From the IMG/VR virus record IMGVR_UViG_3300047550_003005, positions 1 to 54,387 of that record: a DNA stretch of 54,387 nucleotides, one strand, 5' to 3'. Below, one piece after another: positions 1 through 54,387 of this stretch (positions within the stretch are counted from its first letter, which is position 1; each line of letters starts with the position of its first letter). The position numbers were made by a program, and so were the translations under genes. Under the pieces are notes generated by a model, which worked only from the letters and a program-made list of their open reading frames with translations, had not been told where the DNA came from and searched no databases. The DNA is from a virus (taxonomy: Duplodnaviria; Caudoviricetes).

Positions 1-29
1 GCAGAAAGCCTGCCCCGGAAAACACCAGT
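1..29 (+). repeat. Terminal direct repeat / circular overlap (copy 1)
   Basis: GCAGAAAGCCTGCCCCGGAAAACACCAGT at 1-29 is identical to 54347-54375; sequences diverge right after (AGAGGG vs GAGGGG). Confidence 0.85.
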
Positions 30-258
30 AGAGGGTAACTGAAGTTTGAAGAGAAAATTCCTAAAAAAAAAAAAATAAACAGCAGGTATAGGGGGTAGCA
101 GGTGAAGAGGATTTGGATTGAGATGGAAGATCGGATTGAAGGCCCTGGGGCGGATAAGCCGCGCACCAGTAGGCGCGCCACCCGCTTCGCGGGGGGGCCT
201 GACGGCCCCGCTGGCGCTGCCTACAGGCGCTGCGGAAAGCCCTGGGGGGAGATGAATA

Positions 259-711
259 ATGGCTAAGACCGGAAGCCGCCCAGGAGGCAGCAAAGGCGCA
301 GGAAATCGGTATCAGAAGAAACCGCCGGGCCTGGGCCATCTGGCTCAGGTGAAGGTAACGCCCCGGCAGGTGGCCGCGTGGCGTAGAGCATGGGAGATCG
401 GTATTGAGATGACATACGTTGGCTGGGCAGACCCGCTGCCCATGCCGCCAGTAGAGGCGTGTAAGCCTTGCCTGGGCGGCGTCAGGTTTTGGACCGAGGC
501 AGAGATGCCTCACCACGGCTGGAGGTGCTGCAACTGCCACCCAGCACCAGACAACATCAGAATTCGGCACTGGACCATCGATGACCCTGTGGATGCCGCA
601 GAGCGCGATGCCATTGCCGATGAAGCCCCTGAACGTCACCAGCCATCCAGGGGGGAAGGGGTATGGCTGGATGAACCCGAAACTGAACAGAAAGAGGATG
701 ATTGGACATGA
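259..711 (+). CDS. Hypothetical protein with putative Zn ribbon
   Basis: CKPC-x4-FW...WRCCNCHP motif; stop overlaps next ATG (ATGA 708-711); start uncertain. Confidence 0.6.
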   Translation: MAKTGSRPGGSKGAGNRYQKKPPGLGHLAQVKVTPRQVAAWRRAWEIGIEMTYVGWADPLPMPPVEACKPCLGGVRFWTEAEMPHHGWRCCNCHPAPDNIRIRHWTIDDPVDAAERDAIADEAPERHQPSRGEGVWLDEPETEQKEDDWT

Positions 712-995
712 GTAAGATTGGACACAACGTGGCCGCTGAACGCCTGATGAGCATCGTTGAGCGGATCGAAAAGCTGGAGGATGAACGCAAAAACCTCCAG
801 GCCGATATCAAGGACATCTACACGGAAGCCAAATCGGCTGGCTTCGATACCAAGGTGCTGCGCATGCTGATTGCCAGCCGGAAGAAGGATCAGGCCGAGT
901 GGGAAGAGCAGCAGGCCCTGCTCGAAACCTACATGCGGGCGCTGGGGCAGCTTGCCGACACCCCGCTGGGCCAAGCCGCCCTGGAGGCGCGCTGA
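708..995 (+). CDS. gapR: GapR-like (DUF2312) DNA-binding protein
   Basis: AERLMSIVERIEKLEDERKNLQADIKDIYTEAKSAGFDTKVLRMLIASRK...LLETYMRALG matches the GapR/DUF2312 pattern; GAGGA RBS upstream of ATG 708. Confidence 0.9.
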   Translation: MSKIGHNVAAERLMSIVERIEKLEDERKNLQADIKDIYTEAKSAGFDTKVLRMLIASRKKDQAEWEEQQALLETYMRALGQLADTPLGQAALEAR

Positions 996-1273
996 TGGCC
1001 CAGAGAGGCGCACAGAAGGCCAGCGTGGGGCTTCCCCCACGCGGCCCCATGATCACTACCCAGATCGAAGCTATCAGCGTTGAGCAGGTCGGCACAGAAT
1101 GGATCATCGTGGCCACCAGGAAGGCTGGCACAGGCGATTGGAAGCCCACCATGCCATACGAGGAATGGCGGGTCTTCCGCGCCATGGTGGATGATGGCGC
1201 TGCCACCACCACGCAGCGCCGCGATCCCACACAGACGGTGCTGCTGGCACGGTTGAAGGAGGAAGCAGCATGA
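995..1273 (+). CDS. Hypothetical protein
   Basis: TGATG overlap with gapR stop, ATGA overlap with next gene. Confidence 0.7.
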   Translation: MAQRGAQKASVGLPPRGPMITTQIEAISVEQVGTEWIIVATRKAGTGDWKPTMPYEEWRVFRAMVDDGAATTTQRRDPTQTVLLARLKEEAA

Positions 1274-1680
1274 CACAAACCACCGTTGGTGCCTTGAAAA
1301 GGCCCATCCAAATAAACATCAAAACAATTTTTGATTTGTCCCCAGGGGCAGAGGCTAACCTTTTAATATTAAAAGGGAAAACGCTTCTGAAAAAATCAAA
1401 AATACCGCCCTTGGGATTTGGAAGGCCGATTAAGACGGATAAATTCATCATACAGCTCGGTGAGTTAGACAGCGAGAAATGGGGAGTAATCGCGGTAAAA
1501 TCACTTGTAGAAAATAGGTGGCGGGTGCGAACTACAAGGCCATTTGAGTGGCATTTTTGGATCAGCCGCTGTGAACAGGCCGAATTTGAAAGTCTGCGCT
1601 GGAACAACAAAGCGATCACAGTGCAGCGAGTGATGTTCGACCGCGCGTACTTGTTAGCCAAATTGAGGAAAGAAACATGA
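1270..1680 (+). CDS. Hypothetical protein (AT-rich)
   Basis: ATGA overlaps at both ends, GGAGG RBS. Confidence 0.7.
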   Translation: MTQTTVGALKRPIQINIKTIFDLSPGAEANLLILKGKTLLKKSKIPPLGFGRPIKTDKFIIQLGELDSEKWGVIAVKSLVENRWRVRTTRPFEWHFWISRCEQAEFESLRWNNKAITVQRVMFDRAYLLAKLRKET

Positions 1681-2138
1681 TCATCGGGATCGACCCAGGT
1701 TTGAACGGGGCCATCGCCTTCATGTCTGATGAGGGGTATCTGATTGGTGTCGCCGATATGCCAACCGTTGAGGTAAACGGGAAAAAGAAGGTCAGCCCGC
1801 AGATGCTGGTAAGCCTGTTGGAAGATTATGATGATGTGAAAATGGTGGTGATTGAAGAGGTCGGGGCCATGCCCGGCCAAGGCGTTACCAGCATGTTCAA
1901 TTTTGGATATTCGGCAGGCATCCTGGCCGGGGTCTGCGCTGGCCTTCGCATGCCAATGGCCTTCTATCGACCAGCAGTGTGGAAAAGGCAGGCAGGCGTT
2001 CCTGCCGACAAGGGGGCAGCCCGGCAGATGGCGCAACGCCTCTGGCCCGGCTCCAGGGATTTCGACCGCGTGAAGGATGATGGTAGGGCTGAAGCAGCGC
2101 TGCTGGCCCGGTGGGTAGCATTGAAGGAGAAGGCATGA
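1677..2138 (+). CDS. RuvC-like Holliday junction resolvase
   Basis: IIGIDPGLNGAIA (catalytic D), VVIEEV, P-x-x-WK, DDGRAEAALLA motifs. Confidence 0.9.
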   Translation: MIIGIDPGLNGAIAFMSDEGYLIGVADMPTVEVNGKKKVSPQMLVSLLEDYDDVKMVVIEEVGAMPGQGVTSMFNFGYSAGILAGVCAGLRMPMAFYRPAVWKRQAGVPADKGAARQMAQRLWPGSRDFDRVKDDGRAEAALLARWVALKEKA

Positions 2139-2254
2139 TGAACAAACGCAAAGACTGGGGATCAGCCGTCCTGGCCCTCCTGCTGATCATGGGATGCAGC
2201 TTTTTCGGCACCCTGGCCGCAGGGGTCTTGCTTCTGCTGCTTTTCGCTGGATAA
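2135..2254 (+). CDS. Small membrane protein (39 aa)
   Basis: Hand translation MMNKRKDWGSAVLALLLIMGCSFFGTLAAGVLLLLLFAG; ATGA overlap and AGGAG RBS; below ORF-track cutoff. Confidence 0.6.
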   Translation: MMNKRKDWGSAVLALLLIMGCSFFGTLAAGVLLLLLFAG

Positions 2255-2457
2255 ATACCAGAACAGGGGTCATCCCGACCCCTGATTGATATGGAGATGA
2301 AGATGAATGTTGTTCAAAATCACAATGATCCTGTGGAACATAATGGCGCTGACCGCGACAATCGCGGGCCTGGGCTATTTCACGGCCAGCCTGATATGGA
2401 GCGGATATTGGCCCGCGCCATGAAGCTCTTTCTGCCCAACCAGAAGGAGGGCTGACC

Positions 2458-2694
2458 ATGGGTTTGCTGACCAAACACATTCCGCCAGCATACATCAATC
2501 GGCTGCTGAATAGCCCAAAGGCCCTGCGTTACAGCATCCCGCACCTGAAAGAGCGGGCCAAGCAAGACCTACAATGGGGCGATACCCTGGCCTACCAGAG
2601 AACCATGATCAGACTCACCATGGTGGAACAGGAAGTGGACCGATATGACTACATGCTCGAAAAATTGTTGGAGCAAGAACAAAAAAAGCAGTAG
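2458..2694 (+). CDS. Hypothetical protein
   Basis: AAGGAGG RBS upstream; coiled-coil-like C-terminus. Confidence 0.7.
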   Translation: MGLLTKHIPPAYINRLLNSPKALRYSIPHLKERAKQDLQWGDTLAYQRTMIRLTMVEQEVDRYDYMLEKLLEQEQKKQ

Positions 2695-2745
2695 GTTACC
2701 GCACCCTCCCGACTGTCCACGGAGAGGGCCTCCCAAAGACAACTA

Positions 2746-2790
2746 CCCCGGCGCTCCCTGCCATTCCCCAAAACAGCGCCGGGGGATTTT
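2746..2790 (+). terminator. Probable intrinsic terminator
   Basis: CCCCGGCGCT ... AGCGCCGGGG stem followed by GATTTT, just before next promoter. Confidence 0.5.
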
Positions 2791-2831
2791 CCCCGCAAAT
2801 ATAAAAAGTGGTTAAGTATCTAATTTAGGGG

Positions 2832-2882
2832 TTGTCGCAGTATGCGATAACATGCCATAAACATCTCACGGCAATGACGCCG
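2832..2882 (+). promoter_or_regulatory. Promoter module 1 (operator-like palindrome + leader hairpin)
   Basis: TTGTCGCAGTATGCGATAA near-palindrome, then CGGC-AATGAC-GCCG hairpin; related to 5491-5540 and 48999-49048. Confidence 0.65.
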
Positions 2883-2897
2883 ATGGAGATGACTCAG

Positions 2898-3176
2898 ATG
2901 CTTGATAACCTCACCCTCGCCGACCGCTTCCACACCCTGAACGAGCGCCTGAAGGAGCTTGAAGCCGAAGTGAAGTCCGTGCGCGACCAGATCGTTGCCA
3001 CCGGCCAGGAAAAGCTCTGCGGCGAATTCGCCAACGTGGTCGTCAGCCTCTCCGAGCGCAGCACCTTCGACGGCAAGCTGGCCCAGTCCTACCTGACCGC
3101 CGAGCAAATCGCCGCATGCACCAAAAAGAGCGTGATCACCACCGTGCGCGCCAAAGCCAAGACTGCGGAGGGCTGA
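2898..3176 (+). CDS. Hypothetical protein
   Basis: GGAG RBS before ATG 2898; strong C/G-ending codon bias. Confidence 0.75.
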   Translation: MLDNLTLADRFHTLNERLKELEAEVKSVRDQIVATGQEKLCGEFANVVVSLSERSTFDGKLAQSYLTAEQIAACTKKSVITTVRAKAKTAEG

Positions 3177-3179
3177 GAG

Positions 3180-3470
3180 ATGACCTGGAACGTCTATGAA
3201 GTGGCCGCCGATCACGAATTCCGCATCGGCGACAAAAATGTGGCCTACTTCCGTGTCCTGTCCACCGGCAGGCGCGGAGAAGACAAGGCCCGCGCCACCC
3301 TGGCCGCAGCAGCGCCAGAGCTTTTGGAAGCCCTAGAAATCCTCTGGACGCTGTGGGAAGCGCAGAAATTCACGGGCAATCCACCATCCCCCGAAGGGTG
3401 GAAATATATTTCAGAAAAATGCGAAAAAGCCGCAGCAATCATCGCCAAGGCAAAGGGAGAAACCCCATGA
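3180..3470 (+). CDS. Hypothetical phage protein (AAAPELLEAL type)
   Basis: LAAAAPELLEALE ... AAIIAKAKGE motif common in small phage proteins. Confidence 0.75.
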   Translation: MTWNVYEVAADHEFRIGDKNVAYFRVLSTGRRGEDKARATLAAAAPELLEALEILWTLWEAQKFTGNPPSPEGWKYISEKCEKAAAIIAKAKGETP

Positions 3471-3811
3471 ACAAGTCCAACAAAAAAGCGCGCCTTGGGT
3501 TCGCGGGTGATCCCCGCGTACCTTTCGCCTGGGCAGGCTGGAATGATGCCCGCGAAGGCAAGCCCATGGATTACTACCTCATAGACCGCGCACCCCACCC
3601 GGCATGCGCTGCTGCATACGAGACAGCCCGCTACCGTGTCATGGCGTTGCGCAAGGCCGGGCTGCCCATCCCAGCATGGAAAAGCATGAAGTCCGTACCG
3701 CCTATGATCCACAGCGCTTACACCTTGAGCAACAGCTTAAATAAAATGTCGCGGGATGAAGGCGCCGGATATTGGCCCATAGGCACTTCTGGCTGGAGGG
3801 AAGCAGCATGA
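3467..3811 (+). CDS. Hypothetical protein
   Basis: ATGA overlap, GGGAGA RBS. Confidence 0.7.
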   Translation: MNKSNKKARLGFAGDPRVPFAWAGWNDAREGKPMDYYLIDRAPHPACAAAYETARYRVMALRKAGLPIPAWKSMKSVPPMIHSAYTLSNSLNKMSRDEGAGYWPIGTSGWREAA

Positions 3812-4023
3812 AAGAGCCCCACCCCGCCGATGCCCTGACGGAAGCCCTGCTGGCCTACGCCAAGGCAAAAAATATGGGCCAGGATTATGTCGCAGGATAT
3901 CTCAACCATGTCCTGCGCCGGGTCGTGGATCGCCTCCCCGGCTATCACCGGAACATCGCCCTGGCCGATCTCAAAATGTCCCTACGCCTCACCGAAGATG
4001 CGTTAAAGGAAATTCAAAAATGA
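3808..4023 (+). CDS. Hypothetical protein
   Basis: ATGA overlap, GGAGG RBS. Confidence 0.7.
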   Translation: MKEPHPADALTEALLAYAKAKNMGQDYVAGYLNHVLRRVVDRLPGYHRNIALADLKMSLRLTEDALKEIQK

Positions 4024-4226
4024 TCACTACCCGGATCGACACCACCGCCAAAAACCTTGTCAGGCTGCTGGACGCCCTCGACCTGCACACCGAGGATTTC
4101 GCCCACATAGCGGGCGTACATCGCGCCACAGCATTCCGCTGGATCGGCGCGCAGAGCCCCGTACCCGTGTCAGTCATCCGCATGCTGGAGCTGATGCTGA
4201 AAGAGAAAAAGGAAAAAGCAGCATGA
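4020..4226 (+). CDS. Small helix-turn-helix DNA-binding protein
   Basis: TEDFAHIAGVHRATAFRWIGAQSPVP HTH pattern. Confidence 0.75.
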   Translation: MITTRIDTTAKNLVRLLDALDLHTEDFAHIAGVHRATAFRWIGAQSPVPVSVIRMLELMLKEKKEKAA

Positions 4227-4480
4227 GCGAAAATGAAAAATCTGCTGAAGAAATTTATCTGTTCGCAATAGCCGTCACTGAACTGGTGGCGCGCATAGCC
4301 GACAACAGAGGCTTCGACCCCGCCGAAACCACCCTGGTGATGGCACAGGCCCTGGCCATGACAATTGAGAAAAACGGTAAGACTGGATACCGAAAAAATA
4401 TCGCCACCGACATGGCTGCCGTGGTGGCAGCCTATCCACCCATCAGCGATGATCAACCTATGAGCGAGGCCATACACTAA
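4223..4480 (+). CDS. Hypothetical protein
   Basis: ATGA overlap in coupled operon. Confidence 0.65.
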   Translation: MSENEKSAEEIYLFAIAVTELVARIADNRGFDPAETTLVMAQALAMTIEKNGKTGYRKNIATDMAAVVAAYPPISDDQPMSEAIH

Positions 4481-4641
4481 TGACTACAGAACCAGAATGG
4501 GGCTATTGGCTGGATCAGCCGGGTGGCACATGGATCATGCTGCCCAAGCTGCCGCTGACCCGCGCAGGATACACGCAGCCACCCTTCACCGTCACCCGGC
4601 CTGACGGCAAGGTGCTGCATGTGGTGGAGCGCCAGCCGTGA
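4480..4641 (+). CDS. Small hypothetical protein (53 aa)
   Basis: Hand translation MTTEPEWGYWLDQPGGTWIMLPK...VVERQP; TAATG and GTGA overlaps exactly fill the gap. Confidence 0.65.
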   Translation: MTTEPEWGYWLDQPGGTWIMLPKLPLTRAGYTQPPFTVTRPDGKVLHVVERQP

Positions 4642-5357
4642 TCCCCAACATCGTTCATTTCATCTACCCGGTAAACAGCAAAACGCGCCCCTTCAGCAGC
4701 CTGAACATTCAGGCCGTGAAGCGGGCAGCCACAATCCAGAAGCCCGACACCATCCGCTTCTGGACCAACGCCAAGCCCGGCGACATCGCAGGATGGGGCG
4801 AGATCGCCAGCATGGTCGATCTGATCCCCACCATTATGCCCGAGCATGAATGGCCCCAATACCAGTCAGACACGCTGCGCCTGAACATCCTGTATGACCA
4901 GGGTGGCATCTACATGGACACCGACCTGCTGACGCTGCGCCCCATGCCGATGTTTGAAGACAGCCTGACCATCTCGTGGGAAAGCGAAAAGCGCGAATCA
5001 GTCTCAAACGCCCTGATGATCTCGGCCCCCAAAATGCCATTCATTGCAGAATGGATGCGCCGCCTTCCCCAGGCCCAAGGTTCATCCACCTGGGCCTATG
5101 GCGGTGTCGTGCTGCCCGCCGAAATGATGTTTGATCCCACCGTCGATATGGACCATGTGGTCAACATGCCCCCAGGCTTCTGCTGCCCCCTGGACCTCTC
5201 CAAGGCATGGCTGACCGAGCCTGAGCTGAAAGACCAAGCCCGGCAAAAGGTAGAAGACGCCGAGTCCTACGGCATCCACTGCTTTGAAACCTTCTGGCGC
5301 CACCGGCTGCCAGGATGGGAGCAGCGCGACTGCCTGCTGCGCGATCTGGCGATCTGA
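4638..5357 (+). CDS. DXD-motif glycosyltransferase (GT32 / Gly_transf_sug-like)
   Basis: IPNIVHFIY N-terminus, SDTLRLNILYDQGGIYMDTD, NALMIS, YGIHCF motifs. Confidence 0.85.
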   Translation: MIPNIVHFIYPVNSKTRPFSSLNIQAVKRAATIQKPDTIRFWTNAKPGDIAGWGEIASMVDLIPTIMPEHEWPQYQSDTLRLNILYDQGGIYMDTDLLTLRPMPMFEDSLTISWESEKRESVSNALMISAPKMPFIAEWMRRLPQAQGSSTWAYGGVVLPAEMMFDPTVDMDHVVNMPPGFCCPLDLSKAWLTEPELKDQARQKVEDAESYGIHCFETFWRHRLPGWEQRDCLLRDLAI

Positions 5358-5385
5358 ACCCTCAAAATAGACCCCCAAAAACAGC

Positions 5386-5422
5386 ATAGCGCACACATTT
5401 CAGGGGTTTTTGTGTGCGCTAT
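5386..5422 (+). terminator. Stem-loop, probable terminator
   Basis: ATAGCGCACACA ... TGTGTGCGCTAT 12-bp inverted repeat after glycosyltransferase. Confidence 0.55.
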
Positions 5423-5490
5423 ATTTCCCAATCAAATCAACCACATAAAAAATAGATGCACTTTTTTTGAAGATTTTTCCAAAATTGTAC

Positions 5491-5540
5491 TTGCGTTGTT
5501 TGTCGCATATCGCTACAAGATGTCTCAGGCAATGACGCCG
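5491..5540 (+). promoter_or_regulatory. Promoter module 2
   Basis: TTGCGT-17-TACAAG with TGTCGCATATCGCTACA in spacer, AT-rich upstream, GGC-AATGAC-GCC leader hairpin. Confidence 0.65.
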
Positions 5541-5560
5541 ATTGAGATGGAGATACGGAA

Positions 5561-5881
5561 ATGACCTTCAACTTCGCAAACCACATCGGCTACAGCGACA
5601 TCAACCCCTTCGAAATCGTGCGCCGCGTCAGCGACCGCACCATTGAAATCCGCGCCATGGACGCCGTGCGCTCCAATCCCAGCGCAGACATGGGCTTTAA
5701 GGCCGGTGGCTTCGTGGGCCACTTCAGCGACCAGGACAAGCAGGAATGGACCATCACCAGCAACCCAGAAGCCCGCGTGATCCGTATCCGCCTGCAAAAG
5801 GATGGCCGGTGGCGCTGCAAGCACGGTGAGCGTTACGTCCTGGCCGTGAAGCCCATCAAGTTTTACGATTACAACTTCTGA
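5561..5881 (+). CDS. Hypothetical protein (single-gene unit)
   Basis: GGAG RBS, own promoter and downstream hairpin. Confidence 0.8.
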   Translation: MTFNFANHIGYSDINPFEIVRRVSDRTIEIRAMDAVRSNPSADMGFKAGGFVGHFSDQDKQEWTITSNPEARVIRIRLQKDGRWRCKHGERYVLAVKPIKFYDYNF

Positions 5882-5891
5882 GCCTTCCCAA

Positions 5892-5921
5892 AGAACCTGC
5901 TGGAACCGCCCAGCAGGTTCT
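5892..5921 (+). terminator. Stem-loop terminator
   Basis: AGAACCTGCTGG-AACCGC-CCAGCAGGTTCT perfect 12-bp stem, AT-rich tail. Confidence 0.65.
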
Positions 5922-5943
5922 ACTATATTTGGGGCAGGAGGCC

Positions 5944-6228
5944 ATGAGCATGCCGCGCCCTCACAGGATTGATTATTTTACTATCGTTGATGTGTTCCGC
6001 GACTTAGACTTCGAGCCCGTCCCCGAAGACACCTGGGAAGCAGGAGCCATGATGCGCAACATCTACACCGAAGTGGTCGATGAACCGCCAGCCCTGGAGC
6101 TGCGCCCAAAGACAAACGCCCCAGGCACACACTGCTTCGCCGTTTACCCGCCAGGATGGCGCGAGAAAGCCGAGGAAGTAGTGCGCAAGGTAGCCTCTCA
6201 CCGCCTGCGCCAGATGAGGTTGATCTGA
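5944..6228 (+). CDS. Hypothetical protein
   Basis: AGGAGG RBS before ATG 5944; TGATG overlap with terS. Confidence 0.7.
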   Translation: MSMPRPHRIDYFTIVDVFRDLDFEPVPEDTWEAGAMMRNIYTEVVDEPPALELRPKTNAPGTHCFAVYPPGWREKAEEVVRKVASHRLRQMRLI

Positions 6229-6788
6229 TGCCACGCCCCAAGAAGATACAGCCTGAAGCCGAAGCCGCGCCCGTATCCAAATACCGGCGCAAAGGCGTTG
6301 ACGCTCTCGGCAACCCGATCAAGCCGCAGCCTGTTGGCAGGCCGACATTGTACACCCCAGAGATTGCCCAGGAGATCGTTGACCGCCTGTTGAGCGGCGA
6401 AAGCTTGGTGCGCATCGCCGAAGATGAGCGGATGCCAAGCCGCGTGACCATATACCGATGGTTCGATGAATACCCAGATTTTGGTACAAAGTGCGCGCGG
6501 GGTCGCGAGGGGCTTGCCGACTATCTCGTTGATGAGATTGAGAAATTAGCCCGCAGCGCGACCAAAGACAACATCGAAGTGGTCAAGCTCCAGATCAGCG
6601 TGGCCCAGTGGCGGGCCATGAAGATGGCGCCCAGGCAATACGGCGACCGCCGCACAACTGAGCTGACCGGCAAGGATGGCGGCCCGATCCAGACCGAAGC
6701 CAAGGTCGCTATTGATGCCTCCAAGCTTGATCCTGACGCCCGTGAGGCCCTGCGCGCGGCAGCCCTGGCGGTTTTGGATAAGGGCTGA
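6228..6788 (+). CDS. terS: Terminase small subunit (Sf6 gp1-like)
   Basis: GRPTLYTPEIAQEIVDRLLSGESLVRIAEDERMPSRVTIYRW HTH; ELTGKDGGPIQ; upstream of terL. Confidence 0.9.
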   Translation: MPRPKKIQPEAEAAPVSKYRRKGVDALGNPIKPQPVGRPTLYTPEIAQEIVDRLLSGESLVRIAEDERMPSRVTIYRWFDEYPDFGTKCARGREGLADYLVDEIEKLARSATKDNIEVVKLQISVAQWRAMKMAPRQYGDRRTTELTGKDGGPIQTEAKVAIDASKLDPDAREALRAAALAVLDKG

Positions 6789-6791
6789 TCA

Positions 6792-8399
6792 GTGTCCCTG
6801 ATCCGGTTGAATGGGGGCGTCATCGGCGCCCAGGACATCTTGAACGAGCTTGACCGGGTTGAGTGTGAAGAGAACCTGTACGACTTCCTGATGAGCGGGT
6901 GGCAGTACATCGACCCCTCGCCCTTCACTCCTGGCTGGGTGATCGAGGCCGTTGCAGAGCATCTCCAGGCCGTCTGTGACGGCGAGATTAGGCGCCTGCT
7001 GGTGAACATCCCACCGCGCTGCTCCAAGTCTTCCTTGACCTCTGTAGCCTTCCCTGCGTGGGTCTGGGCGCAGCGCCATCGCACCCCCACCAGTGGCCCT
7101 GGCGTTCAATTCCTGCATGCATCCTATGCCCAGAGCCTGAGCCTTCGCGACAGCGTGAAGTGCCGCCGCCTGATCGAGTCGCCTTGGTATCAGCGCCTCT
7201 GGGGCGACCGCTTCAGCCTGACCGGCGACCAGAACACCAAGACCCGGTTTGACAACAGCGTGGGTGGCTCGCGCCTTTCCACCTCTGTGGGATCAGCGCT
7301 GACCGGCGAAGGCGGGTCAATCATCGTGGTGGATGATCCCAACGCTGCCCAGGAAGCCTTCAGCGAGGCAACCATTGAAGCCACCATTGAATGGTGGGAC
7401 GGCGCCCTCAGCACCCGCCTCAATGACCCCAAAACTGGGGCCTTCATCGTGATCCAGCAGCGTCTGTCCGAGGAAGACCTGACCGGCCACATCCTCTCCA
7501 AGGATGCCGACAACTGGACGCACCTGTGCCTGCCCATGCGGTATGAGCCTGACCGCAGCTTCGTCACCAGCATTGGCTGGCAAGACCCGCGTGAGGAAGC
7601 CGGTGAGCTTTTGTGGCCTGAGCGCTTTGGCGAGCCTGAAGTGGCCACCCTTGAAAAGCAGATGGGTCCATGGACCGCAGCCGGGCAGCTTCAGCAGCGC
7701 CCTGAGCCCAAGGGCGGCGGGATCATCAAACGCGACTGGTGGCAGCTTTGGGCCGAGGATGCCTACCCGGCCATGGACTATATCGTGGCCTCATTGGACA
7801 CGGCCTACACCACCAAGACCGAAAACGATTTCAGCGCCATGACCGTCTGGGGCGTGTTCTCCGGCGATGTCGTGGCCCAGGCCGCCAAGACCGAGGATGG
7901 CGTTGAGCGCAGCTACAGCCAGCAGCACCCGCGCGTGATGCTGATGAATGCCTGGGCCGAGCGCCTGGAGCTGCATGATCTGGTTGAGAAGGTGGCCGCC
8001 ACCTGCCGCCGCATGCGCGTGGATAAGCTGATCATCGAAAATAAGGCTGCCGGGCATTCCGTGGCCCAGGAGCTGCGCCGCCTGTTTGGGCATGAGGACT
8101 GGGGCGTTCAGCTTCTGGACCCCAAGGGTCAGGACAAGCTGGCGCGGCTGTATTCGGTTCAGCACCTCTTTGCCGAAGGCATGGTCTATGCCCCTGACCG
8201 ATCCTGGGCCGATCAGGTGATCACCCAGGTCGGCACCTTCCCCAAGGGCAAGAACGATGACCTTGTGGATACGGTGAGCCAAGCCATCAGGCACATGCGT
8301 GACCTGGGCCTGCTGACCCGTGGCCCCGAATGGACCGCTGCTGTGCAGGAGAGTATGCAGCATCAGGGCGCAGGCCCTGGGCCTTTATATCCTGTCTAA
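6792..8399 (+). CDS. terL: Terminase large subunit
   Basis: NIPPRCSKS (Walker A-like), IIVVDDP (Walker B), SLDTA and FPKGKNDDLVD nuclease motifs. Confidence 0.95.
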   Translation: MSLIRLNGGVIGAQDILNELDRVECEENLYDFLMSGWQYIDPSPFTPGWVIEAVAEHLQAVCDGEIRRLLVNIPPRCSKSSLTSVAFPAWVWAQRHRTPTSGPGVQFLHASYAQSLSLRDSVKCRRLIESPWYQRLWGDRFSLTGDQNTKTRFDNSVGGSRLSTSVGSALTGEGGSIIVVDDPNAAQEAFSEATIEATIEWWDGALSTRLNDPKTGAFIVIQQRLSEEDLTGHILSKDADNWTHLCLPMRYEPDRSFVTSIGWQDPREEAGELLWPERFGEPEVATLEKQMGPWTAAGQLQQRPEPKGGGIIKRDWWQLWAEDAYPAMDYIVASLDTAYTTKTENDFSAMTVWGVFSGDVVAQAAKTEDGVERSYSQQHPRVMLMNAWAERLELHDLVEKVAATCRRMRVDKLIIENKAAGHSVAQELRRLFGHEDWGVQLLDPKGQDKLARLYSVQHLFAEGMVYAPDRSWADQVITQVGTFPKGKNDDLVDTVSQAIRHMRDLGLLTRGPEWTAAVQESMQHQGAGPGPLYPV

Positions 8400-8453
8400 T
8401 CTGTTGCGACTGCGTGGCCACATGTGCAATATGGCCCGCGAGAGGGAGTGACC

Positions 8454-10790
8454 ATGCCACTTGTCCCTGGCCTTAGCCCGTCCATTCGTGAGCCCGCCCC
8501 CGAGGCGCCTGAGCTGCCGCCCGGTGAAGAGGTTGTGATCATGGAGGCCGATGAGGCCGCCGATCAGCCCCAGACCGATGACAGCGGCAACATCCTCTCC
8601 ATTGAGCATCCCGATGGCAGCATCACGGTGCGGATTGATGGCCAGCCCCTGGAGCCTGCCGGTGGCAAAAAAGAAACCGGCTGGTTTGATAACCTCGTTG
8701 ATCAAATCCCGCAGGCAGAGCTTTCACGCATTAGCGAAGACCTGTTGCGCGGCATCCGCGATGATCTGCAAAGCCGCAGCGAATGGATTGAAGATCGCGC
8801 CACCGGCTTGAAACTGCTTGGCCTGAAGATCGAAATCCCCAGCCTTGCTGGCGCTGCTGACGGTGCGCCGGTCGAAGGCATGTCGAAGGTGCGGCACCCG
8901 TTGCTGCTGGAAGCCGTGCTGCGCTTTCAGGCTAATGCGCGGTCTGAGCTGCTGCCGACCGATGGCCCGGTGAAAATCCGCAACGACGATAACGACCCCA
9001 GCCTGCAAGAAGATGAGCTGGCGAATGCATTGGAGCGCGACCTCAACCACTACCTGACGGCGGTGGCGACCGAGTATTACCCCGACACTGACCGCATGCT
9101 GCTGATGCTTGGCTTCGGCGGCTCTGCGTTCAAGAAGGTGTACTACTGCCCGCTGCGCAATCGTCCCGTTTCCGAAACGGTTGATGCCGATGATCTGATC
9201 GTGAATAACGGCGCGACTGATTTGCAGAACGCCAAGCGCATCACGCACCGCACGTTCCTGAAGCCCAGCGTGGTGAAGCGCCTGCAAATCTTGGGCGTGT
9301 ATCAAGACACTGATCTCAGCACACCAAACCCGCACAGCCTTGATAGCCTTCAGCGTGAAGAGAAGACGCAGGAAGGCATCTCGCCGGATGTCATGAACCC
9401 TGATGACCGGGATCGTGAAATCTATGAATGCTACTGCGAGCTGAACATTCAGGGCTTCGAGCATACCTACAAAGGCAAAGAGACTGGCCTGGAAATTCCG
9501 TATCGCGTGACCATTGATGCATCTTCGAAGAAGATACTTTCGGTGGTGCGCAACTATGACGAAGACACTGCCGAGCTTCCTGAAGCCCGCAGCAATTTCG
9601 TCAAGTACACCTTCATGCCCGGCTTTGGGTTTTACGATATTGGGCTGCTTCATATCCTTGGCAACACGACAAACGCGGTGACGGCTGCATGGCGCGAGCT
9701 TTTGGACGCTGGGATGTACGCAAACTTTCCGGGTTTCCTGTTCGCAGACGCAGGCGCGAGGCAAAACACAAACATCTTCCGTGTGCCTCCGGGCGGCGGC
9801 GCCCTGGTGAAGACCAATGGCATGCCGATCCAGCAGGCGATCATGCCGCTGCCGTACAAGGAGCCCAGCCAAGCCCTGATGGGGTTGGTGCAGAACATCG
9901 TTGAGACTGGGCAGCGCATTGGCGGCGTGAGCGAGATGATGGTTGGCGAGGGGCGCGCTGATGCGCCGGTTGGCACCACGCTGGCGATGATTGAACAGGC
10001 GCAGAAGATTCTGAATTCTGTCCATAAGCGCATGCATGCTGCCCAGGCGCAGGAATTCCAATTGCTGGCCGAATGCTTCCGCGAGAACCCTGAGAGCTTC
10101 TGGCAGCGCAAGCGCAAGAATGCCTATCCGTGGGATGAGCAGCGCTTCCTGCAAGCCCTGGACAATGCAGAGCTGGTGCCGCAGGCTGATCCCAACACCG
10201 CCAGCCACACGCAGCGCCTGATGAAGATCATGGCGCTGAAGCAGCTTCAGCAGGCGCAGCCGGGGCTGTACGACCCGATTGCGATTGATACGGCGGCCTT
10301 GCAGGCTATTGGCTGGAATAACCCTGAGCAATTCTTTGCGCCGCCTGACGCACAGGGCAAGCCGCCGCCTGAGCTGATGAAGGCGCAGGCCGAGCTTCAG
10401 ATCAGGAAGCAGGAAGCCGACATTAAGGGCATGGAAGCCCAGGCGCGGGCGCAGAAGATGCAGGCTGACACGGCGCTGGAGGCCCAGCAGTTTGAGGCCA
10501 ATCAGGCCATGCATGAGCAGCGCATGGGCTTGGATGTGTCTAAATTCCAAGTGCAGACTGGCCTTGAAGAGCGGGCCATGGGGGCAAAGACCGATGAAGC
10601 TATCGCCCGTGAACGCCTCCAGCTCATTGATCTGGCGCAGAACCTTGCAGTGCATCCAGAGAGCGCGCCGGTTGTGGCGCCGCTTGTGCGTCCTGCCTTC
10701 CAGGCTGTCACGGAGCGCGAGCTAGAGGAGAGGGCGCGGCGCGGTAATCTGCCGCCGCTGCCAGGGCTTGGGGGAGCGTTGCCGCAATGA
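8454..10790 (+). CDS. Portal protein (P22-like, long C-terminal coiled coil)
   Basis: Follows terL; HPLLLEAVLRFQA, GFYDIGLLH, APVGTTLAMIEQ motifs; Gln-rich helical tail; GAGGGAG RBS. Confidence 0.9.
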   Translation: MPLVPGLSPSIREPAPEAPELPPGEEVVIMEADEAADQPQTDDSGNILSIEHPDGSITVRIDGQPLEPAGGKKETGWFDNLVDQIPQAELSRISEDLLRGIRDDLQSRSEWIEDRATGLKLLGLKIEIPSLAGAADGAPVEGMSKVRHPLLLEAVLRFQANARSELLPTDGPVKIRNDDNDPSLQEDELANALERDLNHYLTAVATEYYPDTDRMLLMLGFGGSAFKKVYYCPLRNRPVSETVDADDLIVNNGATDLQNAKRITHRTFLKPSVVKRLQILGVYQDTDLSTPNPHSLDSLQREEKTQEGISPDVMNPDDRDREIYECYCELNIQGFEHTYKGKETGLEIPYRVTIDASSKKILSVVRNYDEDTAELPEARSNFVKYTFMPGFGFYDIGLLHILGNTTNAVTAAWRELLDAGMYANFPGFLFADAGARQNTNIFRVPPGGGALVKTNGMPIQQAIMPLPYKEPSQALMGLVQNIVETGQRIGGVSEMMVGEGRADAPVGTTLAMIEQAQKILNSVHKRMHAAQAQEFQLLAECFRENPESFWQRKRKNAYPWDEQRFLQALDNAELVPQADPNTASHTQRLMKIMALKQLQQAQPGLYDPIAIDTAALQAIGWNNPEQFFAPPDAQGKPPPELMKAQAELQIRKQEADIKGMEAQARAQKMQADTALEAQQFEANQAMHEQRMGLDVSKFQVQTGLEERAMGAKTDEAIARERLQLIDLAQNLAVHPESAPVVAPLVRPAFQAVTERELEERARRGNLPPLPGLGGALPQ

Positions 10791-13700
10791 ACCACGATCC
10801 GCGCAAGGCTATTCGTCAAGCCATGATGATTGCGCGGCGCGAGGTGACTGCGCCGAATAAGGCTTCAATTGGTGGTCAGCGGCATATGCTGGCTTACATC
10901 ACGCCTTATGAGGCAGAGCTTCTGATGCGGCGAGGTGGCTCTGGCCGCCTGACTGAATATGGTGTGCCTGCGTTTGATGATGGTAATGGCAATGGCCCTG
11001 GCGGTGGTCCTGGTAATGACTCCAATACAGACACTGCGATGTCTGATCCAAATACGCAAACAGCTACATCAGGAAATGAAGGCACTGGCGCGGGACCTAC
11101 AGGGGCTGGTGCTGGGGGTATTGGAGAGACTGGCCCTGACGAAACTGACGCCAATTTAAGTGGGCCTGTTGCCGCACCTGTGCCTACTGCGCCGACCGCT
11201 ACTGTGCCATTTGGCACTCCTCCTTTTGGCCAAGCGCCTTCAGCTTTAGGTCTGGGCCTTATTGGCGGTCTTGCCGGGCTTGGTTTTGGTGTGCCGGGTC
11301 TTGGTACTGCGGCAGCAGGGATTGGCGCGGCTATTGATGCCAACAACCTGAATGAGCAGCTTGGCATGATGGGCTTGGAACAAAATATTGATGCTCAGTT
11401 GGCCGCAGTAAATGCTATGACCATGGGCGCATTTGGCAGGGGTGCAGCGGAACAATTTGGGCAAACGCTGGGCTTTGATGCGCTTGCAGAAGCGCCGATG
11501 TCTGCGTTTAGCCCGCCACAAGACCTTCCTGGCCCTCCTGCTGATACGAGTAACCCGCCCCCTTATTATGTTGATGTGAAGGCTCCGAAACAGCCGGTTA
11601 TGCAAGCGGATGAAGAAGCGCAACGTGATTTGCTTGCCGCGCGCAATCCGATGCAGCAGCCTTTGATGTATGCTGATGGCGGTGCTGCAACAGGTGGCCG
11701 CATGGACCCGCGCATGCTGCCGGGCATTCATGTGCGTGTTCCTCATGATCGTGTTGGCCGTGCTGACGGTGGCCCGGTGCAGCAGCCGCAGGATGAGGAT
11801 GTGCGGATTGATGACCCGATCATTGGGTATCATGGCACCCCGCATGAATTTGAGCGCTTTGATCCGAGCAAGATTGGCACGGGTGAAGGCGAGCAAATGT
11901 ATGGGCATGGGCTGTATTTTGGCGAACAAGAAAATACTGCAAAATATTACAAAGATAGAATTTCAACTGAAGCTGGCAAGGCTAGGTTACTTGATGCCCG
12001 TGGCAACGAAATTGCCTTAAGTAATCCTGCAAATGCAGAATTTAAAAAATTTCTAAAAACTTATAGTGGTGGTTTTAGGTGGGGTGATGTTAATCACCAT
12101 GTTGAGGCACTAAAAAGAAAATCAGCGACTTTAGATGACGACATCAATTCTATTGATGAAATGCTTCGCACCCATAATTGGGCAGGCATTGAAGACACAC
12201 AAAAATATTGGCAAAACGAATTAGAAAAAAAGATACAGCAAAAACCTACAATTTTAGAATTCACAAATGCTTTAGAGAAAGCTCAAAGGATAGAGCCTAT
12301 TGGTCATATGTATGAAGTGGCTATCCATGCGCGTCCTGAAGAGTTTATGGATTGGGATAAACCGTTAAGCCAGCAAAACCAGCGTGTTCGTGATTTTTTC
12401 AAGCAGCGCGGATTTGATAAGGATTTCACAACTCCGCGCGGTTATACTCAAATTGGGGGTGATGTTTATATTGATGCAGCCGTCCGTGCTTCAGGCTCAA
12501 AAAGCGGTTTTGCCCTTCCTGCCGACAGAAAAAAGCTATCAGAAGATATGTTGGCAGCGGGCATTCCTGGCATCAAATACCTTGATGCTGGCAGCCGTGA
12601 TGCTGGTCAAGGCACCCGCAACTACGTTGTGTTTCATCCCAAGCACCTGGAAATCAAGCGCCGCTATGCCGATGGCGGTGAGATCACGCCGCCGCGCGAT
12701 CTGGGGGCTGATCCCACGGTGCAGCAGGCGCTGCGCCTATCCAGCCGGGTCACTGATAAGCGCACCCCGCAGCTTCAGGATGCCGCTGATCTGATTGCTG
12801 CTGGTCAGATGGGGCCGGAAGAATATCATGCCCTGGTGGGCCAGTATAAGCCTGTGCAGCCCTATACCAACGTGCCACCGATGGCTTCAGAGGCTGACTT
12901 GTTCCGTGGCTTGAGCGAAGATAAGCACGGCAAGGTTGGAGCAGAAAAGAATATTCCAGAAGGCCATCCGGTTGGTTTGCGGCTTGATATCCCCGCCTAT
13001 GATCGGCATGGCGTCTGGGCGCCTACCATCCATGATGGGCATGGCGATAAAGCCAAAGCAATTGCCCACGCACCCTTTGCCCATGTTTCTGATCCCGTCT
13101 TCAGCGTGTCCGAAAACAAGGCGCTGAATGTTGCTAGAGGCACAGCCAAATCGCCATTTGCCAAGATCAATGGCTTTTGGAAGCCAACATCTCCCGAAGA
13201 TGCCCAGGCGATGGCGCAGGAATATCTATACCATCCTGAATGGCGACAGGTCGGCATGGACCCGGAGCGGCATAGCTTCTTCTATGACCGTGAAACCCGC
13301 CAGCCGATTGTAAGCGCGGATGAGGCTTTGCAGGTAGGCCCGTTGGTGCTGGCGAAGAACCCTAAATACGGCAAGGTGACTGATTACAAGTACGCCATTG
13401 GCGGCGGTGTTGATGATGATCCCACGGTGCAGCAAGCGCTTTCCTATACCAGGAAAGTGACCCCGATGGGGTTTTACAGTCATGCTGCTGATGTTGCGGC
13501 CAATCTGCCGCAGCAAAAAGGCACACCGCAGCAGATGCTTTCAATGCTGACTGCGCGTGGCGTTAAGCCGGATGAAATCAATAATTCCGGCGCGCAAGAC
13601 ACATTTGGAAATCAAAAGACCGTGGCCAAGCAGGATTTAGCCGCGCATTTCCAGCAAAACATGCCTGACATTCAGGAACAGAAACGCATACCCAAGCCGT

Positions 13701-16129
13701 CATGGGAGCGTTTAGAGGCATCAAATCATGACCCCGAAATTTATGCGGCTGCTGCTTTTCCAGCTAAATTTTTTGAATGGACAATGGCTTATATGGAGGA
13801 TAAAAATCCAGAAGATATTGATTATCGTGAAATATTACTTCATTCGCAGCCCCATTGGAATGAAAATGCAATAAATGATTGGCTTGAAACTCAAGCTTAC
13901 AATAAAGCGTCTGATTTTGGCGCCATAAGCTCAACAGACGATTGGAATAATCTTCCTGAAAATGAAAAAAATAAATTCACAAAGGACGCAGAACAAAGAC
14001 TTAATTATCTAAAAACTACACTAGACTTCAAAAATAGGAGCGAAAGAAGTGCGCTTTTAGACCCGGATAAAAATTTCTTCAGCACCCATTGGGCTGTGCC
14101 AAATGTAATTGGCCACATTCGCATGCATGACAGGGATGGTGAGGATACGCTGCACGTTGAAGAATTGCAGAGTGATTGGGGGCAGGCCAAGCGTAATGGT
14201 GAGGATGTTCCTGAGCATCCGTTGATCAACAACACAAACACCTGGACCGATCTTTTGCTGAAGCGCGTTTTGCGTGAGGCGGCTCGTCGTGGATATAAGC
14301 GCATTGCTTGGACACCAGGGCAGGAGCAGGCGGAAAGGTACGACCTGAGCCAGCAAATTCATCAATTAAATTATGATCCAGAAGATAAAGTGCTTTCCTA
14401 TTATCATAAGGATCGCGGATGGGATGATCTTCCATATCGCGTTAATCCTGATGAAATACAAAAATATGTTGGGAAAGAGATTGCTAAAAATCTGCTTTCA
14501 CAACCACCAAGCCCATTGAATGGAAGCCATTCCCTAGAAATAAACACGCAAGTCGGCGGCGAAGGCATGAGGGCCTATTACGACAAAATCGTTCCCGCGC
14601 GCATGACGGAAATAACAAAAAAGCTTGGCGCCCCCGTTAAGGTAGAGCCGTACAAAATAAATACCCGAGATGGCGAAAAAACATTACATTCAATTGTGGT
14701 GACGCCGGAGCTAAAATCTGCGGTGTTGAAAGGAATGCCAGTGTACAAAGATGGCGGCAGAATTGGCTACGCTGATGGCGGCATGCCGGGCGATGATCCC
14801 ACGGTGCAGCGGGCGCTGGACATTACGCGGCAGGCGCAACCTGAGCAGTCTCCCATTCCTGGGGCCATGCAGGTGGCTCAGACGGTGGCAGCTCCAGGCC
14901 GCAGGCGCTTTGAGATCGCCCCGGCGCGTGTAGCGCCGATGACAATTGATCAGAAGGACCGCGATCTTCCAGAGGAAGGCAGCGTCACCATCAAACGCCT
15001 CACCGATGCCTTTAAGAAGGCGATTGATAACCACCTGTCACTGCCGCCTGCGCAGCAGATCGCTAATGCCCGGCAGGCTGAAAACAATGTGGCGCAATAT
15101 GTAGGGCGCGGGAAAACCGGCAAGATCAATTCCGTTCTGACCGCCAACAAGAAGCTGATGAAGGCGCAGACGGCTGGGGAAGATGACACCCCACTGATGC
15201 TGCCTGATGGCCGTACACTTGAGATGACCGGGCTGGCGTTGATGCCAGATTACCGGGAAGGCCAGTTTAAGATGTGCGGCAACTCTGATGTCTGCCGTGA
15301 TTCTTGTCTGGGTAAAGAATCAGGACAGTATCGGTATGATCCGACTGAAACCCAAGCCCAGATGCCGATGACGCAAGAAGAATTGGCTGCTGCTGGTGGC
15401 AAGCCCCGCATGGCTGCTTTTCGCCGCACTCAGGCGATGATGCGTGATCCTGAAAGCTTTGCCGTCTATCTGCATGAATTGATTGATGGTGCGAAGATCA
15501 TGGCGGAAAAGCGCGGCGCGCATCTTGGGGTGCGCCTCAATGTGCTTTCTGATTTGTCGCCAAAGATCATGGAGCCGATTATCAAGGCCCATCCAGAAGT
15601 TTCTTTCTATGACTACACCAAGATGAATTATGACCCGGTGGCGCCAAACCACCATTATACCTATTCATCCACGGGGTTGTCGCAGCCGGATCGTGGGGTT
15701 GAAAACCCCTACTCAAACTGGCGCAAGATGCGGGATCGTTTGGATCAAGGGCATAATGTCGCGATGGCATTTGCTCATGGGAAAAGTGATGCCTTCCCAG
15801 AGTATTTGCATGATGAAGAAACTGGGAAGAAGTATCGTGTTGTTTCTGGTGATGAGCATGACTTCCGCCCCTTGGACATGGTGCCAGAGGGGGAAGACGG
15901 CGTGATCATTGCGCTGAAGAACATGGCTGCCAGCAATTCCGAATACAAATATGAGAATGCCGCGCGCAATTCTCACGGTTTTTTTGTTCACCATGAGCCC
16001 GATTTTGAGCGCACCCCCGAAGGGACTTTTTCCCGAAATGAAAATGGGAATCGCATTTCCCGCAATAAAGTTTATACTGTTCGTACCCAACCTATGAAGC
16101 GTGGCGCCGTGCGCCAGCAGGAGAATTGA
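10787..16129 (+). CDS. Large polyvalent virion/cargo protein: ART-PolyVal-like ADP-ribosyltransferase + two unknown domains + GP88-like domain
   Basis: YHGT...FD...GTGEG..YGHGLYF...NYVVF (ART); HVEELQSDW domain; Cx5Cx3C...RLNVLSD...FYDYTK (GP88-like); domains separated by [YR]ADGG-type linkers. Confidence 0.8.
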   Translation: MNHDPRKAIRQAMMIARREVTAPNKASIGGQRHMLAYITPYEAELLMRRGGSGRLTEYGVPAFDDGNGNGPGGGPGNDSNTDTAMSDPNTQTATSGNEGTGAGPTGAGAGGIGETGPDETDANLSGPVAAPVPTAPTATVPFGTPPFGQAPSALGLGLIGGLAGLGFGVPGLGTAAAGIGAAIDANNLNEQLGMMGLEQNIDAQLAAVNAMTMGAFGRGAAEQFGQTLGFDALAEAPMSAFSPPQDLPGPPADTSNPPPYYVDVKAPKQPVMQADEEAQRDLLAARNPMQQPLMYADGGAATGGRMDPRMLPGIHVRVPHDRVGRADGGPVQQPQDEDVRIDDPIIGYHGTPHEFERFDPSKIGTGEGEQMYGHGLYFGEQENTAKYYKDRISTEAGKARLLDARGNEIALSNPANAEFKKFLKTYSGGFRWGDVNHHVEALKRKSATLDDDINSIDEMLRTHNWAGIEDTQKYWQNELEKKIQQKPTILEFTNALEKAQRIEPIGHMYEVAIHARPEEFMDWDKPLSQQNQRVRDFFKQRGFDKDFTTPRGYTQIGGDVYIDAAVRASGSKSGFALPADRKKLSEDMLAAGIPGIKYLDAGSRDAGQGTRNYVVFHPKHLEIKRRYADGGEITPPRDLGADPTVQQALRLSSRVTDKRTPQLQDAADLIAAGQMGPEEYHALVGQYKPVQPYTNVPPMASEADLFRGLSEDKHGKVGAEKNIPEGHPVGLRLDIPAYDRHGVWAPTIHDGHGDKAKAIAHAPFAHVSDPVFSVSENKALNVARGTAKSPFAKINGFWKPTSPEDAQAMAQEYLYHPEWRQVGMDPERHSFFYDRETRQPIVSADEALQVGPLVLAKNPKYGKVTDYKYAIGGGVDDDPTVQQALSYTRKVTPMGFYSHAADVAANLPQQKGTPQQMLSMLTARGVKPDEINNSGAQDTFGNQKTVAKQDLAAHFQQNMPDIQEQKRIPKPSWERLEASNHDPEIYAAAAFPAKFFEWTMAYMEDKNPEDIDYREILLHSQPHWNENAINDWLETQAYNKASDFGAISSTDDWNNLPENEKNKFTKDAEQRLNYLKTTLDFKNRSERSALLDPDKNFFSTHWAVPNVIGHIRMHDRDGEDTLHVEELQSDWGQAKRNGEDVPEHPLINNTNTWTDLLLKRVLREAARRGYKRIAWTPGQEQAERYDLSQQIHQLNYDPEDKVLSYYHKDRGWDDLPYRVNPDEIQKYVGKEIAKNLLSQPPSPLNGSHSLEINTQVGGEGMRAYYDKIVPARMTEITKKLGAPVKVEPYKINTRDGEKTLHSIVVTPELKSAVLKGMPVYKDGGRIGYADGGMPGDDPTVQRALDITRQAQPEQSPIPGAMQVAQTVAAPGRRRFEIAPARVAPMTIDQKDRDLPEEGSVTIKRLTDAFKKAIDNHLSLPPAQQIANARQAENNVAQYVGRGKTGKINSVLTANKKLMKAQTAGEDDTPLMLPDGRTLEMTGLALMPDYREGQFKMCGNSDVCRDSCLGKESGQYRYDPTETQAQMPMTQEELAAAGGKPRMAAFRRTQAMMRDPESFAVYLHELIDGAKIMAEKRGAHLGVRLNVLSDLSPKIMEPIIKAHPEVSFYDYTKMNYDPVAPNHHYTYSSTGLSQPDRGVENPYSNWRKMRDRLDQGHNVAMAFAHGKSDAFPEYLHDEETGKKYRVVSGDEHDFRPLDMVPEGEDGVIIALKNMAASNSEYKYENAARNSHGFFVHHEPDFERTPEGTFSRNENGNRISRNKVYTVRTQPMKRGAVRQQEN
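12709..14817 (+). repeat. Three dispersed 24-bp repeats encoding DPTVQ[Q/R]AL
   Basis: TGATCCCACGGTGCAGCrrGCGCT at 12709-12732, 13417-13440, 14794-14817. Confidence 0.9.
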
Positions 16130-16130
16130 G

Positions 16131-16391
16131 ATGAAGAAGCCGCCGCCGATCAATCAGCTTCACCCTGAAGATCACATTCAGCAGTTTCACAATGCCCATA
16201 TGTTTGAAGATAATGGGGATCACCCCACCGCATTGGGGTCTGTGCTGCGTCATGGCCATTTGCTGGCTTCTGGCGGCACGGTGACATCCCCTGTTGTAGA
16301 TCGGGCTTTGAAGAAGACCGCACCAGACCGGCCTATGGTTGCCTTGGCCGACCTCTTCCAAAGGCAACTGCGGGGACGCCCGCCCTCCTAG
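16131..16391 (+). CDS. Small hypothetical protein with LASGG + PVVDRAL motif
   Basis: AGGAGA RBS; contains the same linker pattern as the polyvalent protein. Confidence 0.65.
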
Positions 16392-16404
16392 GAGATCAAG
16401 TGCT

Positions 16405-18486
16405 ATGAGTGAAACCAGCGCAAAGTCCATCAGGGCAGCACGGGAGGCCAAGGCAAAGCGCTTGGGCTCTGCGGGCGATCCGAAGCAGAAGGTGGATGCT
16501 TCCACCTGGACGCCGCCTGAGATGATGAACACGAATGCCAAGACCGGGCTTCGGCCTGTGTCCCGGCGCGCGTTCAAGCGTGGCGGCAAGGTGGGCATGG
16601 AGGCTGAAGGCTCCTGCGGCCCTACCCGAGCTGACCGCAAGCCGCGCAAGAGCGGCGGCGAGGCCAAGGCTTGGATGGCTGCCAAGATTAACCGTGATGT
16701 GAAGGAAGCCAATGCAGAGCTTGGCAAGCCGCATGTCGGGGGTATGAAGAAGGGTGGCCGGGCGAAGCGTCAGACTGGTGGCATGCTGCCGGAAGGTGCG
16801 CGCCAGGGCATTCAGCGCACTTCTGCCTTGATGGCGCGTGATGCCGCTGATGAGATGGCCCGCCGCCAGCTTCAGCGTGAAAATCCGCCACCGCCGCCCC
16901 CGTCTGAGCGTGAAGCGCCGCTTGATAACCGTTCAACGCGCGAATTGATGGACCGCATGCAGGACGGCATGAAGAAGGGTGGCCGCGCCAAGAAGCAGAT
17001 GGGTGGCATATCCGGTGATCCGCGCCAGGGCGCCGCTGCGATGATGCAGAAGGCCGCTGCCATGGGTAACGTGCCTGCTGACCGCATGGCCTTCAGCCGC
17101 CTTCAGAAAGGCCGCGCTGCCACGATGGCGGGGCTGAAGAAGGGCGGTAAGGTCAGCCACCAGGAGTGGGAGCATTCCAAGGCTGATTTGAAGCAGGACA
17201 AGAAGCTGGCCAAAAAGCATGGCATGAGCATGGAGCAGTGGGAGGAATCCGCTCTTGATGCGAAGCATGACAAGCAGCAATCCACCGAAGGACTGAAGAA
17301 GGGTGGCCGGATTGCGAAGCGGGGCGGCGGCGAGCTTTCTGTAACAACGCCATCCTCTTCTGGTCTGTCTGCATCGCGCCCCCGGTACACGATTGCGCCT
17401 CGTGTCCCTGGCCCTCGCGCTGCCATGGACCCGCGCGTTTTGGCTGGTGAAGTCCTTGTTTTGGGCATGCAGCCATCTGCGGCCAATGCTGGCGAACAAG
17501 AGGCATTGCGGGACTATCTGCGCACCGCGACTTTGCCTGATTACAGTGAACAGGCTGCCGCTGCGCCGCGTTTAAGCCGTGGTTCTGAGCCTTTTTATGC
17601 TGAGGATGCGGCAGGCGGGCAGTATTACAATCCCAGCCCACGGGCTTCATACGCTGAAGAAATGGCAGCGGCGGCTCCTGCGCCTCGCCCGCGCCCGGCA
17701 CCTCGGGCTGCTGCACCTCAAGCTGATGCTGCCAGCAGGCAGAGCGAGCTTGAGAAAATTGCGATGGGCGCTGTTTTGAGCGACATGATGAAGGGCGGCT
17801 ATGAACAGCCTGAGCGCGGGTTCTTTGACCGCCTTGGCCTGCGCCGCACCTATGAGACTGGTGAAGGCCGCCCCAGCACCGGCAGCCTGTCTGGTGATCT
17901 TCGCGAATTGGGTCGCACCCTTGGCTTCAAGAAGGGCGGCAAGGTGATGGAAGGCAACTACACGGGCGGCACCCGCCCGACTGGTGGCCGGATTGCGAAG
18001 AAGGGCGGTGGTCGCGCCAAGGGCAAGACCAACATCATCATCTCGATCAATCCTGGCGCTGGCGCTGCTGGTGGCCCAGGCATGATGCCTCCGGGCAACT
18101 TGCCGCCGGGTGCTGGTGCGCGTCCTGGCGCTGGTGGTTTGCCGGTGCCGGTTGCTGGCCCTCCTGGGGCCGGTGCGCCGCCTCCGATGCCGATGCCTGT
18201 TCCTGTGCCTATGCCGATGGGCGCAGGCGCTGGCGGGCCTCCTATGCCGCCTCCTGGCGCGATGCCGCGCAAGGCCGGTGGCCGTGCGTATCGTTCCTAT
18301 AAGGACATGGATGCGGGCGCTGGTAGTGGTCTGGGGCGGTTGGAGAAGACCGAAATCCAAGAACACAAGCGCGGTGAGCGTAAGGCCGGTGGCCGCACCT
18401 ACCGTTCTTACAAAGATATGGATGCCGGTGCTGGCAGCGGGCTTGGGCGGTTAGAGAAAACCGAAATCCAAGCGCGCAAGAGGTGA
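16405..18486 (+). CDS. Low-complexity basic virion-associated protein with repeated x-K-K-G-G motifs
   Basis: AGGAG RBS; more than 12 motifs (FKRGG, MKKGG, LKKGG, RKAGG...); Pro/Gly tract; duplicated C-terminal 31-mer. Confidence 0.8.
18268..18471 (+). repeat. Duplicated 93-bp unit ([31 protein letters not shown] x2)
   Basis: 18268-18360 and 18379-18471; 30/31 aa identical, many synonymous changes. Confidence 0.9.
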
Positions 18487-18595
18487 GGTAGGTAGGGTCA
18501 GCGCGGCGAAGTCTGAATGCCTATCTCGGGCGGCAGTGTCACCCCTCTGACGCTGCCGCCCTCCTATCCACAAGAGGGGCAGACGAGGGGGTCTG

Positions 18596-18805
18596 ATGTT
18601 GACGAATGCAGCGCTCTTTGAGCGCGAATTGAAGATATTGATCGCTGAAGAAATTGAGCGATTGAAAGAGAATTTGACTACCACGCCAAGAAACATGGAA
18701 GGCGCCGGTAGCATCACCTACCTCCAGGGGGGAATCGCTTCCCTGCGAGGGTTAGATGATCTGATGGAAATCGCAAAGACCAAATCAGATCAGCGTTCAC
18801 GGTAA
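18596..18805 (+). CDS. Small conserved phage protein upstream of groES
   Basis: YLQGGIASLRGL pattern; GAGGGG RBS. Confidence 0.75.
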   Translation: MLTNAALFERELKILIAEEIERLKENLTTTPRNMEGAGSITYLQGGIASLRGLDDLMEIAKTKSDQRSR

Positions 18806-18823
18806 AAGAGAGGGGAAAACTCA

Positions 18824-19216
18824 ATGCCGTTTATGATTATGGAACACGACAAAGACCCAAAGCAGAAATTGCTTGATGAAATCGGCGATATCTCTGCCTT
18901 TGACATTTTCAACAATCAAATCCTGGTCGCGGTCTATATCCGCCCCAACAAAACCAAGTCCGGCATCTATCTTAGCGATCAATCGCGTGAAGAAGACAAG
19001 GTGCAAGGCAAGGTTGGGCTTGTGGTGAAGAAAGGCCCGGCTGCTTTTGTTGATGAAACCAGTGAATGGTTCAAAGACATCTCGGTTGAGGTGAATGATT
19101 GGGTTGTTTTCCGGCCATCTGATGGCTGGAGCATCACGGTCAACAATGTCCTGTGCCGGATCATTGATGACACGGCAGTGCGGGGCAAGGTTGATGTCCC
19201 AGATCGCGTTTGGTGA
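18824..19216 (+). CDS. groES: Co-chaperonin GroES-like protein
   Basis: ILV...KTKSGIYL (mobile loop), GLVVKKGP, VEVNDWVVF, IIDD. Confidence 0.85.
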   Translation: MPFMIMEHDKDPKQKLLDEIGDISAFDIFNNQILVAVYIRPNKTKSGIYLSDQSREEDKVQGKVGLVVKKGPAAFVDETSEWFKDISVEVNDWVVFRPSDGWSITVNNVLCRIIDDTAVRGKVDVPDRVW

Positions 19217-19227
19217 GGTGAAAAATC

Positions 19228-20139
19228 ATGTCTGAAACTGAAAAAGAGATCGAAATCGACTTTGATGCAGTAGAAAAAGCTGCAAAAGAGCCTGAAATCA
19301 AGATTGAGGAGGCGAAAGAAGCGCCTCCAGCCGAAATTTCTCCTGAAGATGGCATTGAAACGCTGAAAAAACGCTTTGAAGAGGAGCGTTTGGCGCGGAT
19401 TGAGGCAGAAAGGAGGGCTGAAACGGCTGCGCGTATGGCCCATGAAGCCCGTGGGCAGGTGGATGAAGGCAATTTGCAGCTTGTAACCAGCGCAATTGAC
19501 ACGCTGAAGCGCGAAACCGACATCCTGAAAGCCAATTTGCGGGCTGCAATGGCTACCGGAGACTATTCTGCTGCGGCAGATGCTCAGGAAGCCATGGCGG
19601 ATGCCAAGGCCAAGCTGCTTCAGCTTGAAAATGGCCGCGCAGCCTTGCAGGAGCAGGCCAAAAACCCGCGAATTCATCCACAGCAAATCCCGGCTTACGA
19701 TCCTGTGGAAACGCTGGCTTCCCAGCTCTCCCCCAGGTCTGCTGCGTGGGTTCGCGCCCATCCTGAGTTTGCCCGCAATGAGCGGCTGACCCAGAAGATG
19801 GTTGCGGCGCACAATCTGGTCACGGCGGATGGCGTACAACCGGATACCGATGAGTATTTTGAGTCGGTGGAGCGTATCCTGGGGGTGCAGGCCCCTGCGG
19901 CCTCTGTGGCTGCCGCTGAGGCCCCTATGTCTGCTGCCTCGGCGCCTACCCAGCGTCGATCTTCCCCGGCTGCTGCGCCCGTCAGCAGGTCTGGGACAGG
20001 CACTGGCGGCGGCAGCCCCAATGTGGTGCGGCTTTCTGCCCAAGAGCGTGAAATGGCCCAGATGATGGGCATGACTGCTGAAGAGTATGCGCGCAACAAG
20101 CTTGCCCTGATCAAAGACGGCAAGCTGACCAAGCATTGA
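19228..20139 (+). CDS. Probable capsid scaffolding protein
   Basis: Acidic coiled coil; C-terminal VRLSAQEREMAQMMGMTAEEYARNK; upstream of capsid genes. Confidence 0.75.
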   Translation: MSETEKEIEIDFDAVEKAAKEPEIKIEEAKEAPPAEISPEDGIETLKKRFEEERLARIEAERRAETAARMAHEARGQVDEGNLQLVTSAIDTLKRETDILKANLRAAMATGDYSAAADAQEAMADAKAKLLQLENGRAALQEQAKNPRIHPQQIPAYDPVETLASQLSPRSAAWVRAHPEFARNERLTQKMVAAHNLVTADGVQPDTDEYFESVERILGVQAPAASVAAAEAPMSAASAPTQRRSSPAAAPVSRSGTGTGGGSPNVVRLSAQEREMAQMMGMTAEEYARNKLALIKDGKLTKH

Positions 20140-20147
20140 GAAACGCC

Positions 20148-20462
20148 ATGACCAATCAAGAACCCGGCCTTTCTTTGGAACAGGCAAAAGCTATTGTTGC
20201 GAGCAAGGTTGCCCCCAAGGTGACTGAGGAAAGCATCAAAGCAAAAATTGCAAAAGTTTCGTATCTTGGTCAAGAAACCACAACCATTTGCATAATTGAA
20301 ATGCTGAATGGGTTTAAGGTTATTGGCCATTCAACCCCGGCATCTGTTGCGAATTATGATGGCGCGGTTGGAGAGCGATATGCCTATGACAATGCTTTCA
20401 AGCAGCTTTGGCAGCTTGAAGGTTATTTGCTCCGTGAAATGCTTCATATTGAAGGGAAATGA
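20148..20462 (+). CDS. Phage Gp49/Gp66-family protein
   Basis: TTICIIEMLNGFKVIGHS...NYD..VGE..AYDNA...LWQLEGYLL. Confidence 0.8.
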   Translation: MTNQEPGLSLEQAKAIVASKVAPKVTEESIKAKIAKVSYLGQETTTICIIEMLNGFKVIGHSTPASVANYDGAVGERYAYDNAFKQLWQLEGYLLREMLHIEGK

Positions 20463-21079
20463 AGATGGAAAATGTACCGATGCGCCGTGGTCGGCGCCCC
20501 CGCATGGCGAAACCTGAGCTTGCTGCCCAGGTTGAAGGTGAAACGCCGGAAGTGGATGCCGTGGCTGAAGCCCCGGTAACGCCTGCTAGGGTGCTGCGCC
20601 CGCCCATGCGTAAGGATTACTCCCTGGCCTCTGCGGAAAGCCGCACGGCTGAAATCCTGGGCCATGTTGGCACGGTGGCTGAAGGGGTTGATGAATTCTA
20701 CATTGACCGCTCCAGGCTGCCGCCGGGCTGGGATGCCGAATGGAAGACCAAGACCGTGCTGGGGGCTGAAGACCCGGCCCAGATGGTTTCCTATGCCCGC
20801 ATGGGCTGGGAGCCAGCGCCATTAGATATGTTCCCTGAGATGATGCCGCAGGGCTGGAAGGGTAACACCATTGAGCGCAAGGGCATGATCCTGATGATCC
20901 GCCCCAAGAAGATCACCGACATGGTGCGGCAGGCTGATGCGCGGAAGGCGCGGGAGCAGATCAGGGCCAAGGAAGCGCAGCTTTCCTCGGCACCGGATGG
21001 GCAGTTCACTCGCGACCATGCCCAGGTGAAGCCGAAGATCAACAAGGGCTTTGAGCCCATGCCGATCCCGCAGGATTGA
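20459..21079 (+). CDS. Conserved hypothetical head-module protein
   Basis: GWEP, IERKGMILM motifs; position between scaffold and capsid genes. Confidence 0.75.
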   Translation: MKMENVPMRRGRRPRMAKPELAAQVEGETPEVDAVAEAPVTPARVLRPPMRKDYSLASAESRTAEILGHVGTVAEGVDEFYIDRSRLPPGWDAEWKTKTVLGAEDPAQMVSYARMGWEPAPLDMFPEMMPQGWKGNTIERKGMILMIRPKKITDMVRQADARKAREQIRAKEAQLSSAPDGQFTRDHAQVKPKINKGFEPMPIPQD

Positions 21080-21124
21080 TCCTGACCATTTTTCTGATGT
21101 CAGAAAAATGGTTGACACAAACTG

Positions 21125-21145
21125 AAGGGGGCTTCGGCCCCCTTT
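21125..21145 (+). terminator. Intrinsic terminator (cUUCGg loop)
   Basis: AAGGGGGC-TTCG-GCCCCCTTT. Confidence 0.75.
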
Positions 21146-21161
21146 ACCCCCACAAAATGTG

Positions 21162-21289
21162 TTGATATTTTTGGGGGTGTGGGCGTATGGTCCACATTGC
21201 CTTCCCCCGGTGTGGAAGGTTTGAGCCTCTTTCTGCTCCCTAGCCGCCCCGGTGCGCGGTAACGGCGCTTTCAATCGGAGGACCGATTC
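21162..21289 (+). promoter_or_regulatory. Putative promoter and structured 5' leader of capsid operon
   Basis: TTGATA-18-TATGGT; two hairpins with CCCGGTG loops; RBS inside AATCGG-AGGA-CCGATT hairpin. Confidence 0.55.
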
Positions 21290-21919
21290 GTGGCAAACAC
21301 GAATACCCCCTTCGGCTTTGCGCAGTACCAAGGCGGCGCTGGTGGGGCTCCCACCTTCGCTCAGACGGCACGGCGCATTGCCTCTTCCAATACTACGCCG
21401 ATCTATTTCGGCGATCCGGTCATGCCGGTGGTCAGCACGGCCAACGGTTACATCACCCAGGCTTCTCCTGGCACCACGACCCTCGCGGGCATTTTCGTGG
21501 GCTGTCAGTATGTGTCCGTTTCTCAGAAAAGGACCGTGTGGTCCAATTTCTGGCCGGGCTCTGACGCCAACGGCGATGTGATTGCCTATGTCATTGACGA
21601 TCCGAATGCTCGCTTCGTCGTGATGGGCAACAGCACGACTTTCAACATTTCTGGCACCCTTTCCGCGTATGGCTCTTCGCCTATTGGCAAGTATGCTCAA
21701 TTCGCGATTGGTTCTGGCAACAGCACCAGCGGGATTTCCGGCGCGTATCTCAACTCTGTTGGTACGACCGTGACGTTCCCGTTCATTGTTGTTGACCTGA
21801 TCACCGCCCCTCCGGGCGCGAATGGTGCCGATCCGACGACCGCCTATAACCATGTGGTTGTTGGGTTCAACAATGAGTGGCTCCGCACCAATGGTGCTGG
21901 CCCGACCGGCATCTCGTAA
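21290..21919 (+). CDS. Capsid-associated (cement/decoration-like) protein
   Basis: MANTNTPFGF..IYFGDPV..GIFVGC.Y..VIDDPN pattern directly upstream of MCP; GTG start. Confidence 0.7.
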   Translation: MANTNTPFGFAQYQGGAGGAPTFAQTARRIASSNTTPIYFGDPVMPVVSTANGYITQASPGTTTLAGIFVGCQYVSVSQKRTVWSNFWPGSDANGDVIAYVIDDPNARFVVMGNSTTFNISGTLSAYGSSPIGKYAQFAIGSGNSTSGISGAYLNSVGTTVTFPFIVVDLITAPPGANGADPTTAYNHVVVGFNNEWLRTNGAGPTGIS

Positions 21920-21933
21920 GGAGGGCATGAACC

Positions 21934-22848
21934 ATGGCTGTGAATCTTTCGGCTATTAAAGACCTGCTCCTCCCCGGTCTGCGTGGTGTTGAAGGCAAGT
22001 ACGAGATGATCCCATCTCAGTACGACAAAATCTTCACCAAGCATGACTCCAAGATGGCGCTCGAGCGTACCGCTGAAATGCGTTACCTCGGCCTTGCCCA
22101 GCTCAAGACCGAAGGCGGCCAGACCGCTTTTGATAATGGCGCGGGTGAGCGTTTCGTCTATAACCAGGAGCATACGGAAATTGCGCTTGGCTATGCCATC
22201 ACTCGCAAGGCGATTGATGACAACCTGTACAAGACGCAGTTCCATCCGTCGAACCTCGGCCTGATTGAATCCTTTCAGCAGACCAAGGAAATCTACGGCG
22301 CGAACATCCTGAACACGGCGACGACCTACAATTCCGCCATCGGTGGTGACGGCGTGGCGCTTTGCTCCACCTCTCACCCGATTGATGGTGGCACTGTGGC
22401 GAACCGTCCGACCACGGATGTGGGCTTGAACGAAGCCACGCTGCTGAACGCGATGATTGCGGTGCGTACCAACTTCAAGGACCAAGCGGGCCTGAAGGTG
22501 TTTGCGCGGGCTCGCAAGCTGATCGTTCCGCCGCAGCTTGAACCGACCGCGATCCGTCTGACGAAGACTGAGCTGCGGCCCGGCACTGCTGACAACGATG
22601 TCAATGCCATTATGATGACGGCGGGTGGTCTGCCGGAATCCTATATGGTCAACGACTTCTTGACCTCGCAGTATGCTTGGTTCCTGCTGACGAACATTGA
22701 TGGCCTTTCCTACATGGAGCGCATCAAGTTTGAAACGGATATGCAGGTCGATTTCGTGACCGACAACCTCCTGGTCAAGGGCTATGAGCGGTACTCTTTC
22801 GGGTACTACAACTGGCGCTCGATCTATGGGTCGTTCCCGACTTCGTAA
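21934..22848 (+). CDS. Major capsid protein (HK97 fold)
   Basis: LLPGL, H..IALGYAITRKAIDDNLY, GGDGVALCSTSHP, KLIVPPQL, ERYSFG motifs; AAGGAGG RBS; high codon bias. Confidence 0.9.
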   Translation: MAVNLSAIKDLLLPGLRGVEGKYEMIPSQYDKIFTKHDSKMALERTAEMRYLGLAQLKTEGGQTAFDNGAGERFVYNQEHTEIALGYAITRKAIDDNLYKTQFHPSNLGLIESFQQTKEIYGANILNTATTYNSAIGGDGVALCSTSHPIDGGTVANRPTTDVGLNEATLLNAMIAVRTNFKDQAGLKVFARARKLIVPPQLEPTAIRLTKTELRPGTADNDVNAIMMTAGGLPESYMVNDFLTSQYAWFLLTNIDGLSYMERIKFETDMQVDFVTDNLLVKGYERYSFGYYNWRSIYGSFPTS

Positions 22849-22905
22849 TCCCCGTAACGGCCCCCTGGCATTGTGTCAGGGGGCTAACTCAGGAAAGGGC
22901 TAAAA

Positions 22906-23358
22906 ATGGGTGCTACTCACTTTAGCGGTCCTGTTGTTTCGGGCGATTTGCAGCAGGGTGAAACCAATGGCCCCAACCAGGGCTTTGCGGTTCTGTCCCA
23001 GTCCACTTCGATCACCCAAAACAGCACGACTGCTGTTTCTTCCACGCTGTACATCCCGGCTGGCTCTCGGATCGTTGATTTCAACATTGACGTTCTGACG
23101 GCGTACAACTCTGCCACTTCTGCGACCCTGACCATCGGCACTGCTGCCGCTGGTACGCAGTATGTTGGCAGCATTGACGCCAAGACTGCCGGGCGCGCTG
23201 CGATTACCTACACGGCGGCGCAGCTTGCAGCAATGAATGGCGTCAGCGTCCTTGGTGTCGCTGCGCCTACCACTGCTCCGGTAGTGGTCACTGTAACCCC
23301 GGTCGGCGCGACATCTGCTGGATATGTCGTGGTGACTGTTCTTTATGTCCAGCAGTAA
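22906..23358 (+). CDS. Putative minor capsid/decoration protein
   Basis: MGATHFSGPV start; IPAGSRIVD, beta-rich, after MCP. Confidence 0.65.
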   Translation: MGATHFSGPVVSGDLQQGETNGPNQGFAVLSQSTSITQNSTTAVSSTLYIPAGSRIVDFNIDVLTAYNSATSATLTIGTAAAGTQYVGSIDAKTAGRAAITYTAAQLAAMNGVSVLGVAAPTTAPVVVTVTPVGATSAGYVVVTVLYVQQ

Positions 23359-23369
23359 GGAGGACCGCT

Positions 23370-23675
23370 ATGAAGGGTCGTAAGGGTCGCGCGGCTGGTG
23401 GTGAGTCCCCGGCTGCTGGTTCCAAAGAATGGGAACAGGACTTGGCTTCCAAGCCGGAACGCCGCGTCAATGCTGCCACCATCATGAATGCCGCTGAAGA
23501 GCGCAAGCGTGGTGGTAAGGCTGTTGGTAAGGTGCATGGCGTTGCTGCCAAGATGCATGCTGGCCGCAAGGCTCGCAAGGCTGGTGGCAAGGTGGGTTCC
23601 AACATGAACCCGCTCTCCAGCGCGCATGCTGGCACCCCTGCCAAGGGCCGCAAGCTCGATAGCATGGGTCAGTGA
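23370..23675 (+). CDS. Small basic protein with three x-x-x-G-G motifs
   Basis: RAAGG, RKRGGK, RKAGGKV; AAGGAGG RBS. Confidence 0.75.
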   Translation: MKGRKGRAAGGESPAAGSKEWEQDLASKPERRVNAATIMNAAEERKRGGKAVGKVHGVAAKMHAGRKARKAGGKVGSNMNPLSSAHAGTPAKGRKLDSMGQ

Positions 23676-23678
23676 TTG

Positions 23679-23707
23679 GTGGGGGCTTCGGCCCCCATCT
23701 TTCCTTT
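23679..23707 (+). terminator. Intrinsic terminator (cUUCGg loop)
   Basis: GGGGGC-TTCG-GCCCCC core identical to 21127-21142, followed by ATCTTTCCTTT. Confidence 0.65.
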
Positions 23708-23717
23708 GGAGGGGATC

Positions 23718-23981
23718 ATGGCTGGAGCTTGGACGCGCAAGGAAGGGAAGAACCCTGAAGGCGGCCTGAATGCAAAGGGTCGTGCGTCACTGCGCGCAGA
23801 AGGTCGTGATATCAAGCCGCCTGTTTCACGGGAAACAGCGCAGAAGAGTGAAATGGCTGCCGCACGGCGCCGCAGTTTTTGTAGCCGGATGGAAGGTATG
23901 AAGGCCAAGCTGACCTCTGCCGCCACCGCGCGCGATCCTGACAGCAGGATCAATAAATCGCTTCGGAAGTGGGATTGCTGA
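23718..23981 (+). CDS. Small basic phage protein (DUF6321-like)
   Basis: AWTRKEGKNPEGGLNAKGRAS...RRRSFCSRM...SRINKSLRKWDC. Confidence 0.75.
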   Translation: MAGAWTRKEGKNPEGGLNAKGRASLRAEGRDIKPPVSRETAQKSEMAAARRRSFCSRMEGMKAKLTSAATARDPDSRINKSLRKWDC

Positions 23982-23982
23982 C

Positions 23983-24153
23983 ATGAGCAAAGCCATTCCC
24001 GAAAATCCGCGCCTCTGGGCTTCGGTGAAAACCCAGGCCAAGAAGAAATTTGATGTGTATCCCTCTGCCTATGCGAATGCCTGGGCATCGAAGGAATACA
24101 AGGCCAAGGGCGGCAAGTGGAGCGGTTCTGACAATAGGGTTGCCAAGAAATGA
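23983..24153 (+). CDS. Small basic protein (56 aa, DUF5872-like N-part)
   Basis: Hand translation ...KKKFDVYPSAYANAWASKEYKAKGGKW...; ATGA overlap with next gene. Confidence 0.7.
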   Translation: MSKAIPENPRLWASVKTQAKKKFDVYPSAYANAWASKEYKAKGGKWSGSDNRVAKK

Positions 24154-24386
24154 AGGGCGGCCTGGGCAAGTGGTTTGGCGAGAATTGGCGCGACATCAAG
24201 ACCGGCGAGGAATGTGGCCGCAGCGGGTCTGAGAAAGCCAAGCGCGCCTATCCTGCATGCCGCCCTGCTGCTGCCGCATCGCGAATGACATCTTCCCAAA
24301 AGGTTATGATGGCGGCTAAGAAGACAGGCTCAAATCGTGAAAGCTGGCCTGTTTCTCCGTCAGGCGCAAAGAAGGAGCATCGGTAA
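24150..24386 (+). CDS. Small basic protein (DUF5872-like C-part)
   Basis: GLGKWFGENWRDIKTGEECGRS...YPACRP. Confidence 0.7.
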   Translation: MKGGLGKWFGENWRDIKTGEECGRSGSEKAKRAYPACRPAAAASRMTSSQKVMMAAKKTGSNRESWPVSPSGAKKEHR

Positions 24387-24733
24387 TGCAACCGACCACT
24401 GTTTCCACCACTGATGCAAGCGGCGGCACGACCTACAGCAGCCTTGTGCGCATGGACACTTGGGCTGCTGCGCAGTCTGTTCTTCAGGTGACTGTGACCG
24501 GCACTGCGACCTATACGGTTGAAACCAGCATGGATGATCCGAATAGCCCGACCAATCCGGTGGCTGAAGGCAGCATGACTTGGGTTGATGCCACTGATGC
24601 TGCTGTTGTTGGCAAGAGCGCGAAAGCCACTGGCATTTTGACTGCAACGCCAGTTTTTGTGCGGCTGAAGCAGACTGCTGGCAATGGTTCATGCAGCATG
24701 ACCATCGCGCAGTTTGGCAACGCAACCTACTGA
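24386..24733 (+). CDS. Hypothetical structural protein (Thr-rich beta fold)
   Basis: TAATG overlap, AAGGAG RBS. Confidence 0.7.
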   Translation: MQPTTVSTTDASGGTTYSSLVRMDTWAAAQSVLQVTVTGTATYTVETSMDDPNSPTNPVAEGSMTWVDATDAAVVGKSAKATGILTATPVFVRLKQTAGNGSCSMTIAQFGNATY

Positions 24734-24741
24734 GGTAAGCC

Positions 24742-25437
24742 ATGACCACGAGCGGGACATATGCGTTTGATCCATCGCTCGGCGAGATTGTTTTGTATGC
24801 CTACAATCTGATTGGCATACGCAACACCTCACTAACGCAGGAACACATGGAAGCCGCTCGCATGGCTTCCAACATGGTACTTGCGAATTGGTCAAACAAA
24901 GGTGTGAACCTCTGGACCGTTGATTTGCAGACGGTGACGCTGATTGCCGGGCAGGCCACTTATACCGTGCCTGAAAACACGGTGATCATGCTGGATGCTT
25001 ACATCCGCATTGACAATGGCAGCTCACCGCCGATTGATCGCCTGATCTTGCCGATCAGCCGCACGGAATACGCCAGCTACCCCAATAAGGAGCAGGAAGG
25101 CTTCCCAACGGTTTTCTGGCAGGATCGCCTCATCAATGGCAATGTGACGCTGTGGCCTGTTCCTGATGGCACCAGCGCGCAGTATCTGCGCTACTACCGC
25201 GCCCGGCAGCTTCAGGATTCGGAATTCACTGGCGGCCAGACGGTTGAAATCCCCTACCTGTGGCTTGATGCTTTTGCTGATGCTTTGTCATATCGGTTGG
25301 CGCGGGTGTGGAACCCGCCCATGGCGCCAGCGCTGAAGCTGGTTGCTGATGAAAGCTACAACGTGGCTGACGCTCAGAACGTGGAGCAGGCTGCGCAATA
25401 CATCACTCCAATGGTCAGTGGTTACTTCAGGCCGTGA
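24742..25437 (+). CDS. Head-tail adaptor (P22 gp4-like)
   Basis: MTTSGT, NWSNKGVNLW, ISRTEYASYPNK..G.P, LWPVPD motifs. Confidence 0.7.
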   Translation: MTTSGTYAFDPSLGEIVLYAYNLIGIRNTSLTQEHMEAARMASNMVLANWSNKGVNLWTVDLQTVTLIAGQATYTVPENTVIMLDAYIRIDNGSSPPIDRLILPISRTEYASYPNKEQEGFPTVFWQDRLINGNVTLWPVPDGTSAQYLRYYRARQLQDSEFTGGQTVEIPYLWLDAFADALSYRLARVWNPPMAPALKLVADESYNVADAQNVEQAAQYITPMVSGYFRP

Positions 25438-25448
25438 TGGGGTAATTG

Positions 25449-25955
25449 ATGGCATACGCATCACAAGCAGGCCGGGCGAGAACGAGTGCAAGGAGCCCGC
25501 AGGCACACGCAATATGTGACCGCTGCGGTTTCCGGTACAATCACGTTGATTTGCGCTGGCAGTTTGATTTTGCGGGTGCATCGCTGATCAACAAGCGGAT
25601 TTTGGTTTGCAGGCCCTGTTATGACAGGCCGCAGGAGCAGCTTCGGGCTATTGTGGTGCCTGCTGATCCGATGCCGATCATCAATCCGCGTGTGCAGGAT
25701 TTCGTGACTGCGGAAACCAGCACCAGATTTACCTCTGGGCAAAACACGGTTGATCCTGATACAAACATCCCTGTGATTGGTGGCAATGTTCGCATTACCC
25801 AGGATGATAAGGATCGTGTGACGCAGCAGACTGGTGAAGCCCCTGGCGGGCTTAATCAGGAACCGGGTACTGATCCTAATGCTCCTGGCAATAATGATCC
25901 GGGCCTGCCGTACAATGACACTGAAGTGCCGAAGACGGGGCCAAATACACCATGA
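25449..25955 (+). CDS. Hypothetical protein with CxxC...CxxC
   Basis: [10 protein letters not shown]...[11 protein letters not shown]. Confidence 0.75.
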
Positions 25956-27793
25956 GCAATATCCAGATTCCGAATCTTCCCCCGGCTATTGCGCTCAATG
26001 GTTCTGAGCAGCTTGAGATCGTGCAGGCTGGCACTTCGCGCCGCACGACTGCCGCTGCTATTGCTGCCCTTCAAGGAGGCCCAACTGGCCCGACAGGCTC
26101 CACGGGAAATACCGGGCCTACGGGACCTACAGGGCCTACTGGCCCTACGGGTGCAACGGGGGCCGCTGGCTCCACGGGGGATACTGGGCCTACTGGCGCG
26201 TCAGGCCCTACTGGCCCTACCGGGCCTACTGGGCCTCAAGGGATTGATGGCCCTGTTGGCCCGCAAGGCAACACCGGCCCTCAAGGCCCTACCGGCCCCA
26301 CAGGGCCTACAGGGGCGCAGGGGGATGTTGGCCCCACTGGCTCTACAGGGGCTACTGGCCCGACCGGCCCCACGGGGCCTACGGGCGCCACAGGGGCTGC
26401 TTCAACGGTTGCTGGGCCAACTGGCCCGACTGGCCCCACAGGCCCGACAGGGCCTACAGGAGCGGCATCTACGGTTGCTGGGCCAACAGGCCCCACGGGT
26501 CCGACTGGACCAACAGGGCCTACTGGTGCGGCTTCAACGGTTGCTGGGCCAACAGGCCCGACTGGCCCCACGGGGCCTACTGGCGCAACTGGCTCCACAG
26601 GTGCTGGCGGAGCTTTGGGGTATTATGGTTCTTTCTTTGATACCACAACGCAAACGACGACAGCCAATACGGCGACTTCAATCAATCTGAACAGCACTGC
26701 TGAATCCAATGGCGTTTCAATTGTAAGTAATTCCCGGATTACTGTTGCGTATGCTGGGACGTATAACCTGCAATTTTCCGCGCAGCTTGATCACATTGGC
26801 GGCGGCGGATCGGGCGAAACGGTAAACATTTGGCTGCGCAAAAATGGCACCAACGTAGCTGATACTGACACCAAAATTACCGTGACATCTTCGACTAAGT
26901 ATGTGGTGCCTGCTTGGAATTTTGTGCTTACTTTGGCAGCCAATGATTATCTTGAGTTAATTTGGCTGACTGATAATGCAAATATTCAATTGACTTATGG
27001 TGCAGCGGCATCTCCTGCGCCTGCAATTCCGTCCGTGATCGCAACGCTCACGCAGGTGATGTACACCCAGGTAGGGCCTACTGGGCCTACGGGTCCAACT
27101 GGCCCAACTGGTCCAACCGGGCCTACTGGCTCTACTGGTGCGCAAGGTCCAACCGGGCCTACCGGCCCCACAGGGCCTACGGGTCCAACTGGGCCTACAG
27201 GCGCTCAAGGCGCAGCATCTACGGTTGCTGGCCCTACTGGGCCTACTGGACCTCAAGGCACTGTTGGGGATTCTGGGCCTACTGGACCTACGGGTCCAAC
27301 TGGAACAACTGGTACTGGCGGTCCTACTGGCCCAACTGGCGCGCAAGGCACGGTTGCTGCTGGCACTGCGATGTTGTTTGTGCAGACAACAGCCCCTACC
27401 GGATGGACCAAAAGTACAACGCATGATAATAAAGCTTTGCGTGTTGTAACTGGTACAGCAAGCAGTGGCGGTTCCGTTGGATTTACTACGGCTTTTGCTT
27501 CTCAGGGCGTATCTGGCACCATTGGTAATACGACCACCACAGGCACAGTGGGAAGTACAACGCTATCAACTGCTCAAATTCCAAGTCACACTCACCCTAA
27601 TGGGTCGGTCGGAGCCAGTGCTGGTTCTGATGTTGGGAATGGCACTCTATCAGGCAACCCTACAGGTGCAACAGGTGGCGGCGGTTCGCACAATCACTCA
27701 TTATCAATGAATGCTCATAATCACACTTTTACTGGGACTGCGATTAATCTGGCGGTTCAGTATGTAGATGTGATTGTAGCCACCAAGGACTAA
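25952..27793 (+). CDS. Collagen-like fibre protein (GPT repeats, C1q/BclA-like domain, fibre tip)
   Basis: Two Gly-Pro-Thr tracts flanking a beta domain; C-terminal APTGWTK...IPSHTH...HNH...YVDVI tip. Confidence 0.85.
26078..26608 (+). repeat. Collagen (GXY)n tract 1 with GAASTVA interruptions
   Basis: 9-bp periodicity GGN-CCN-ACN; 22-aa super-repeat. Confidence 0.9.
27074..27349 (+). repeat. Collagen (GXY)n tract 2
   Basis: 9-bp periodicity GGN-CCN-ACN. Confidence 0.9.
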
Positions 27794-27796
27794 AAT

Positions 27797-28027
27797 ATGT
27801 CTCAAGACTTTTACAACATCATTGTCGGTGTCGCAGGGGCAGCCATTGGATGGTTGTTAAAGGTTGTTTGGGATAGTGTGCGCGCGCTTCAGGCTGATAT
27901 GAAGGAAATTGAGCGCGAGCTTCACACCGAATACGTCAGCAAAAATGATTATAGGCAGGATATTCTTGAGATGAAGGATATCCTGAAGCAAATTTTCGAG
28001 AAGCTTGATCGTAAAGCCGACAAGTAA
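27797..28027 (+). CDS. Small membrane-anchored coiled-coil protein
   Basis: N-terminal TM IIVGVAGAAIGWLL; YVSKNDY..D..E....L..IFEKLDRKADK. Confidence 0.75.
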   Translation: MSQDFYNIIVGVAGAAIGWLLKVVWDSVRALQADMKEIERELHTEYVSKNDYRQDILEMKDILKQIFEKLDRKADK

Positions 28028-28050
28028 CATTGGCATGAAAGAGGGGAAAA

Positions 28051-29628
28051 ATGCCATTCAGTTCAGAGGCTGGCAAAGCCAGCATAGCATGGGCGTTGTC
28101 ACATATCCCGGTTCCTAAAACAGCATTGGATATTGGCTGCGGCCAAGGCACATACGCCAAGATGTTTCCAAAGCTCCAGTGGACTGGAGTGGAAATTTGG
28201 GAACCATACGTTGAAAAATATGGTCTAAAAGACCTCTACCCAAGCCTTCAAATTGCCGATGCCCGTGAATGGGATACGGATGAGCATTTTGATGTGTGCT
28301 TCCTTGGCGATGTGCTGGAGCATATGCCAGCGGATCATGCCATGGAATTGGTGGAAAGGGCCAAGCAGTGGGCTGACACGGTGGTGATCAGCATCCCGCT
28401 GGGGCATTATCCGCAGGGCGAGTATGACGGAAACCCATATGAAGCCCATGTGGTGGACCATTGGACTGACGCTCAGGTAAGGCAGGCATTTGGTGAGCCC
28501 ACTTGGTCTGACATTGACCGCGAAATTGGTGTCTATGTCTATTCCAAGCATGAGATTCGGTTGCGAATTGCCGTCTATGCCATCAGCAAGAACGAAAAGC
28601 AGTTTGTTGAGCGCTTTTGCAAATCAGCCGAAGGTGCCGATTGTATCCTGATTGCAGATACCGGCAGTGATGATGGCACGGTTGAGGAGGCCCAGCGCTG
28701 CGGGGCTGCCGTGACCAGCATTTACATTAATCCATGGCGGTTTGATCATGCCAGGAATGCTGCCCTGGCCGTGATCCCGCGCGATATTGATGTCTGCATC
28801 AGCCTTGATCTTGATGAAATGCTTGAACCCGGCTGGCGGGAAGAGATTGAGCGCGTTTGGACACCCAGAACCACCCGTTTGCGCTATTATTTCGATTGGG
28901 GTGCTGGCATCCGGTTCAAATATGAGAAGATTCATGCCCGGAAAGGGTACTTCTGGCATCATCCGTGCCACGAATACCCGGTTGCTGATGGTCGGATCGT
29001 GGAAAACTGGGCCAATTCAGAGATGCTGCTGGTCAGCCATCATCCAGACCCCACCAAAAGCCGTGGCCAGTACCTGGATTTGTTGGCTTTGTCGGTTAAG
29101 GAAGACCCGCACTGCCCACGCAATGCCTTCTATTACGCCCGCGAGCTGACCTTCAATTACCGCTGGCATGATGCCATCAAAGAATTGCACAGGTATCTGG
29201 ATTTGCCGCATGCCAACTGGCCGAATGAGCGGTGCTATGCCTACCGGCTGCTTGGGAAAGCCCATGGCGAGCTTGGTGATCAGGTTCAATCCGAAAAATT
29301 CTACCAACTTGCCGCCAGTGAAGCGCCAGGAACCCGTGAGCCATGGTGTGAGCTTGCGATGCTCTATTACCGGCAGCACCGCTGGCCAGACTGCTATGCG
29401 GCCTCCATGCGGGCTTTAGAAATCAAAGACAAGCAACTGGTCTATACCTGTGATCCCGCTGTCTGGGGCCATTGGGCGCATGATCTGGCGTCAATTTCGG
29501 CCTGGAATATGGGCATGAAAGAGGTTGCCTTGGAGCAGGGTAAATTGGCTTTAATGCATTCGCCTGAAGATGCTAGGCTGCAAGCCAATTTGGCTTTCAT
29601 GGCAGGAATTCAGCAAGAGGCCGCCTGA
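28051..29628 (+). CDS. SAM methyltransferase + GT2 glycosyltransferase + TPR fusion
   Basis: LDIGCGQG and GDVLEH (class I MTase); SKNE, DTGSDDGT, FDHARNAAL, DLDE, HE (GT2); Tyr/Ala helical TPR C-terminus. Confidence 0.85.
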   Translation: MPFSSEAGKASIAWALSHIPVPKTALDIGCGQGTYAKMFPKLQWTGVEIWEPYVEKYGLKDLYPSLQIADAREWDTDEHFDVCFLGDVLEHMPADHAMELVERAKQWADTVVISIPLGHYPQGEYDGNPYEAHVVDHWTDAQVRQAFGEPTWSDIDREIGVYVYSKHEIRLRIAVYAISKNEKQFVERFCKSAEGADCILIADTGSDDGTVEEAQRCGAAVTSIYINPWRFDHARNAALAVIPRDIDVCISLDLDEMLEPGWREEIERVWTPRTTRLRYYFDWGAGIRFKYEKIHARKGYFWHHPCHEYPVADGRIVENWANSEMLLVSHHPDPTKSRGQYLDLLALSVKEDPHCPRNAFYYARELTFNYRWHDAIKELHRYLDLPHANWPNERCYAYRLLGKAHGELGDQVQSEKFYQLAASEAPGTREPWCELAMLYYRQHRWPDCYAASMRALEIKDKQLVYTCDPAVWGHWAHDLASISAWNMGMKEVALEQGKLALMHSPEDARLQANLAFMAGIQQEAA

Positions 29629-30092
29629 TGGAAATACCCAAGCTCACGCCGGTCATTCAGTTTGCCACAGCCAGCTTCGCGCTGGCTGTCGGCGGCTATA
29701 CGGCTGGCGAGAAGTTTGGGTGGTTCAAGAATGAGATCATTGCCTGGGCGCCGGAACATTTCAAAATTGAGCCCGCCAAGATTGGGCAGCCAATTACTGT
29801 CACGGTGGCCAGGATCAAAAAGCGTGATGATTGTTCTGTAGAGGGTTTCAATGTGACGGTGCGTGATGGCGGCGGCATGATCCATGAGGCCACGCCCAGC
29901 ATGACACGTTTTACCGGCCCTGCCGGGCCTGAGATCGACACGTTTACCTATTTGTTGACCCTTTCCGAGAAAGAGCCTGTGACGGCTGGCAGGGCCACCT
30001 TGCTTGCCACCATCAAATATAAATGCCCGGAAGGTGAACGGACTGTAACCTACCCCAGGCATCAGAACCTAATCTTTATGCTGGAGAAGTGA
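29628..30092 (+). CDS. Membrane-anchored hypothetical protein
   Basis: N-terminal hydrophobic helix, Ig-like beta domain with two Cys; TGATG overlap. Confidence 0.65.
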   Translation: MEIPKLTPVIQFATASFALAVGGYTAGEKFGWFKNEIIAWAPEHFKIEPAKIGQPITVTVARIKKRDDCSVEGFNVTVRDGGGMIHEATPSMTRFTGPAGPEIDTFTYLLTLSEKEPVTAGRATLLATIKYKCPEGERTVTYPRHQNLIFMLEK

Positions 30093-30093
30093 C

Positions 30094-30609
30094 ATGGAAA
30101 GCCTGCTGAACCTTGTGCGTACAGTCGCTCCCAGCATCGCCAGCGCCGTAGGCGGCCCCTTGGCTGGCATGGCCACTAGGGCGATCTCAGAAGCCCTCCT
30201 GGGCAAGCCTGATGGCTCTGAGCAGGAATTGACGGAAGCAGCGGCCAGAGCGACCCCGGAACAGCTCCTGGCGCTGAAGCAGGCCGAGCAAGACTTCGCT
30301 GTGAAGATGCGCGAATTGGACATTGACTTGGAGCGGATCGCCAATGCGGATCGCGATAGTGCGCGCAATCGTGAGGTTGCCACCAGGGATTGGACGCCAC
30401 GCATTTTGGCGGGGCTGATTACGGCTGGCTATTTCGGTGTGCTGTTTTACATGCTCAGGAATGGCTTGCCGCAGCATGGTGGGTCTGAGGCCATGCTTGT
30501 AATGCTTGGCACCCTGGGAACCGCCTGGGGCGGCGTGGTGGCCTATTATTTCGGCTCCTCGGCTGGCTCCAAAGCCAAGGATGAAGCTATGCGTAGAAAT
30601 TCCAAATGA
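30094..30609 (+). CDS. Holin-like protein (3TM/GTA-holin type)
   Basis: APSIASAVGGPLAG, DRDSARNRE, TM segments, YYFGSSAGS. Confidence 0.7.
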   Translation: MESLLNLVRTVAPSIASAVGGPLAGMATRAISEALLGKPDGSEQELTEAAARATPEQLLALKQAEQDFAVKMRELDIDLERIANADRDSARNREVATRDWTPRILAGLITAGYFGVLFYMLRNGLPQHGGSEAMLVMLGTLGTAWGGVVAYYFGSSAGSKAKDEAMRRNSK

Positions 30610-30659
30610 CTTGGGCTACAAAGCTGGTTTAATATCCCTCCCGGCAAGGGGTTTCGCCT

Positions 30660-31379
30660 ATGACCACAGGTTTGACGTATAGCCAGTATGTGAGCGAGAT
30701 CGCCACCCTTGCGGTTGTGCCTTCTGACGACCCCAATTTCGTGGAAATCCTGCCGCAGATGATCACCTATGCGGAAAACAGGATTTACCGCGATTTGGAC
30801 CTGCTGGAGACTGTCACCGCGATAAGCTCCTACACAACCGCCCTAAATGGCCGCACGGTCACTTTCCCGATTGCTGACTTCATCACGGTGCAGGAGGTGA
30901 ATGTCATCACCCCTGCTGGCACCACCATCCCTGACAATGGCACCAGGACGGCCCTGCTGCCCGTGACCAAGGAATGGATGAATTACAACTACGTCAGCAG
31001 CGCATCGGCGGCGGTGCCGTACTATTTCGCGATGTTCAACCAGAACACGATCATCCTTGGCCCCTGGGCGGATGACACCTACACCATCGAAATTGTGGGG
31101 ACGTTCCGCCCGGATTCGCTGTCTGCGTCCAACACTTCTACCTTTGTGTCGCTCTATCTGCCTGATCTGATGATCATGGCTTCCATGATTTATATCAGCG
31201 CCTTCCAGCGCAACTTCATCTCGGCGGCAGCCAATGACCCGCAGATGCCGGTCAACTATGAGACTCAGTATCAGACTTTGCTGAAGGGGGCGATGGTTGA
31301 AGAGGCGCGTAAGAAGTTCCAATCGGCTGGCTGGACTTCCATGTCGCCTGCTCCTGTGGCTTCGCCGACCAGAGGATAA
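30660..31379 (+). CDS. Tail/head-completion adaptor protein
   Basis: AENRIYRDL, P.Y.AM, GP.AD..Y.IE, N..T..S.Y.PDL motifs. Confidence 0.65.
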   Translation: MTTGLTYSQYVSEIATLAVVPSDDPNFVEILPQMITYAENRIYRDLDLLETVTAISSYTTALNGRTVTFPIADFITVQEVNVITPAGTTIPDNGTRTALLPVTKEWMNYNYVSSASAAVPYYFAMFNQNTIILGPWADDTYTIEIVGTFRPDSLSASNTSTFVSLYLPDLMIMASMIYISAFQRNFISAAANDPQMPVNYETQYQTLLKGAMVEEARKKFQSAGWTSMSPAPVASPTRG

Positions 31380-31382
31380 GGT

Positions 31383-33497
31383 ATGCCTCACGCCACGCTC
31401 AAGCTGATCCCAGGGGTTGATCAAAACCGGACACCGGCTTTGAACGAGGCTGCTTTGTCTGAAAGCCAGCTCATTCGGTTTGTGCAGGATCGTCAGGGTT
31501 TGGGATTGCCTCAAAAGCTTGGCGGTTGGACACGGTATTACCCAAATGCTTTGGCTGCCACGCCTAGGGCTATGTTGGCTTGGCAGGACAACAATGGTCA
31601 GCAGTATCTAGCGGTTGGGTGCGAAGCCCCTGCATCTATTGCTGTGCCACCGCCCGGCGCCCCTATTTATGTCATCAATAATGGCACGGCCAGAAACCTT
31701 GTGCCTCAAGTTGATCGGCATGATGTCGCGGTAGATGTCACGACAACAACGACATCAAACAGCGTCATAATTGAAGACACCGCCAGTAATATGACTGACT
31801 ATAATGCGGTTTTTGTTTTGACGCACATTTCGGTTGGGGGCGTCATTATTTTTGGTTTTTACAGAACCTATCAGGTCAGCGCCAATACTTATGAGATTTT
31901 TTTGACTGATGCTTTAGGCAATCCATTGATACCTACCACGGCTGTCGCAAATGGTGGTTCTGTTGCCGAATTTGATGTGACCAGCGGTTCTTCAGTGGTG
32001 ACTGTGACCTTAAATGATCATGGGTATAATGTCGGGGATACTTATCCAATTTTGGTGTCAACCACTCTTGGTGGTGTGACTTTATTTGGCAATTACACCG
32101 TTACAAGCATTGTCAGTGCTAATGAATTTACCATCAATGCACCGCAGCAAGCCACCTCCACCACAAGCGCGTTCATAAATAGCGGCGATGCTGCTTATGA
32201 TTATTATTATGGGTTTGGCTCTTTAACTGCTGGCAGCGGCTATGGTGTTGGTGGTTATGGCACAGGCGGTTATGGTTCTGGCGTTTCTATTGTTCCTGCC
32301 GGTGGTGATGAATTGGTTGCCACGGATTGGACGCTTGATAATTGGGGGGACACCTTAATTGCCTGCCCAAATGGCTTAACCTTTGGCCCTGCTGTTTCAA
32401 ACCCCCTTGGTGGGCCTATCTACCAATGGTCGCCGCAGGTCAATTCGCCAACACTAGATGTCATCCCTGAAGCTCCTGTCGCTAATGCAGGCATTTTTGT
32501 CGCGATGCCGCAGCGGCAGATTATTGCATGGGGATCAACCTTCAATGGCGTCCAAGACCCACTGTTGATCCGTTGGTGCGATATTGAAAATTATCAGCAG
32601 TGGATTGCTCTGCCGACCAATCAGGCTGGCTCATATCGCATCCCCAAGGGGTCGCAGATTGTTGGATGTATCCAGGGGCCACAACAGGGGCTTGTTTGGA
32701 CCGATCTGGCTCTCTGGGCCATGCAGTATGTTGGCGCCCCTTATGTGTACTCATTTAATGAAATTGGCACTGGCTGCGGCTTGATTGCGCCCAAGGCTGC
32801 TGCATCTTTGAATGGCGTCATTTATTGGATGTCCCAGAGCCAGTTCTTTATGTATGCCAATGGCGGTGTGCAGGGTATTCAATGCCCGATCTGGGATGTG
32901 ATCTTCCAAGACCTTGATACAACCAACCTTGATAAGATCAGGATTGCGGTGAATTCACGATTTAATGAGGTGGCTTGGTTTTATCCCACCATGAGCAATG
33001 GCGGTGAAATCAACGCATATGTGAAGTACAATGTTGGCTTGAACCAGTGGGATTTTGGGACGCTCTCGCGCACGGCATGGATCAACCAGTCAGTGCTTGG
33101 GCCGCCCATTGGCGCGACACCGGAAGGCTTGATCTATCAGCATGAGACTTCTCAAAATGCTGATGGCTTCCCTATGACATCCTACTTTCAGACGGGGTAT
33201 TTCACGCTCTCAGACGGCGATGTTTTGACTTACATTGATCAGTTCTGGCCGGATGCTAAGTGGGGTTATTATGAGGGTGTGCAGGACGCCAACCTGCTTT
33301 TGACGTTTTATGTGCTGAATTACCCCGGCGACACGCCAAAGGTTTATGGGCCTTATGATGTCGTCAAAACCACGCAGTATATTGTGCCGCGCTTCCGTGG
33401 TCGCTTAGTGTCGATCAGGATTGAGAGCAACGACATTGATTCGTTCTGGCGCATGGGTGCAATGCGTTACCGCTTCTCGCCTGATGGGAAATTCTGA
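31383..33497 (+). CDS. Tail nozzle/stabilisation protein (P22 gp10-like)
   Basis: QKLGGW, WTLDNWG, DPLLIRW.D, NQAGS, EVAWFYP, GTLSRTAW, RFRGR motifs. Confidence 0.75.
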   Translation: MPHATLKLIPGVDQNRTPALNEAALSESQLIRFVQDRQGLGLPQKLGGWTRYYPNALAATPRAMLAWQDNNGQQYLAVGCEAPASIAVPPPGAPIYVINNGTARNLVPQVDRHDVAVDVTTTTTSNSVIIEDTASNMTDYNAVFVLTHISVGGVIIFGFYRTYQVSANTYEIFLTDALGNPLIPTTAVANGGSVAEFDVTSGSSVVTVTLNDHGYNVGDTYPILVSTTLGGVTLFGNYTVTSIVSANEFTINAPQQATSTTSAFINSGDAAYDYYYGFGSLTAGSGYGVGGYGTGGYGSGVSIVPAGGDELVATDWTLDNWGDTLIACPNGLTFGPAVSNPLGGPIYQWSPQVNSPTLDVIPEAPVANAGIFVAMPQRQIIAWGSTFNGVQDPLLIRWCDIENYQQWIALPTNQAGSYRIPKGSQIVGCIQGPQQGLVWTDLALWAMQYVGAPYVYSFNEIGTGCGLIAPKAAASLNGVIYWMSQSQFFMYANGGVQGIQCPIWDVIFQDLDTTNLDKIRIAVNSRFNEVAWFYPTMSNGGEINAYVKYNVGLNQWDFGTLSRTAWINQSVLGPPIGATPEGLIYQHETSQNADGFPMTSYFQTGYFTLSDGDVLTYIDQFWPDAKWGYYEGVQDANLLLTFYVLNYPGDTPKVYGPYDVVKTTQYIVPRFRGRLVSIRIESNDIDSFWRMGAMRYRFSPDGKF

Positions 33498-33853
33498 TGG
33501 CAAGTTTAGACGATATCGCAACGATCCAGAAGAACGGTGTCATTGCTGTTAATACGCTGAACCAGACACTTCAGCGCATTTATGGGTCCAATACTTCAGC
33601 GACAGCCTCTGCTGACACCTTAGTGCTTACGGGGCCTGGACGGTTGATCAATGTTTCGGTGACGGTGGCTGGCTCTACTGCCGGGGCCATTCATAATTCT
33701 TCCACCGTGGCGGGGGTTTCAGCGAGCAATATGCTTGCGACAATTGATTCGACTGTTGGGGTTTATCCAATGAACCTGTTGTTTACCAATGGTTTGGTGA
33801 TCGTTGTTGGTACAGGGCAAGAGATGAACGTCACCTATTCGGTGGGGGCATAA
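33497..33853 (+). CDS. Hypothetical structural protein
   Basis: TGATG overlap; beta-rich. Confidence 0.7.
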   Translation: MASLDDIATIQKNGVIAVNTLNQTLQRIYGSNTSATASADTLVLTGPGRLINVSVTVAGSTAGAIHNSSTVAGVSASNMLATIDSTVGVYPMNLLFTNGLVIVVGTGQEMNVTYSVGA

Positions 33854-33854
33854 G

Positions 33855-34412
33855 ATGCCATTGAAGCGCGGCAAATCGCAGAAGACGATTTCTTCTAATA
33901 TCAGGGAGATGATCCATGCCGGGCATCCGCGTGATCAGGCCATTGCTGCCGCGCTGAATATTGCCAGGAAGAAGGCTGCCGAAGGCGGCATGCGCCTTGG
34001 TGTGGACAACCCACAGCCTGAGAAAATCCATGTGGGGCCGATCCACAGCGCGGTGGCCGGGCGTACTGATCACCTGCCGGTGCATGTGGCGTCTGGCTCT
34101 TATGTGATCCCGGCAGACATCATTTCGGCCATGGGCGAAGGCAATTCCATGGCTGGCTTTAAGGTTTCAGACCGTATTTTTCGCGATCCAGAGGGGGATC
34201 GTGAGCCTCACAAGAACCCTGCTTTTGCTGACGTAGAAACGGTTCCTGTGGTTGTAGCGGGTGGGGAATATATCATCAGCCCGCAAGATGTAATTCACCT
34301 GGGTGGTGGCTCGATGGAGGACGGGCATCGGATGCTGGATGAATTCGTGAAACAATACCGGCAGAAGACCATTAAGACCCTCCAGGCTTTGCCGGGACCA
34401 AAGAAGGATTGA
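33855..34412 (+). CDS. Conserved protein with AAEGG and two GE/S[Y]V-type modules
   Basis: MPLKRGKSQKTISSNIRE...QAIAAAL; GRTDHLP...SGSYVIPAD..S..G.G; AGGEYIISP.DV..LG.G. Confidence 0.75.
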   Translation: MPLKRGKSQKTISSNIREMIHAGHPRDQAIAAALNIARKKAAEGGMRLGVDNPQPEKIHVGPIHSAVAGRTDHLPVHVASGSYVIPADIISAMGEGNSMAGFKVSDRIFRDPEGDREPHKNPAFADVETVPVVVAGGEYIISPQDVIHLGGGSMEDGHRMLDEFVKQYRQKTIKTLQALPGPKKD

Positions 34413-34418
34413 GGACTG

Positions 34419-34907
34419 ATGTCCGAAGATATTAGGGTCCGAATTGCCACGCCTGATGATGTCCATGATCTCATGGAATTGGCGATGCTTGCTTGTGATG
34501 AAAACGGGTTTGTGAACCCAAACCCGGTGAAGCTTTTGAACGAGATTTACCCGGCTTTAACCCTGCAATCTGGTATTGTGGGGGTTATTGGGAAGGCGGG
34601 TGAAAAGCCCGAAGCGGCCATTCTGCTTCGGGTCGGGAATGTCTGGTACTCAGATAATCCCGTCCTTGAGGAGCGGGCGATCTTCGTCCATCCTGATTTC
34701 CGTAGCGCGAAGGGTGGCAGGGCTGCCAAGCTCTGCAAGTTCGCCAAGGAAACGTCTGATAAATTGGGTTTGCCCCTGATGATTGGTGTGTTAAGTAATG
34801 ACCGTACTGCGGCCAAAATCCGCATGTATGAACGTCAATTTGGCTCGCCTTCGGGGGTGTACTTCCTGTATCAAGCCCAAACAGGGGGCTGGAAAGAGGC
34901 ATCATGA
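34419..34907 (+). CDS. GNAT-fold protein (internal virion/assembly protein)
   Basis: VRIATPDDV, IFVHPDFRSAKGG; directly upstream of ejection genes. Confidence 0.7.
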   Translation: MSEDIRVRIATPDDVHDLMELAMLACDENGFVNPNPVKLLNEIYPALTLQSGIVGVIGKAGEKPEAAILLRVGNVWYSDNPVLEERAIFVHPDFRSAKGGRAAKLCKFAKETSDKLGLPLMIGVLSNDRTAAKIRMYERQFGSPSGVYFLYQAQTGGWKEAS

Positions 34908-37900
34908 GCGGTGGTGGTAAGAGCAGCACAAGTACCTCCTCGGTATCCATCCCGCCAGAGGTTTTGGCCCGGTATAATGCGGTAAATGCTCGCGCCGAGC
35001 AGGTCGCGCAGCAACCTTTCACGCCGTATGGCGGGCAGTTTGTCGCTCCTCTTACCCAAACGCAGCAGGCTGGCATTTCCAATGTCAGCCAAGCCGCTGG
35101 CGCCGCGCAGCCCTATTATCAGGCTGCCGGTACGGCGTTGCTTGGCGGTGCAGCGCAGGCCCAGCCTTATTATCAGGCGGCTACCCAAGACATCTATGGC
35201 GGTCAGGCGGCTGCCGCGCCGTTGCAGGCTGCGGCGGCCCAGAACATCGCTGGCGCCCAGGCTGCTGCCCAGCCTTATCAGGGCATGGCCACCGGATTTG
35301 GCCTTGCTGGTGCGCGGCAGATCGCGCCGGGCGGCTTGAATGTCGGCGCCTATATGTCGCCCTATACCGAGGCTGTGGCGCAGCCCACCTATCAGGCTTT
35401 GCGGCAGCAGCAGGAGCAAGAGCGCCAGCGGATGCTTGGTGAGCAAATCCGTGGCGGTGCCTTTGGTGGTGATCGCGGGCGGATTGCCCAGGCTAATTTG
35501 GCCCAGCAGCAAAACCTTGCCACCGCCCAGGCGTTGGGGAACATTTACCAGCAAGGCTATGGGCAGGCGCTTGGCGCGGCCCAGCAGCAGCAGGGCGTGG
35601 CTTTGCAGGCCGAGCAGGCCAACCGGCAGGCGCAGCAGCAGGCCGCCCAACAGTTCCTCGGCATTGGCCAGCAGGCATTTGGCCAGGGGGCGCAGACTGC
35701 CCAGCAGCAGGCGGCATTGGGCCAGCAGCTATTTGGCCAGGGCGCCCAGGCTGCCCAGGCGCAGCAGGCGCTTGGGCAGGGGCTGTATGGCATTGGGGCT
35801 GGCGTCAGCCAGGGGCTGGCCGGGCTTGGCACTGGCGCGCAGCAGGCAGCCTTGCAGGGCGGTCAGGCGCAGCTTGCGGCTGGTACGGTGGAGCAGCAGA
35901 CCCAGCAGGCGCAGAATCAGGCGCTGTACAACCAGTTCTTGCAGCAGCAGGGCTACCCGTTCCAAGTGGCGCAGTTCCTGGCGAACATCGCCATGGGTAC
36001 GGGCGCGCTGTCTGGATCGACCACGACCACCACGCAGCCTTCATCGTTCTTCTCGGATGAGCGATTGAAGCATGATATTGAGCCCATCGGTAAGACCTTT
36101 GATGGTCAGGACATCGTGCGGTTCAAATACAAGGGCGAGCCCGGCACCCGGATCGGCCTTGTGGCGCAGGATGTTGAGAAGAAGCATCCAGAGGCCGTGG
36201 GGCTGGCTGGCGGCTACAAGACGGTAGATTATGACGCCGCGACCGATGAGGCCGCCGCACGGGCTCCTAAAGCCTATGGTGGCGGTCTGAATCCGTGGGA
36301 TGGCAATTCCATGGGTGGTGGCGTGTTCCGTGAGGATGCTGGTCAGGGGTTTGCTGCTGGCGGTGCGCCGGGTGGTGATGATGTCCTGGCGCAGATCAAT
36401 GCGCTGGTGAATGCCCATCAGGGCATGTTCCCGTATGGCAAGGCGGGCCTGTACGGCGGCGGCATGGGGAAGGCTGGGCCTTATGGTTCCACGCTGATGC
36501 AGGCGCCTAGCCGTAATTTACTGACAGCACCAGCACCTCGGCAGCAGGCTCCTTATGATGTGCGGCAGGCCATGCGCGATGTTGGTGATATCGCAGGCAT
36601 GCCTGAGCGTATCCAGAAGGGTTATGCCGGTGCCAAGGCAGGTTTGGTTGGTTCTCCTGGACAGACCACCACGACGACCAGCCCTTCCGGCCAAACCACC
36701 ACACAGACAACGCCATCCTCTGGCGGATTGGCTGGCGAGGGCGGCAGATTGCAATGGCAGGGAAGCTGGGGGCAGCAGTTTGTTGAGGGCGCCCGCGAAG
36801 CTGCGCAGGATGTTGCTGCTGCTTTCGGTTATGCTCATGGCGGCACTATTCGTCCAGGCTTTTCTGTTGGTGGTTTGCCGTATAGCCAAGCAACTGACGA
36901 ATATGTCCCCGAAGATATCAGCAAACCTATTACTCCTGGTAAACTTGAAGCCCCAAAACCGGGTGGGCAACAATCTAATGATGGCAAACAGCTTTTGGAT
37001 TTTGCAAAAACTGCTGCGGCAATTTATGGCGCTGGCGCGGCCACCGGAGGCGCAATTCGGCGCCATTATGAAGATGGCGGATTTGCCGACATAGGCAATT
37101 ATGGTGGTTTTGGTGGTGATAATTATGAGGGTGGTTTAAGCCCGCAAAAATTTGAAACGCCAGATTCTCGTCCCTCTTCAATTCTTGATCAAAAGGATGG
37201 CAAAAACGACAAAAACAATACCTCATCCGCACAAATTAATCCGGGTGTGCTGTCGCCAAGCGCGGGTGGTCATTATGATCCCAGTAAAGATGATGCGCAA
37301 ACTGCGGCATCATTGGCAGCTATAGCTGCTGCGGTTATGCTTTCTGATCGCGGGTTGAAAGAAAACATTGAGCCTATCGGCAAACTTTTTGATGGACAAA
37401 ATGTGTATCGCTACAATTTCAAGGGTGACGACAAAAAGCAAATTGGCTTGATGGCGCAGGAGGTTGAGAAGAAATACCCTGATGCTGTTGGGCTTGCGCC
37501 GCGCAAGGGGTATCAGCAGGGCGGTGGCCCGAATGTTCCTGAAGCGTATCAATCCATTGTTGAAGAGGTGGCGCGCGAAAGGGGCGTTCCGCCGCATATT
37601 CTTGGCGCTGTTCTGCGTCATGAATCTGGCTTCAATCCTGAAGCGCGTGGGCAGGCTGGAGAAATCGGCCTGGGGCAGATTTTGCCCAGCACAGCGCGCA
37701 GGCCAGGGTTTGGCCTTAATCCTGCGACCGAAGAAGAATTGCGCGATCCTCGGCGCAATATTGATTTCTCTGCCTCTTATATTGCGGCCCGCAATCCGAA
37801 TGTTGATTGGTCCAATCCAGTCGCGGCGGCGCGGGCTTTGGCTACCAATTACAATGCCGGTGGTGATCCCAATTATGCTGAAAAGGTCATCCGCTATTTC

Positions 37901-39700
37901 CCTGGTGTGACTGAAGAGCAGATCGCTGAAGTGCGCGCTCGCGCTCCTCAAGGTGCTGCTGCATCTGCCGATGATTTGACGCGGCTTGCTGGGCCGCCGC
38001 GCCAGCAGCGCGGTCTTGTGAGGATGGAACGCCCGGCGCCGGATTGGATGCAACGCAATCAATCCTGGTTTGTCCCGGCATTGGCCGGTCTTGCAGGCAT
38101 GGCGTCTTCTCCAAGCAGGTATCTAGGCTCTGCTGTCTTGCAGGGGCTTGGGACGGCTGCTGAAACCTATGGCGGCATGCAGGCGCGCTTTGAAGAGCAA
38201 CAGCGCGCCCGTGAGCAGACTGGCATCCAGGCGCAGCAAGCAGCCACCGCAGAGCGGCGTGTGGATGTTGAAGAGTCCTTGCGGAACCTTCAGCTCTTGC
38301 AGCGCTTTGAAGCCATGTATGAACGGCGCCTTGGTCCCGACAATCGTGTCTTCTACCTTGACAAGGCAACTGGCCAGCAGATCAGCCTTGAGGAATACAA
38401 CAGGCGGTATCGGCAAATGCTTGGCGCGCTTACTGGCGGCGGGTCAGGTGTTGGCGCTGTTGCTGCCAGTCGGGCTCCTGGCGCCTCTGAAGCCCCTGCT
38501 GCTGGGCGTCCTGGTGAAGTGCCTGTCCCTGGTGCCGCACCTGCTGAACAGCCCGCAACGCCGCCAGCAGAGGGGGCTACCGAAGGTAGGCGTGAAGCTC
38601 CTGCTGCCCCTACAACGCAGCCTCAGACGCCGCCGCCTGCTCCTGGGCAACGTGCTGAACCGGCATCACCATATGCAAGTTCAACAGCGCAGCGCAGGCT
38701 TGAGGGGTTTGATTATTCTGTGCTTCGGAATGAAGACAATCCTCAATGGATTGATGAGCAAATCCGCGCGAAGCGCGCCAGGATTGCCGCGCTTCGGACT
38801 GAAGGAACGCAGCAGGCGCTTAATGAAATCCCTGGCTTGGAAAGCGAAGTTAAGGATTACCAGCAGCGCGCAGATAGGATCATTGGTGGTGAAATTGTTC
38901 CTCGCAACAGGGACAACACGCTGAATGAGCAGTTCCGTCAGCTTGCTGTTGAACGTGCGCAGGATGCCAAGTTTGTTGAGAGCTTGGCTGAATCTCGCAC
39001 CAATCAATACAACCGAGCCAATTCTTTTGTTTCGACGGAATATCCTGTTGCGCGCGGGCTGATAGATCAATTGACGCAGATTTATCAGAATGTGCAAACA
39101 AACCGTGGTTCTGAGGCGCTCGCGCAATTGGTCGGGCTTGGTAGCCAACTGCCTTGGCTTGGTCCTGTGATCCAAGAGCGGTTTGGTGATTTGCAGGCTG
39201 CTGTTGATGCGGGCAATAAAACTGCAATTGAGCAGGCATTCTCAAAGATTGCTGAGTCTGGCGCGCAGCGCGCTCCTGGTACGGCATTAAGAGAAGCGCT
39301 TTTGACAGTGGCGCAGCCTGGGATGTCGCCAGACGCTCGGTACATTGTCATCACCAACACGCTCGCCAATTTGGAGCGTGAGAATAAGCAATACCGCGAT
39401 TGGCTTGATGCCGGTATGCCGGAACCGGCGGCATTTAATGCTCGCTGGACGGCTTCAGGTGATAACGATCTTTCTGTCTTCCAGCGGCAGGCTGTTTCTC
39501 GGACCCCGCGTTTCGCTGGCATGACGGAAGGCGCACGACCGCTGATCCGTGGTGGTGAGCCTGCTGCTGCACCTGCTGCGCCTAGGCGGGTAGCGACAGA
39601 AGCAGACATCAACGCAACCTTGGCGGCAAACCCAGGAATGACACGCGAACAGGTAATTCAGCGCGCACGTTCCATGGGATATGAAGTGGGAGGCGAATAA
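34904..39700 (+). CDS. DNA ejection/pilot protein with two Peptidase_S74 (intramolecular chaperone) domains and a lytic transglycosylase domain
   Basis: GGGK+ST-rich N-terminus, Q/A/G tract; SDERLK..GLVAQDVEK..P.AV..VDY and SDRGLK..GLMAQEVEK.YPDAV; HESGFNP...GLGQI (SLT). Confidence 0.85.
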   Translation: MSGGGKSSTSTSSVSIPPEVLARYNAVNARAEQVAQQPFTPYGGQFVAPLTQTQQAGISNVSQAAGAAQPYYQAAGTALLGGAAQAQPYYQAATQDIYGGQAAAAPLQAAAAQNIAGAQAAAQPYQGMATGFGLAGARQIAPGGLNVGAYMSPYTEAVAQPTYQALRQQQEQERQRMLGEQIRGGAFGGDRGRIAQANLAQQQNLATAQALGNIYQQGYGQALGAAQQQQGVALQAEQANRQAQQQAAQQFLGIGQQAFGQGAQTAQQQAALGQQLFGQGAQAAQAQQALGQGLYGIGAGVSQGLAGLGTGAQQAALQGGQAQLAAGTVEQQTQQAQNQALYNQFLQQQGYPFQVAQFLANIAMGTGALSGSTTTTTQPSSFFSDERLKHDIEPIGKTFDGQDIVRFKYKGEPGTRIGLVAQDVEKKHPEAVGLAGGYKTVDYDAATDEAAARAPKAYGGGLNPWDGNSMGGGVFREDAGQGFAAGGAPGGDDVLAQINALVNAHQGMFPYGKAGLYGGGMGKAGPYGSTLMQAPSRNLLTAPAPRQQAPYDVRQAMRDVGDIAGMPERIQKGYAGAKAGLVGSPGQTTTTTSPSGQTTTQTTPSSGGLAGEGGRLQWQGSWGQQFVEGAREAAQDVAAAFGYAHGGTIRPGFSVGGLPYSQATDEYVPEDISKPITPGKLEAPKPGGQQSNDGKQLLDFAKTAAAIYGAGAATGGAIRRHYEDGGFADIGNYGGFGGDNYEGGLSPQKFETPDSRPSSILDQKDGKNDKNNTSSAQINPGVLSPSAGGHYDPSKDDAQTAASLAAIAAAVMLSDRGLKENIEPIGKLFDGQNVYRYNFKGDDKKQIGLMAQEVEKKYPDAVGLAPRKGYQQGGGPNVPEAYQSIVEEVARERGVPPHILGAVLRHESGFNPEARGQAGEIGLGQILPSTARRPGFGLNPATEEELRDPRRNIDFSASYIAARNPNVDWSNPVAAARALATNYNAGGDPNYAEKVIRYFPGVTEEQIAEVRARAPQGAAASADDLTRLAGPPRQQRGLVRMERPAPDWMQRNQSWFVPALAGLAGMASSPSRYLGSAVLQGLGTAAETYGGMQARFEEQQRAREQTGIQAQQAATAERRVDVEESLRNLQLLQRFEAMYERRLGPDNRVFYLDKATGQQISLEEYNRRYRQMLGALTGGGSGVGAVAASRAPGASEAPAAGRPGEVPVPGAAPAEQPATPPAEGATEGRREAPAAPTTQPQTPPPAPGQRAEPASPYASSTAQRRLEGFDYSVLRNEDNPQWIDEQIRAKRARIAALRTEGTQQALNEIPGLESEVKDYQQRADRIIGGEIVPRNRDNTLNEQFRQLAVERAQDAKFVESLAESRTNQYNRANSFVSTEYPVARGLIDQLTQIYQNVQTNRGSEALAQLVGLGSQLPWLGPVIQERFGDLQAAVDAGNKTAIEQAFSKIAESGAQRAPGTALREALLTVAQPGMSPDARYIVITNTLANLERENKQYRDWLDAGMPEPAAFNARWTASGDNDLSVFQRQAVSRTPRFAGMTEGARPLIRGGEPAAAPAAPRRVATEADINATLAANPGMTREQVIQRARSMGYEVGGE

Positions 39701-42006
39701 TGTCTGGGCGCAATTTGTTTGCCGAAGAGCTTCCTGCTGCTGAATCTCCCCCCGCTGATGGGCGTAATTTATTTGCTGACACAACCCCGGCGCAAAGGTT
39801 TGAGCAGCAAATTCAGGAGCGCATGCCTGCTGCAAGACAGCGCCAGGAAACCATGGGATATCGGCTGCCGGATGTCGAAATCCCAGTTCTCACCCCGCTT
39901 ATGGAGCGTGGCACATCTGCCATTTTGGCTGCTGCAAGAGGCCCTGAAGGCACCACTTTTGGGGAGCGGTATTCTTCTGAGCTTGCCGCCAGGGAAGCTC
40001 AAAAGCGCGCCTATCAGGAAGCAAACCCGGCACTTGCAGCGGCGGGCCAAGTGGGCGGCGCCCTGGCGACATTGCCGATCTTCCCCACGTTGGCCGCTCC
40101 GCGTGTTGCGGCGGCAGTGCAGCCTGCATTGAATGTTGCCAGTCGATATGTGCCACAGGCTGTTGCTGATGCGGCATCAGCGGCTGCCCGGTATGTCCCA
40201 GGTTTCATTTCCAGGCCCACTCAGGCGGTGGGGCGCGCGGCGGTTCCTGTTGGGCTTGCGGCGGCAGAAAGTGGCCTTTACGGTGCTGCTGAAGAGGCTG
40301 CGAAGCTTGTTCCTGGGGAGAGCCTGGGTGATATTGCTGAACGTGCAAAAGAAGGCGGCGAATTCGGTGCTTTGCTTGGTGGCGGATTGCGCGCTGGTTT
40401 AGGCGCCCTGGGTGCCGGTTATGGCGCGGTCAGGAATTACATCAATCCGCAGCGTGAAATTGCCCAAAGGGCTCAAACTTCTGCCTTGGGTAAAGGGCAG
40501 ATGACAATGGAAGAATTTGAACAGGCGGCGGCTCGCGGGCTTCCTGTTTCTATTGCTGATCTTCCTGGTGGCCGCGCCATGGTGGAAGGCGCCTTGGGGC
40601 GCGTTGAAAGGTCTGAAGCTCCGACAGCGCAAAAGCTGCAAGAATTCTTTCAGACCCGGCAGGCAGAAGCCACAAATACCACTCGGCAGCAGATCGACAA
40701 TATTTTTGGCCGCCCCATTGAGCCTGCTGCTTTGGTGCGGGAAGCTGAAGATGTTGCCCGCGCCGCAAATGCTCCTGCATATCGTGCTGCCTATTCTCAA
40801 CCTATTGCCCAGCATGTTTGGAATGATGAGCTTGCGCAATTTTTGCAGCATCCAGAAGGGCAAAAAGCAGCACGAAAAGCTATTGATGCCTTGTCATTGA
40901 GAAGCCAAACGCCGGGTGGATTTACAAATCCTTTCATCAGGCAAAATGGTCAGATTGTTTTTAGTGGTCAAGGTAATGTGCCGCTAGAATTCTGGGATCG
41001 GTTCCGCCGCTCTTTGCGGGATGAAGCTGAAGAATTGTATCGGCGCGGTCGATCTACTGATGCTGGAGATTTGACCAATTTCAAAAATCAATTGCAGGGG
41101 TATTTGACGACTAATTTTGTGCCTTATCGGCAAGCTGTTGAAGGCGCCGGGAAGTACCTGCGCGCAGATAATGCCTTTACTGCTGGTGAAGAATTTTTCA
41201 GAGAAGCATCAAAAGGGAGGCAGGCCGACACTCGGTATGTTGGCAATCAGATGTATCAATTTGCCAATAAGTTTTCTCCTGAAGAGCAAAATATGTTCAG
41301 AACGGGGCTTGCTGCTTATATCAGGACAAATCCTGATGATGCGGCGAAGGTATTTGCCTCCCGTGATGCCGGTATTTTGAACCAATACAGGGCAATTCTT
41401 GGCGCTGATAAATTCAAAGACATTCAATCGGCCATGCTCGCCCATGGTGCGGCGAGGAATATTCGTGGGATTGTGGCCGATCCAAGCAGGGTCACGCAAT
41501 TTGCTGAAAAGGTCGGCCAATTTGGTGGCCTTGGTTCTCTTGGTTATGCAATTGCGAGTGGATCACCAGTCAGTGTGTTTCATGTCCTTGCTTCTTTGGG
41601 TGTAAGCGGTGGTGCCGCGCTTTCGAACATGATGGGCAATGCCCGCGCCCGGCAGATATTGCGGCTGGCTATGTCTGATGATCCGCAAGATGCGGCGCGG
41701 TTGGTCAGTATGGCCAGAAGCCAGCCTGCCGTGGCCAACATTCTTGATGAGATCAATTCAGCATCATCTCGTGCTGTCATGGCGTTAAATGATCAAAGTG
41801 CGCCGCCACCTCGCCGTGCCGGTGGCCGCGTGGGCCGGGCATCCGGTGGGCGTCTGATGCGGAATGATCATTCTGCCAGGGCTGCCGCGCTGATAAGGGC
41901 TGCGGAAGCCGCCAAGAAGGCGCATAATGCCACCACGGAGGGCATCCTTGAGCAGCCGGATGAGGCTGTGGCCAAGGCGCTTTCTATCGCAAACAAAGCT
42001 ATTTAA
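39700..42006 (+). CDS. DNA ejection (internal virion) protein
   Basis: Ala/Gly-rich hydrophobic segments, GRNLFA x2, TAATG overlap; C-terminal RAGG/RASGG. Confidence 0.7.
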   Translation: MSGRNLFAEELPAAESPPADGRNLFADTTPAQRFEQQIQERMPAARQRQETMGYRLPDVEIPVLTPLMERGTSAILAAARGPEGTTFGERYSSELAAREAQKRAYQEANPALAAAGQVGGALATLPIFPTLAAPRVAAAVQPALNVASRYVPQAVADAASAAARYVPGFISRPTQAVGRAAVPVGLAAAESGLYGAAEEAAKLVPGESLGDIAERAKEGGEFGALLGGGLRAGLGALGAGYGAVRNYINPQREIAQRAQTSALGKGQMTMEEFEQAAARGLPVSIADLPGGRAMVEGALGRVERSEAPTAQKLQEFFQTRQAEATNTTRQQIDNIFGRPIEPAALVREAEDVARAANAPAYRAAYSQPIAQHVWNDELAQFLQHPEGQKAARKAIDALSLRSQTPGGFTNPFIRQNGQIVFSGQGNVPLEFWDRFRRSLRDEAEELYRRGRSTDAGDLTNFKNQLQGYLTTNFVPYRQAVEGAGKYLRADNAFTAGEEFFREASKGRQADTRYVGNQMYQFANKFSPEEQNMFRTGLAAYIRTNPDDAAKVFASRDAGILNQYRAILGADKFKDIQSAMLAHGAARNIRGIVADPSRVTQFAEKVGQFGGLGSLGYAIASGSPVSVFHVLASLGVSGGAALSNMMGNARARQILRLAMSDDPQDAARLVSMARSQPAVANILDEINSASSRAVMALNDQSAPPPRRAGGRVGRASGGRLMRNDHSARAAALIRAAEAAKKAHNATTEGILEQPDEAVAKALSIANKAI

Positions 42007-42017
42007 CGGGGTATGCC

Positions 42018-43121
42018 ATGACTTCGACGTTCACGCCCAACAAAAACCTAGAGCTGCCAGGGTACAACGATTACGTCGATAGCTGGAACACGCCGGTAAA
42101 TGCGGATTTTACGGCGGTTGATACTGCGCTTGGCGGCGTCACTAACCTGAATGCTACTGCGACTTCTGGTGATGTTACCCTAACATCCACGCAGTATCGC
42201 CCGATCCAGATTGTTGTTACAGGCACTTTAACTGCCAATGTACGGTACTTGATTCCGGCCAGCGTGGGCGGCCAGTGGACCGTCACCAACAGTACAACAG
42301 GCGCTTTCACCCTGAAGATCGCATCTGCTGCTGGCGGATCGGATATCACGCTGCCGAGTGGCACCACGATGGTGTCCTGCGATGGCACGGCCACCGGCAT
42401 GCGGCTTTCCATTACCTCCACGGGTGTTGCGCGGGTGGACAGCTTCTCCGGTGGCACTACCGGCCTGACGCCTGCTGTGGCCACCACAGGGGCTGTGACG
42501 CTGGCAGGCACCTTGGGTGTGGCAAATGGCGGCACTGGCCTCACAGCGGCTCCTGTGAGCGGCCAGCTGCCGATTGGAAATGGTGCCGGGTACACGCTAA
42601 ACCAAATCACAGCGGGTTCTGGGATTACGATCACCAATGGCGCCGGGTCAATTACAATTACCGCGACAGCACAGCAGCCTTTTGCTGCTGGGACAGTAAT
42701 TGTTTTTGGGCAAACTGCCGCGCCAACTGGATGGACGAAAATTACCACCAACAATAATGCCGCTTTGCGAATAGTAAGTGGGGCTGCAAGCAGTGGTGGG
42801 ACGGTTGATTTTACCACAGCTTTTGCATCTCAAGCTGTTTCTGGCACCATCGGTAACACGACTGACACAGGAACAGTCGGAAATACAACACTATCAACCG
42901 CTCAAATTCCGAGCCACACTCACGCTTTTGGATCACAGGCTTCTAGTGCTGGTTCTGATGTTGGAAATGGTACTGCCGTAGGTGCAGACACAGGTGCAAC
43001 AGGTGGTGGTGGTTCGCACAATCACTCATTGACCATGAATGCGCATACGCATAGTTTTACTGGGACCGCCATCAATCTGGCAGTTAAATATGTAGATGTA
43101 ATTTTTGCTTCAAAGGATTGA
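42018..43121 (+). CDS. Tail fibre protein
   Basis: T.N..LELP...W...VN..F anchor; VANGGTG; same tip module as 25952-27793. Confidence 0.85.
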   Translation: MTSTFTPNKNLELPGYNDYVDSWNTPVNADFTAVDTALGGVTNLNATATSGDVTLTSTQYRPIQIVVTGTLTANVRYLIPASVGGQWTVTNSTTGAFTLKIASAAGGSDITLPSGTTMVSCDGTATGMRLSITSTGVARVDSFSGGTTGLTPAVATTGAVTLAGTLGVANGGTGLTAAPVSGQLPIGNGAGYTLNQITAGSGITITNGAGSITITATAQQPFAAGTVIVFGQTAAPTGWTKITTNNNAALRIVSGAASSGGTVDFTTAFASQAVSGTIGNTTDTGTVGNTTLSTAQIPSHTHAFGSQASSAGSDVGNGTAVGADTGATGGGGSHNHSLTMNAHTHSFTGTAINLAVKYVDVIFASKD

Positions 43122-43125
43122 TAGG

Positions 43126-43428
43126 ATGAAGTTTGAAGTTGAATCCAATTGCCCGCTCAATAATTTTGAGCCATGCAAGCAATTAAAGTGCGCATGGTTT
43201 ATTCAGGTACGAGGGCATAATCCAAATACAGGTCAAGAGGTTGATGAATGGGCTTGTGCTATGGCATGGCTGCCAACTCTCATGATCGAAAACAGTCAGC
43301 AGCAAAGACAAACTGGCGCTGCCGTTGAATCATTTAGAAATGAGATGGTTCGCGCAAATGAAACCAGCCAACAGGTTTTGTTGGCAACTGCTGGCATAAC
43401 CACACCCAAGCTTATTGGAGGCATCTGA
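43126..43428 (+). CDS. Cys-rich fibre-associated protein
   Basis: CPL...C....CAWF...G.NP.TG..VDEW.CA..WLP...VESFRNE. Confidence 0.75.
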   Translation: MKFEVESNCPLNNFEPCKQLKCAWFIQVRGHNPNTGQEVDEWACAMAWLPTLMIENSQQQRQTGAAVESFRNEMVRANETSQQVLLATAGITTPKLIGGI

Positions 43429-43682
43429 TGAAATTCACCCTTATTGTTCCTGATGGAACCATGGCGATTGATGGTGAGGGCTATTCAATTGATGTATCCC
43501 CAGCGCCTGCTGGCCTTCATGCCGTGCAATGGTATGAAACCTGGGGTGAAGAGGAATGGGCAGATGATCGTGGACGTTTAATTCGCAATCAAGAAATTTC
43601 CTCATACACCGCTTATCAGTGGGCTATTGATGCTTGGAATGTAGCAAAAGCTGCTGCCGAAGCTGAAAAAGCGGCGAAGTAA
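43428..43682 (+). CDS. Putative fibre assembly protein
   Basis: HAVQWY..WGEEE; TGATG overlap. Confidence 0.65.
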   Translation: MKFTLIVPDGTMAIDGEGYSIDVSPAPAGLHAVQWYETWGEEEWADDRGRLIRNQEISSYTAYQWAIDAWNVAKAAAEAEKAAK

Positions 43683-43765
43683 CAGGCTAATCAATCTGAC
43701 GGCAGTAATGATGTCCCTACGGTTATTTAATACCCACCAGACCCCGAATCGTTAAGGGTTGATCC

Positions 43766-44293
43766 ATGTCCTTCTTCCCCAAAATCCTGACCGAAACCCT
43801 GCACCACGAGGGGTTGTGGAGCGACCACAGGGATGATCCCGGCGGCGCGACAATGAAGGGCGTGACGCTCAAGACCTATTCGGATTTCCTGGGTCGCCCA
43901 GCCACCAAAGATGAGCTGCGCAAAATTCCCGATGATCACCTCCTGGCGATCTACCGCAAGGGGTACTGGGACAAGGTGAAGGGCGATGAGCTTGCCGCGA
44001 TCTCGCCGGGGCTTGCTGCATGCGTCTTTGACTTCGCGGTGAACAGTGGTCCAGGGCGGGCTGCCAAGGCTCTTCAAAGCCTCTGTGGGGCCGTTACGGA
44101 CGGCGCCATAGGCCCCAATAGCCTGAAGCAGGTGAAAGCTTGGGTGGACATGCTAGGCCCCCAGAAGGCGGTTGATGCGTATCAGGCTTACCGGCAGCAC
44201 TACCTGGAAAGCCTGGATACGTTTGCCACTTTTGGCAAAGGCTGGACCCGGCGCATCACCGAAATGACCGCCTTTGGTAAGGATAACGCCTAA
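43766..44293 (+). CDS. Endolysin, GH108 lysozyme + peptidoglycan-binding domain
   Basis: HEG...H..DPGGAT..GVT, FDFAVNSGPGRA, DG.IGP, FGKGWTRR. Confidence 0.9.
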   Translation: MSFFPKILTETLHHEGLWSDHRDDPGGATMKGVTLKTYSDFLGRPATKDELRKIPDDHLLAIYRKGYWDKVKGDELAAISPGLAACVFDFAVNSGPGRAAKALQSLCGAVTDGAIGPNSLKQVKAWVDMLGPQKAVDAYQAYRQHYLESLDTFATFGKGWTRRITEMTAFGKDNA

Positions 44294-44493
44294 TCCTTTA
44301 ATAGCGTCCGGCCCAATGTAAGGTTTTGCTGTGCGCGGATGTCGCGGTTGCCCCAGGACCAGCACTGGCCGGTTTCGTCCTGGAAGCAAACCCAGACCAA
44401 ATCGGCTTCTGGCCCGTAATCAATGATCAGGTGCGCCCAGGCGTTACCCTTGGGCGTGATCACCGGGATTGGCGGGTTCAATTGCTTGATCAT
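44290..44493 (-). CDS. Conserved hypothetical phage protein
   Basis: QLNPPIPV.TPKG...IDYG.E.DL.WVCF...G.CW...N.DIR...N.TLGR. Confidence 0.8.
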   Translation of the reverse strand: MIKQLNPPIPVITPKGNAWAHLIIDYGPEADLVWVCFQDETGQCWSWGNRDIRAQQNLTLGRTLLKD

Positions 44494-44749
44494 GATTTTT
44501 TCCCAATACGGATGCCACGTTTTCCACGGCCCGCATCATGTCTGACAGCTTCACTTGGAAGATGTCGGCGATCTTCAGGATGTTGCCGTAGGTCGGGGCG
44601 CATAGGCCCTTTTCCCAGGCGCCTATGGCAGAGCTTGTGACATGGCACCGCCGCGCCATGCTTTCCTTGGACCAGCCTCTGCGGCGGCGCTCAACCCTGA
44701 GCATCACCGCAAAGGCCCTGGTGTACAGATCATCCCGCTTTTGCGGCAT
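44444..44749 (-). CDS. XRE-family HTH regulator
   Basis: R.RRGWSKE.MA...HVTSSAIGAWEKG..AP....I.KIA..F. Confidence 0.85.
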   Translation of the reverse strand: MPQKRDDLYTRAFAVMLRVERRRRGWSKESMARRCHVTSSAIGAWEKGLCAPTYGNILKIADIFQVKLSDMMRAVENVASVLGKNHDQAIEPANPGDHAQG

Positions 44750-44751
44750 CG

Positions 44752-45069
44752 TTACCGGGCGCCCACTTGGCGTGAGGTGCCGGTGACGACCTCAAAGGGG
44801 TTGATGCTACGCCCGCTTTTGCAGGGGCCGCACAGGCGGTTGTGGGCGCCTTCGGAATCAAACGTCTTCCGGCAGCACATGCATGGCCTGGGGTTCAGCA
44901 TGGGCTTGGGGGCCACATGCCGGTGATACCACTTCTCGGTAGCCCAGAGGGGGATGCCGAGAGCGTCAGCCATTTGCTGGAAGGTTTCCTTCCGCTTTTT
45001 GGCTTCAATGATGTAGGTGGTGCGCCGTTCCCACTCATCTTCGCTGACGTACATGATGGAATCACCCAT
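44752..45069 (-). CDS. HTH + Zn-finger protein
   Basis: TFQQMADALGI; RPCMCCRKTFDSEGAHNRLCGPCK; start may be 45054. Confidence 0.7.
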   Translation of the reverse strand: MGDSIMYVSEDEWERRTTYIIEAKKRKETFQQMADALGIPLWATEKWYHRHVAPKPMLNPRPCMCCRKTFDSEGAHNRLCGPCKSGRSINPFEVVTGTSRQVGAR

Positions 45070-45586
45070 TTGCTTCTGCCTTTGCCTTTGCTGCTTTCAC
45101 AGCCCTTCTATAGAGCTTTGGAAAAACGGCAGGGGGCAAAAGAATGTGATCTATTTGGACATAGGCACGATTTATCCATTCGCTTATTGCGCCTGGGCTT
45201 CTGTCTAATTCATTGGCCATGGCATTGAATTCTTCCATTGTTTTTATAGTGGGAAGCTTTCGCGCCACATATTCTGTTTCTTCTGGCAATATCTTACGCC
45301 CATTCCTTTTGGCGGTTGAGTTTTTGCGTGTCCGTTTTGGGGCTTTATCCAAAGCCAAGGGCAATTGATTGGGGTCCACATAAAAATCTGGATCATCAAT
45401 CGGTTTACTAAGGATTTCTTTGACTTTTTCTGTGGCTTTCAACAATTCCGGCGTGGGGTTCGCCAATTTGGGCCGAGGCGGGGGGTCTTCATTAAGAAAC
45501 CGCTTCATCCATTCAGCGGCTTCTTTGGCTTCTGCAATGGTTGGAGACTTAGCAAGAGCCAATTTCAAAATTTCTTCGTTATTCAT
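45062..45586 (-). CDS. Hypothetical DNA-binding protein (AT-rich)
   Basis: AAGGAG RBS; MANELDRSPGAI HTH-like. Confidence 0.65.
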   Translation of the reverse strand: MNNEEILKLALAKSPTIAEAKEAAEWMKRFLNEDPPPRPKLANPTPELLKATEKVKEILSKPIDDPDFYVDPNQLPLALDKAPKRTRKNSTAKRNGRKILPEETEYVARKLPTIKTMEEFNAMANELDRSPGAISEWINRAYVQIDHILLPPAVFPKLYRRAVKAAKAKAEANG

Positions 45587-45597
45587 CTCAATTCTCC

Positions 45598-45888
45598 TTA
45601 CGCCAAAGCGCTTTCAACAAATTTGCCACCTTTGTTGGTCATGGTCACATAGACCCGGCGACGATCTTCTTTTTCGTCGCGGATGCGCTTGACGTATCCA
45701 AGCTTTTCAAGCTCATCCACAGAACGTGAAATGGCGGGTGCGCTGACATCAGCAGTTTTGGCCAATTCATGTACCATCAAATCTGAAACCAAATGCAATT
45801 CGAGCATGATGCGCAATTGCAATTTGTTCAAGACATTGGCGGCTGTCATGACATTGACCACCATTTGGGCTTTCTCTTCGCTTGTCAT
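45598..45888 (-). CDS. MarR-family winged-helix regulator
   Basis: ELAK..DVSAPAISRSVDELEKLGYVKR....EDRRRVYVTMT.KG; AGGAG RBS. Confidence 0.9.
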   Translation of the reverse strand: MTSEEKAQMVVNVMTAANVLNKLQLRIMLELHLVSDLMVHELAKTADVSAPAISRSVDELEKLGYVKRIRDEKEDRRRVYVTMTNKGGKFVESALA

Positions 45889-45890
45889 CT

Positions 45891-46322
45891 CTATCTCCTG
45901 TCTGAATAAAAAACGTGTCCATCGACCTCTGCGACTTCCACGAGGTGGTGCCATCGGGCGCGATACCTTTTGGCGTGAAAGAACAGCGCACCATTGGTGA
46001 CGCTGCCAGGGGGCTCTCCTGCGATCCGCCATGCAGCCTGCCAGGATGCGTTCCTGGGCGGTTGTGCGTTTCTGAGGCTGGTGCAGGTCCAACTGAATTG
46101 GCAAGTGGCCCCTGTGCGCTGGAAAACGACCGCGCAGGGGGTCTTGGGGAATGCCGGGTGATTGACCCGGTTCCAGATCACTTCAGCCACCGCGCGCTGG
46201 CCATTCTCTGACAGCCCACGGGCTTCCCAATAGATGGCTTTGGCGATGCATGCGCGCTGATCTGCGGCCTGGGCGGGCGTGATGCAGAGCAGGGCTGTAA
46301 GCGCGATGGCTGTGCGGATCAT
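45891..46322 (-). CDS. Cell wall hydrolase (SleB/Hydrolase_2) with signal peptide
   Basis: CIAKAIYWEARG...AVAEVIWNRV..FP...C.VVFQ....QFSW...GALFFH...GHVFY; signal ending AQA-A. Confidence 0.9.
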   Translation of the reverse strand: MIRTAIALTALLCITPAQAADQRACIAKAIYWEARGLSENGQRAVAEVIWNRVNHPAFPKTPCAVVFQRTGATCQFSWTCTSLRNAQPPRNASWQAAWRIAGEPPGSVTNGALFFHAKRYRARWHHLVEVAEVDGHVFYSDRR

Positions 46323-46369
46323 AGGCTGCGGATGATGTTGTAAAGCACTATCAGGACAAGATCGATCAT
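46319..46369 (-). CDS. 16-aa hydrophobic minigene
   Basis: MIDLVLIVLYNIIRSL; ATGA overlaps at both ends; GGAG RBS. Confidence 0.45.
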   Translation of the reverse strand: MIDLVLIVLYNIIRSL

Positions 46370-46560
46370 CCCTTTTCTCCCCCATCTATCAACCGATACT
46401 GAGCGGGCCTGCGATAAACATTTCCAAGGTCGGTTCGCTCCCAGCTTTTGTCTCTGTATTCCACCCACTCAAGCCAAACCATAGTCTTGCATACGGTTTC
46501 TACCGGAAGCCAAGCAAACACCCTATGCCATTTGGTTTTGTCTAATACCTTCCACCTCAT
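46366..46560 (-). CDS. Small Trp-rich protein
   Basis: WHRVFAWLPV.......WLEWVE. Confidence 0.7.
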   Translation of the reverse strand: MRWKVLDKTKWHRVFAWLPVETVCKTMVWLEWVEYRDKSWERTDLGNVYRRPAQYRLIDGGEKG

Positions 46561-46766
46561 TGTTTTTCTCCCAGCAACTCGCGTGTTTCCGGCTTCAGCT
46601 TATCCCAATCGCCGCGCCAGATGTGCTTTGCCAAATCCTGCACAGCAGCGCGCAGCTTTTCAATTTCGGCATCAGCTTTATCCCAGCCCTCGCGCAGCTT
46701 CTTGGCATCCTCAAATTTCACATACAGGACGCCATTGATTGCTACGGCGATATGGTCTTCGCTCAT
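46557..46766 (-). CDS. Hypothetical protein
   Basis: ATGA overlaps; ends LLGEKQ. Confidence 0.7.
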   Translation of the reverse strand: MSEDHIAVAINGVLYVKFEDAKKLREGWDKADAEIEKLRAAVQDLAKHIWRGDWDKLKPETRELLGEKQ

Positions 46767-47350
46767 TCCTTTTCTCCCAGCGCGCGGATGGCGGCGGCGA
46801 TATCTTCCGCAGTTTCAGCGCAAGTCTCCCACGCCTGTTGCCATTCATGAGGAATGCCTTCGGGGCGATCTTTCCATTTCTCAGGATATTCAACGCGGTT
46901 CGCGCGGGCGACTGCATTGCAGATTGAAATGCACTCTCCCAGCGCAACGCGGGCAACAGCCTGTAGCGATTCGTTTTGATCCCAAACGCACCAATCAGCT
47001 TTTCGCGCGCGATAAGTGCCGTCCCATTGACCTTCGTAGACAGGCAAGCCGCTGAGAATGTCAGCGTCATGGCTGGCAATATGCCAAGAAACTTGCCCGT
47101 TGGGGGTTTCAACATAAACCACGGGCCATTTGGTTTCGTCTGGATCAACGCCCGTTCCAGCTTTGAAGCCTGCCGCCAAAGCCATACGCGCAAAAGCAAC
47201 AGCCAGCCGGTTACGTTCCGAATATATGCTATCAGCTTTCGCCCGCAGCTTTTCGTTTTCGGCTTGGATCAGCCGTTCAATCGCAGCCGCCGCCTCTGCG
47301 TTGAGCGTCAGTCCGGTGGCGGCGTAGATTTTATCTGCGATGTCAATCAT
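46763..47350 (-). CDS. Hypothetical protein with WDG[H/T]-type domain
   Basis: Y.ER..L...P.GQVSWH...WDGT; ends ALGEKE. Confidence 0.7.
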   Translation of the reverse strand: MIDIADKIYAATGLTLNAEAAAAIERLIQAENEKLRAKADSIYSERNRLAVAFARMALAAGFKAGTGVDPDETKWPVVYVETPNGQVSWHIASHDADILSGLPVYEGQWDGTYRARKADWCVWDQNESLQAVARVALGECISICNAVARANRVEYPEKWKDRPEGIPHEWQQAWETCAETAEDIAAAIRALGEKE

Positions 47351-47550
47351 TCCTTTTCTCCCAGCGCCGCGCGGGCTTTGATGACTATGGTTCCCATGTC
47401 ATTTATCATCCCCACCATAATTTCGTTGTCACGCTTCAGCATATCCCGCTCTTTTTCGAGATCATCATACTTGACGCGCAGGTTGTTCAACTTGTTCACC
47501 GCTTCATTAAGTGCAGCAATCAATTCGCCAATATCATACTTTGGCATCAT
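47347..47550 (-). CDS. Hypothetical coiled-coil protein
   Basis: ATGA overlaps; ends ARAALGEKE. Confidence 0.7.
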   Translation of the reverse strand: MMPKYDIGELIAALNEAVNKLNNLRVKYDDLEKERDMLKRDNEIMVGMINDMGTIVIKARAALGEKE

Positions 47551-47744
47551 CCTTTTTCCCCCAGCGCCGCTGTGATGATTTGGTGCGCGCCAATCACATC
47601 GTCGGCATCAATGCACTGCCGGGCATGCACCAAAGCTTCACGGAGCTTGCCATTCTCTTCCAATAGCAGCCGGGCCTCTGCCTTGGCCTGGACGGCCTCT
47701 GCCGTGGTGCTGGTGGTGGGCTGTGCTTCAATCTGCATGATCAT
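47547..47744 (-). CDS. Hypothetical protein
   Basis: ATGA overlap at 47741-47744; ends AALGEKG. Confidence 0.7.
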   Translation of the reverse strand: MIMQIEAQPTTSTTAEAVQAKAEARLLLEENGKLREALVHARQCIDADDVIGAHQIITAALGEKG

Positions 47745-48094
47745 TCCTCCCATTCAATTTTTACGATATCAATGGCGTGTTTTGTGTCTCCGTGACGTTG
47801 AGCGTCTTCCTTGCTTTCCCAAATTATTCCAGCCCACCTATCTGGGAAAATGCTCACCCACCCTTCGCGCTTGGTTTTGCGGTTGCGGATTTTTACATTG
47901 ATATATCTGTTAGTTCCTTGAACATCATAATAATGCAGGCTACTTTCACCCCTCTTTTCGACTTGCACAATTACCTGACGTTCACCTGATGATAGTAGGT
48001 AATCCCTTGATATAACCCGCGCCGGAAACCCTTCCGTGGTTTCGATAGGCTTATCCCAATCAATTGGTGTGGTGTTGCGTTCTTCAGTATCCAC
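47741..48094 (-). CDS. Hypothetical protein (AT-rich)
   Basis: DWDKPIET..G.PARVI; REGWVSIF; KIEWEE. Confidence 0.7.
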   Translation of the reverse strand: MDTEERNTTPIDWDKPIETTEGFPARVISRDYLLSSGERQVIVQVEKRGESSLHYYDVQGTNRYINVKIRNRKTKREGWVSIFPDRWAGIIWESKEDAQRHGDTKHAIDIVKIEWEE

Positions 48095-48218
48095 GATGGG
48101 CCTCCATGACCGCTGTTAGGGCTTCTTGGGCATCCTGGCGGGTGGGCCAGGGGTAGCCGTGAAATGCCCCCGAAGGGGCATTAACGATGAACCAGAATTG
48201 ACCAATGAGCTTGATCAC
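48084..48218 (-). CDS. Small hypothetical protein (44 aa)
   Basis: Hand translation MIKLIGQFWFIVNAPSGAFHGYPWPTRQDAQEAL...; GTGA overlap, AGGAG RBS. Confidence 0.55.
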   Translation of the reverse strand: MIKLIGQFWFIVNAPSGAFHGYPWPTRQDAQEALTAVMEAHRGY

Positions 48219-48427
48219 CGCCAGTGGCTCCTGATCTCGCGGGCTTCAGCCCGGAATTCCGCCGCCAGGGCAATGTTGAAATCGCCCAGATCGGGGAAGA
48301 ATTGGCGCAGCTTCATGCCGCCCCGGTGCAGGCCCCAGGCCCGCTGGATCAGCTCCCGGCGCCGGGACAGCGCATCATCGCGCTCCATCTCATAGCGGTG
48401 CCAGTCATCTTGGGTTTGAAGCATCAC
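48215..48427 (-). CDS. Hypothetical protein
   Basis: Overlapping stop/start, GGAGG RBS. Confidence 0.65.
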   Translation of the reverse strand: MMLQTQDDWHRYEMERDDALSRRRELIQRAWGLHRGGMKLRQFFPDLGDFNIALAAEFRAEAREIRSHWR

Positions 48428-48639
48428 ACGCCCTCCAAAATATTACGCAGGGACGTACCGAGCGCCATCTCAATGTTTGGCCCGCCCTCTTCATCAATGT
48501 CGGCGCGGTCTTCAAAATATTCGGTGGCCTCCTGAACGGCGCGCTCAAGCTCCTTAATGCGCCGTTCCAGCTTGGTGATCTTGGCTTCCATCACACGGTC
48601 ATCTTCCATGTCGATCAGCATGTTTTTGTAATATCCCAT
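48424..48639 (-). CDS. Hypothetical protein
   Basis: EYFEDRADID...PN.EM motif. Confidence 0.7.
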   Translation of the reverse strand: MGYYKNMLIDMEDDRVMEAKITKLERRIKELERAVQEATEYFEDRADIDEEGGPNIEMALGTSLRNILEGV

Positions 48640-48641
48640 GA

Positions 48642-48971
48642 TCAGTACCCCCACTCTTCAGCCCGACGATCTTCAAGGCGATAATCTGCTGCGGCGCAGG
48701 CGCGGTTCCAGTCGGCATTCACGCGATCATCTTCTTCCTTGGCAACCGCATAGCCAACCAAATCAGAGAGCATGTCGCGGGTGCCGTTAATCATGTCGTC
48801 GCATTCGTCGGTGCGGTGGAGTTGGCGGATTTCCATGAGGCGCTCCAAGAAAGCCTGGGTGGCGAACACCACGCGCTCCGCGATGGCAACAGTGGGGTGA
48901 TCACCAGCAGCATCCAGCTTCGCCAGCTTGGCCTTGATTTCACCTTCGAGGTTGAAATTACCAATGCTCAT
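48642..48971 (-). CDS. Hypothetical protein, first gene of leftward operon
   Basis: AGGAG RBS downstream of promoter module 3. Confidence 0.75.
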   Translation of the reverse strand: MSIGNFNLEGEIKAKLAKLDAAGDHPTVAIAERVVFATQAFLERLMEIRQLHRTDECDDMINGTRDMLSDLVGYAVAKEEDDRVNADWNRACAAADYRLEDRRAEEWGY

Positions 48972-48998
48972 CTTCAGTCTCCTAAATCAAAACATATT

Positions 48999-49048
48999 CG
49001 GCATCAGCGCCGTGCCATCCTTATATAGTCGCCTTCTGCGACTGTCAA
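48999..49048 (-). promoter_or_regulatory. Promoter module 3
   Basis: Minus strand TTGACA-17-TATAAG with perfect GTCGC-N5-GCGAC in spacer and CGGC-GCTGAT-GCCG leader hairpin. Confidence 0.75.
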
Positions 49049-49070
49049 ACAATATTTTGGGAAATTTTGC

Positions 49071-49099
49071 AAAAAAATGGCGGCACCCCTCTGCCGCCA
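49071..49099 (-). terminator. Intrinsic terminator
   Basis: Minus strand TGGCGGCA-GAGGGG-TGCCGCCA then T7. Confidence 0.75.
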
Positions 49100-49123
49100 C
49101 TTAGTTAATTGATATTGTTGGTT

Positions 49124-49381
49124 TTATGCCCCTTCAAAATATACCGCGACCTTTCCGATATGCTCGGTATTGAGGATCAAATCCCCCCGATCCCGCCACC
49201 CACGCTCCCCCGTATTGCGGTTATTCATGAAGTAAAACTGCCGCACCACCACGAAGGCACTGTTGTTCAATTCCTCAGCAAATTCATTGAGATCGGCGGC
49301 GGCATGATCCCCGATAACCTGATGGACCAGATGCTCCGAAGAGCCCGTTGGCATGTGCATGGTGATCAAAAAACGCGCCAT
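49124..49381 (-). CDS. Hypothetical protein
   Basis: RFLITMHMP..S..LVHQVI...ILNT.HIGKV; divergent from Cro-like gene. Confidence 0.7.
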   Translation of the reverse strand: MARFLITMHMPTGSSEHLVHQVIGDHAAADLNEFAEELNNSAFVVVRQFYFMNNRNTGERGWRDRGDLILNTEHIGKVAVYFEGA

Positions 49382-49395
49382 CTCAAAATACCCTC

Positions 49396-49424
49396 TTGCA
49401 ATCTGTCAAAATGACAAATACGAT
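49396..49424 (+). promoter_or_regulatory. Sigma70-like promoter with palindromic spacer, probably leaderless
   Basis: TTGCAA-17-TACGAT, TGTCA-AAA-TGACA in spacer, ATG 8 nt after -10, no SD. Confidence 0.65.
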
Positions 49425-49432
49425 CTGCGGCC

Positions 49433-49669
49433 ATGAAACAGCCGACCACCCGCGATATTATTGAGGCCCTCGGTGGCGTCAACCATGTCGCCAACAAAAT
49501 CTGCGTTGAACGCCAGATGGTGGACAACTGGATGAGGCCCACGCGCGGCATCGCAGCCACCTATTGGATCGACATCCTTGAACTTGCCCGGCGTGAAGGC
49601 ATCAATTGGATCACCCCTGTCGTGCTGCGGCGGGCCAAAGGCAGTTACGCAAAGGACATGAAGAAATGA
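49433..49669 (+). CDS. Cro-like HTH regulator
   Basis: IIEALGGVNHVA..ICV....V.NW...RGI....W..I..LA. Confidence 0.8.
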   Translation: MKQPTTRDIIEALGGVNHVANKICVERQMVDNWMRPTRGIAATYWIDILELARREGINWITPVVLRRAKGSYAKDMKK

Positions 49670-49908
49670 GTGAAAAAGACCCTGTAGATTTGGTCGCCGA
49701 ATCTGTAAAATTGCAAGAAACAGCCCTGAAATTACAGATAAAAAACCAACCGGCATTGCGCGATCTGTTCGCAATGGCGGCGTTGCAGGGCTTGTTGGCA
49801 AACCCTGAGACAAATTTGGACTATGGCAGAAAGACTTACGCTGATCTTGCCTACAATCACGCTGATGACATGCTCGAAGCCCGTAAAAAGAAAAGCTATC
49901 TTGCATGA
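49666..49908 (+). CDS. Conserved small phage protein
   Basis: LRDLFAMAALQGLLAN...AY..AD.MLEAR. Confidence 0.8.
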   Translation: MSEKDPVDLVAESVKLQETALKLQIKNQPALRDLFAMAALQGLLANPETNLDYGRKTYADLAYNHADDMLEARKKKSYLA

Positions 49909-50651
49909 ACCCCTTTGAAACCCACGGCATCAAGCACCTGTCGGCATCCAGCCTAAATTCATGGGTGATGGACCCCGCCCTGTGGGTGATGACACGCCTT
50001 GCCGGTAAACAAATCCCAGTGGGCTATGCCGCCCATCGCGGCACCGCCTCTGAATCCGGTATCGTGGCCGGGCTCCTGGAGCCTGAGCGCCCCATCGTGG
50101 AATGCCAGCAGATTGGCCTGGATGAATTCGATAAGCTCACCTACTCGGTCAAGGAAGCCAAGGCCCTGAAGGAACGCGCGGCCATCCCAGGCATCGTGGA
50201 GCAGGGCATCAAAAAGCTGCGCAAGGCAGGCATCCCCGATGAGGTTCAGTGCCGTATAGAGGTATCACTAAACGGCATTGACGTACCCTTCCTGGGCTTT
50301 GTGGACCTGGGCTGGACCCAGCATGGCATCCGCCTGGACATCAAATCCAAGCTCAAAATGCCAACCGACATTGAAATGCCCCACAAGCGGCAGGTCAGCC
50401 TCTACATCCACGACACCAATTACACTGGTCGGGTGGCCTATTTCACGCCGACACAAGAGATGGTGTTTGTGTTGGAGGACAATGCACGACATCTGGAGGA
50501 GTTGCGCCAGATCGCAATTCGGTTGCAGAATTTCCTGGCCCTGAGCAATGACCGTGAAAAACTCATCGCATCGGTGGTGCCAAATTACGCGAATTGGACC
50601 TGGGCTGACGCTTACACGCGCGGCGTGGGAAAAGAGACTTTCGGGGTCTGA
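49905..50651 (+). CDS. PD-(D/E)XK exonuclease-like protein
   Basis: HLSASSLN, RGTA.E, GFVDL...LDIKS, RQVSLY. Confidence 0.8.
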   Translation: MNPFETHGIKHLSASSLNSWVMDPALWVMTRLAGKQIPVGYAAHRGTASESGIVAGLLEPERPIVECQQIGLDEFDKLTYSVKEAKALKERAAIPGIVEQGIKKLRKAGIPDEVQCRIEVSLNGIDVPFLGFVDLGWTQHGIRLDIKSKLKMPTDIEMPHKRQVSLYIHDTNYTGRVAYFTPTQEMVFVLEDNARHLEELRQIAIRLQNFLALSNDREKLIASVVPNYANWTWADAYTRGVGKETFGV

Positions 50652-50701
50652 TCCCGAAATGCGGTGCAGCGCTTTCTGCACATGTGAAAACGGAGAATAC
50701 G

Positions 50702-51307
50702 ATGTCTACGCAAGCAACGATCAAAAGTGTCCGTCTGGCCTACATGCACCTCGCACAGCCCCATGCGGCTGCCGAAGGCGCTGAACCCAAGTATAGCGTT
50801 ACGATGATTATCCCGAAGGCCGACAAGGAACAGGTTGATACCCTCAAGAAGGCGATGGTAGCGGCCCGCGATTTGAAGTGGGGCGCCCAGGCACCTAAGG
50901 GGCTGCGCTCCCCGCTGCGTGATGGCGATGAAAAGGACGATGATGGCAATTTCATCCGTCCCGAAGAATTCCGCAACGCCTTCTATGTCAACGCTTCTTC
51001 CAAGCGCCCGGTGGATGTGAAAATCCTGATGGGTGGGAAGATCGTGAGCTGCCCGGAAGAACACATGGTTTCCGGGTATTATGGCAGCGTCCAGATCAAC
51101 CTCTATGGTTATGACGCCGCCGGTAATAAGGGCGTGTCAGCCGGTCTGAATGGGGTGCTGATCACAAAGCGTGGTGAGCCCCTGGGGCGCCGCCTGGAGT
51201 GGGATGAATCCGCCACCAAGGGCGCCGAAGACTTCGGCGGCAGCTTCGGTGCGGCTCCCAAGGGGAATGGGTTCGTTTCTTCTGACGATGAAATCCCTTT
51301 TAATTGA
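50702..51307 (+). CDS. ssb: Single-stranded DNA-binding protein (DUF2815/Enc34-like)
   Basis: VRLAY..L.QP, KYSVT, PLRDGD, SGYY, GNKGVSAGLN, GEPLG, acidic DDEIPF tail. Confidence 0.85.
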   Translation: MSTQATIKSVRLAYMHLAQPHAAAEGAEPKYSVTMIIPKADKEQVDTLKKAMVAARDLKWGAQAPKGLRSPLRDGDEKDDDGNFIRPEEFRNAFYVNASSKRPVDVKILMGGKIVSCPEEHMVSGYYGSVQINLYGYDAAGNKGVSAGLNGVLITKRGEPLGRRLEWDESATKGAEDFGGSFGAAPKGNGFVSSDDEIPFN

Positions 51308-51353
51308 GGCCGTCCTATGATAGCTTTGCTCCCACGCAAAAGGGAGCAACAGC

Positions 51354-51806
51354 GTGGACGGTCTAAAAAAGTGTTTTGCATGTGAAGCCGTTCTGCCGTT
51401 TTCGGATTTTTACAAACATCCGCGAACGGCAGACGGTTATCTCGGAAAATGCAAATCGTGCCAGCGCGAATCAATAAGGCGCAATAGGCTCGCAAATTTG
51501 GAAAGGTTTAGGGAATATGATCGTGAAAGAGCGCAAAATCCTGCGAGGAAAGTTGCTTCTTACAAAATCACACAAAAGTGGCGAACTGCTGATCCGAGGC
51601 GAATGCGCTGCCATAATGCAGTGGCCAGAGCGATCAAATCGGGCAGACTCCAAAAGCAACCCTGCGAATATTGTGGTGCCGTGAGGGCTTATGCGCATCA
51701 TGATAGTTATGACGAGCCATTGAATGTGATTTGGCTTTGTCAGCCCTGTCATAAGCAGCGCCACAAAGAGTTGGATGAGTTAAATCTGGGCGAAAATTGC
51801 CCGTAA
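51354..51806 (+). CDS. HNH-like Zn-binding endonuclease
   Basis: CFAC...CKSC; CEYC...AHHDSY..PLNVIWLCQPCH..RH; AT-richer than neighbours. Confidence 0.75.
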   Translation: MDGLKKCFACEAVLPFSDFYKHPRTADGYLGKCKSCQRESIRRNRLANLERFREYDRERAQNPARKVASYKITQKWRTADPRRMRCHNAVARAIKSGRLQKQPCEYCGAVRAYAHHDSYDEPLNVIWLCQPCHKQRHKELDELNLGENCP

Positions 51807-51836
51807 CACCATTGATATTGAGATGAGGAGGGTTCC

Positions 51837-54047
51837 ATGGCCGAAATATCTGCATTCCCTGACAAGCTCAGGCCGAATGCTGACGCCATGTATGACGCCC
51901 TCTCTTTCTGGTTCAAGCTCTGCACAGAAGGCCAGTTAGAGATTGGGTGGCGTGATCCACAGACCAAGGCGTTGAATCGCTTTAAGCGCTTTGAGCTGGA
52001 TGAGATTGAAGAGCTTGTGACGTTTGCCACCGAGATCAACGCGATCTCGGGCTGCAATGTCTATTACCGGGTTTGCACCCTGAAAGACCTGCCCGGCCCC
52101 ACCACCGATGAACATTTTCTCCAAGCCCCAGGCGCGCACATCGACCACGACGATGCCGCCAGCGTGTCACGCCTGCGGAGCCATCCCCTGGAATTCAAGC
52201 CAGCCTATCTGGTTATCACCGGGCGCGATCCCGAAGTGCGCGGCCAGACCTTCTGGCCGGTAGCGGAGCCCATCACGGACTCGGCCATCGTGAGGGAGAT
52301 GAACAGCAGGCTGGCGCAGCATTTCGGGGGCGACCCTGCTGTGGTGAACCCCACCCGGCTGATGCGCGTCCCTGGCAGCATTGCGTGGCCGGTTAAGAAG
52401 GGCCGCACGCAAACCGAGATCACCCAGCTCCTGTGGCCTGCCGAACAGCGGTTGCAGCGGGTGGAAGCAGATGCCCTGCTGACCATGCTGCGGGCGCTGG
52501 AACAGCAAAAAACACTCCCTGAAGGCCCCCAAAATACCCCCCAAAATACCCCCGAAATCGTTTTGGGGGATAATTTGCATGAAACCTCCCCCCCAGGTTC
52601 CGATCAGTGGGCGCCGCCAGTGCGCCAGAATGCCCCGGTCAGTCAGCTTATTGACGCCACCAAGCAGGATGGCACTTGGCACAACAGCGTCCTGCGGCTG
52701 GTGGCAAGCTGGATCAATCGGGGGCTTTCAGACAAGGAAATCCACCTCTTCGCGCCAGCCCTGACGCGGCCCGGCTACACGGTCAGGCAGACGCACGAAG
52801 AAATTCAGAAGATGATCGAGGGGGCGCGGCAGAAGTGGAACCTGCCGGATCGTGACCCTTTTGCTGATGCCGCCCCGCCAGCCGAAAAGCAGGGCATCTG
52901 GACCGATGACAGTGACGACCTGGACGATATCCCTGAGCGGCCTTGGCTGGCCCCAGGCATCCTCCTGCGCGGCGCTGTGACCCTTCTGTCGGGCCAGGGC
53001 GCGGGCGGCAAATCCAGCTTCATCGTGGCCTTCACCACCTCCATGGCCGCAGGCGTTCAATTCGGGAAGATCACCCCCAAGCACAAATTCCGCAGCATCA
53101 ATTTCAATGTGGAAGACGACCGGGATGAACAGCGCCGCCGCTACGCAGCCTTCCTGGCGGCTTCCAGCCATATTGAGAGGTCAGCCATCAGGAACGTGAT
53201 CAGGGTAGGCCCAGAGGGCGTAGGAACCCTGTTCCAGCGTGATCCTGACACCGGGGTGGTGACACCCACCCAGGCCATGGAAGACCTGAAGAAGCTTGTC
53301 ATCGAAAACGACATCGACTGCGTGATTTTCGATCCCATGGCAGAGCTGCACAATGCTGAGGAGAACGACAACACCGCCATGCGTTCCATCCTGGCGGCCT
53401 TCCGGGGCTTCGCCAAGGAGACAAACGCCGGGGTGATGGTGCTGCACCATGATCGCAAAGGCGTGGGGGTTGCCGGTGATGTGGATCGCATGCGCGGGGC
53501 TTCGGCCCTCCAGGGTGCGGCCCGCATCGTGCTGACCCTTACCAGGATGACGGAAGAGGAAGCAGACGCCCTGGGCATCCCCCAGGAAGAACGCACCTCA
53601 TACATCCGCATCGACAACGCCAAGGCCAATTACACGAAATTGGGCGAGGCCATGTGGTACAAGCTGACCAGCCAGACCATCAGCAACGGGGAGAGCATTG
53701 GGGCCTGCCTGCCTTGGACCCCACCTGACCGCATCGCCTCCCTGACCGGGGAGATGAAGGTGGAAATCCTGCGGCTGATGTTGGAAGCAGGGCCAGCCAA
53801 ATGCCGGGCGCACCACCTCAGCAACGACTATGCCCCACGCTGGTTAAGCGAGATCGTAGGTGCCGATGAGAAGCTGATCAGGCAATATTTGGACGCTTGC
53901 ATCAAGGGCGGCGCAGTGACAATCGACAAGGATGTGATTGAGCCAGACACCCGCAGGCCCCGCCCTGCGTATGTGGTGAACAGGATCAAATTCTTGGAGA
54001 TGCAGCAGCCCGCGAGGCCCGTGGAGCCTGAAGAGGAGGGGTTTTGA
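51837..54047 (+). CDS. Primase-helicase (RepB'/AEP-like primase + RecA/AAA_25 helicase)
   Basis: HIDHDD and GDP....TRLMRVPGS (primase); GQGAGGKS Walker A, VIFDP Walker B, LHHDRK, RGASA, KANY. Confidence 0.85.
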   Translation: MAEISAFPDKLRPNADAMYDALSFWFKLCTEGQLEIGWRDPQTKALNRFKRFELDEIEELVTFATEINAISGCNVYYRVCTLKDLPGPTTDEHFLQAPGAHIDHDDAASVSRLRSHPLEFKPAYLVITGRDPEVRGQTFWPVAEPITDSAIVREMNSRLAQHFGGDPAVVNPTRLMRVPGSIAWPVKKGRTQTEITQLLWPAEQRLQRVEADALLTMLRALEQQKTLPEGPQNTPQNTPEIVLGDNLHETSPPGSDQWAPPVRQNAPVSQLIDATKQDGTWHNSVLRLVASWINRGLSDKEIHLFAPALTRPGYTVRQTHEEIQKMIEGARQKWNLPDRDPFADAAPPAEKQGIWTDDSDDLDDIPERPWLAPGILLRGAVTLLSGQGAGGKSSFIVAFTTSMAAGVQFGKITPKHKFRSINFNVEDDRDEQRRRYAAFLAASSHIERSAIRNVIRVGPEGVGTLFQRDPDTGVVTPTQAMEDLKKLVIENDIDCVIFDPMAELHNAEENDNTAMRSILAAFRGFAKETNAGVMVLHHDRKGVGVAGDVDRMRGASALQGAARIVLTLTRMTEEEADALGIPQEERTSYIRIDNAKANYTKLGEAMWYKLTSQTISNGESIGACLPWTPPDRIASLTGEMKVEILRLMLEAGPAKCRAHHLSNDYAPRWLSEIVGADEKLIRQYLDACIKGGAVTIDKDVIEPDTRRPRPAYVVNRIKFLEMQQPARPVEPEEEGF

Positions 54048-54050
54048 TGC

Positions 54051-54319
54051 CTGCTCCAGTAACTGCTCCAGTAAATAAAATGGCCAGTTTACTGGAGCAT
54101 TTACTGGAGCAAGGCGAATTGCGTAATAACTGGAAACTGTCAAAAATGCTAAGATGCGGTGTTAAGAATTACTTTCAACCCATTGAAATGTATCATTCTG
54201 CTCCAGTAAATTTACTGGAGCAGGCTAAGTCATTGAAAACATTGGATGCTCCAGTAAAATCGCCCTATAGGGAAATCTGTTTACTGGAGCAAAAGGGGAT
54301 GAGGAGCTGCTCCAGTAAA
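54051..54319. repeat. Nine direct/inverted TGCTCCAGTAAA repeats, putative replication origin
   Basis: Forward copies at 54052, 54064, 54199, 54247, 54308; reverse copies at 54088, 54100, 54211, 54280. Confidence 0.85.
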
Positions 54320-54346
54320 TCTACCTCACGGACTACTGGTTTCCGG

Positions 54347-54375
54347 GCAGAAAGCCTGCCCCGGAAAACACCAGT
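54347..54375 (+). repeat. Terminal direct repeat / circular overlap (copy 2)
   Basis: Identical to 1-29. Confidence 0.85.
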
Positions 54376-54387
54376 GAGGGGCAAAAT

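Follow-up and report, generated by a model that had tools for sequence, protein, structure and literature searches.

In T4 an N-terminal peptide, the capsid-targeting sequence, is shared by unrelated internal proteins and directs them into the prohead, and the prohead protease gp21 removes this peptide by cutting at L/I-x-E. Encapsulins load diverse cargo into a shell of the HK97 fold through cargo-loading peptides, which are short, contain glycine and lie on disordered ends. Phage polyproteins are known to cleave themselves by means of Peptidase_S74, the intramolecular chaperone of endosialidase and tail fibres, with its Ser/Lys pair. Polymorphic toxins have demarcation motifs, PT-VENN in CdiA and DPxGL in Rhs. 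According to the available text of Zhang et al. 2012 (PMC3482391), such a short conserved motif stands at the border between a constant part and a swappable cassette, diversity is driven by recombination, and the motif has been proposed as a processing site. Polyvalent proteins (Iyer et al. 2017, PMC5512222) carry many unrelated effector domains per polypeptide, are encoded in the neighbourhood of virion genes and are presumed to be delivered with the DNA; in the accessible portion of that paper their processing is assigned to a built-in MPTase domain. Lambda gpH, as far as PMC12617516 is available, leaves through the tail and loses a C-terminal piece of ~14 kDa, of which site and catalyst are unmapped.

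The phage analysed here (the window is the whole stretch of DNA, 54,387 nucleotides) has a joint between protein modules that is real and has not been described; it is a variant of those motifs that mark module boundaries in polymorphic and polyvalent proteins. Literature searches returned no description of this motif, a full-text search with the motif string gave only noise from degenerate primers, and the MuF toxin paper (PMC5576092) does not mention linker, junction, recombination or the stem 'cleav'. As in the polymorphic toxins, a conserved short motif is found at the border of recombining cassettes. Those toxins have one C-terminal cassette per secreted protein together with an immunity gene, whereas the window phage has arrays of cassettes in proteins expected inside the capsid, another motif and a partner helix; the polyvalent ORF is followed by an 86-aa tail ORF and then a basic protein, with nothing immunity-like seen there. 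The polyvalent protein combines at least two unrelated effector-type domains (including an ART-PolyVal) with a late/virion context, and its modules are exchangeable. It differs from the described polyvalent proteins by the MPTase, a zincin-like domain that many members of the family have but that is not obligatory: with Pfam, neither the full-length protein (E up to 0.01) nor five pieces of it (E up to 1) showed such a domain, and instead a defined joint separates the modules and recurs in other virion proteins. In the available main text of PMC5512222 the terms 'linker', 'glycine' and 'GG motif' do not occur.

By analogy the joint may be compared to the T4 targeting sequence, in that a short terminal peptide is found on unrelated internal proteins. 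The T4 peptide is N-terminal only and its protease is encoded, whereas in the window phage no protease was found and tags lie at both ends and inside the proteins. The likeness to encapsulin loading peptides would likewise be one of analogy, and the motif sequences differ. Peptidase_S74 cuts before its own Ser and not at GG, and is present in only one motif-bearing protein. For lambda gpH, an earlier note had named the strings FATGG and YATGG; we located them at aa 733 and 778, and they are the sole [FY]ATGG strings among 30 lambda CDS. According to the accessible text the two copies lie in an unresolved Gly-rich region of this tail-exiting protein. Lambda, however, is a siphovirus, no DUF6496-like helix was noted in gpH and no homology is established: hhalign of the ORF 33855 family with the gpH C-end aligned VPIVAAGGEYVI..IG.G with PAGIVH-RGEFVF..IGVG at a probability of 3.5%.

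The Gly-Gly motif and its partner helix

The pattern [FYMLRK][AK]xGG was defined post hoc, after inspection of the sequence, in the earlier note, which had proposed a tag on virion cargo proteins. Every GG string quoted there was found in the named ORF (positions refer to the first G of each GG): YADGG (aa 298), RADGG (328), YADGG (630), YAIGG (872) and YKDGG-RIG-YADGG (1323/1331) in the polyvalent ORF 10787-16129; LASGG in ORF 16131-16391; RAAGG, RKRGG and RKAGG in ORF 23370; KAYGG, FAAGG, YAHGG, FSVGG, YEDGG and YQQGG in ORF 34904; and the pair RRAGG-RVG-RASGG in ORF 39700. The 'more than 12 copies' given for the 16405 protein hold only with a looser residue class and come down to 10 under the pattern itself, and AAEGG of ORF 33855 lies outside the pattern's own residue class.

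In 47 ORFs (14,906 aa; 2000 shuffles within each protein) the pattern occurs 27 times against 5.68±2.33 after shuffling, with a shuffle maximum of 13. The motif is in excess over the Gly-rich background. Individual ORFs with a significant excess are 10787 (6 against 0.62), 16339 (10 against 0.94) and 23370 (3 against 0.23). ORF 34904 is not significant with the same regex (3 against 1.07, p=0.10), whereas [FY]xxGG yields 7 against 1.53 (p=0.001). The plain GG dipeptide is only mildly above the shuffles (171 against 146.8±10.7), and the residues around 145 GG sites are biased towards Y at -3, A/K at -2 and I/V at +2. A DNA-level signal, GCTGGTGG (8 against 3.3 expected), is seen on the + strand only and mostly codes for Ala-Gly-Gly; we treat it as a by-product. 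As the note had it for terminase and MCP, there is no cluster in TerL or MCP, nor in portal or scaffold; FKAGG appears once in the early ORF 5561-5881.

The GG motif is one half of a two-part joint, of which a short amphipathic helix is the other half. The first part reads [Tyr/Phe/Leu/Met/Arg/Lys]-[Ala/Lys]-x-Gly-Gly and is often doubled as GG-R-[I/V]-G-xxxGG; the second, at a spacing of 1-25 residues, is a DUF6496-like helix (D/H)P-x-x-[A/V]-[I/V]-x-x-A-L-x-[I/L]-[A/T/S]-[R/N] (in short DPxVQxAL..R). Fused modules have their joints inside the protein, whereas split genes have them at the ends of their products; in both cases they stand at the N- and C-ends of modules that can be exchanged independently of one another. 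They are carried by the post-portal polyvalent protein, the basic repeat protein, a small basic protein and three ejection proteins, which are the proteins expected inside the capsid and sent into the host.

DUF6496 itself (PF20106) matches P0111, a homologue of the basic protein, with 47.6 bits against a cut-off of 24 (RKSGG on both flanks), and has no match in the window's own helices at E up to 10. At E up to 10, Pfam recognised no family in seven stretches of the window (50-101 aa) that comprise joints, tails or motifs. A 51-aa joint searched with tblastn (E up to 1) had no counterpart in 50,697 phage records, and PDB sequence searches with the polyvalent, basic and 33855 proteins returned nothing meaningful.

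Joints and breakpoints in the polyvalent protein

The polyvalent protein (10787..16129, 1780 aa; all features described are on the + strand) starts directly after an SU10-type portal and has at least five modules separated by joints. Pfam and PHROG scans identify ART-PolyVal (aa 344-444) and GP88 (aa 1453-1699), and the protein also matches phrog_873, phrog_586 and phrog_7348. At the N-terminus (10796..10879) the helix DPRKAIRQAMMIARR is followed by ASIGG, with GG at aa 29-30, an order that is also seen at the N-ends of the post-portal proteins of relatives. Joint 1 (11669..11773, aa 295-329) reads YADGG-AATGG-RMDPRMLPGIHVRV...RADGG, and joint 2 (12665..12748, aa 627-654; containing the DNA repeats D3 and D6) YADGG-x10-DPTVQQALRLSSR. 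Joint 3 (13391..13456, aa 869-890) is YAIGG-GVDD-DPTVQQALSYTRK, and joint 4 (14744..14833, aa 1320-1349) has the paired form YKDGG-RIG-YADGG-MPGD-DPTVQRALDITRQ. At the internal joints the helix leads straight into the following module and GG is absent in between, so the layout is not fully symmetric with that of the termini.

An AF2 model of aa 600-1360 (low confidence overall) shows a confident fold at ~aa 897-1317, ending just ahead of joint 4; the GG motifs fall in segments with pLDDT <50, and each DPTVQxAL is predicted helical (at low pLDDT for joint 2). As both AF2 models made in this study are of low confidence (pLDDT 58.8 and 46.9), the description of the motif regions as flexible rests partly on poor models.

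The relative L009 (99% identity in the portal) has 99% identity over aa 1-300 and 96% over aa 627-1351, and lacks a cassette of ~327 aa exactly between two YADGG motifs, the left edge being joint 1 and the right edge joint 2. In its place L009 has YADGG-AVG-YADGG; such a doubled motif is an empty cassette slot. In a second relative, L007, only aa 868-1351 are in common with the window protein (94%), so that the shared part begins at joint 3, and for both relatives similarity stops at aa 1351, directly after joint 4. Over 31 alignments to 13 relatives, 31 of the 56 internal alignment endpoints are located in four joint zones, which together account for 8.2% of the length (binomial 1.5e-19). The earlier placement of the motifs at domain borders thus agrees with the data: the joints coincide with module edges and with mosaic breakpoints.

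Further carriers and related phages

Straight after the polyvalent stop, in the +1 frame, lies the 86-aa tail ORF (16131..16391), which bears the C-terminal tail of the family, found in six relatives at the end of the long ORF itself. DNA homology begins at ~16312, within its helix. The next gene (16405..18486; counted from 16339 the ORF has 715 aa, 16405 being the true start) encodes a Gly/Pro-rich basic repeat protein (pI 10.3) without known family in Pfam and PHROG scans. The pattern is matched by 10 of its 23 GG dipeptides, and it has 1018 homologues, none of them named; the ESM Atlas gave only unnamed viral clusters. In the family alignment the GG columns are invariant amid many indels, small domains are inserted between GG motifs in relatives, and the 6-14 motif copies are the only invariant columns; the motifs are the conserved anchors of a chain that otherwise varies. 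A 101-aa basic protein (23370..23675, pI 11.1) has three motif copies.

The 185-aa conserved internal protein (33855..34412) carries the helix HPRDQAIAAALNIARK followed by AAEGG at aa 41-45. Among 25 sequences of its family G44 is invariant, G45 is kept in at least 90%, and 19 have a second [KR]AxGG. This ORF had been put forward as a candidate reader of the motif, and for the idea that it is a protease we find no support: it has no Pfam family and no Foldseek fold match (best E 3.1 against the PDB, with a poor AF2 model of pLDDT 58.8), and it bears the motif itself.

The 1598-aa ejection protein (34904..39700) has its [FY]xxGG cluster at aa 459-873 and an SLT domain at aa 887-987; in this family breakpoints are only loosely near the GG motifs, in a Gly-rich stretch. 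The S74 profile matches this protein with an E-value of 8.9e-20 in two stretches, both with the Ser-x4-Lys pair: module 1 (36053..36199) with SDERLK at aa 384-389, where the catalytic Ser and Lys are located, and module 2 (37343..37489) with SDRGLK at aa 814-819. Both are predicted to be self-cleaving modules. These two modules, the partner helix and the link to mosaic breakpoints are absent from the earlier note. The 768-aa ejection protein (39700..42006) ends with a joint of RRAGG-RVG-RASGG (nt 41812-41850), then the helix AAALIRAAEAAKK and then the terminal helix PDEAVAKALSIANKAI; GG and helices are kept at the C-end in 22 of 22 complete homologues.

Conservation in relatives provides an independent check, because the regex was chosen after viewing the window sequence. 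We used the 33 of 80 portal loci that have several kb downstream; related phages are non-independent samples for such counts. Polyvalent ORFs have 161 motifs (23.5±5.1 after shuffling) and basic proteins 215 (18.5±4.0), against 4 (4.4) for portals and 7 (5.9) for upstream genes; the scaffold-like, ~205-aa, ~210-aa and MCP classes have 0-1. The motifs tend to be terminal: 52 of 190 lie within the first 50 or last 60 aa (12% of length), and of 60 ORFs 31 have a motif among their final 60 aa and 19 among their initial 50. Where genes are split, both helix-GG and GG-helix ends are seen, with the motif 1-3 residues from the C-end. Distant relatives without polyvalent and basic proteins show no motif enrichment. 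Overall, the earlier interpretation stands as regards a real, non-random and conserved motif confined to proteins expected to be capsid-internal or ejected, though not as regards the protease reader.

Readings of the joint and their meaning

Chance, or a by-product of Gly-rich composition, would account for the mild excess of plain GG and for the lack of significance of the 34904 protein under the original regex. As an explanation of the motif it has practically negligible probability and is refuted by the window shuffles (0 of 2000 reach 27) and by the 7- to 12-fold enrichment that recurs in relatives; moreover, positions are conserved in the 33855, 39700 and basic families. Very improbable, too, is an exposed C-terminal Gly-Gly for covalent attachment, by which internal proteins would be cross-linked in a ubiquitin- or Pup-like manner. 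Several proteins do end 1-3 residues past GG, and the 34904 protein ends in YEVGGE, but E1-like, PafA-like and JAB-type families are absent from the 57 ORFs, most motifs are internal, and the GGE end was rejected as such a signal as it is found in 0 of 25 complete 34904 homologues among the matches listed. It might also be argued that the joint is a passive scar, kept as a DNA crossover point with a harmless Gly-Gly linker of which the peptide is not read. The joint coding DNA is near-identical among close relatives, three joints have 16-23 nt identical with synonymous sites included, crossovers lie within DPTVQQAL both in L007 and in the tail ORF, the cassette indel falls between two YADGG motifs, and the GG codons of the motif are only mildly biased. 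Against this, the 16-mer GATCCCACGGTGCAGC common to the three joints is limited to 7 of 166 loci, each from a close relative, whereas in more distant phages the peptide is kept and the DNA is not (the peptide persists at 64-70% portal identity). The non-mosaic 33855 and 39700 families hold the joint at fixed sites, and copies that are the sole invariant columns, as in the basic protein, are the usual signature of a bound short motif. We regard a mere scar as quite unlikely.

The main idea of the earlier note, that a phage or host protease cuts after Gly-Gly, frees effectors and sheds the helix tags, is in our view a tentative possibility. At protein ends GG lies between helix and module, like a targeting peptide with a cut site, and the conserved residues are on the P5, P4, P2 and P1 side. 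P1', on the other hand, is unconstrained and may even be Pro (RADGG-P), and in stand-alone relatives the motif still sits 1-3 residues before the C-end (..FRRGGAV, ..AAKGGVV, ..HARGGVAK), where cutting would achieve little. The note was right that no canonical prohead protease is visible (0 of 57 ORFs by Pfam, none in PHROG scans). Across the 57 ORFs and pieces of the long proteins, S74 was the only peptidase family found with Pfam, which can miss remote folds, so the protease gene of GG systems read by a protease (T4 gp21/CTS, adenain-type) is lacking in these searches; and because the genome is this single contig, a phage protease is not hidden elsewhere. The separate scaffold gene suggests protease-free assembly, as P22 and T7 assemble with a separate scaffold and without protease. 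From described systems, the accessible texts offer evidence on both sides: gpH has FATGG/YATGG in the Gly-rich C-terminal region that loses the ~14 kDa piece (PMC12617516) and polyvalent proteins presumably require processing (PMC5512222), whereas T5 pb2 is cut after Arg1127 and not at GG (PMC10038345).

We lean towards reading the joint as a flexible connector in capsid-internal and ejected proteins that is recognised by a shared, putative partner. The GG peptide would be both a hinge and the site that is recognised, with the helix as docking element. A single shared interaction could then package unrelated modules, which would be threaded out like beads on a string, while the conserved coding sequence of the joint would double as crossover point for cassette exchange. 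Loading into the capsid through the joint is what we infer here. Conservation of Tyr/Phe-Ala or Lys-Lys is superfluous for a passive hinge, so that some specific reading, possibly by a protease, is still needed; the connector would neither need nor exclude cleavage at GG. A bolder version, which we consider unlikely, would have the joint act as address label in a packaging-and-release system that is new to science. Motif and helix on every capsid-internal protein would there be read by a receptor or protease outside the known families, and the lambda gpH signal would be read likewise.

With the joint as a guide, module borders can be located by a simple rule in polyvalent and ejection proteins, which are large and unannotated in this abundant clade of uncultured phages (>599 related contigs in IMG/VR and 7516 MCP homologues, besides those of the basic protein). 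It also suggests how effector cassettes may be gained and lost, namely through crossovers within the joint's conserved coding sequence, the doubled motif being the empty slot. In lambda gpH, FATGG/YATGG are a concrete candidate for the place of the cleavage, which is as yet unmapped. Should the joint be a signal for loading or release, foreign proteins could be packed into phage heads with it as a portable tag, and if one activity reads both the joint and gpH, the 50-year-old question of tape-measure processing would become directly testable.

Distribution of the GG motif

The assembly is a single contig of 54,387 nt, with nearly all late genes of the phage on the + strand. The small terminase (6156-6788), TerL (6792-8399) and an SU10-type portal (8424-10790) are followed by a polyvalent protein of 1780 aa with ART-PolyVal and GP88 domains (10787-16129), an 86-aa ORF (16131-16391), a basic repeat protein of no known family (16405-18486), a GroES-like protein, a scaffold-like protein (19228-20139) and the MCP (21934-22848). 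Then come two SU10-adaptor paralogues (24742-25437 and 30660-31379), a collagen-like fibre, a nozzle-like protein of 704 aa and an internal/ejection block (33855-34412, a GNAT-like protein, 34904-39700 with an SLT domain, and 39700-42006). In five related IMG/VR loci (L022, L025, L041, L063 and L071) the MCP shares 87-98% identity with that of the window, against 65-78% for the portal and 35-53% for the scaffold; the shell protein is under unusually strong constraint. A single methyltransferase + GT2 + TPR protein lies within the structural block (28051-29628), and an early DXD-type glycosyltransferase (4638-5357) has a weak Pfam match to the large clostridial glucosyltransferase catalytic domain. 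Nucleotides 1-29 of the contig are repeated at 54347-54375 (41 nt before the end), with flanks that diverge after the repeat, which could reflect a repeated regulatory hairpin or the trace of an assembly join.

All xxxGG strings quoted in the earlier note are present in the window. Compared with 2000 shuffles of each of 47 ORFs, the pattern [FYMLRK][AK]xGG, which was drawn up with the sequence already in view, has 27 matches where 5.68±2.33 are expected (shuffle maximum 13), so that the enrichment which the note proposed to check is indeed found. GG dipeptides as such are in slight excess (171 observed, 146.8±10.7 expected), and glycine richness alone therefore does not account for the motif count. 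The residues over-represented around 145 GG sites are Tyr at -3, Ala or Lys at -2 and Ile or Val at +2. Among the late genes, shuffling gives a significant excess for the polyvalent protein (6 copies, 0.62 expected), the basic protein (10 copies, 0.94 expected) and ORF 23370 (3 copies, 0.23 expected), though one match falls in the early ORF 5561-5881; for 33855 the string AAEGG is present, yet outside the note's own residue class. The 34904 protein shows no significant excess of this pattern (3 against 1.07 by shuffling) and has seven copies of [FY]xxGG (1.53 expected). Directly after ORF 23370 lies a DUF6321 protein (23676-23981, 1e-18), a domain found in PHROGs as the C-terminal part of far longer proteins.

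Relatives support the enrichment independently. From at least 599 related portal loci in IMG/VR, 80 were kept and the 33 with enough downstream sequence were counted: the motif occurs 161 times in post-portal ORFs (23.5±5.1 by shuffle) and 215 times in the basic protein (18.5±4.0), against 4 in the portal (4.4), 7 in upstream genes (5.9) and 0-1 in each of the scaffold-like, ~205-aa, ~210-aa and MCP classes (0.2-0.4), in agreement with the reported lack of clusters in the MCP. In a second set of 28 loci centred on 33855 homologues, those of 34904 carry 2-9 copies each, and most of those of 39700 have 1-2 matches to the broader [FYMLRKH][AKRS]xGG near the C-end; two without such a match read RQSGG and RMSGG at the equivalent place. 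The closest GenBank phage (MW202675.1, portal identity 68%) keeps the motif in homologous proteins and has the polyvalent region as three genes. No enrichment was found in Pelagibacter phage HTVC027P, Caulobacter phage RW and Alcaligenes phage QDWS535, which are more distant, cultured phages without the polyvalent and basic proteins. Since HTVC027P gp42 (L083) nevertheless has a single MAVGG-RVG-YADG-PDDP at aa ~719-740, the element may extend past the window's clade.

A two-part joint at module boundaries

In relatives with split post-portal genes, N-ends read M..DPxKAIRxAMxIAR-x4-8-[FYLK][AS]xGG and C-ends ..xAxGG-x1-4-[IV]VD[RQ]AL[RS]LTS[RK], often finishing in ..RGRP; in some the C-terminal GG is followed by HPxLxIPG[VI]HI... 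instead. In the fused polyvalent protein of the window these terminal elements stand inside the chain, as YADGG-x10-DPTVQQALRLSSR, YAIGG-GVDD-DPTVQQALSYTRK and YKDGG-RIG-YADGG-MPGD-DPTVQRALDITRQ. The same pairing of GG and helix recurs in two further families: 33855 proteins have an HPxDQAIAAALxxAR helix and then GG at the N-terminus (G44 invariant in 25 sequences), and 39700 proteins have GG, a helix and then ..PDEAITKALAIANxAI at the C-terminus (22/22). The basic-protein homologue P0111 gives a genuine match to DUF6496 (2e-12), with RKSGG on both flanks. Of the 190 motif copies in 60 post-portal ORFs, 52 are within 50 residues of the start or 60 of the end, regions that make up 12% of the length. 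In the window the C-terminal tail that the polyvalent proteins conserve is encoded by the 86-aa ORF, and DNA homology to relatives begins within the helix of this ORF; its separate state could reflect gene splitting, a frameshift or an error in the sequence. The ORF lies in the +1 frame, a single base past the stop codon of the long ORF, and this other frame reads open from 16101.

That motifs fall at domain borders, as had been suggested, is borne out by aligning the polyvalent protein to 13 relatives. L009 (portal 99%) matches aa 1-300 (99%) and aa 627-1351 (96%), and the window thus carries an extra cassette of ~327 aa, including the ART domain, exactly between YADGG at aa 295-299 and YADGG at aa 627-631. 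At this site L009 reads YADGG-AVG-YADGG-MPGD-DPTVQQALRLSSR, and the paired form pointed out in the earlier note is therefore an empty cassette slot. L007 has only aa 868-1351 in common with the window (94%), with joints at both edges, and its ART module is joined straight to the third module by a crossover within DPTVQQAL; the last module of the window is unlike both relatives past DPTVQRALD[IV]TR. Overall, 31 of 56 internal endpoints (31 alignments) fall in four joint zones making up 8.2% of the protein (binomial 1.5e-19, though the endpoints are not independent). Relatives of the basic protein carry small domains inserted between neighbouring GG motifs. Breakpoints in the 34904 family also tend toward GG motifs, to which we give no weight because the stretch is Gly-rich.

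An AF2 model of polyvalent aa 600-1360 (nine sequences) is poor overall (pLDDT 46.9), but between about aa 897 and 1317 it shows a fold of moderate confidence, bracketed by low-confidence segments that hold the GG motifs; every DPTVQxAL is modelled as a helix, at low confidence. In the weak 33855 model, GG starts a disordered stretch after a helical hairpin.

Conservation of DNA and peptide

Three joints share GATCCCACGGTGCAGC, synonymous sites included, and three YADGG motifs share TATGC[TC]GATGGCGGTG; such repeats are good microhomology for crossover. The 16-mer of the joints is limited to 7 of 166 loci, all close relatives of the window, while the peptide is still present at portal identities of 64-70%, also in non-mosaic proteins, which means that the peptide itself must be under selection as well. 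The basic family has a chain rich in indels and probably disordered, anchored by GG columns that do not vary, as is typical of short motifs recognised by a binding partner. At aa ~268-285 the basic protein also has a 13-residue stretch resembling the scaffold C-end MMGMTAEEYARNK, which may be a coat-binding element like that of the scaffold.

The octamer GCTGGTGG, the Chi sequence of E. coli, has eight copies on the + strand (15392, 18067, 18130, 21338, 23394, 23580, 47709 and 52697) and none on the - strand (3.3±1.7 expected on both strands); judging by position, five of these copies seem to code for Ala-Gly-Gly in proteins that bear the motif.

Cleavage or docking

The earlier note proposed that GG is a cleavage and/or capsid-loading signal, and pointed to FATGG and YATGG in the C-terminal part of lambda gpH. 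Both are there (aa 733 and 778), as the only [FY]AxGG in 30 lambda CDS (2 against 0.04 shuffled). gpH is reported to lose a piece of ~14 kDa from its Gly-rich C-terminal region through an unknown catalyst at an unknown site, and its residues ~690-817 are unresolved (PMC12617516); in T5 pb2 the cut follows Arg1127 (PMC10038345). Local likeness of the 33855 family to gpH is not significant. In the window cleavage at GG seems unlikely, though possible: stand-alone relatives end 1-3 residues past GG and the following residue is unconstrained, Pro included, which leaves the proposal unsupported. As the note had stated for a prohead protease, no peptidase family besides Peptidase_S74 is found in 57 ORFs or pieces of long proteins. 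The suggestion that 33855 reads the motif likewise lacks support, since this ORF has no family and no fold match (weak model) and bears the joint itself.

Peptidase_S74 is a known self-cleaving device and a tail-fibre chaperone domain. The 34904 protein has two such modules (aa 384-432 and 814-862), both with catalytic Ser and Lys (SDERLK at aa 384, SDRGLK at aa 814), which are predicted to split it in three with no need of a GG site; within an SLT-containing ejection protein this is an unusual internal use of the domain.

The polyvalent-protein concept accounts for multi-domain cargo as seen in the window, and the main text of the paper on it names no linkers or glycine motifs (PMC5512222). 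In polymorphic toxins, cassette borders are marked by demarcation or pre-toxin motifs, which were proposed as processing sites (PMC3482391); the MuF toxin paper names no such border motif (PMC5576092), and no description of the GG joint was found in the literature searched.

Summarizing, the GG observation is confirmed and can be put more sharply from the sequence comparisons, as a conserved two-part joint that delimits exchangeable modules of capsid-internal proteins; the partner helix and the empty-slot meaning of the paired form are additions to the earlier note. The alignments show the joint as a module boundary and crossover point, and we infer that it is also a shared recognition or docking signal.

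Follow-up and report, generated by a model that had tools for sequence, protein, structure and literature searches.

Probable exchange of unrelated cassettes at conserved in-frame linkers in a putative cargo polyprotein gene of SU10-like phages

Introduction

Does a short DNA repeat that stands in front of unrelated domains within one phage gene serve as a point of exchange, as the code for a functional peptide, or as both? The question is raised by the window, i.e. the whole stretch of 54,387 nucleotides analysed here (IMG/VR record IMGVR_UViG_3300047550_003005; Duplodnaviria, Caudoviricetes), in which a 1780-aa protein is encoded next to the portal gene. A preliminary description of this DNA had regarded the gene as an array of cassettes joined by linkers that are conserved at the DNA level, and had proposed that the repeat acts as a recombination handle. 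Our preferred reading, to which we give a probability of roughly 0.8, is that the gene product is probably a virion-carried cargo polyprotein, whose cassettes are swapped by crossovers in linker DNA and in which the header peptide encoded by the linkers is itself functional.

The cargo gene and its setting

TerS and TerL lie upstream of an SU10-type portal gene (8424-10790; match to PF23899, SU10_portal), and the polyvalent cargo gene (10787..16129, + strand; ORF list and translation) follows directly 3′ of it. The ORF is 10787-16129, and position 11669, which had been given as its beginning, is therefore the first YADGG word. The protein consists of an N-terminal anchor followed by the ART-like, D2, D3 and GP88 cassettes. 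The anchor (aa 1-76, MNHDPRKAIRQAMMIARR...; 10787..11014, + strand) is recognized by its conservation among relatives, the first 53 nt of the gene being common to all of them and the first ~228 nt to the NtA and NtB lineages; with aa 1-80 as query, 16 proteins of 1072-1780 aa were found. Next comes a variable Gly/Ala/Pro-rich region with a Gly-zipper-like hydrophobic stretch (11015..11668, + strand, from the translation), and at least four variants of the N-terminal region (NtA to NtD) occur among the relatives.

At the nucleotide level the gene has no match among 50,697 phage records (blastn). With the whole protein (tblastn) 135 records were found, 124 of which are mycobacteriophage matches to GP88, and no full-length relative came up. 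A scan of genome contigs with the repeat pattern gave three matches, each in an unrelated cellular gene, and neither a prophage nor a hint at a host. PDB sequence searches with the cargo protein, the product of the next gene and the ORF at 19228-20139 returned nothing usable. This next gene (16405..18486, + strand) encodes, according to its translation, a low-complexity protein with repeated [MLF]KKGG motifs, for which Pfam, PHROG and PDB searches gave no match; by eye only, its N-terminus resembles that of the cargo protein.

Four unrelated cassettes and a tail

No pairwise similarity was detected among the four cassettes and the N-terminus (best BLASTP E 0.16), and the GC content is 0.44 in the ART-like cassette, 0.45 in D3, 0.54 in GP88 and 0.56 in D2, the value for the window being 0.556. 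The description of the gene as a series of unrelated domains with differing GC (0.44-0.56) is thus upheld. The ART-like cassette (11774..12661, + strand) matches ART-PolyVal, a signature domain of polyvalent proteins, at aa 344-444 with 28.2 bits, which is below the cut-off of 31.2, and a related slot-1 cassette in L016 reaches 81.4 bits; the cassette of the window contains an AT-rich insert (GC 0.37 around 11950-12400). Cassette D2 (12734..13390, + strand) bears a weak likeness to L5 gp82 and phrog_586 (Pfam E 0.06; phrog_586 E 1.8e-4), and is carried by L004, P0009, P0016 and P0019 and missing in most relatives.

Cassette D3 (13442..14743, + strand) is a widespread polyvalent-protein domain without a family name. 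A search with D3 found 9470 clusters at E<=1e-3, and D3 sequences from eight relatives matched no Pfam family. Its AF2 model (pLDDT 87.4, pTM 0.84) has no match in a fold search against the PDB at E<=1e-3; a GNAT-like fold was considered from weak partial matches (probability 0.6-0.7, TM at most 0.34) and was not used. All 26 matches in BFVD are large proteins from uncultured phages, the structural relatives being annotated as LPD, ART-PolyVal or GP88 proteins, and among cultured phages only two records were found (tblastn). The stand-alone D3 gene of MW202675 starts without a header, and in a single case, an anonymous stand-alone D3 protein of 531 aa, the protein starts with one (MNDPTVDKAL..).

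The terminal cassette (14819..16129, + strand) has its own stop codon and a Pfam match to GP88 at 15143-15883 (PF17338; aa 1453-1699, 50.9 bits against a cut-off of 24.4), with mycobacteriophage matches to this region at 27-28% identity. It is also terminal in L025 and P0017. Since the GP88 cassette ends with a stop, the C-terminal tail of the family is encoded by a separate 86-aa ORF (16131-16391, + strand), which was located by tblastn with the tail of L004 (79% identity over 42 aa, E 7e-17), and whose ATG lies one base after the TGA of GP88 and is preceded by GGAG 7 nt upstream. In L025, GP88 is likewise followed by the same tail ORF. This arrangement suggests that, in GP88-bearing phages, the tail can act in trans as a separate protein.

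The linker repeat

Each of the last three cassettes is preceded by a glycine run (YADGG, or YAIGGG before D3) and by DPTVQxAL. The corresponding 17-mer TGATCCCACGGTGCAGC occurs exactly at 12709, 13417 and 14794, always on the + strand and in the frame of one ORF; shuffled sequences lead to an expectation of 0.02 matches, three copies were seen in 0 of 100 shuffles, and over an extended 37 nt the copies are 81% identical. Another conserved word, TATGC[CT]GATGGCGG (YADGG), is found at 11669, 12665 and 14768, and a fourth, degenerate copy of the repeat at 11761-11789, before the ART core, encodes RADGGPVQQPQ and is 66-72% identical to the other three. More generally, a junction opens with a glycine run, in most cases YADGG, and continues through a short spacer of variable sequence into a header of 10-13 residues, DPTVQxAL-x-[IV]-T-R.

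In the window, repeat searches place linker 1 at 12665..12733 (YADGGEITPPRDLGA and header DPTVQQAL; 17-mer 12709-12725), linker 2 at 13391..13441 (YAIGGGVDD and header DPTVQQAL; 17-mer 13417-13433) and linker 3 at 14744..14818 (YKDGGRIGYADGGMPGD and header DPTVQRAL; 17-mer 14794-14810), all on the + strand. The slot-1 linker (11669..11773, + strand; repeat families D1 and D4) consists of YADGG, AATGGRMDPRMLPG... and the degenerate RADGGPVQQPQ copy, and its GG..GRMDPR.LPG junction also stands ahead of ART-like cassettes in L005, L012, L015, L017 and P0008.

That the three linkers share this 17-mer exactly, synonymous positions included, is as had been claimed. The codons that the three copies have in common are minor ones (CCC, 17% of Pro; ACG, 19-26% of Thr; GCG, 27-31% of Ala), and under the codon usage of this phage the agreement of three independent copies at D, P, T, V, Q and A has P ~7e-6. 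Across ten linkers from the window and L004-L007, loci that were not found via the DNA word, ACG, GTG, CAG and GCG are each used in 10/10 and CCC in 9/10. A 23-nt pattern in eight further loci that encode unrelated proteins (L020, L024, L028/L035, L032 and L036-L039) was set aside as chance or homoplasy.

Probable module exchange among relatives

The relatives comprise 34 distinct sequences, 24 of them full-length; all are metagenome contigs, and exchange is read from contig comparison. Most loci were retrieved with the DNA word as query, and therefore the first linker of such loci matches by construction; furthermore, part of the DNA identity of orthologous linkers is common descent, because these phages are closely related (0.80-0.89 synonymous codon identity in the portal gene). 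The 24 full-length relatives display 22 module orders and no order violation by permutation. D3 can be preceded by any of six different modules and D5 by any of five, at least 17 cassette types are joined by the one junction, and nearly every sampled phage has a different cassette set.

The preliminary description had proposed to look for gain and loss at the repeat in related loci, and cassettes do change at the linker. Specifically, 146 of the 305 distinct interior homology ends (HSP ends, which are non-independent events, so that a binomial P value for them is no true probability) fall within the linker zone, defined as -60..+30 nt around the header start and equal to 5.1% of the gene length; for the cargo part only, the fraction is 121/175. 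Counted from the start of the DPTVQ word, homology blocks begin at 0 to -12 nt and stop at +22 to +25 nt. The remaining 54 of the 175 ends correspond to two variable patches in D3, the ART insert and the D5 deletion junction of L026 and L033, which is away from the header. Crossover points are also seen at the YADGG word and in the spacer, within D3 and ART, and in the N-terminal region. Two other studies provide Logan contigs with the joints 11687>14763, 14793>12709 (17 nt shared), 12727>13436 and 13440>14763, as well as loose ends just past the repeats that run into other cassettes. Gaps in depth in the runs X3-X5 do not count as evidence, the data there being contigs. Two module orders were each seen in separately assembled, non-identical sequences (L004 and P0019; L033 and P0012).

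Taken as sequence evidence, these data support the recombination reading of the linker repeats well, with corrections to its original form. Cassettes are gained, lost and swapped at linkers among close relatives, but the 24-mer is not the unique crossover site; the order is always collinear, and fits crossovers that join a prefix to a suffix rather than free shuffling. Nor does the repeat seem to be a DNA handle alone, as the peptide is kept with different codons in phages with 65-70% portal identity.

The header peptide in a wider clade

Phages with 65-70% identical portals, drawn from the best 80 of at least 599 portal-related stretches, carry a glycine run followed by [VI][VQ]xALx[LIV][TS], both between cassettes and in the C-terminal tail. 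This loose header was found inside genes in L066, L073, L078 (one linker with three different sequences after it), L113 and L050-54/58, and in the C-terminal tail of at least 13 loci with 65-71% portal identity. The codons differ between lineages (V by GTG, GTC or GTA; A by GCG, GCT or GCC; L by CTG, CTC or CTT), and header DNA identity is therefore lineage-specific. The peptide varies as well, reading NPVVQ, DAGVQ or GSVVD in other lineages, so that Asp-Pro is not a constant part of it. AF2 models the header as a helix at 20-27 with pLDDT of about 47-60, the flanking linkers being below 50 and D3 above 90. Conservation with different codons in distant phages argues for selection on the peptide, and the header thus appears to be an old peptide with a role at the protein level.

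A model for cassette exchange, and its alternatives

We propose that the carrier is a freshwater SU10-like podovirus and that the gene product, probably a virion-carried cargo polyprotein, would begin with a conserved N-terminal anchor, continue with a slot-1 cassette, which is optional, and with one to three middle cassettes that are each led by a header, and close with a terminal cassette and a C-terminal tail, the latter again conserved. Virion packaging is inferred from the position of the gene and from the literature on polyvalent proteins. Within the lineage, comparison indicates that the junction DNA is nearly identical at every junction, and as the cassettes are otherwise unrelated, homology would be shared at the junctions only. 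A homologous crossover there, be it between relatives that infect the same cell or, unequally, within a single genome, would fuse the front part of one gene with the rear part of another and always preserve the frame, and the outcome would be many cargo sets in a collinear module order. Plausible catalysts are the phage's own annealing protein and resolvase: a gp2.5-like ssDNA-binding/annealing protein (50684..51307, + strand; phrog_112 E 6.8e-44) is encoded in the window, along with an endonuclease VII-like ORF (51354-51806) and a RuvC-like resolvase (1677-2138), both from the same search. The header, modelled by AlphaFold as a short free helix between disordered stretches, would be functional, since phages of a far broader clade retain it, encoded by different codons, and since it recurs in the tail; most likely it is a recognition element for the packaging, docking or processing of each module. 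The product of the 16405..18486 gene is a possible partner of the cargo protein, or may be co-packaged with it.

Exchange could instead occur anywhere and be viable solely as in-frame joints in flexible linkers, so that linker identity would be a passive residue of recent duplication and descent and not a driver of exchange. The closeness of the relatives (portal codon identity 0.80-0.89) is in keeping with this, as are the joints outside the header (the D5 deletion in L026 and L033; the D3 patches) and older header copies with drifted codons (DDVVRQAL, DPEVVQQAL, GTVVDQAL). Nevertheless, paralogous copies before unrelated cassettes share minor codons (P ~7e-6), homology ends cluster exactly at the edges of the 24-mer, one joint in independent contigs shares the full 17 nt, and between unrelated cassettes the junction DNA is the sole homology available, all of which make such a selection filter on its own improbable. 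Rather less improbable, though still unlikely, is that the linker is a processing site, at which a protease cuts the glycine run or header and frees each cassette with the header as its N-terminal tag, as the preliminary description had also proposed. Every cassette is flanked by glycine runs, the GG after D3 is nearly invariant among 47 diverse D3 proteins, the linkers are disordered in the model, the anonymous 531-aa protein starts with the header, and Iyer et al. 2017 (PMC5512222) argue that polyvalent proteins need processing. Against a cut stand the lack of any match to an MPTase or other peptidase family in the cargo proteins (the present one and six relatives, Pfam) and window ORFs scanned, the variation of Asp-Pro in other lineages, and the header located ~25 residues from the C-terminus in the tail, where cleavage would free a peptide only. 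Self-cleavage at Asp-Pro was also weighed, and rejected since those lineages do not conserve D-P.

The mosaics could also be chimeras that arose during metagenome assembly where co-existing strains share linkers; the extended linkers share up to ~60 nt, more than small assembly k-mers, and contigs of the source run do break at the repeats. This is very improbable, since two module orders recur as non-identical sequences in separate assemblies, the joints in contigs of two further studies have at least 31 nt of bridging sequence on either side, no ORF is interrupted over its 1000-1800 codons, and every cassette-linker-cassette adjacency still requires real molecules. A site-specific, shufflon- or integron-like rearrangement at the 24-mer is the least credible option of all: short, sharply conserved repeats flanking cassettes would suit it, but they are direct and in frame, crossovers are scattered over the YADGG word, spacer and header, no integrase or invertase was found among the ORFs scanned, and the module order is never inverted or permuted.

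Crossover in linker DNA combined with a functional header is hence the reading that we retain. A bolder form of it, which we put forward only tentatively and consider rather doubtful, holds that the glycine run and header are a portable loading-and-exchange unit: the head (portal, core or a protease as candidate readers) would read the peptide, so that any domain behind a header would be packed and delivered, and its coding DNA would be kept uniform within a phage population because this lets co-infecting phages trade cargo in frame.

Comparison with known systems

Polyvalent proteins of the phage type are described by Iyer, Burroughs, Anand, de Souza and Aravind (2017; PMC5512222) as joining 2 to 15 unrelated domains in one polypeptide. 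The present protein resembles them as a giant multi-domain protein encoded among late/virion genes (after TerS, TerL and the portal), with an N-anchor and four dissimilar cassettes, in a virus record, and with conflict-type domains, of which the ART-PolyVal-type one is a candidate (28.2 bits, below the cut-off). In the same source an in-built MPTase is proposed for processing, such a peptidase being frequent rather than obligatory in the proteins discussed there; Pfam scans of the cargo protein and six relatives found none in the present phage. The text of that paper has no occurrence of the word 'linker' and raises cassette recombination merely as possible, for one kinase locus. In the present lineage, on the other hand, the junction is defined, the modules follow a positional grammar, both termini are conserved anchors, and exchange is documented at the population level.

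A constant trafficking part with variable modules exchanged by recombination also characterizes polymorphic toxins, where a short conserved motif at the module boundary may, as here, double as a processing site. VENN and similar motifs serve as points of recombination. Zhang et al. 2012 (PMC3482391) treat polymorphic toxin systems and their pre-toxin motifs. The differences are that several cassettes stand in series here while there is a single C-terminal tip there, and that the carrier here is a phage gene beside the portal, not a secretion substrate. Neither immunity genes nor orphan cassettes were seen in the window, where GP88 is followed by the tail ORF and then the low-complexity protein and no further header copies occur, and no MuF (SPP1 gp7) domain was matched in Pfam or PHROGs. 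As for shufflons and integrons, no dedicated recombinase was found among the ORFs scanned, and breakpoints spread across the linker rather than lying at a fixed site.

T4 internal proteins and the ejection proteins of phiKZ and SPN3US have N-terminal capsid-targeting sequences or propeptides, in separate genes and with a known protease. The header is similar in that a short peptide before the cargo may address the capsid interior and may be removed by a head protease, but it is internal, repeated and also C-terminal, and a protease was not found among the ORFs scanned. In the T-even gp38/gp37 adhesins, according to Trojet et al. 2011 (PMC3157838; citing Tetart 1996, 1998), short conserved glycine-rich motifs likewise lie between variable segments, with exchanges in or near the motifs. 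There, however, the motifs make up the core structure of one domain, in which they swap loops, whereas here they are disordered junctions between whole unrelated cargo domains. The SU10 paper mentions neither a protease nor a scaffold, and gp20-24, its ejection proteins, do not come from post-portal genes.

Implications

Host defences are believed to encounter polyvalent proteins before any other phage protein, and to our knowledge the turnover of the domain sets of polyvalent proteins has not been worked out so far. Judged from its relatives' sequences, the cargo gene behaves like an exchangeable cargo rack, and the lineage offers a concrete, dense natural experiment on this turnover. As this case shows, a peptide can be under selection while the DNA that encodes it is homogenised. 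The lineage further yields a short peptide and two terminal anchors by which cargo proteins in uncultured phages may be found, flags D3 as a very common phage cargo domain without a family name, and puts forward the header peptide, the N-terminal anchor and the C-terminal tail as candidate packaging or processing signals. If the glycine run and header were indeed a loading-and-exchange unit, phages would have evolved, inside one virion gene, a system for exchanging injected effectors as cassettes, with a logic comparable to that of integrons or polymorphic toxins.

Genome context of the cargo gene

The virus record comprises 54,387 bases, at an estimated completeness of about 95%. The cargo gene (10787-16129, 1780 aa) is preceded by genes for TerS (6156-6788), TerL (6792-8399) and the portal (8424-10790; PF23899, SU10_portal), and followed by two genes for SU10-type adaptors and one for a 1598-aa SLT-bearing protein. 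Because of this portal, these adaptors and the SLT-bearing protein, the phage can be classed, by gene content, as SU10-like and short-tailed; judged by the runs that hold it, its source is fresh water. The adaptors are paralogous and both encoded in this one genome (24742-25437 and 30660-31379; 39 and 66.7 bits). The head-gene block also includes a Cpn10 (GroES)-like ORF (18824-19216; 33.3 bits vs a cut-off of 21.1), and there are two glycosyltransferase-like ORFs (4638-5357 and 28051-29628), one with a DXD sugar-binding region (39.5 bits) and the other matching phrog_13126 (beta-1,4-glycosyltransferase; E 1e-98). At the cargo-gene start, stop and start overlap in the window, where the lineage with N-terminal variant NtB instead has an open frame of ~205 codons; this unannotated stop-to-stop frame ends beside the cargo start in the related locus L005 (3969-4550; also in L006 and L023).

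All relatives other than those bearing GP88 end in a tail of the form ..GG-x-[VI]V[DE]xALR[LM].., and in the window a separate 86-aa ORF (16131-16391) behind the GP88 stop encodes this tail, with its ATG one base after the TGA and GGAG 7 nt upstream of the ATG. The same tail ORF is present in L025. That the tail is retained even where uncoupled from the cargo ORF suggests that it may act as a separate element. The following gene (16405-18486) encodes a low-complexity protein with at least seven [MLF]KKGG-type motifs and, towards its C-terminus, a pair of nearly identical repeats; its N-terminus resembles, by eye only, the cargo-protein N-terminus (KAIRQAMMIARR). L043-L045 likewise have homologues after the cargo gene.

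Repeated words in front of unrelated cassettes

The cassettes of the window are mutually unrelated (best pairwise E 0.16) and range in GC from 0.44 to 0.56. The ART-like cassette scores 28.2 bits, under the Pfam cut-off of 31.2, and GP88 50.9 bits vs 24.4, while D2 and D3 (13442-14743) are without functional assignment. The 17-mer TGATCCCACGGTGCAGC nevertheless occurs in three exact in-frame copies, with 0.02 matches expected by shuffling and three copies reached in none of 100 shuffles; similarity among the copies (81% identity) stretches over 37 nt. YADGG is encoded by a second word, at 11669, 12665 and 14768, and a degenerate fourth copy of the repeat at 11761-11789. The preliminary description, an array of unrelated domains differing in GC and joined by linkers exactly sharing repeat DNA, is thus confirmed.

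The codons of the repeat are minor ones (CCC 17% of Pro, ACG 19-26% of Thr, GCG 27-31% of Ala), and the probability that three independent copies agree at six codons is ~7e-6, which argues for a common DNA ancestry of the copies, beyond peptide constraint alone. As loci from degenerate-DNA-word scans match the DNA word by construction, codon use was counted in an unbiased subset of 10 linkers (the window and L004-L007), where ACG, GTG, CAG and GCG are each found in 10/10, CCC in 9/10 and GAT in 8/10; four more linkers outside the search pattern keep GTG CAG in 4/4 and ACG in 3/4. These phages are close (synonymous codon identity of the portal gene 0.80-0.89; 0.67 for L018), so the identity of orthologous linkers is in part descent, and the informative point is the identity of paralogous copies before unrelated cassettes. 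In-frame matches to the 23-nt degenerate search pattern, encoding DPTVQ[QR]AL, are also present in unrelated cellular or viral genes (L020, L024, L028/L035, L032, L036-L039), which appears to be coincidence, given a short peptide and common GC-rich codons.

Module order and breakpoints in related loci

Relatives were gathered by a protein-pattern scan of viral contigs (the four close loci L004-L007), by degenerate-DNA-word scans (15 viral and 14 metagenome stretches, several contigs present twice, of which one and five, respectively, are unrelated genes) and with cargo residues 1-80 as query (16 proteins); a genome-contig scan gave three matches, all unrelated. Mapping of 21 reference modules on 36 sequences (34 distinct) revealed 22 module orders among 24 distinct full-length proteins. 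Each begins with an N-terminal anchor (NtA to NtD), optionally followed in slot 1, without a DPTVQ header, by ART-like, D7, D12 (a canonical ART-PolyVal, 81.4 bits), D13, D14 or D17; header-led D2, D3, D5, D10 and D11 occupy the middle, and the end is either D6, D8, D9, D15 or D16 with the conserved tail, or GP88. No module pair was found in both orders among these 24 proteins, as prefix-plus-suffix crossovers predict. In protein P0021 slot 1 is empty, the ART core being absent between two ADGG motifs (..IHLRSDHRYADGGEIMPQRDLGADPTVQ..), which looks like deletion by crossover between two YADGG words.

Between the window and L004, homology covers gene positions 1-901 and 1917-4031: it halts at the first YADGG, restarts 7 nt before a header and continues up to the third header, past which GP88 and D5 are unrelated. 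All-against-all comparison of 21 genes gave 305 distinct interior HSP ends, which are not independent events, so that the counts stand without a P value. Of these, 146 fall in the zone from -60 to +30 nt around header starts, which makes up 5.1% of gene length, and in the cargo part only the share is 121/175; left ends concentrate between 0 and -12 nt, right ends between +22 and +25 nt. Ends outside the zone are located in two variable D3 patches, the ART insert, the N-terminal region and a D5 deletion (L026, L033) whose joint is within the spacer, not the header. The expectation that alignment would place cassette change at the repeats was therefore borne out, and most cargo ends indeed lie there, although a part of the breakpoints is located elsewhere.

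Such mosaics could in principle be assembly chimeras, and the joints do rest on assembled contigs, not single-molecule reads. However, the joints 11687>14763 and 14793>12709, the latter with 17 nt in common, are present in contigs from runs of two other studies (X3, X4); one run additionally has joints 12727>13436 and 13440>14763, and loose contig ends just past repeats lead into other cassettes. Moreover, the orders NtA-D2-D3-D5-D6 and NtB-ART-D3-D6 were each found more than once, in non-identical sequences from separate sources. Since both joints and orders recur in independent assemblies, chimerism is unlikely as a general explanation. Several independent data sets show in-frame, collinear change of cassettes at the junctions.

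The header peptide and the D3 cassette

A portal-based scan matched 599 stretches or more; the best 80 were taken forward, and 75 new loci were analysed. Among these best 80, the strict header is found in 6/8 loci with portal identity of at least 85% (the exceptions being L046, without a header in 2.6 kb, and L047, without downstream DNA) and in 0/67 at 78% or below. Distant lineages have a looser header, in which [VI][VQ]xALx[LIV][TS] comes after a glycine run: L066, L073 and L078 have GYAEGGDVENNPVVQ[RK]ALSLTSG in common with three different sequences behind, L113 has a loose header in front of D3, L050-54 and L058 have it between cassettes as well, and at least 13 loci carry GGSVVDxALxLT...RGRP near the C-terminus. 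Header codons vary by lineage (V GTG/GTC/GTA; A GCG/GCT/GCC; L CTG/CTC/CTT). Because distant lineages retain the loose header with different codons, the peptide is probably kept for its own sake, with uniform DNA only inside a lineage, and it is older than the DNA word. The proposed role of the repeat as a recombination handle fits this uniformity within a lineage, but the repeat is not just a DNA handle.

D3 is a common cargo domain without a family name. It matches 9470 clusters at E<=1e-3; no Pfam family was matched in 8 relatives, nor a PDB fold by its model at E<=1e-3, and its 26 matches in BFVD are all large uncultured-phage proteins, of which some bear the names GP88, LPD or ART-PolyVal. 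The AlphaFold model (47-sequence alignment) is confident (pLDDT 87.4, pTM 0.84), with the header modelled as a short helix (residues 20-27, pLDDT ~47-60) flanked by disordered stretches and a second helix at the following header. In MW202675 (portal 68% identical) a separate gene begins with D3 and has no header; together with the model, this places the header outside the predicted D3 fold. D3 is itself a mosaic, two internal patches (~aa 964-990 and 1190-1256) being replaced or extended in L007, L010, L026 and P0022, and it contains an AT-rich stretch (GC 0.34 at 13750-14049). In the distant relative L062 (portal 68% identical), one 1873-aa ORF (12459-18077) holds two D3 copies, each preceded by GGSVDDD...ALALT (repeated 5-mers).

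Implications

Exchange would proceed via homologous recombination on 24-60 nt of junction homology, possibly with the aid of a gp2.5-like annealing protein, an endonuclease VII-like protein and a RuvC-like resolvase encoded by the phage, and on the present comparisons this recombination reading is well supported. The cargo protein may be carried in the virion, and the header may be what is recognised when it is packaged, docked or processed; release of each domain with the header as a tag, as first proposed, would be one possible outcome of processing. Among the ORFs scanned, none was found to encode a peptidase, MPTase or integrase. Iyer et al. 2017 (PMC5512222) propose MPTase processing for polyvalent proteins and raise cassette-like recombination at one locus only as a possibility; the word 'linker' is absent. 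For polymorphic toxins, Zhang et al. 2012 (PMC3482391) describe both pre-toxin domains and the recombination of cassettes. In T-even tail-fibre adhesins, according to Trojet et al. 2011 (PMC3157838), variable segments are separated by short conserved glycine-rich motifs, in or close to which exchanges take place. The literature searched on polyvalent-protein linkers or shuffling and on capsid-targeting sequences contained no account of this header junction. The system is an unusually well-populated new variation on the polyvalent-protein theme.

Follow-up and report, generated by a model that had tools for sequence, protein, structure and literature searches.

Tape measures of long-tailed phages and the proteins ejected by short-tailed phages provide the closest described systems. 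The lambda tape measure gpH is cut in its glycine-rich C-terminal region to yield gpH* and gpHC, a cleavage whose site and responsible protease have, according to PMC12617516, not been identified since the 1970s; the same text gives gpH residues about 690-817 as not resolved by cryo-EM. The T5 tape measure pb2 is cut after R1127 into pb2* and pb2C (PMC10038345, main text). In SU10, five ejection proteins are encoded after the nozzle and needle genes (PMC9509320), and in T7 the small proteins gp14, gp6.7 and gp7.3, whose genes lie near those of the tail and core or which assemble with these structures, move during ejection (PMC11784390). Polyvalent phage proteins (Iyer et al. 2017, PMC5512222) have been proposed to be packaged and injected, and domain families of the ART-PolyVal and InPase type are described there as belonging to proteins that are loaded into the head and delivered in this way. 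The part of that paper available to us mentions neither a two-unit C-terminal domain nor tape measures, the term "tape measure" occurring 0 times. Here, we describe a 185-aa phage protein that compares with each of these systems in some respects and differs from each in others.

The 185-aa gene and its neighborhood

The window analyzed, 54,387 nucleotides long, is a whole virus record rated 95% complete, and all its genes lie on the plus strand. It begins with a terminase, an SU10-type portal, a 1780-aa protein of the polyvalent type (10787..16129, +; assigned by domain matches), head genes and a collagen-like fiber. The middle part comprises an SU10-type adaptor (30660..31379, +; PHROGs and profile comparison), which opens the block directly upstream of the gene under study, followed by a 704-aa protein assigned to the nozzle position by location and synteny (31383..33497, +), a 118-aa ORF that is a needle or plug candidate by position (33497..33853, +), and the 185-aa gene itself (33855..34412, +). 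The last part is composed of a weak GNAT-like ORF (34419..34907, +), a 1598-aa ejection-type protein with an SLT transglycosylase domain and two Peptidase_S74 stretches (34904..39700, +), proteins of 768 and 367 aa, and an endolysin. Both portal and adaptor are of the SU10 type, and the window is that of an SU10-like podophage. The GNAT-like ORF scored 17.9 bits with Pfam Acetyltransf_1, under the cut-off of 20.7, and matched a PHROG acetyltransferase family at 3.3e-7.

The gene has an ATG start and encodes 185 aa plus a stop; it starts 1 nt after the 118-aa ORF and ends 6 nt before the GNAT-like one. The first-pass annotation of this DNA had described exactly this ORF, placed it just upstream of GNAT and ejection genes in a phage lacking a tape measure, and noted two related units after an AAEGG motif. 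All of this agrees with our data: the motif occupies residues 41-45, the two units correspond letter for letter to residues 69-101 and 130-157, and no tape measure was found among the 13 ORFs of at least 300 aa that were scanned against PHROGs.

The gene order was compared in the best 80 IMG/VR loci of 589 confirmed relatives, a sample biased toward close relatives, and each count given here refers to the loci with room for the gene concerned. The nozzle gene was present upstream in 74 of 74 loci and the 118-aa gene in 56 of 74; in one locus out of 80 the latter was fused in frame to the 185-aa-type gene. Downstream, the GNAT gene was never missing (71 of 71 loci, with the gene adjacent in 69 of them), nor was the gene for the ejection protein (50 of 50). 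An apparent fusion of the domain with GNAT in seven loci was rejected, the open frame concerned merely overlapping in a different reading frame. Within the entire gene block, conservation was highest in unit 1 of the 185-aa protein, with a median identity of 87.5% (50 loci), compared with 58.7% for the nozzle, 52.8% for the adaptor and 59.1% for GNAT (69 not-near-identical loci).

The two-unit domain and its family

The protein opens with a helical hairpin (residues 1-43; 33855..33983, +), for which the AlphaFold2 (AF2) model shows helices at 9-21 and 26-43. This part belongs to phrog_2423, a 52-position profile of small phage proteins of no assigned function (E=2.7e-14), which was matched by 29 of 29 family members; elsewhere the hairpin forms stand-alone phage proteins of 43 to 70 aa, as indicated by small-protein matches in BFVD. 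The AAEGG joint motif (33975..33989, +), identified from the sequence and the alignment, precedes a variable linker. Unit 1 (residues 57-109; 34023..34181, +) consists, according to the alignment, AF2 and hhalign, of a strand, a turn (G81-S-Y-V), a second strand and two helices. It is separated by a linker (residues 110-125; 34182..34229, +), which in relatives is 14 to 344 aa long and PYG/Gly-rich, from unit 2 (residues 126-179; 34230..34391, +), where the same three approaches indicate a strand, a turn (G137-E-Y-I), a strand, a helix and a long C-terminal helix. The chain terminates in LPGPKKD, conserved in the alignment (residues 179-185; 34389..34409, +). The family alignment follows the same layout, namely the N-terminal hairpin, a variable linker with unit 1, a PYG/Gly-rich linker of variable length, and unit 2 with its helix and LPGPKKD. 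In most members the Gly-rich linker ends with KAxGG just before unit 2, a motif that has been lost in the clade of the 185-aa protein.

A comparison of the unit-1 and unit-2 profiles with hhalign gave P=2.8e-6 (probability 88%, 35 columns) for a 29-sequence alignment and P=7.9e-13 (97.8%, 47 columns) for a more diverse alignment of 72 sequences. The protein is thus internally duplicated beyond chance. No Pfam domain was found in it, and no further copy of the module was detected by a module HMM among the other 704 six-frame ORFs of the window.

The AF2 model of the whole protein was of middling quality (pLDDT 77), while residues 55-185, modeled from the 72-sequence alignment, gave one compact domain with a pLDDT of 90.8 and a pTM of 0.83. 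Each unit in this model contributes two strands, the first of 7 and the second of 3 residues with a turn between them, followed by two helices. A Foldseek search of the PDB with the domain model returned no match at E<=0.001 (best E=1.2, TM at most 0.27), with no protease among the weak matches, and the first whole-protein model likewise found nothing there; the predicted two-unit fold is therefore without a detectable solved counterpart in the PDB. In BFVD, the whole-protein model matched only uncharacterized relatives and the small N-terminal-hairpin proteins.

Several candidate similarities were considered and rejected. The single match in a PDB sequence profile search, ribosomal S3 (E=0.16), was attributed to chance. 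The nearest named ESM Atlas cluster, crAss cargo protein 1, reached 0.84, which is under the threshold for a lead, and it received no backing from Pfam; the other ESM Atlas matches were viral clusters without names. Finally, the pattern of two hairpin-helix halves and the way they pair resemble the SpoVT/AbrB swapped-hairpin barrel, in which such halves make up one small barrel; this resemblance was used only as a lead. Pfam gave no match to this barrel at E<=1 (MazE_antitoxin included), and no AbrB-like chain appeared among the Foldseek matches.

The family proved to be large. A word-indexed search identified 2763 proteins of 101-324 aa at E<=1e-3 among 2920 candidates, all of them unnamed or "hypothetical" and located on contigs of up to about 60 kb, and 552 of 837 candidates of 325-2000 aa matched as well; counted as clusters at 90% identity, the family has at least 2763 members in the shorter class and 552 in the longer one. 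When the two units were combined in a 38-column profile and searched exhaustively with HMMER, 2274 representatives of 50% clusters were retrieved at E<=1e-3, of which 1109 scored at <=1e-10 and 31 at <=1e-30. Among the best 150 of the 2274 representatives, 148 contained two stretches, one contained three, and one, P0242 (7221 aa), was a false positive even though it was the top match, since it is a repetitive, adhesin-like protein with many weak repeats of at most 9 bits each.

We examined 142 of the best 150 representatives individually, omitting eight that had earlier identifiers. In 141 of the 142, the two units were located at the extreme C-terminus, followed by a tail with a median length of 25 aa and a maximum of 31, although the proteins ranged from 108 to 1500 aa and their inter-unit linkers from 14 to 344 aa. 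The N-terminal hairpin opened 40 of the 142. Ten larger carriers were scanned for domains: InPase was found in two (one of which also had CHAP), ART-PolyVal above the Pfam cut-off in two and below it in one more, and the remaining five had nothing recognizable. In three family members, ART-PolyVal or InPase was inserted right after the N-terminal hairpin, directly following the position of AAEGG. The combination of at least two unrelated effector-type domains in one polypeptide, by which polyvalent proteins are defined, occurs in relatives and not in the 185-aa protein. ART-PolyVal, InPase and CHAP are shared between polyvalent proteins and the larger carriers, and the 1780-aa protein of the window is itself of the polyvalent type, but the 185-aa protein differs from them in having no effector domain. 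Since the two-unit domain ends larger, effector-bearing proteins, the stand-alone protein looks like the cargo-less form of a C-terminal carrier or anchor domain. This makes doubtful the suggestion of the first-pass annotation that the module had been freed here to act in trans, as proteins of far greater length consistently finish with the same domain, like an anchor.

Relationship to the tape-measure element

The GenBank record of lambda gpH contains FATGG at residues 735-739, GEFVF at 754-758 and YATGG at 783-787, that is, the series which the first-pass annotation had correctly given, together with the anonymity of the protease cutting this region, a point borne out by PMC12617516. The joint element "GG...GE[FY]V" consists of a strand, a G-[ES]-[FY]-[VI] strand and a helix with [ILM]GxG, and is usually bracketed by [FYK]AxGG. 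By this uncurated definition both units of the 185-aa protein contain the element, as each aligns without gaps to lambda, Rinkes, GB2A, F116, CRP-212 and MinM2 sequences. In lambda the element spans about residues 735-790, inside gpHC, with the same succession of [FY]AxGG, strand, GE[FY]V strand, IGxG helix and second [FY]AxGG; it lies in the part of gpH for which PMC12617516 gives no resolved structure, beside the cleavage discussed above. The two proteins differ in that gpH has one unit in an 853-aa ruler, whereas the 185-aa protein has two units and no ruler. We found no paper describing the joint element as a domain in open-access text.

Each of the two units was searched with tblastn (E<=10). 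Mycobacterium accounted for 296 of the records, and the 52 matches listed for it were all in annotated tape measures; these mycobacteriophage records represent one lineage and are not independent. Annotated tape measures were also hit in two of four Bacteroides records and in one of four Caulobacter records, while the other matches were podophage proteins of F116-like phages, Roseobacter CRP phages and MinM2-like cyanophages. The carriers of the module include phages of Gram-negative, Gram-positive and cyanobacterial hosts. The more specific form "D.[IV]P..L...GE[FY]V", which the first-pass annotation had ascribed to siphophage tape measures, was found in one genuine siphophage tape measure, that of Mycobacterium phage Rinkes (1993 aa), and in several podophage proteins.

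Profiles were compared in both directions. A lambda-seeded profile was built from six tape-measure-type proteins reached from gpH alone, among them a P2-like tail protein T from Mannheimia and Pseudomonas MR15 gp04, which is 1345 aa long and has no annotation. As an HMM, it ranked the 185-aa protein first of 705 window ORFs, but with E=0.13. In profile-profile comparison, it matched unit 2, the unit most like the lambda element, with P=2.2e-6 (89%, 39 columns) and unit 1 with P=1e-3. In the opposite direction, the family HMMs detected, in a test set of 6846 sequences, MinM2 (6e-12), GB2A (2.9e-8), F116 gp58 (1.2e-5) and CRP-212 gp38 (3.3e-3), the Rinkes tape measure reaching only 0.055. A profile of seven outside sequences that placed the target at 5.9e-14 among the 705 ORFs was set aside as circular, since six of the seven had been picked for likeness to the query. 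Taken at moderate strength, these sequence comparisons indicate that the two units are related to the tape-measure element, as the first-pass annotation had supposed.

The 581-aa protein of Caulobacter phage GB2A matched three tape-measure PHROGs (8e-8 to 1.6e-6) through its module alone and in this way bridges the family and the true tape-measure families. By the same token its "tape measure" label rests on the module alone, which points to a recurring mis-annotation, now explained, of proteins so labeled only for carrying the joint element. The tape-measure PHROG matches of family members all had E-values of at least 0.013, and the 185-aa protein itself was matched over 27 residues only (E=0.09). 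It is not a tape measure, if such a protein is understood to be long, mostly helical, matched by a tape-measure family over its length and encoded in a long-tailed phage, with tail chaperone genes on one side and tail-tip genes on the other, since it has 185 aa and lies among SU10-type podophage tail genes. It gave no match at E<=1 to NCBIfam TIGR01541 (tape_meas_lam_C, cut-off 104.75 bits), a model that gpH matched with 448.7 bits over residues 472-813, the joint element falling in its last part; Pfam Tape_meas_lam_C covers gpH 627-701 only and leaves out the joint element, for which no Pfam model was found.

Two podophage proteins offer further comparisons. Pseudomonas podophage F116 gp58, a member of phrog_11341, begins with the same two-unit tandem, though its units are N-terminal in a 676-aa protein, whereas those of the window family are C-terminal. 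This 678-position PHROG was matched by 27 of 29 family members (best E=1.9e-6), but only at positions 16-52 and, in the case of the 185-aa protein, with E=0.095, so that the latter does not belong to it. The phage treated in the A1002 podophage paper is not F116-like. Roseobacter podophage CRP-212 gp38 (1204 aa, encoded after the portal) has one unit near its C-terminus.

Proposed pairing, delivery and cleavage

If two units make up one domain, a tape measure with a single unit would be expected to find its partner in another chain. Modeled together, two copies of residues 725-800 of lambda gpH gave a complex score of 0.33, compared with 0.01 for the best control and a mark of 0.32; of the solved homodimers, 21 out of 30 attained this mark, and of 23 single chains none did. 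Contacts agreed between runs to at least 84%, and pLDDT was at least 55 (about 56). In the model, the copies would meet through their GEFV strands, with the closest contacts at 757:757 and 750:750 and with F756 of one copy touching G738/G739 of the other. The mark was passed narrowly, by a predicted fold of low confidence; the result concerns lambda and not the 185-aa protein, and it supports pairing of the single units of gpH.

The reading that we prefer, at a probability of roughly 45%, is that the two-unit domain serves for pairing and docking at the C-terminus of proteins delivered through the tail and that the 185-aa protein is its minimal form. The domain would be an intramolecular pair of the joint element, which in tape measures occurs as single units close to the processed C-terminus. 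It would most likely act by hairpin pairing. With their GE[FY]V strands packed against each other, intramolecularly here and across chains in tape measures, the two units would form a small, stable knot at the C-terminus of proteins that have to occupy the tail channel and leave through it. Such a knot would dock or organize the protein, together with any cargo fused upstream, in the particle, and would mark the joint beside which some tape measures are cut. For the 185-aa protein, for which no cultured relative with proteomics was found, we infer a location inside the virion, docking and, probably, exit from the particle through the tail; pairing in trans, between single units, is likewise an inference. 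In this role it may be analogous to T7 gp14, gp6.7 and gp7.3, to which no sequence or fold likeness was found. The gene also compares with that of gp14 in position and size.

A broader version, which we consider doubtful, would see in the GG...GE[FY]V unit a joint for pairing and release used universally by tail-delivered proteins, with a fold new to the PDB, paired between chains in tape measures and within one chain in podophages, where the pairs would sit at the C-terminus of ejected and effector-carrying proteins, and with cutting at x|AxGG next to the unit, like the cut mapped in T5. If it is true, interchain pairing could explain why lambda has six gpH* chains and only three ordered gpHC ends, the gpH cut would be predicted at or near FATGG, and the stand-alone protein would be a minimal and experimentally handy joint.

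The GG motif, with the pattern [FY][AS]xGG, occurs four times in the 1780-aa protein, against 0.11 expected from shuffles, and three times in the 1598-aa ejection protein, against 0.31 expected; it is found once in the nozzle and in none of the remaining 43 genes that were examined. Among 45 ejection-protein homologues of at least 1000 aa, the mean was 2.44 motifs against 0.25 expected, with at least one motif in 42; no such enrichment was seen for the 768-aa protein or the adaptor. The co-occurrence of the module with GG-rich cargo, proposed in the first-pass annotation, is thus supported. The four motifs of the 1780-aa protein ([FY]AxGG at residues 295, 627, 869 and 1328) lie at or between the edges of domain matches. 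Inserted effector domains are likewise flanked by the GG motif on both sides, and so are the lambda unit, the two Rinkes units and the units of the family consensus. In the T5 record, AEGG directly follows R1127 (R|AEGG) and precedes a short strand-rich, hairpin-like stretch; the position of this cut (PMC10038345) corresponds to the KAxGG preceding unit 2 in the family consensus. Since pb2 is cut there, the GG motif may mark cleavage joints.

These observations bear on the alternative that the unit is a processing joint acting in cis, which would aid cleavage at the adjoining x|AxGG, either unassisted or by holding the site ready for a protease of the host or the phage, so that upstream cargo or the tape-measure C-fragment is released and the stand-alone protein is cut into hairpin, unit 1 and unit 2. 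The T5 cut directly before AEGG and the hairpin-like stretch after it (PMC10038345), the bracketing of units and of inserted effector domains, and the motifs at domain-match edges would fit such a joint. However, the single mapped cut site belongs to pb2, which was not matched by the module HMMs, and the 185-aa protein has no motif before unit 2. We regard this alternative as rather unlikely.

An action on the host envelope after ejection, in which the element would bind or attack peptidoglycan or membrane when the C-terminus of a tape measure or an ejection protein first contacts the host, appears improbable. It would agree with T5, where the pb2 C-fragment starts at this very place and is reported to have a metallopeptidase motif and muralytic activity (PMC10038345), with the CHAP and SLT domains of carriers or neighbors, and with a host range spanning Gram-negative, Gram-positive and cyanobacterial hosts, as expected for a universal target. 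On the other hand, PMC12617516 describes lambda virions as lacking such an enzyme and gpH as having no known activity, and no cell-wall-binding or hydrolase family or fold was matched by the module.

The first-pass annotation had favored a protease or reader that acts in trans, recognizing and processing [FY]AxGG tags on cargo. The approximately 10-fold enrichment of GG motifs in the two giant internal proteins, and their presence in 42 of the 45 ejection-protein homologues, would suit such an enzyme, as would the cutting of gpH in its Gly-rich region by a protease that PMC12617516 leaves unidentified, the cut of pb2 right before AEGG (PMC10038345) and the predicted lambda dimer, in which glycines of FATGG touch F756 of the other copy. 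The polar residues are strongly conserved in the two-unit family as well, E138 and D162 being invariant and H158, R70, T71, D72, D88 and N97 near-invariant. Beyond this family, most of these residues, including the candidate catalytic ones, have given way to others in the single-unit versions present in tape measures and further podophage proteins. What all elements have in common is a glycine, a strand of the form [ES]-aromatic-aliphatic and an [ILM]GxG-containing helix, which constitute a structural signature. A peptidase would be recognized by a family or fold match combined with a conserved catalytic set; no peptidase family was found for the 185-aa protein in Pfam, PHROGs or NCBIfam, and no fold match in the PDB. 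Moreover, where there is cargo, the domain is not free but always forms the C-terminal part of the same protein, and the motif flanks the units too, so its co-occurrence with them fits both readings. We consider a protease or reader acting in trans very unlikely.

Hardly to be expected either is an adaptor that loads the separate GNAT enzyme or another neighbor into the particle in place of covalent effector fusions, since, despite GNAT following downstream in every one of the 71 loci (6 nt away in the window), enzymes being fused in the same protein in relatives, and InPase domains occurring next to or fused with NUDIX and GNAT domains (PMC5512222), the whole block is syntenic in close relatives, which leaves adjacency little weight, and no domain-GNAT fusion was found.

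With regard to the preferred reading, a docking domain of tail-delivered proteins, the constant C-terminal place on proteins with swappable enzymes suggests a general address or anchor for injected cargo, which would be useful for understanding virion delivery and for engineering it in laboratory phages. Being confidently modeled and present in thousands of phages, the 131-residue domain is a tractable object for studying the function of the joint element. A point against the preferred reading is that the 87.5% identity of unit 1, together with the invariant E138 and D162 and the near-invariant H158 and R70-D72, would also fit an enzyme or a hub with multiple partners.

The GE[FY]V module in annotated tape measures and in a look-alike

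Caulobacter phage GB2A encodes a protein of 581 aa (L085:3480-5222) that is annotated as 'tail length tape measure protein'. Tape-measure PHROGs match this protein only via its C-terminal GG...GE[FY]V module (residues 477-534), and its 'tape measure' label probably derives from the module alone. The tape measure of Mycobacterium phage Rinkes (1993 aa, L084:114-6092) contains two module units, located around residues 950-1005 and 1616-1672 with a spacing of about 670 residues, and each of them is followed by [FY]AxGG. The top match of the exhaustive HMMER search with the two-unit profile was P0242, a giant, repetitive, adhesin-like protein of 7221 aa, which was treated as a false positive, since its score is the sum of dozens of weak repeat matches. 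These matches fall on a stretch resembling 'SY.L.P.DI.AMG.G' that is, curiously, locally similar to unit 1 of the 185-aa target protein.

N-terminal hairpin of the target and the upstream 118-aa gene

The target begins with a hairpin assigned to phrog_2423 (window 33855-33983, + strand). BFVD matches revealed that this hairpin is also present as a free protein of 43-70 aa in cultured phages, including Ralstonia phage RSB1 and Burkholderia phages BcepF1 and BcepNY3. In one of the 80 related loci compared (the best 80 of 589 confirmed relatives), the target and the 118-aa protein encoded directly upstream form a single open frame (L034:5343-6266), in which a Trp codon replaces the stop of the 118-aa gene. 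This joined frame may reflect a fusion that occurs naturally, or else an error in sequencing.

Large proteins encoded elsewhere in the window

All genes described below lie on the + strand. The 1780-aa protein (10787-16129), encoded directly 3' of the portal gene, carries a GP88 domain and a below-threshold match to ART-PolyVal. It contains four [FY]AxGG motifs (residues 295, 627, 869 and 1328), placed at or between the edges of domain matches, as if they were cassette joints. The 715-aa ORF (16339-18486), flanked by the gene of this polyvalent protein and the head genes, gave no matches in Pfam or PHROG. The window as a whole (1-54387) yielded neither tRNA nor tmRNA genes.

The 1598-aa ejection-type protein (34904-39700) combines an SLT transglycosylase with two stretches of Peptidase_S74, a self-cleaving chaperone, and its N-terminus is rich in Q, A and G. 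The 525-aa protein (28051-29628) shows methyltransferase, glycosyltransferase and TPR matches; its gene lies within the tail gene block, flanked by fibre and adaptor genes.
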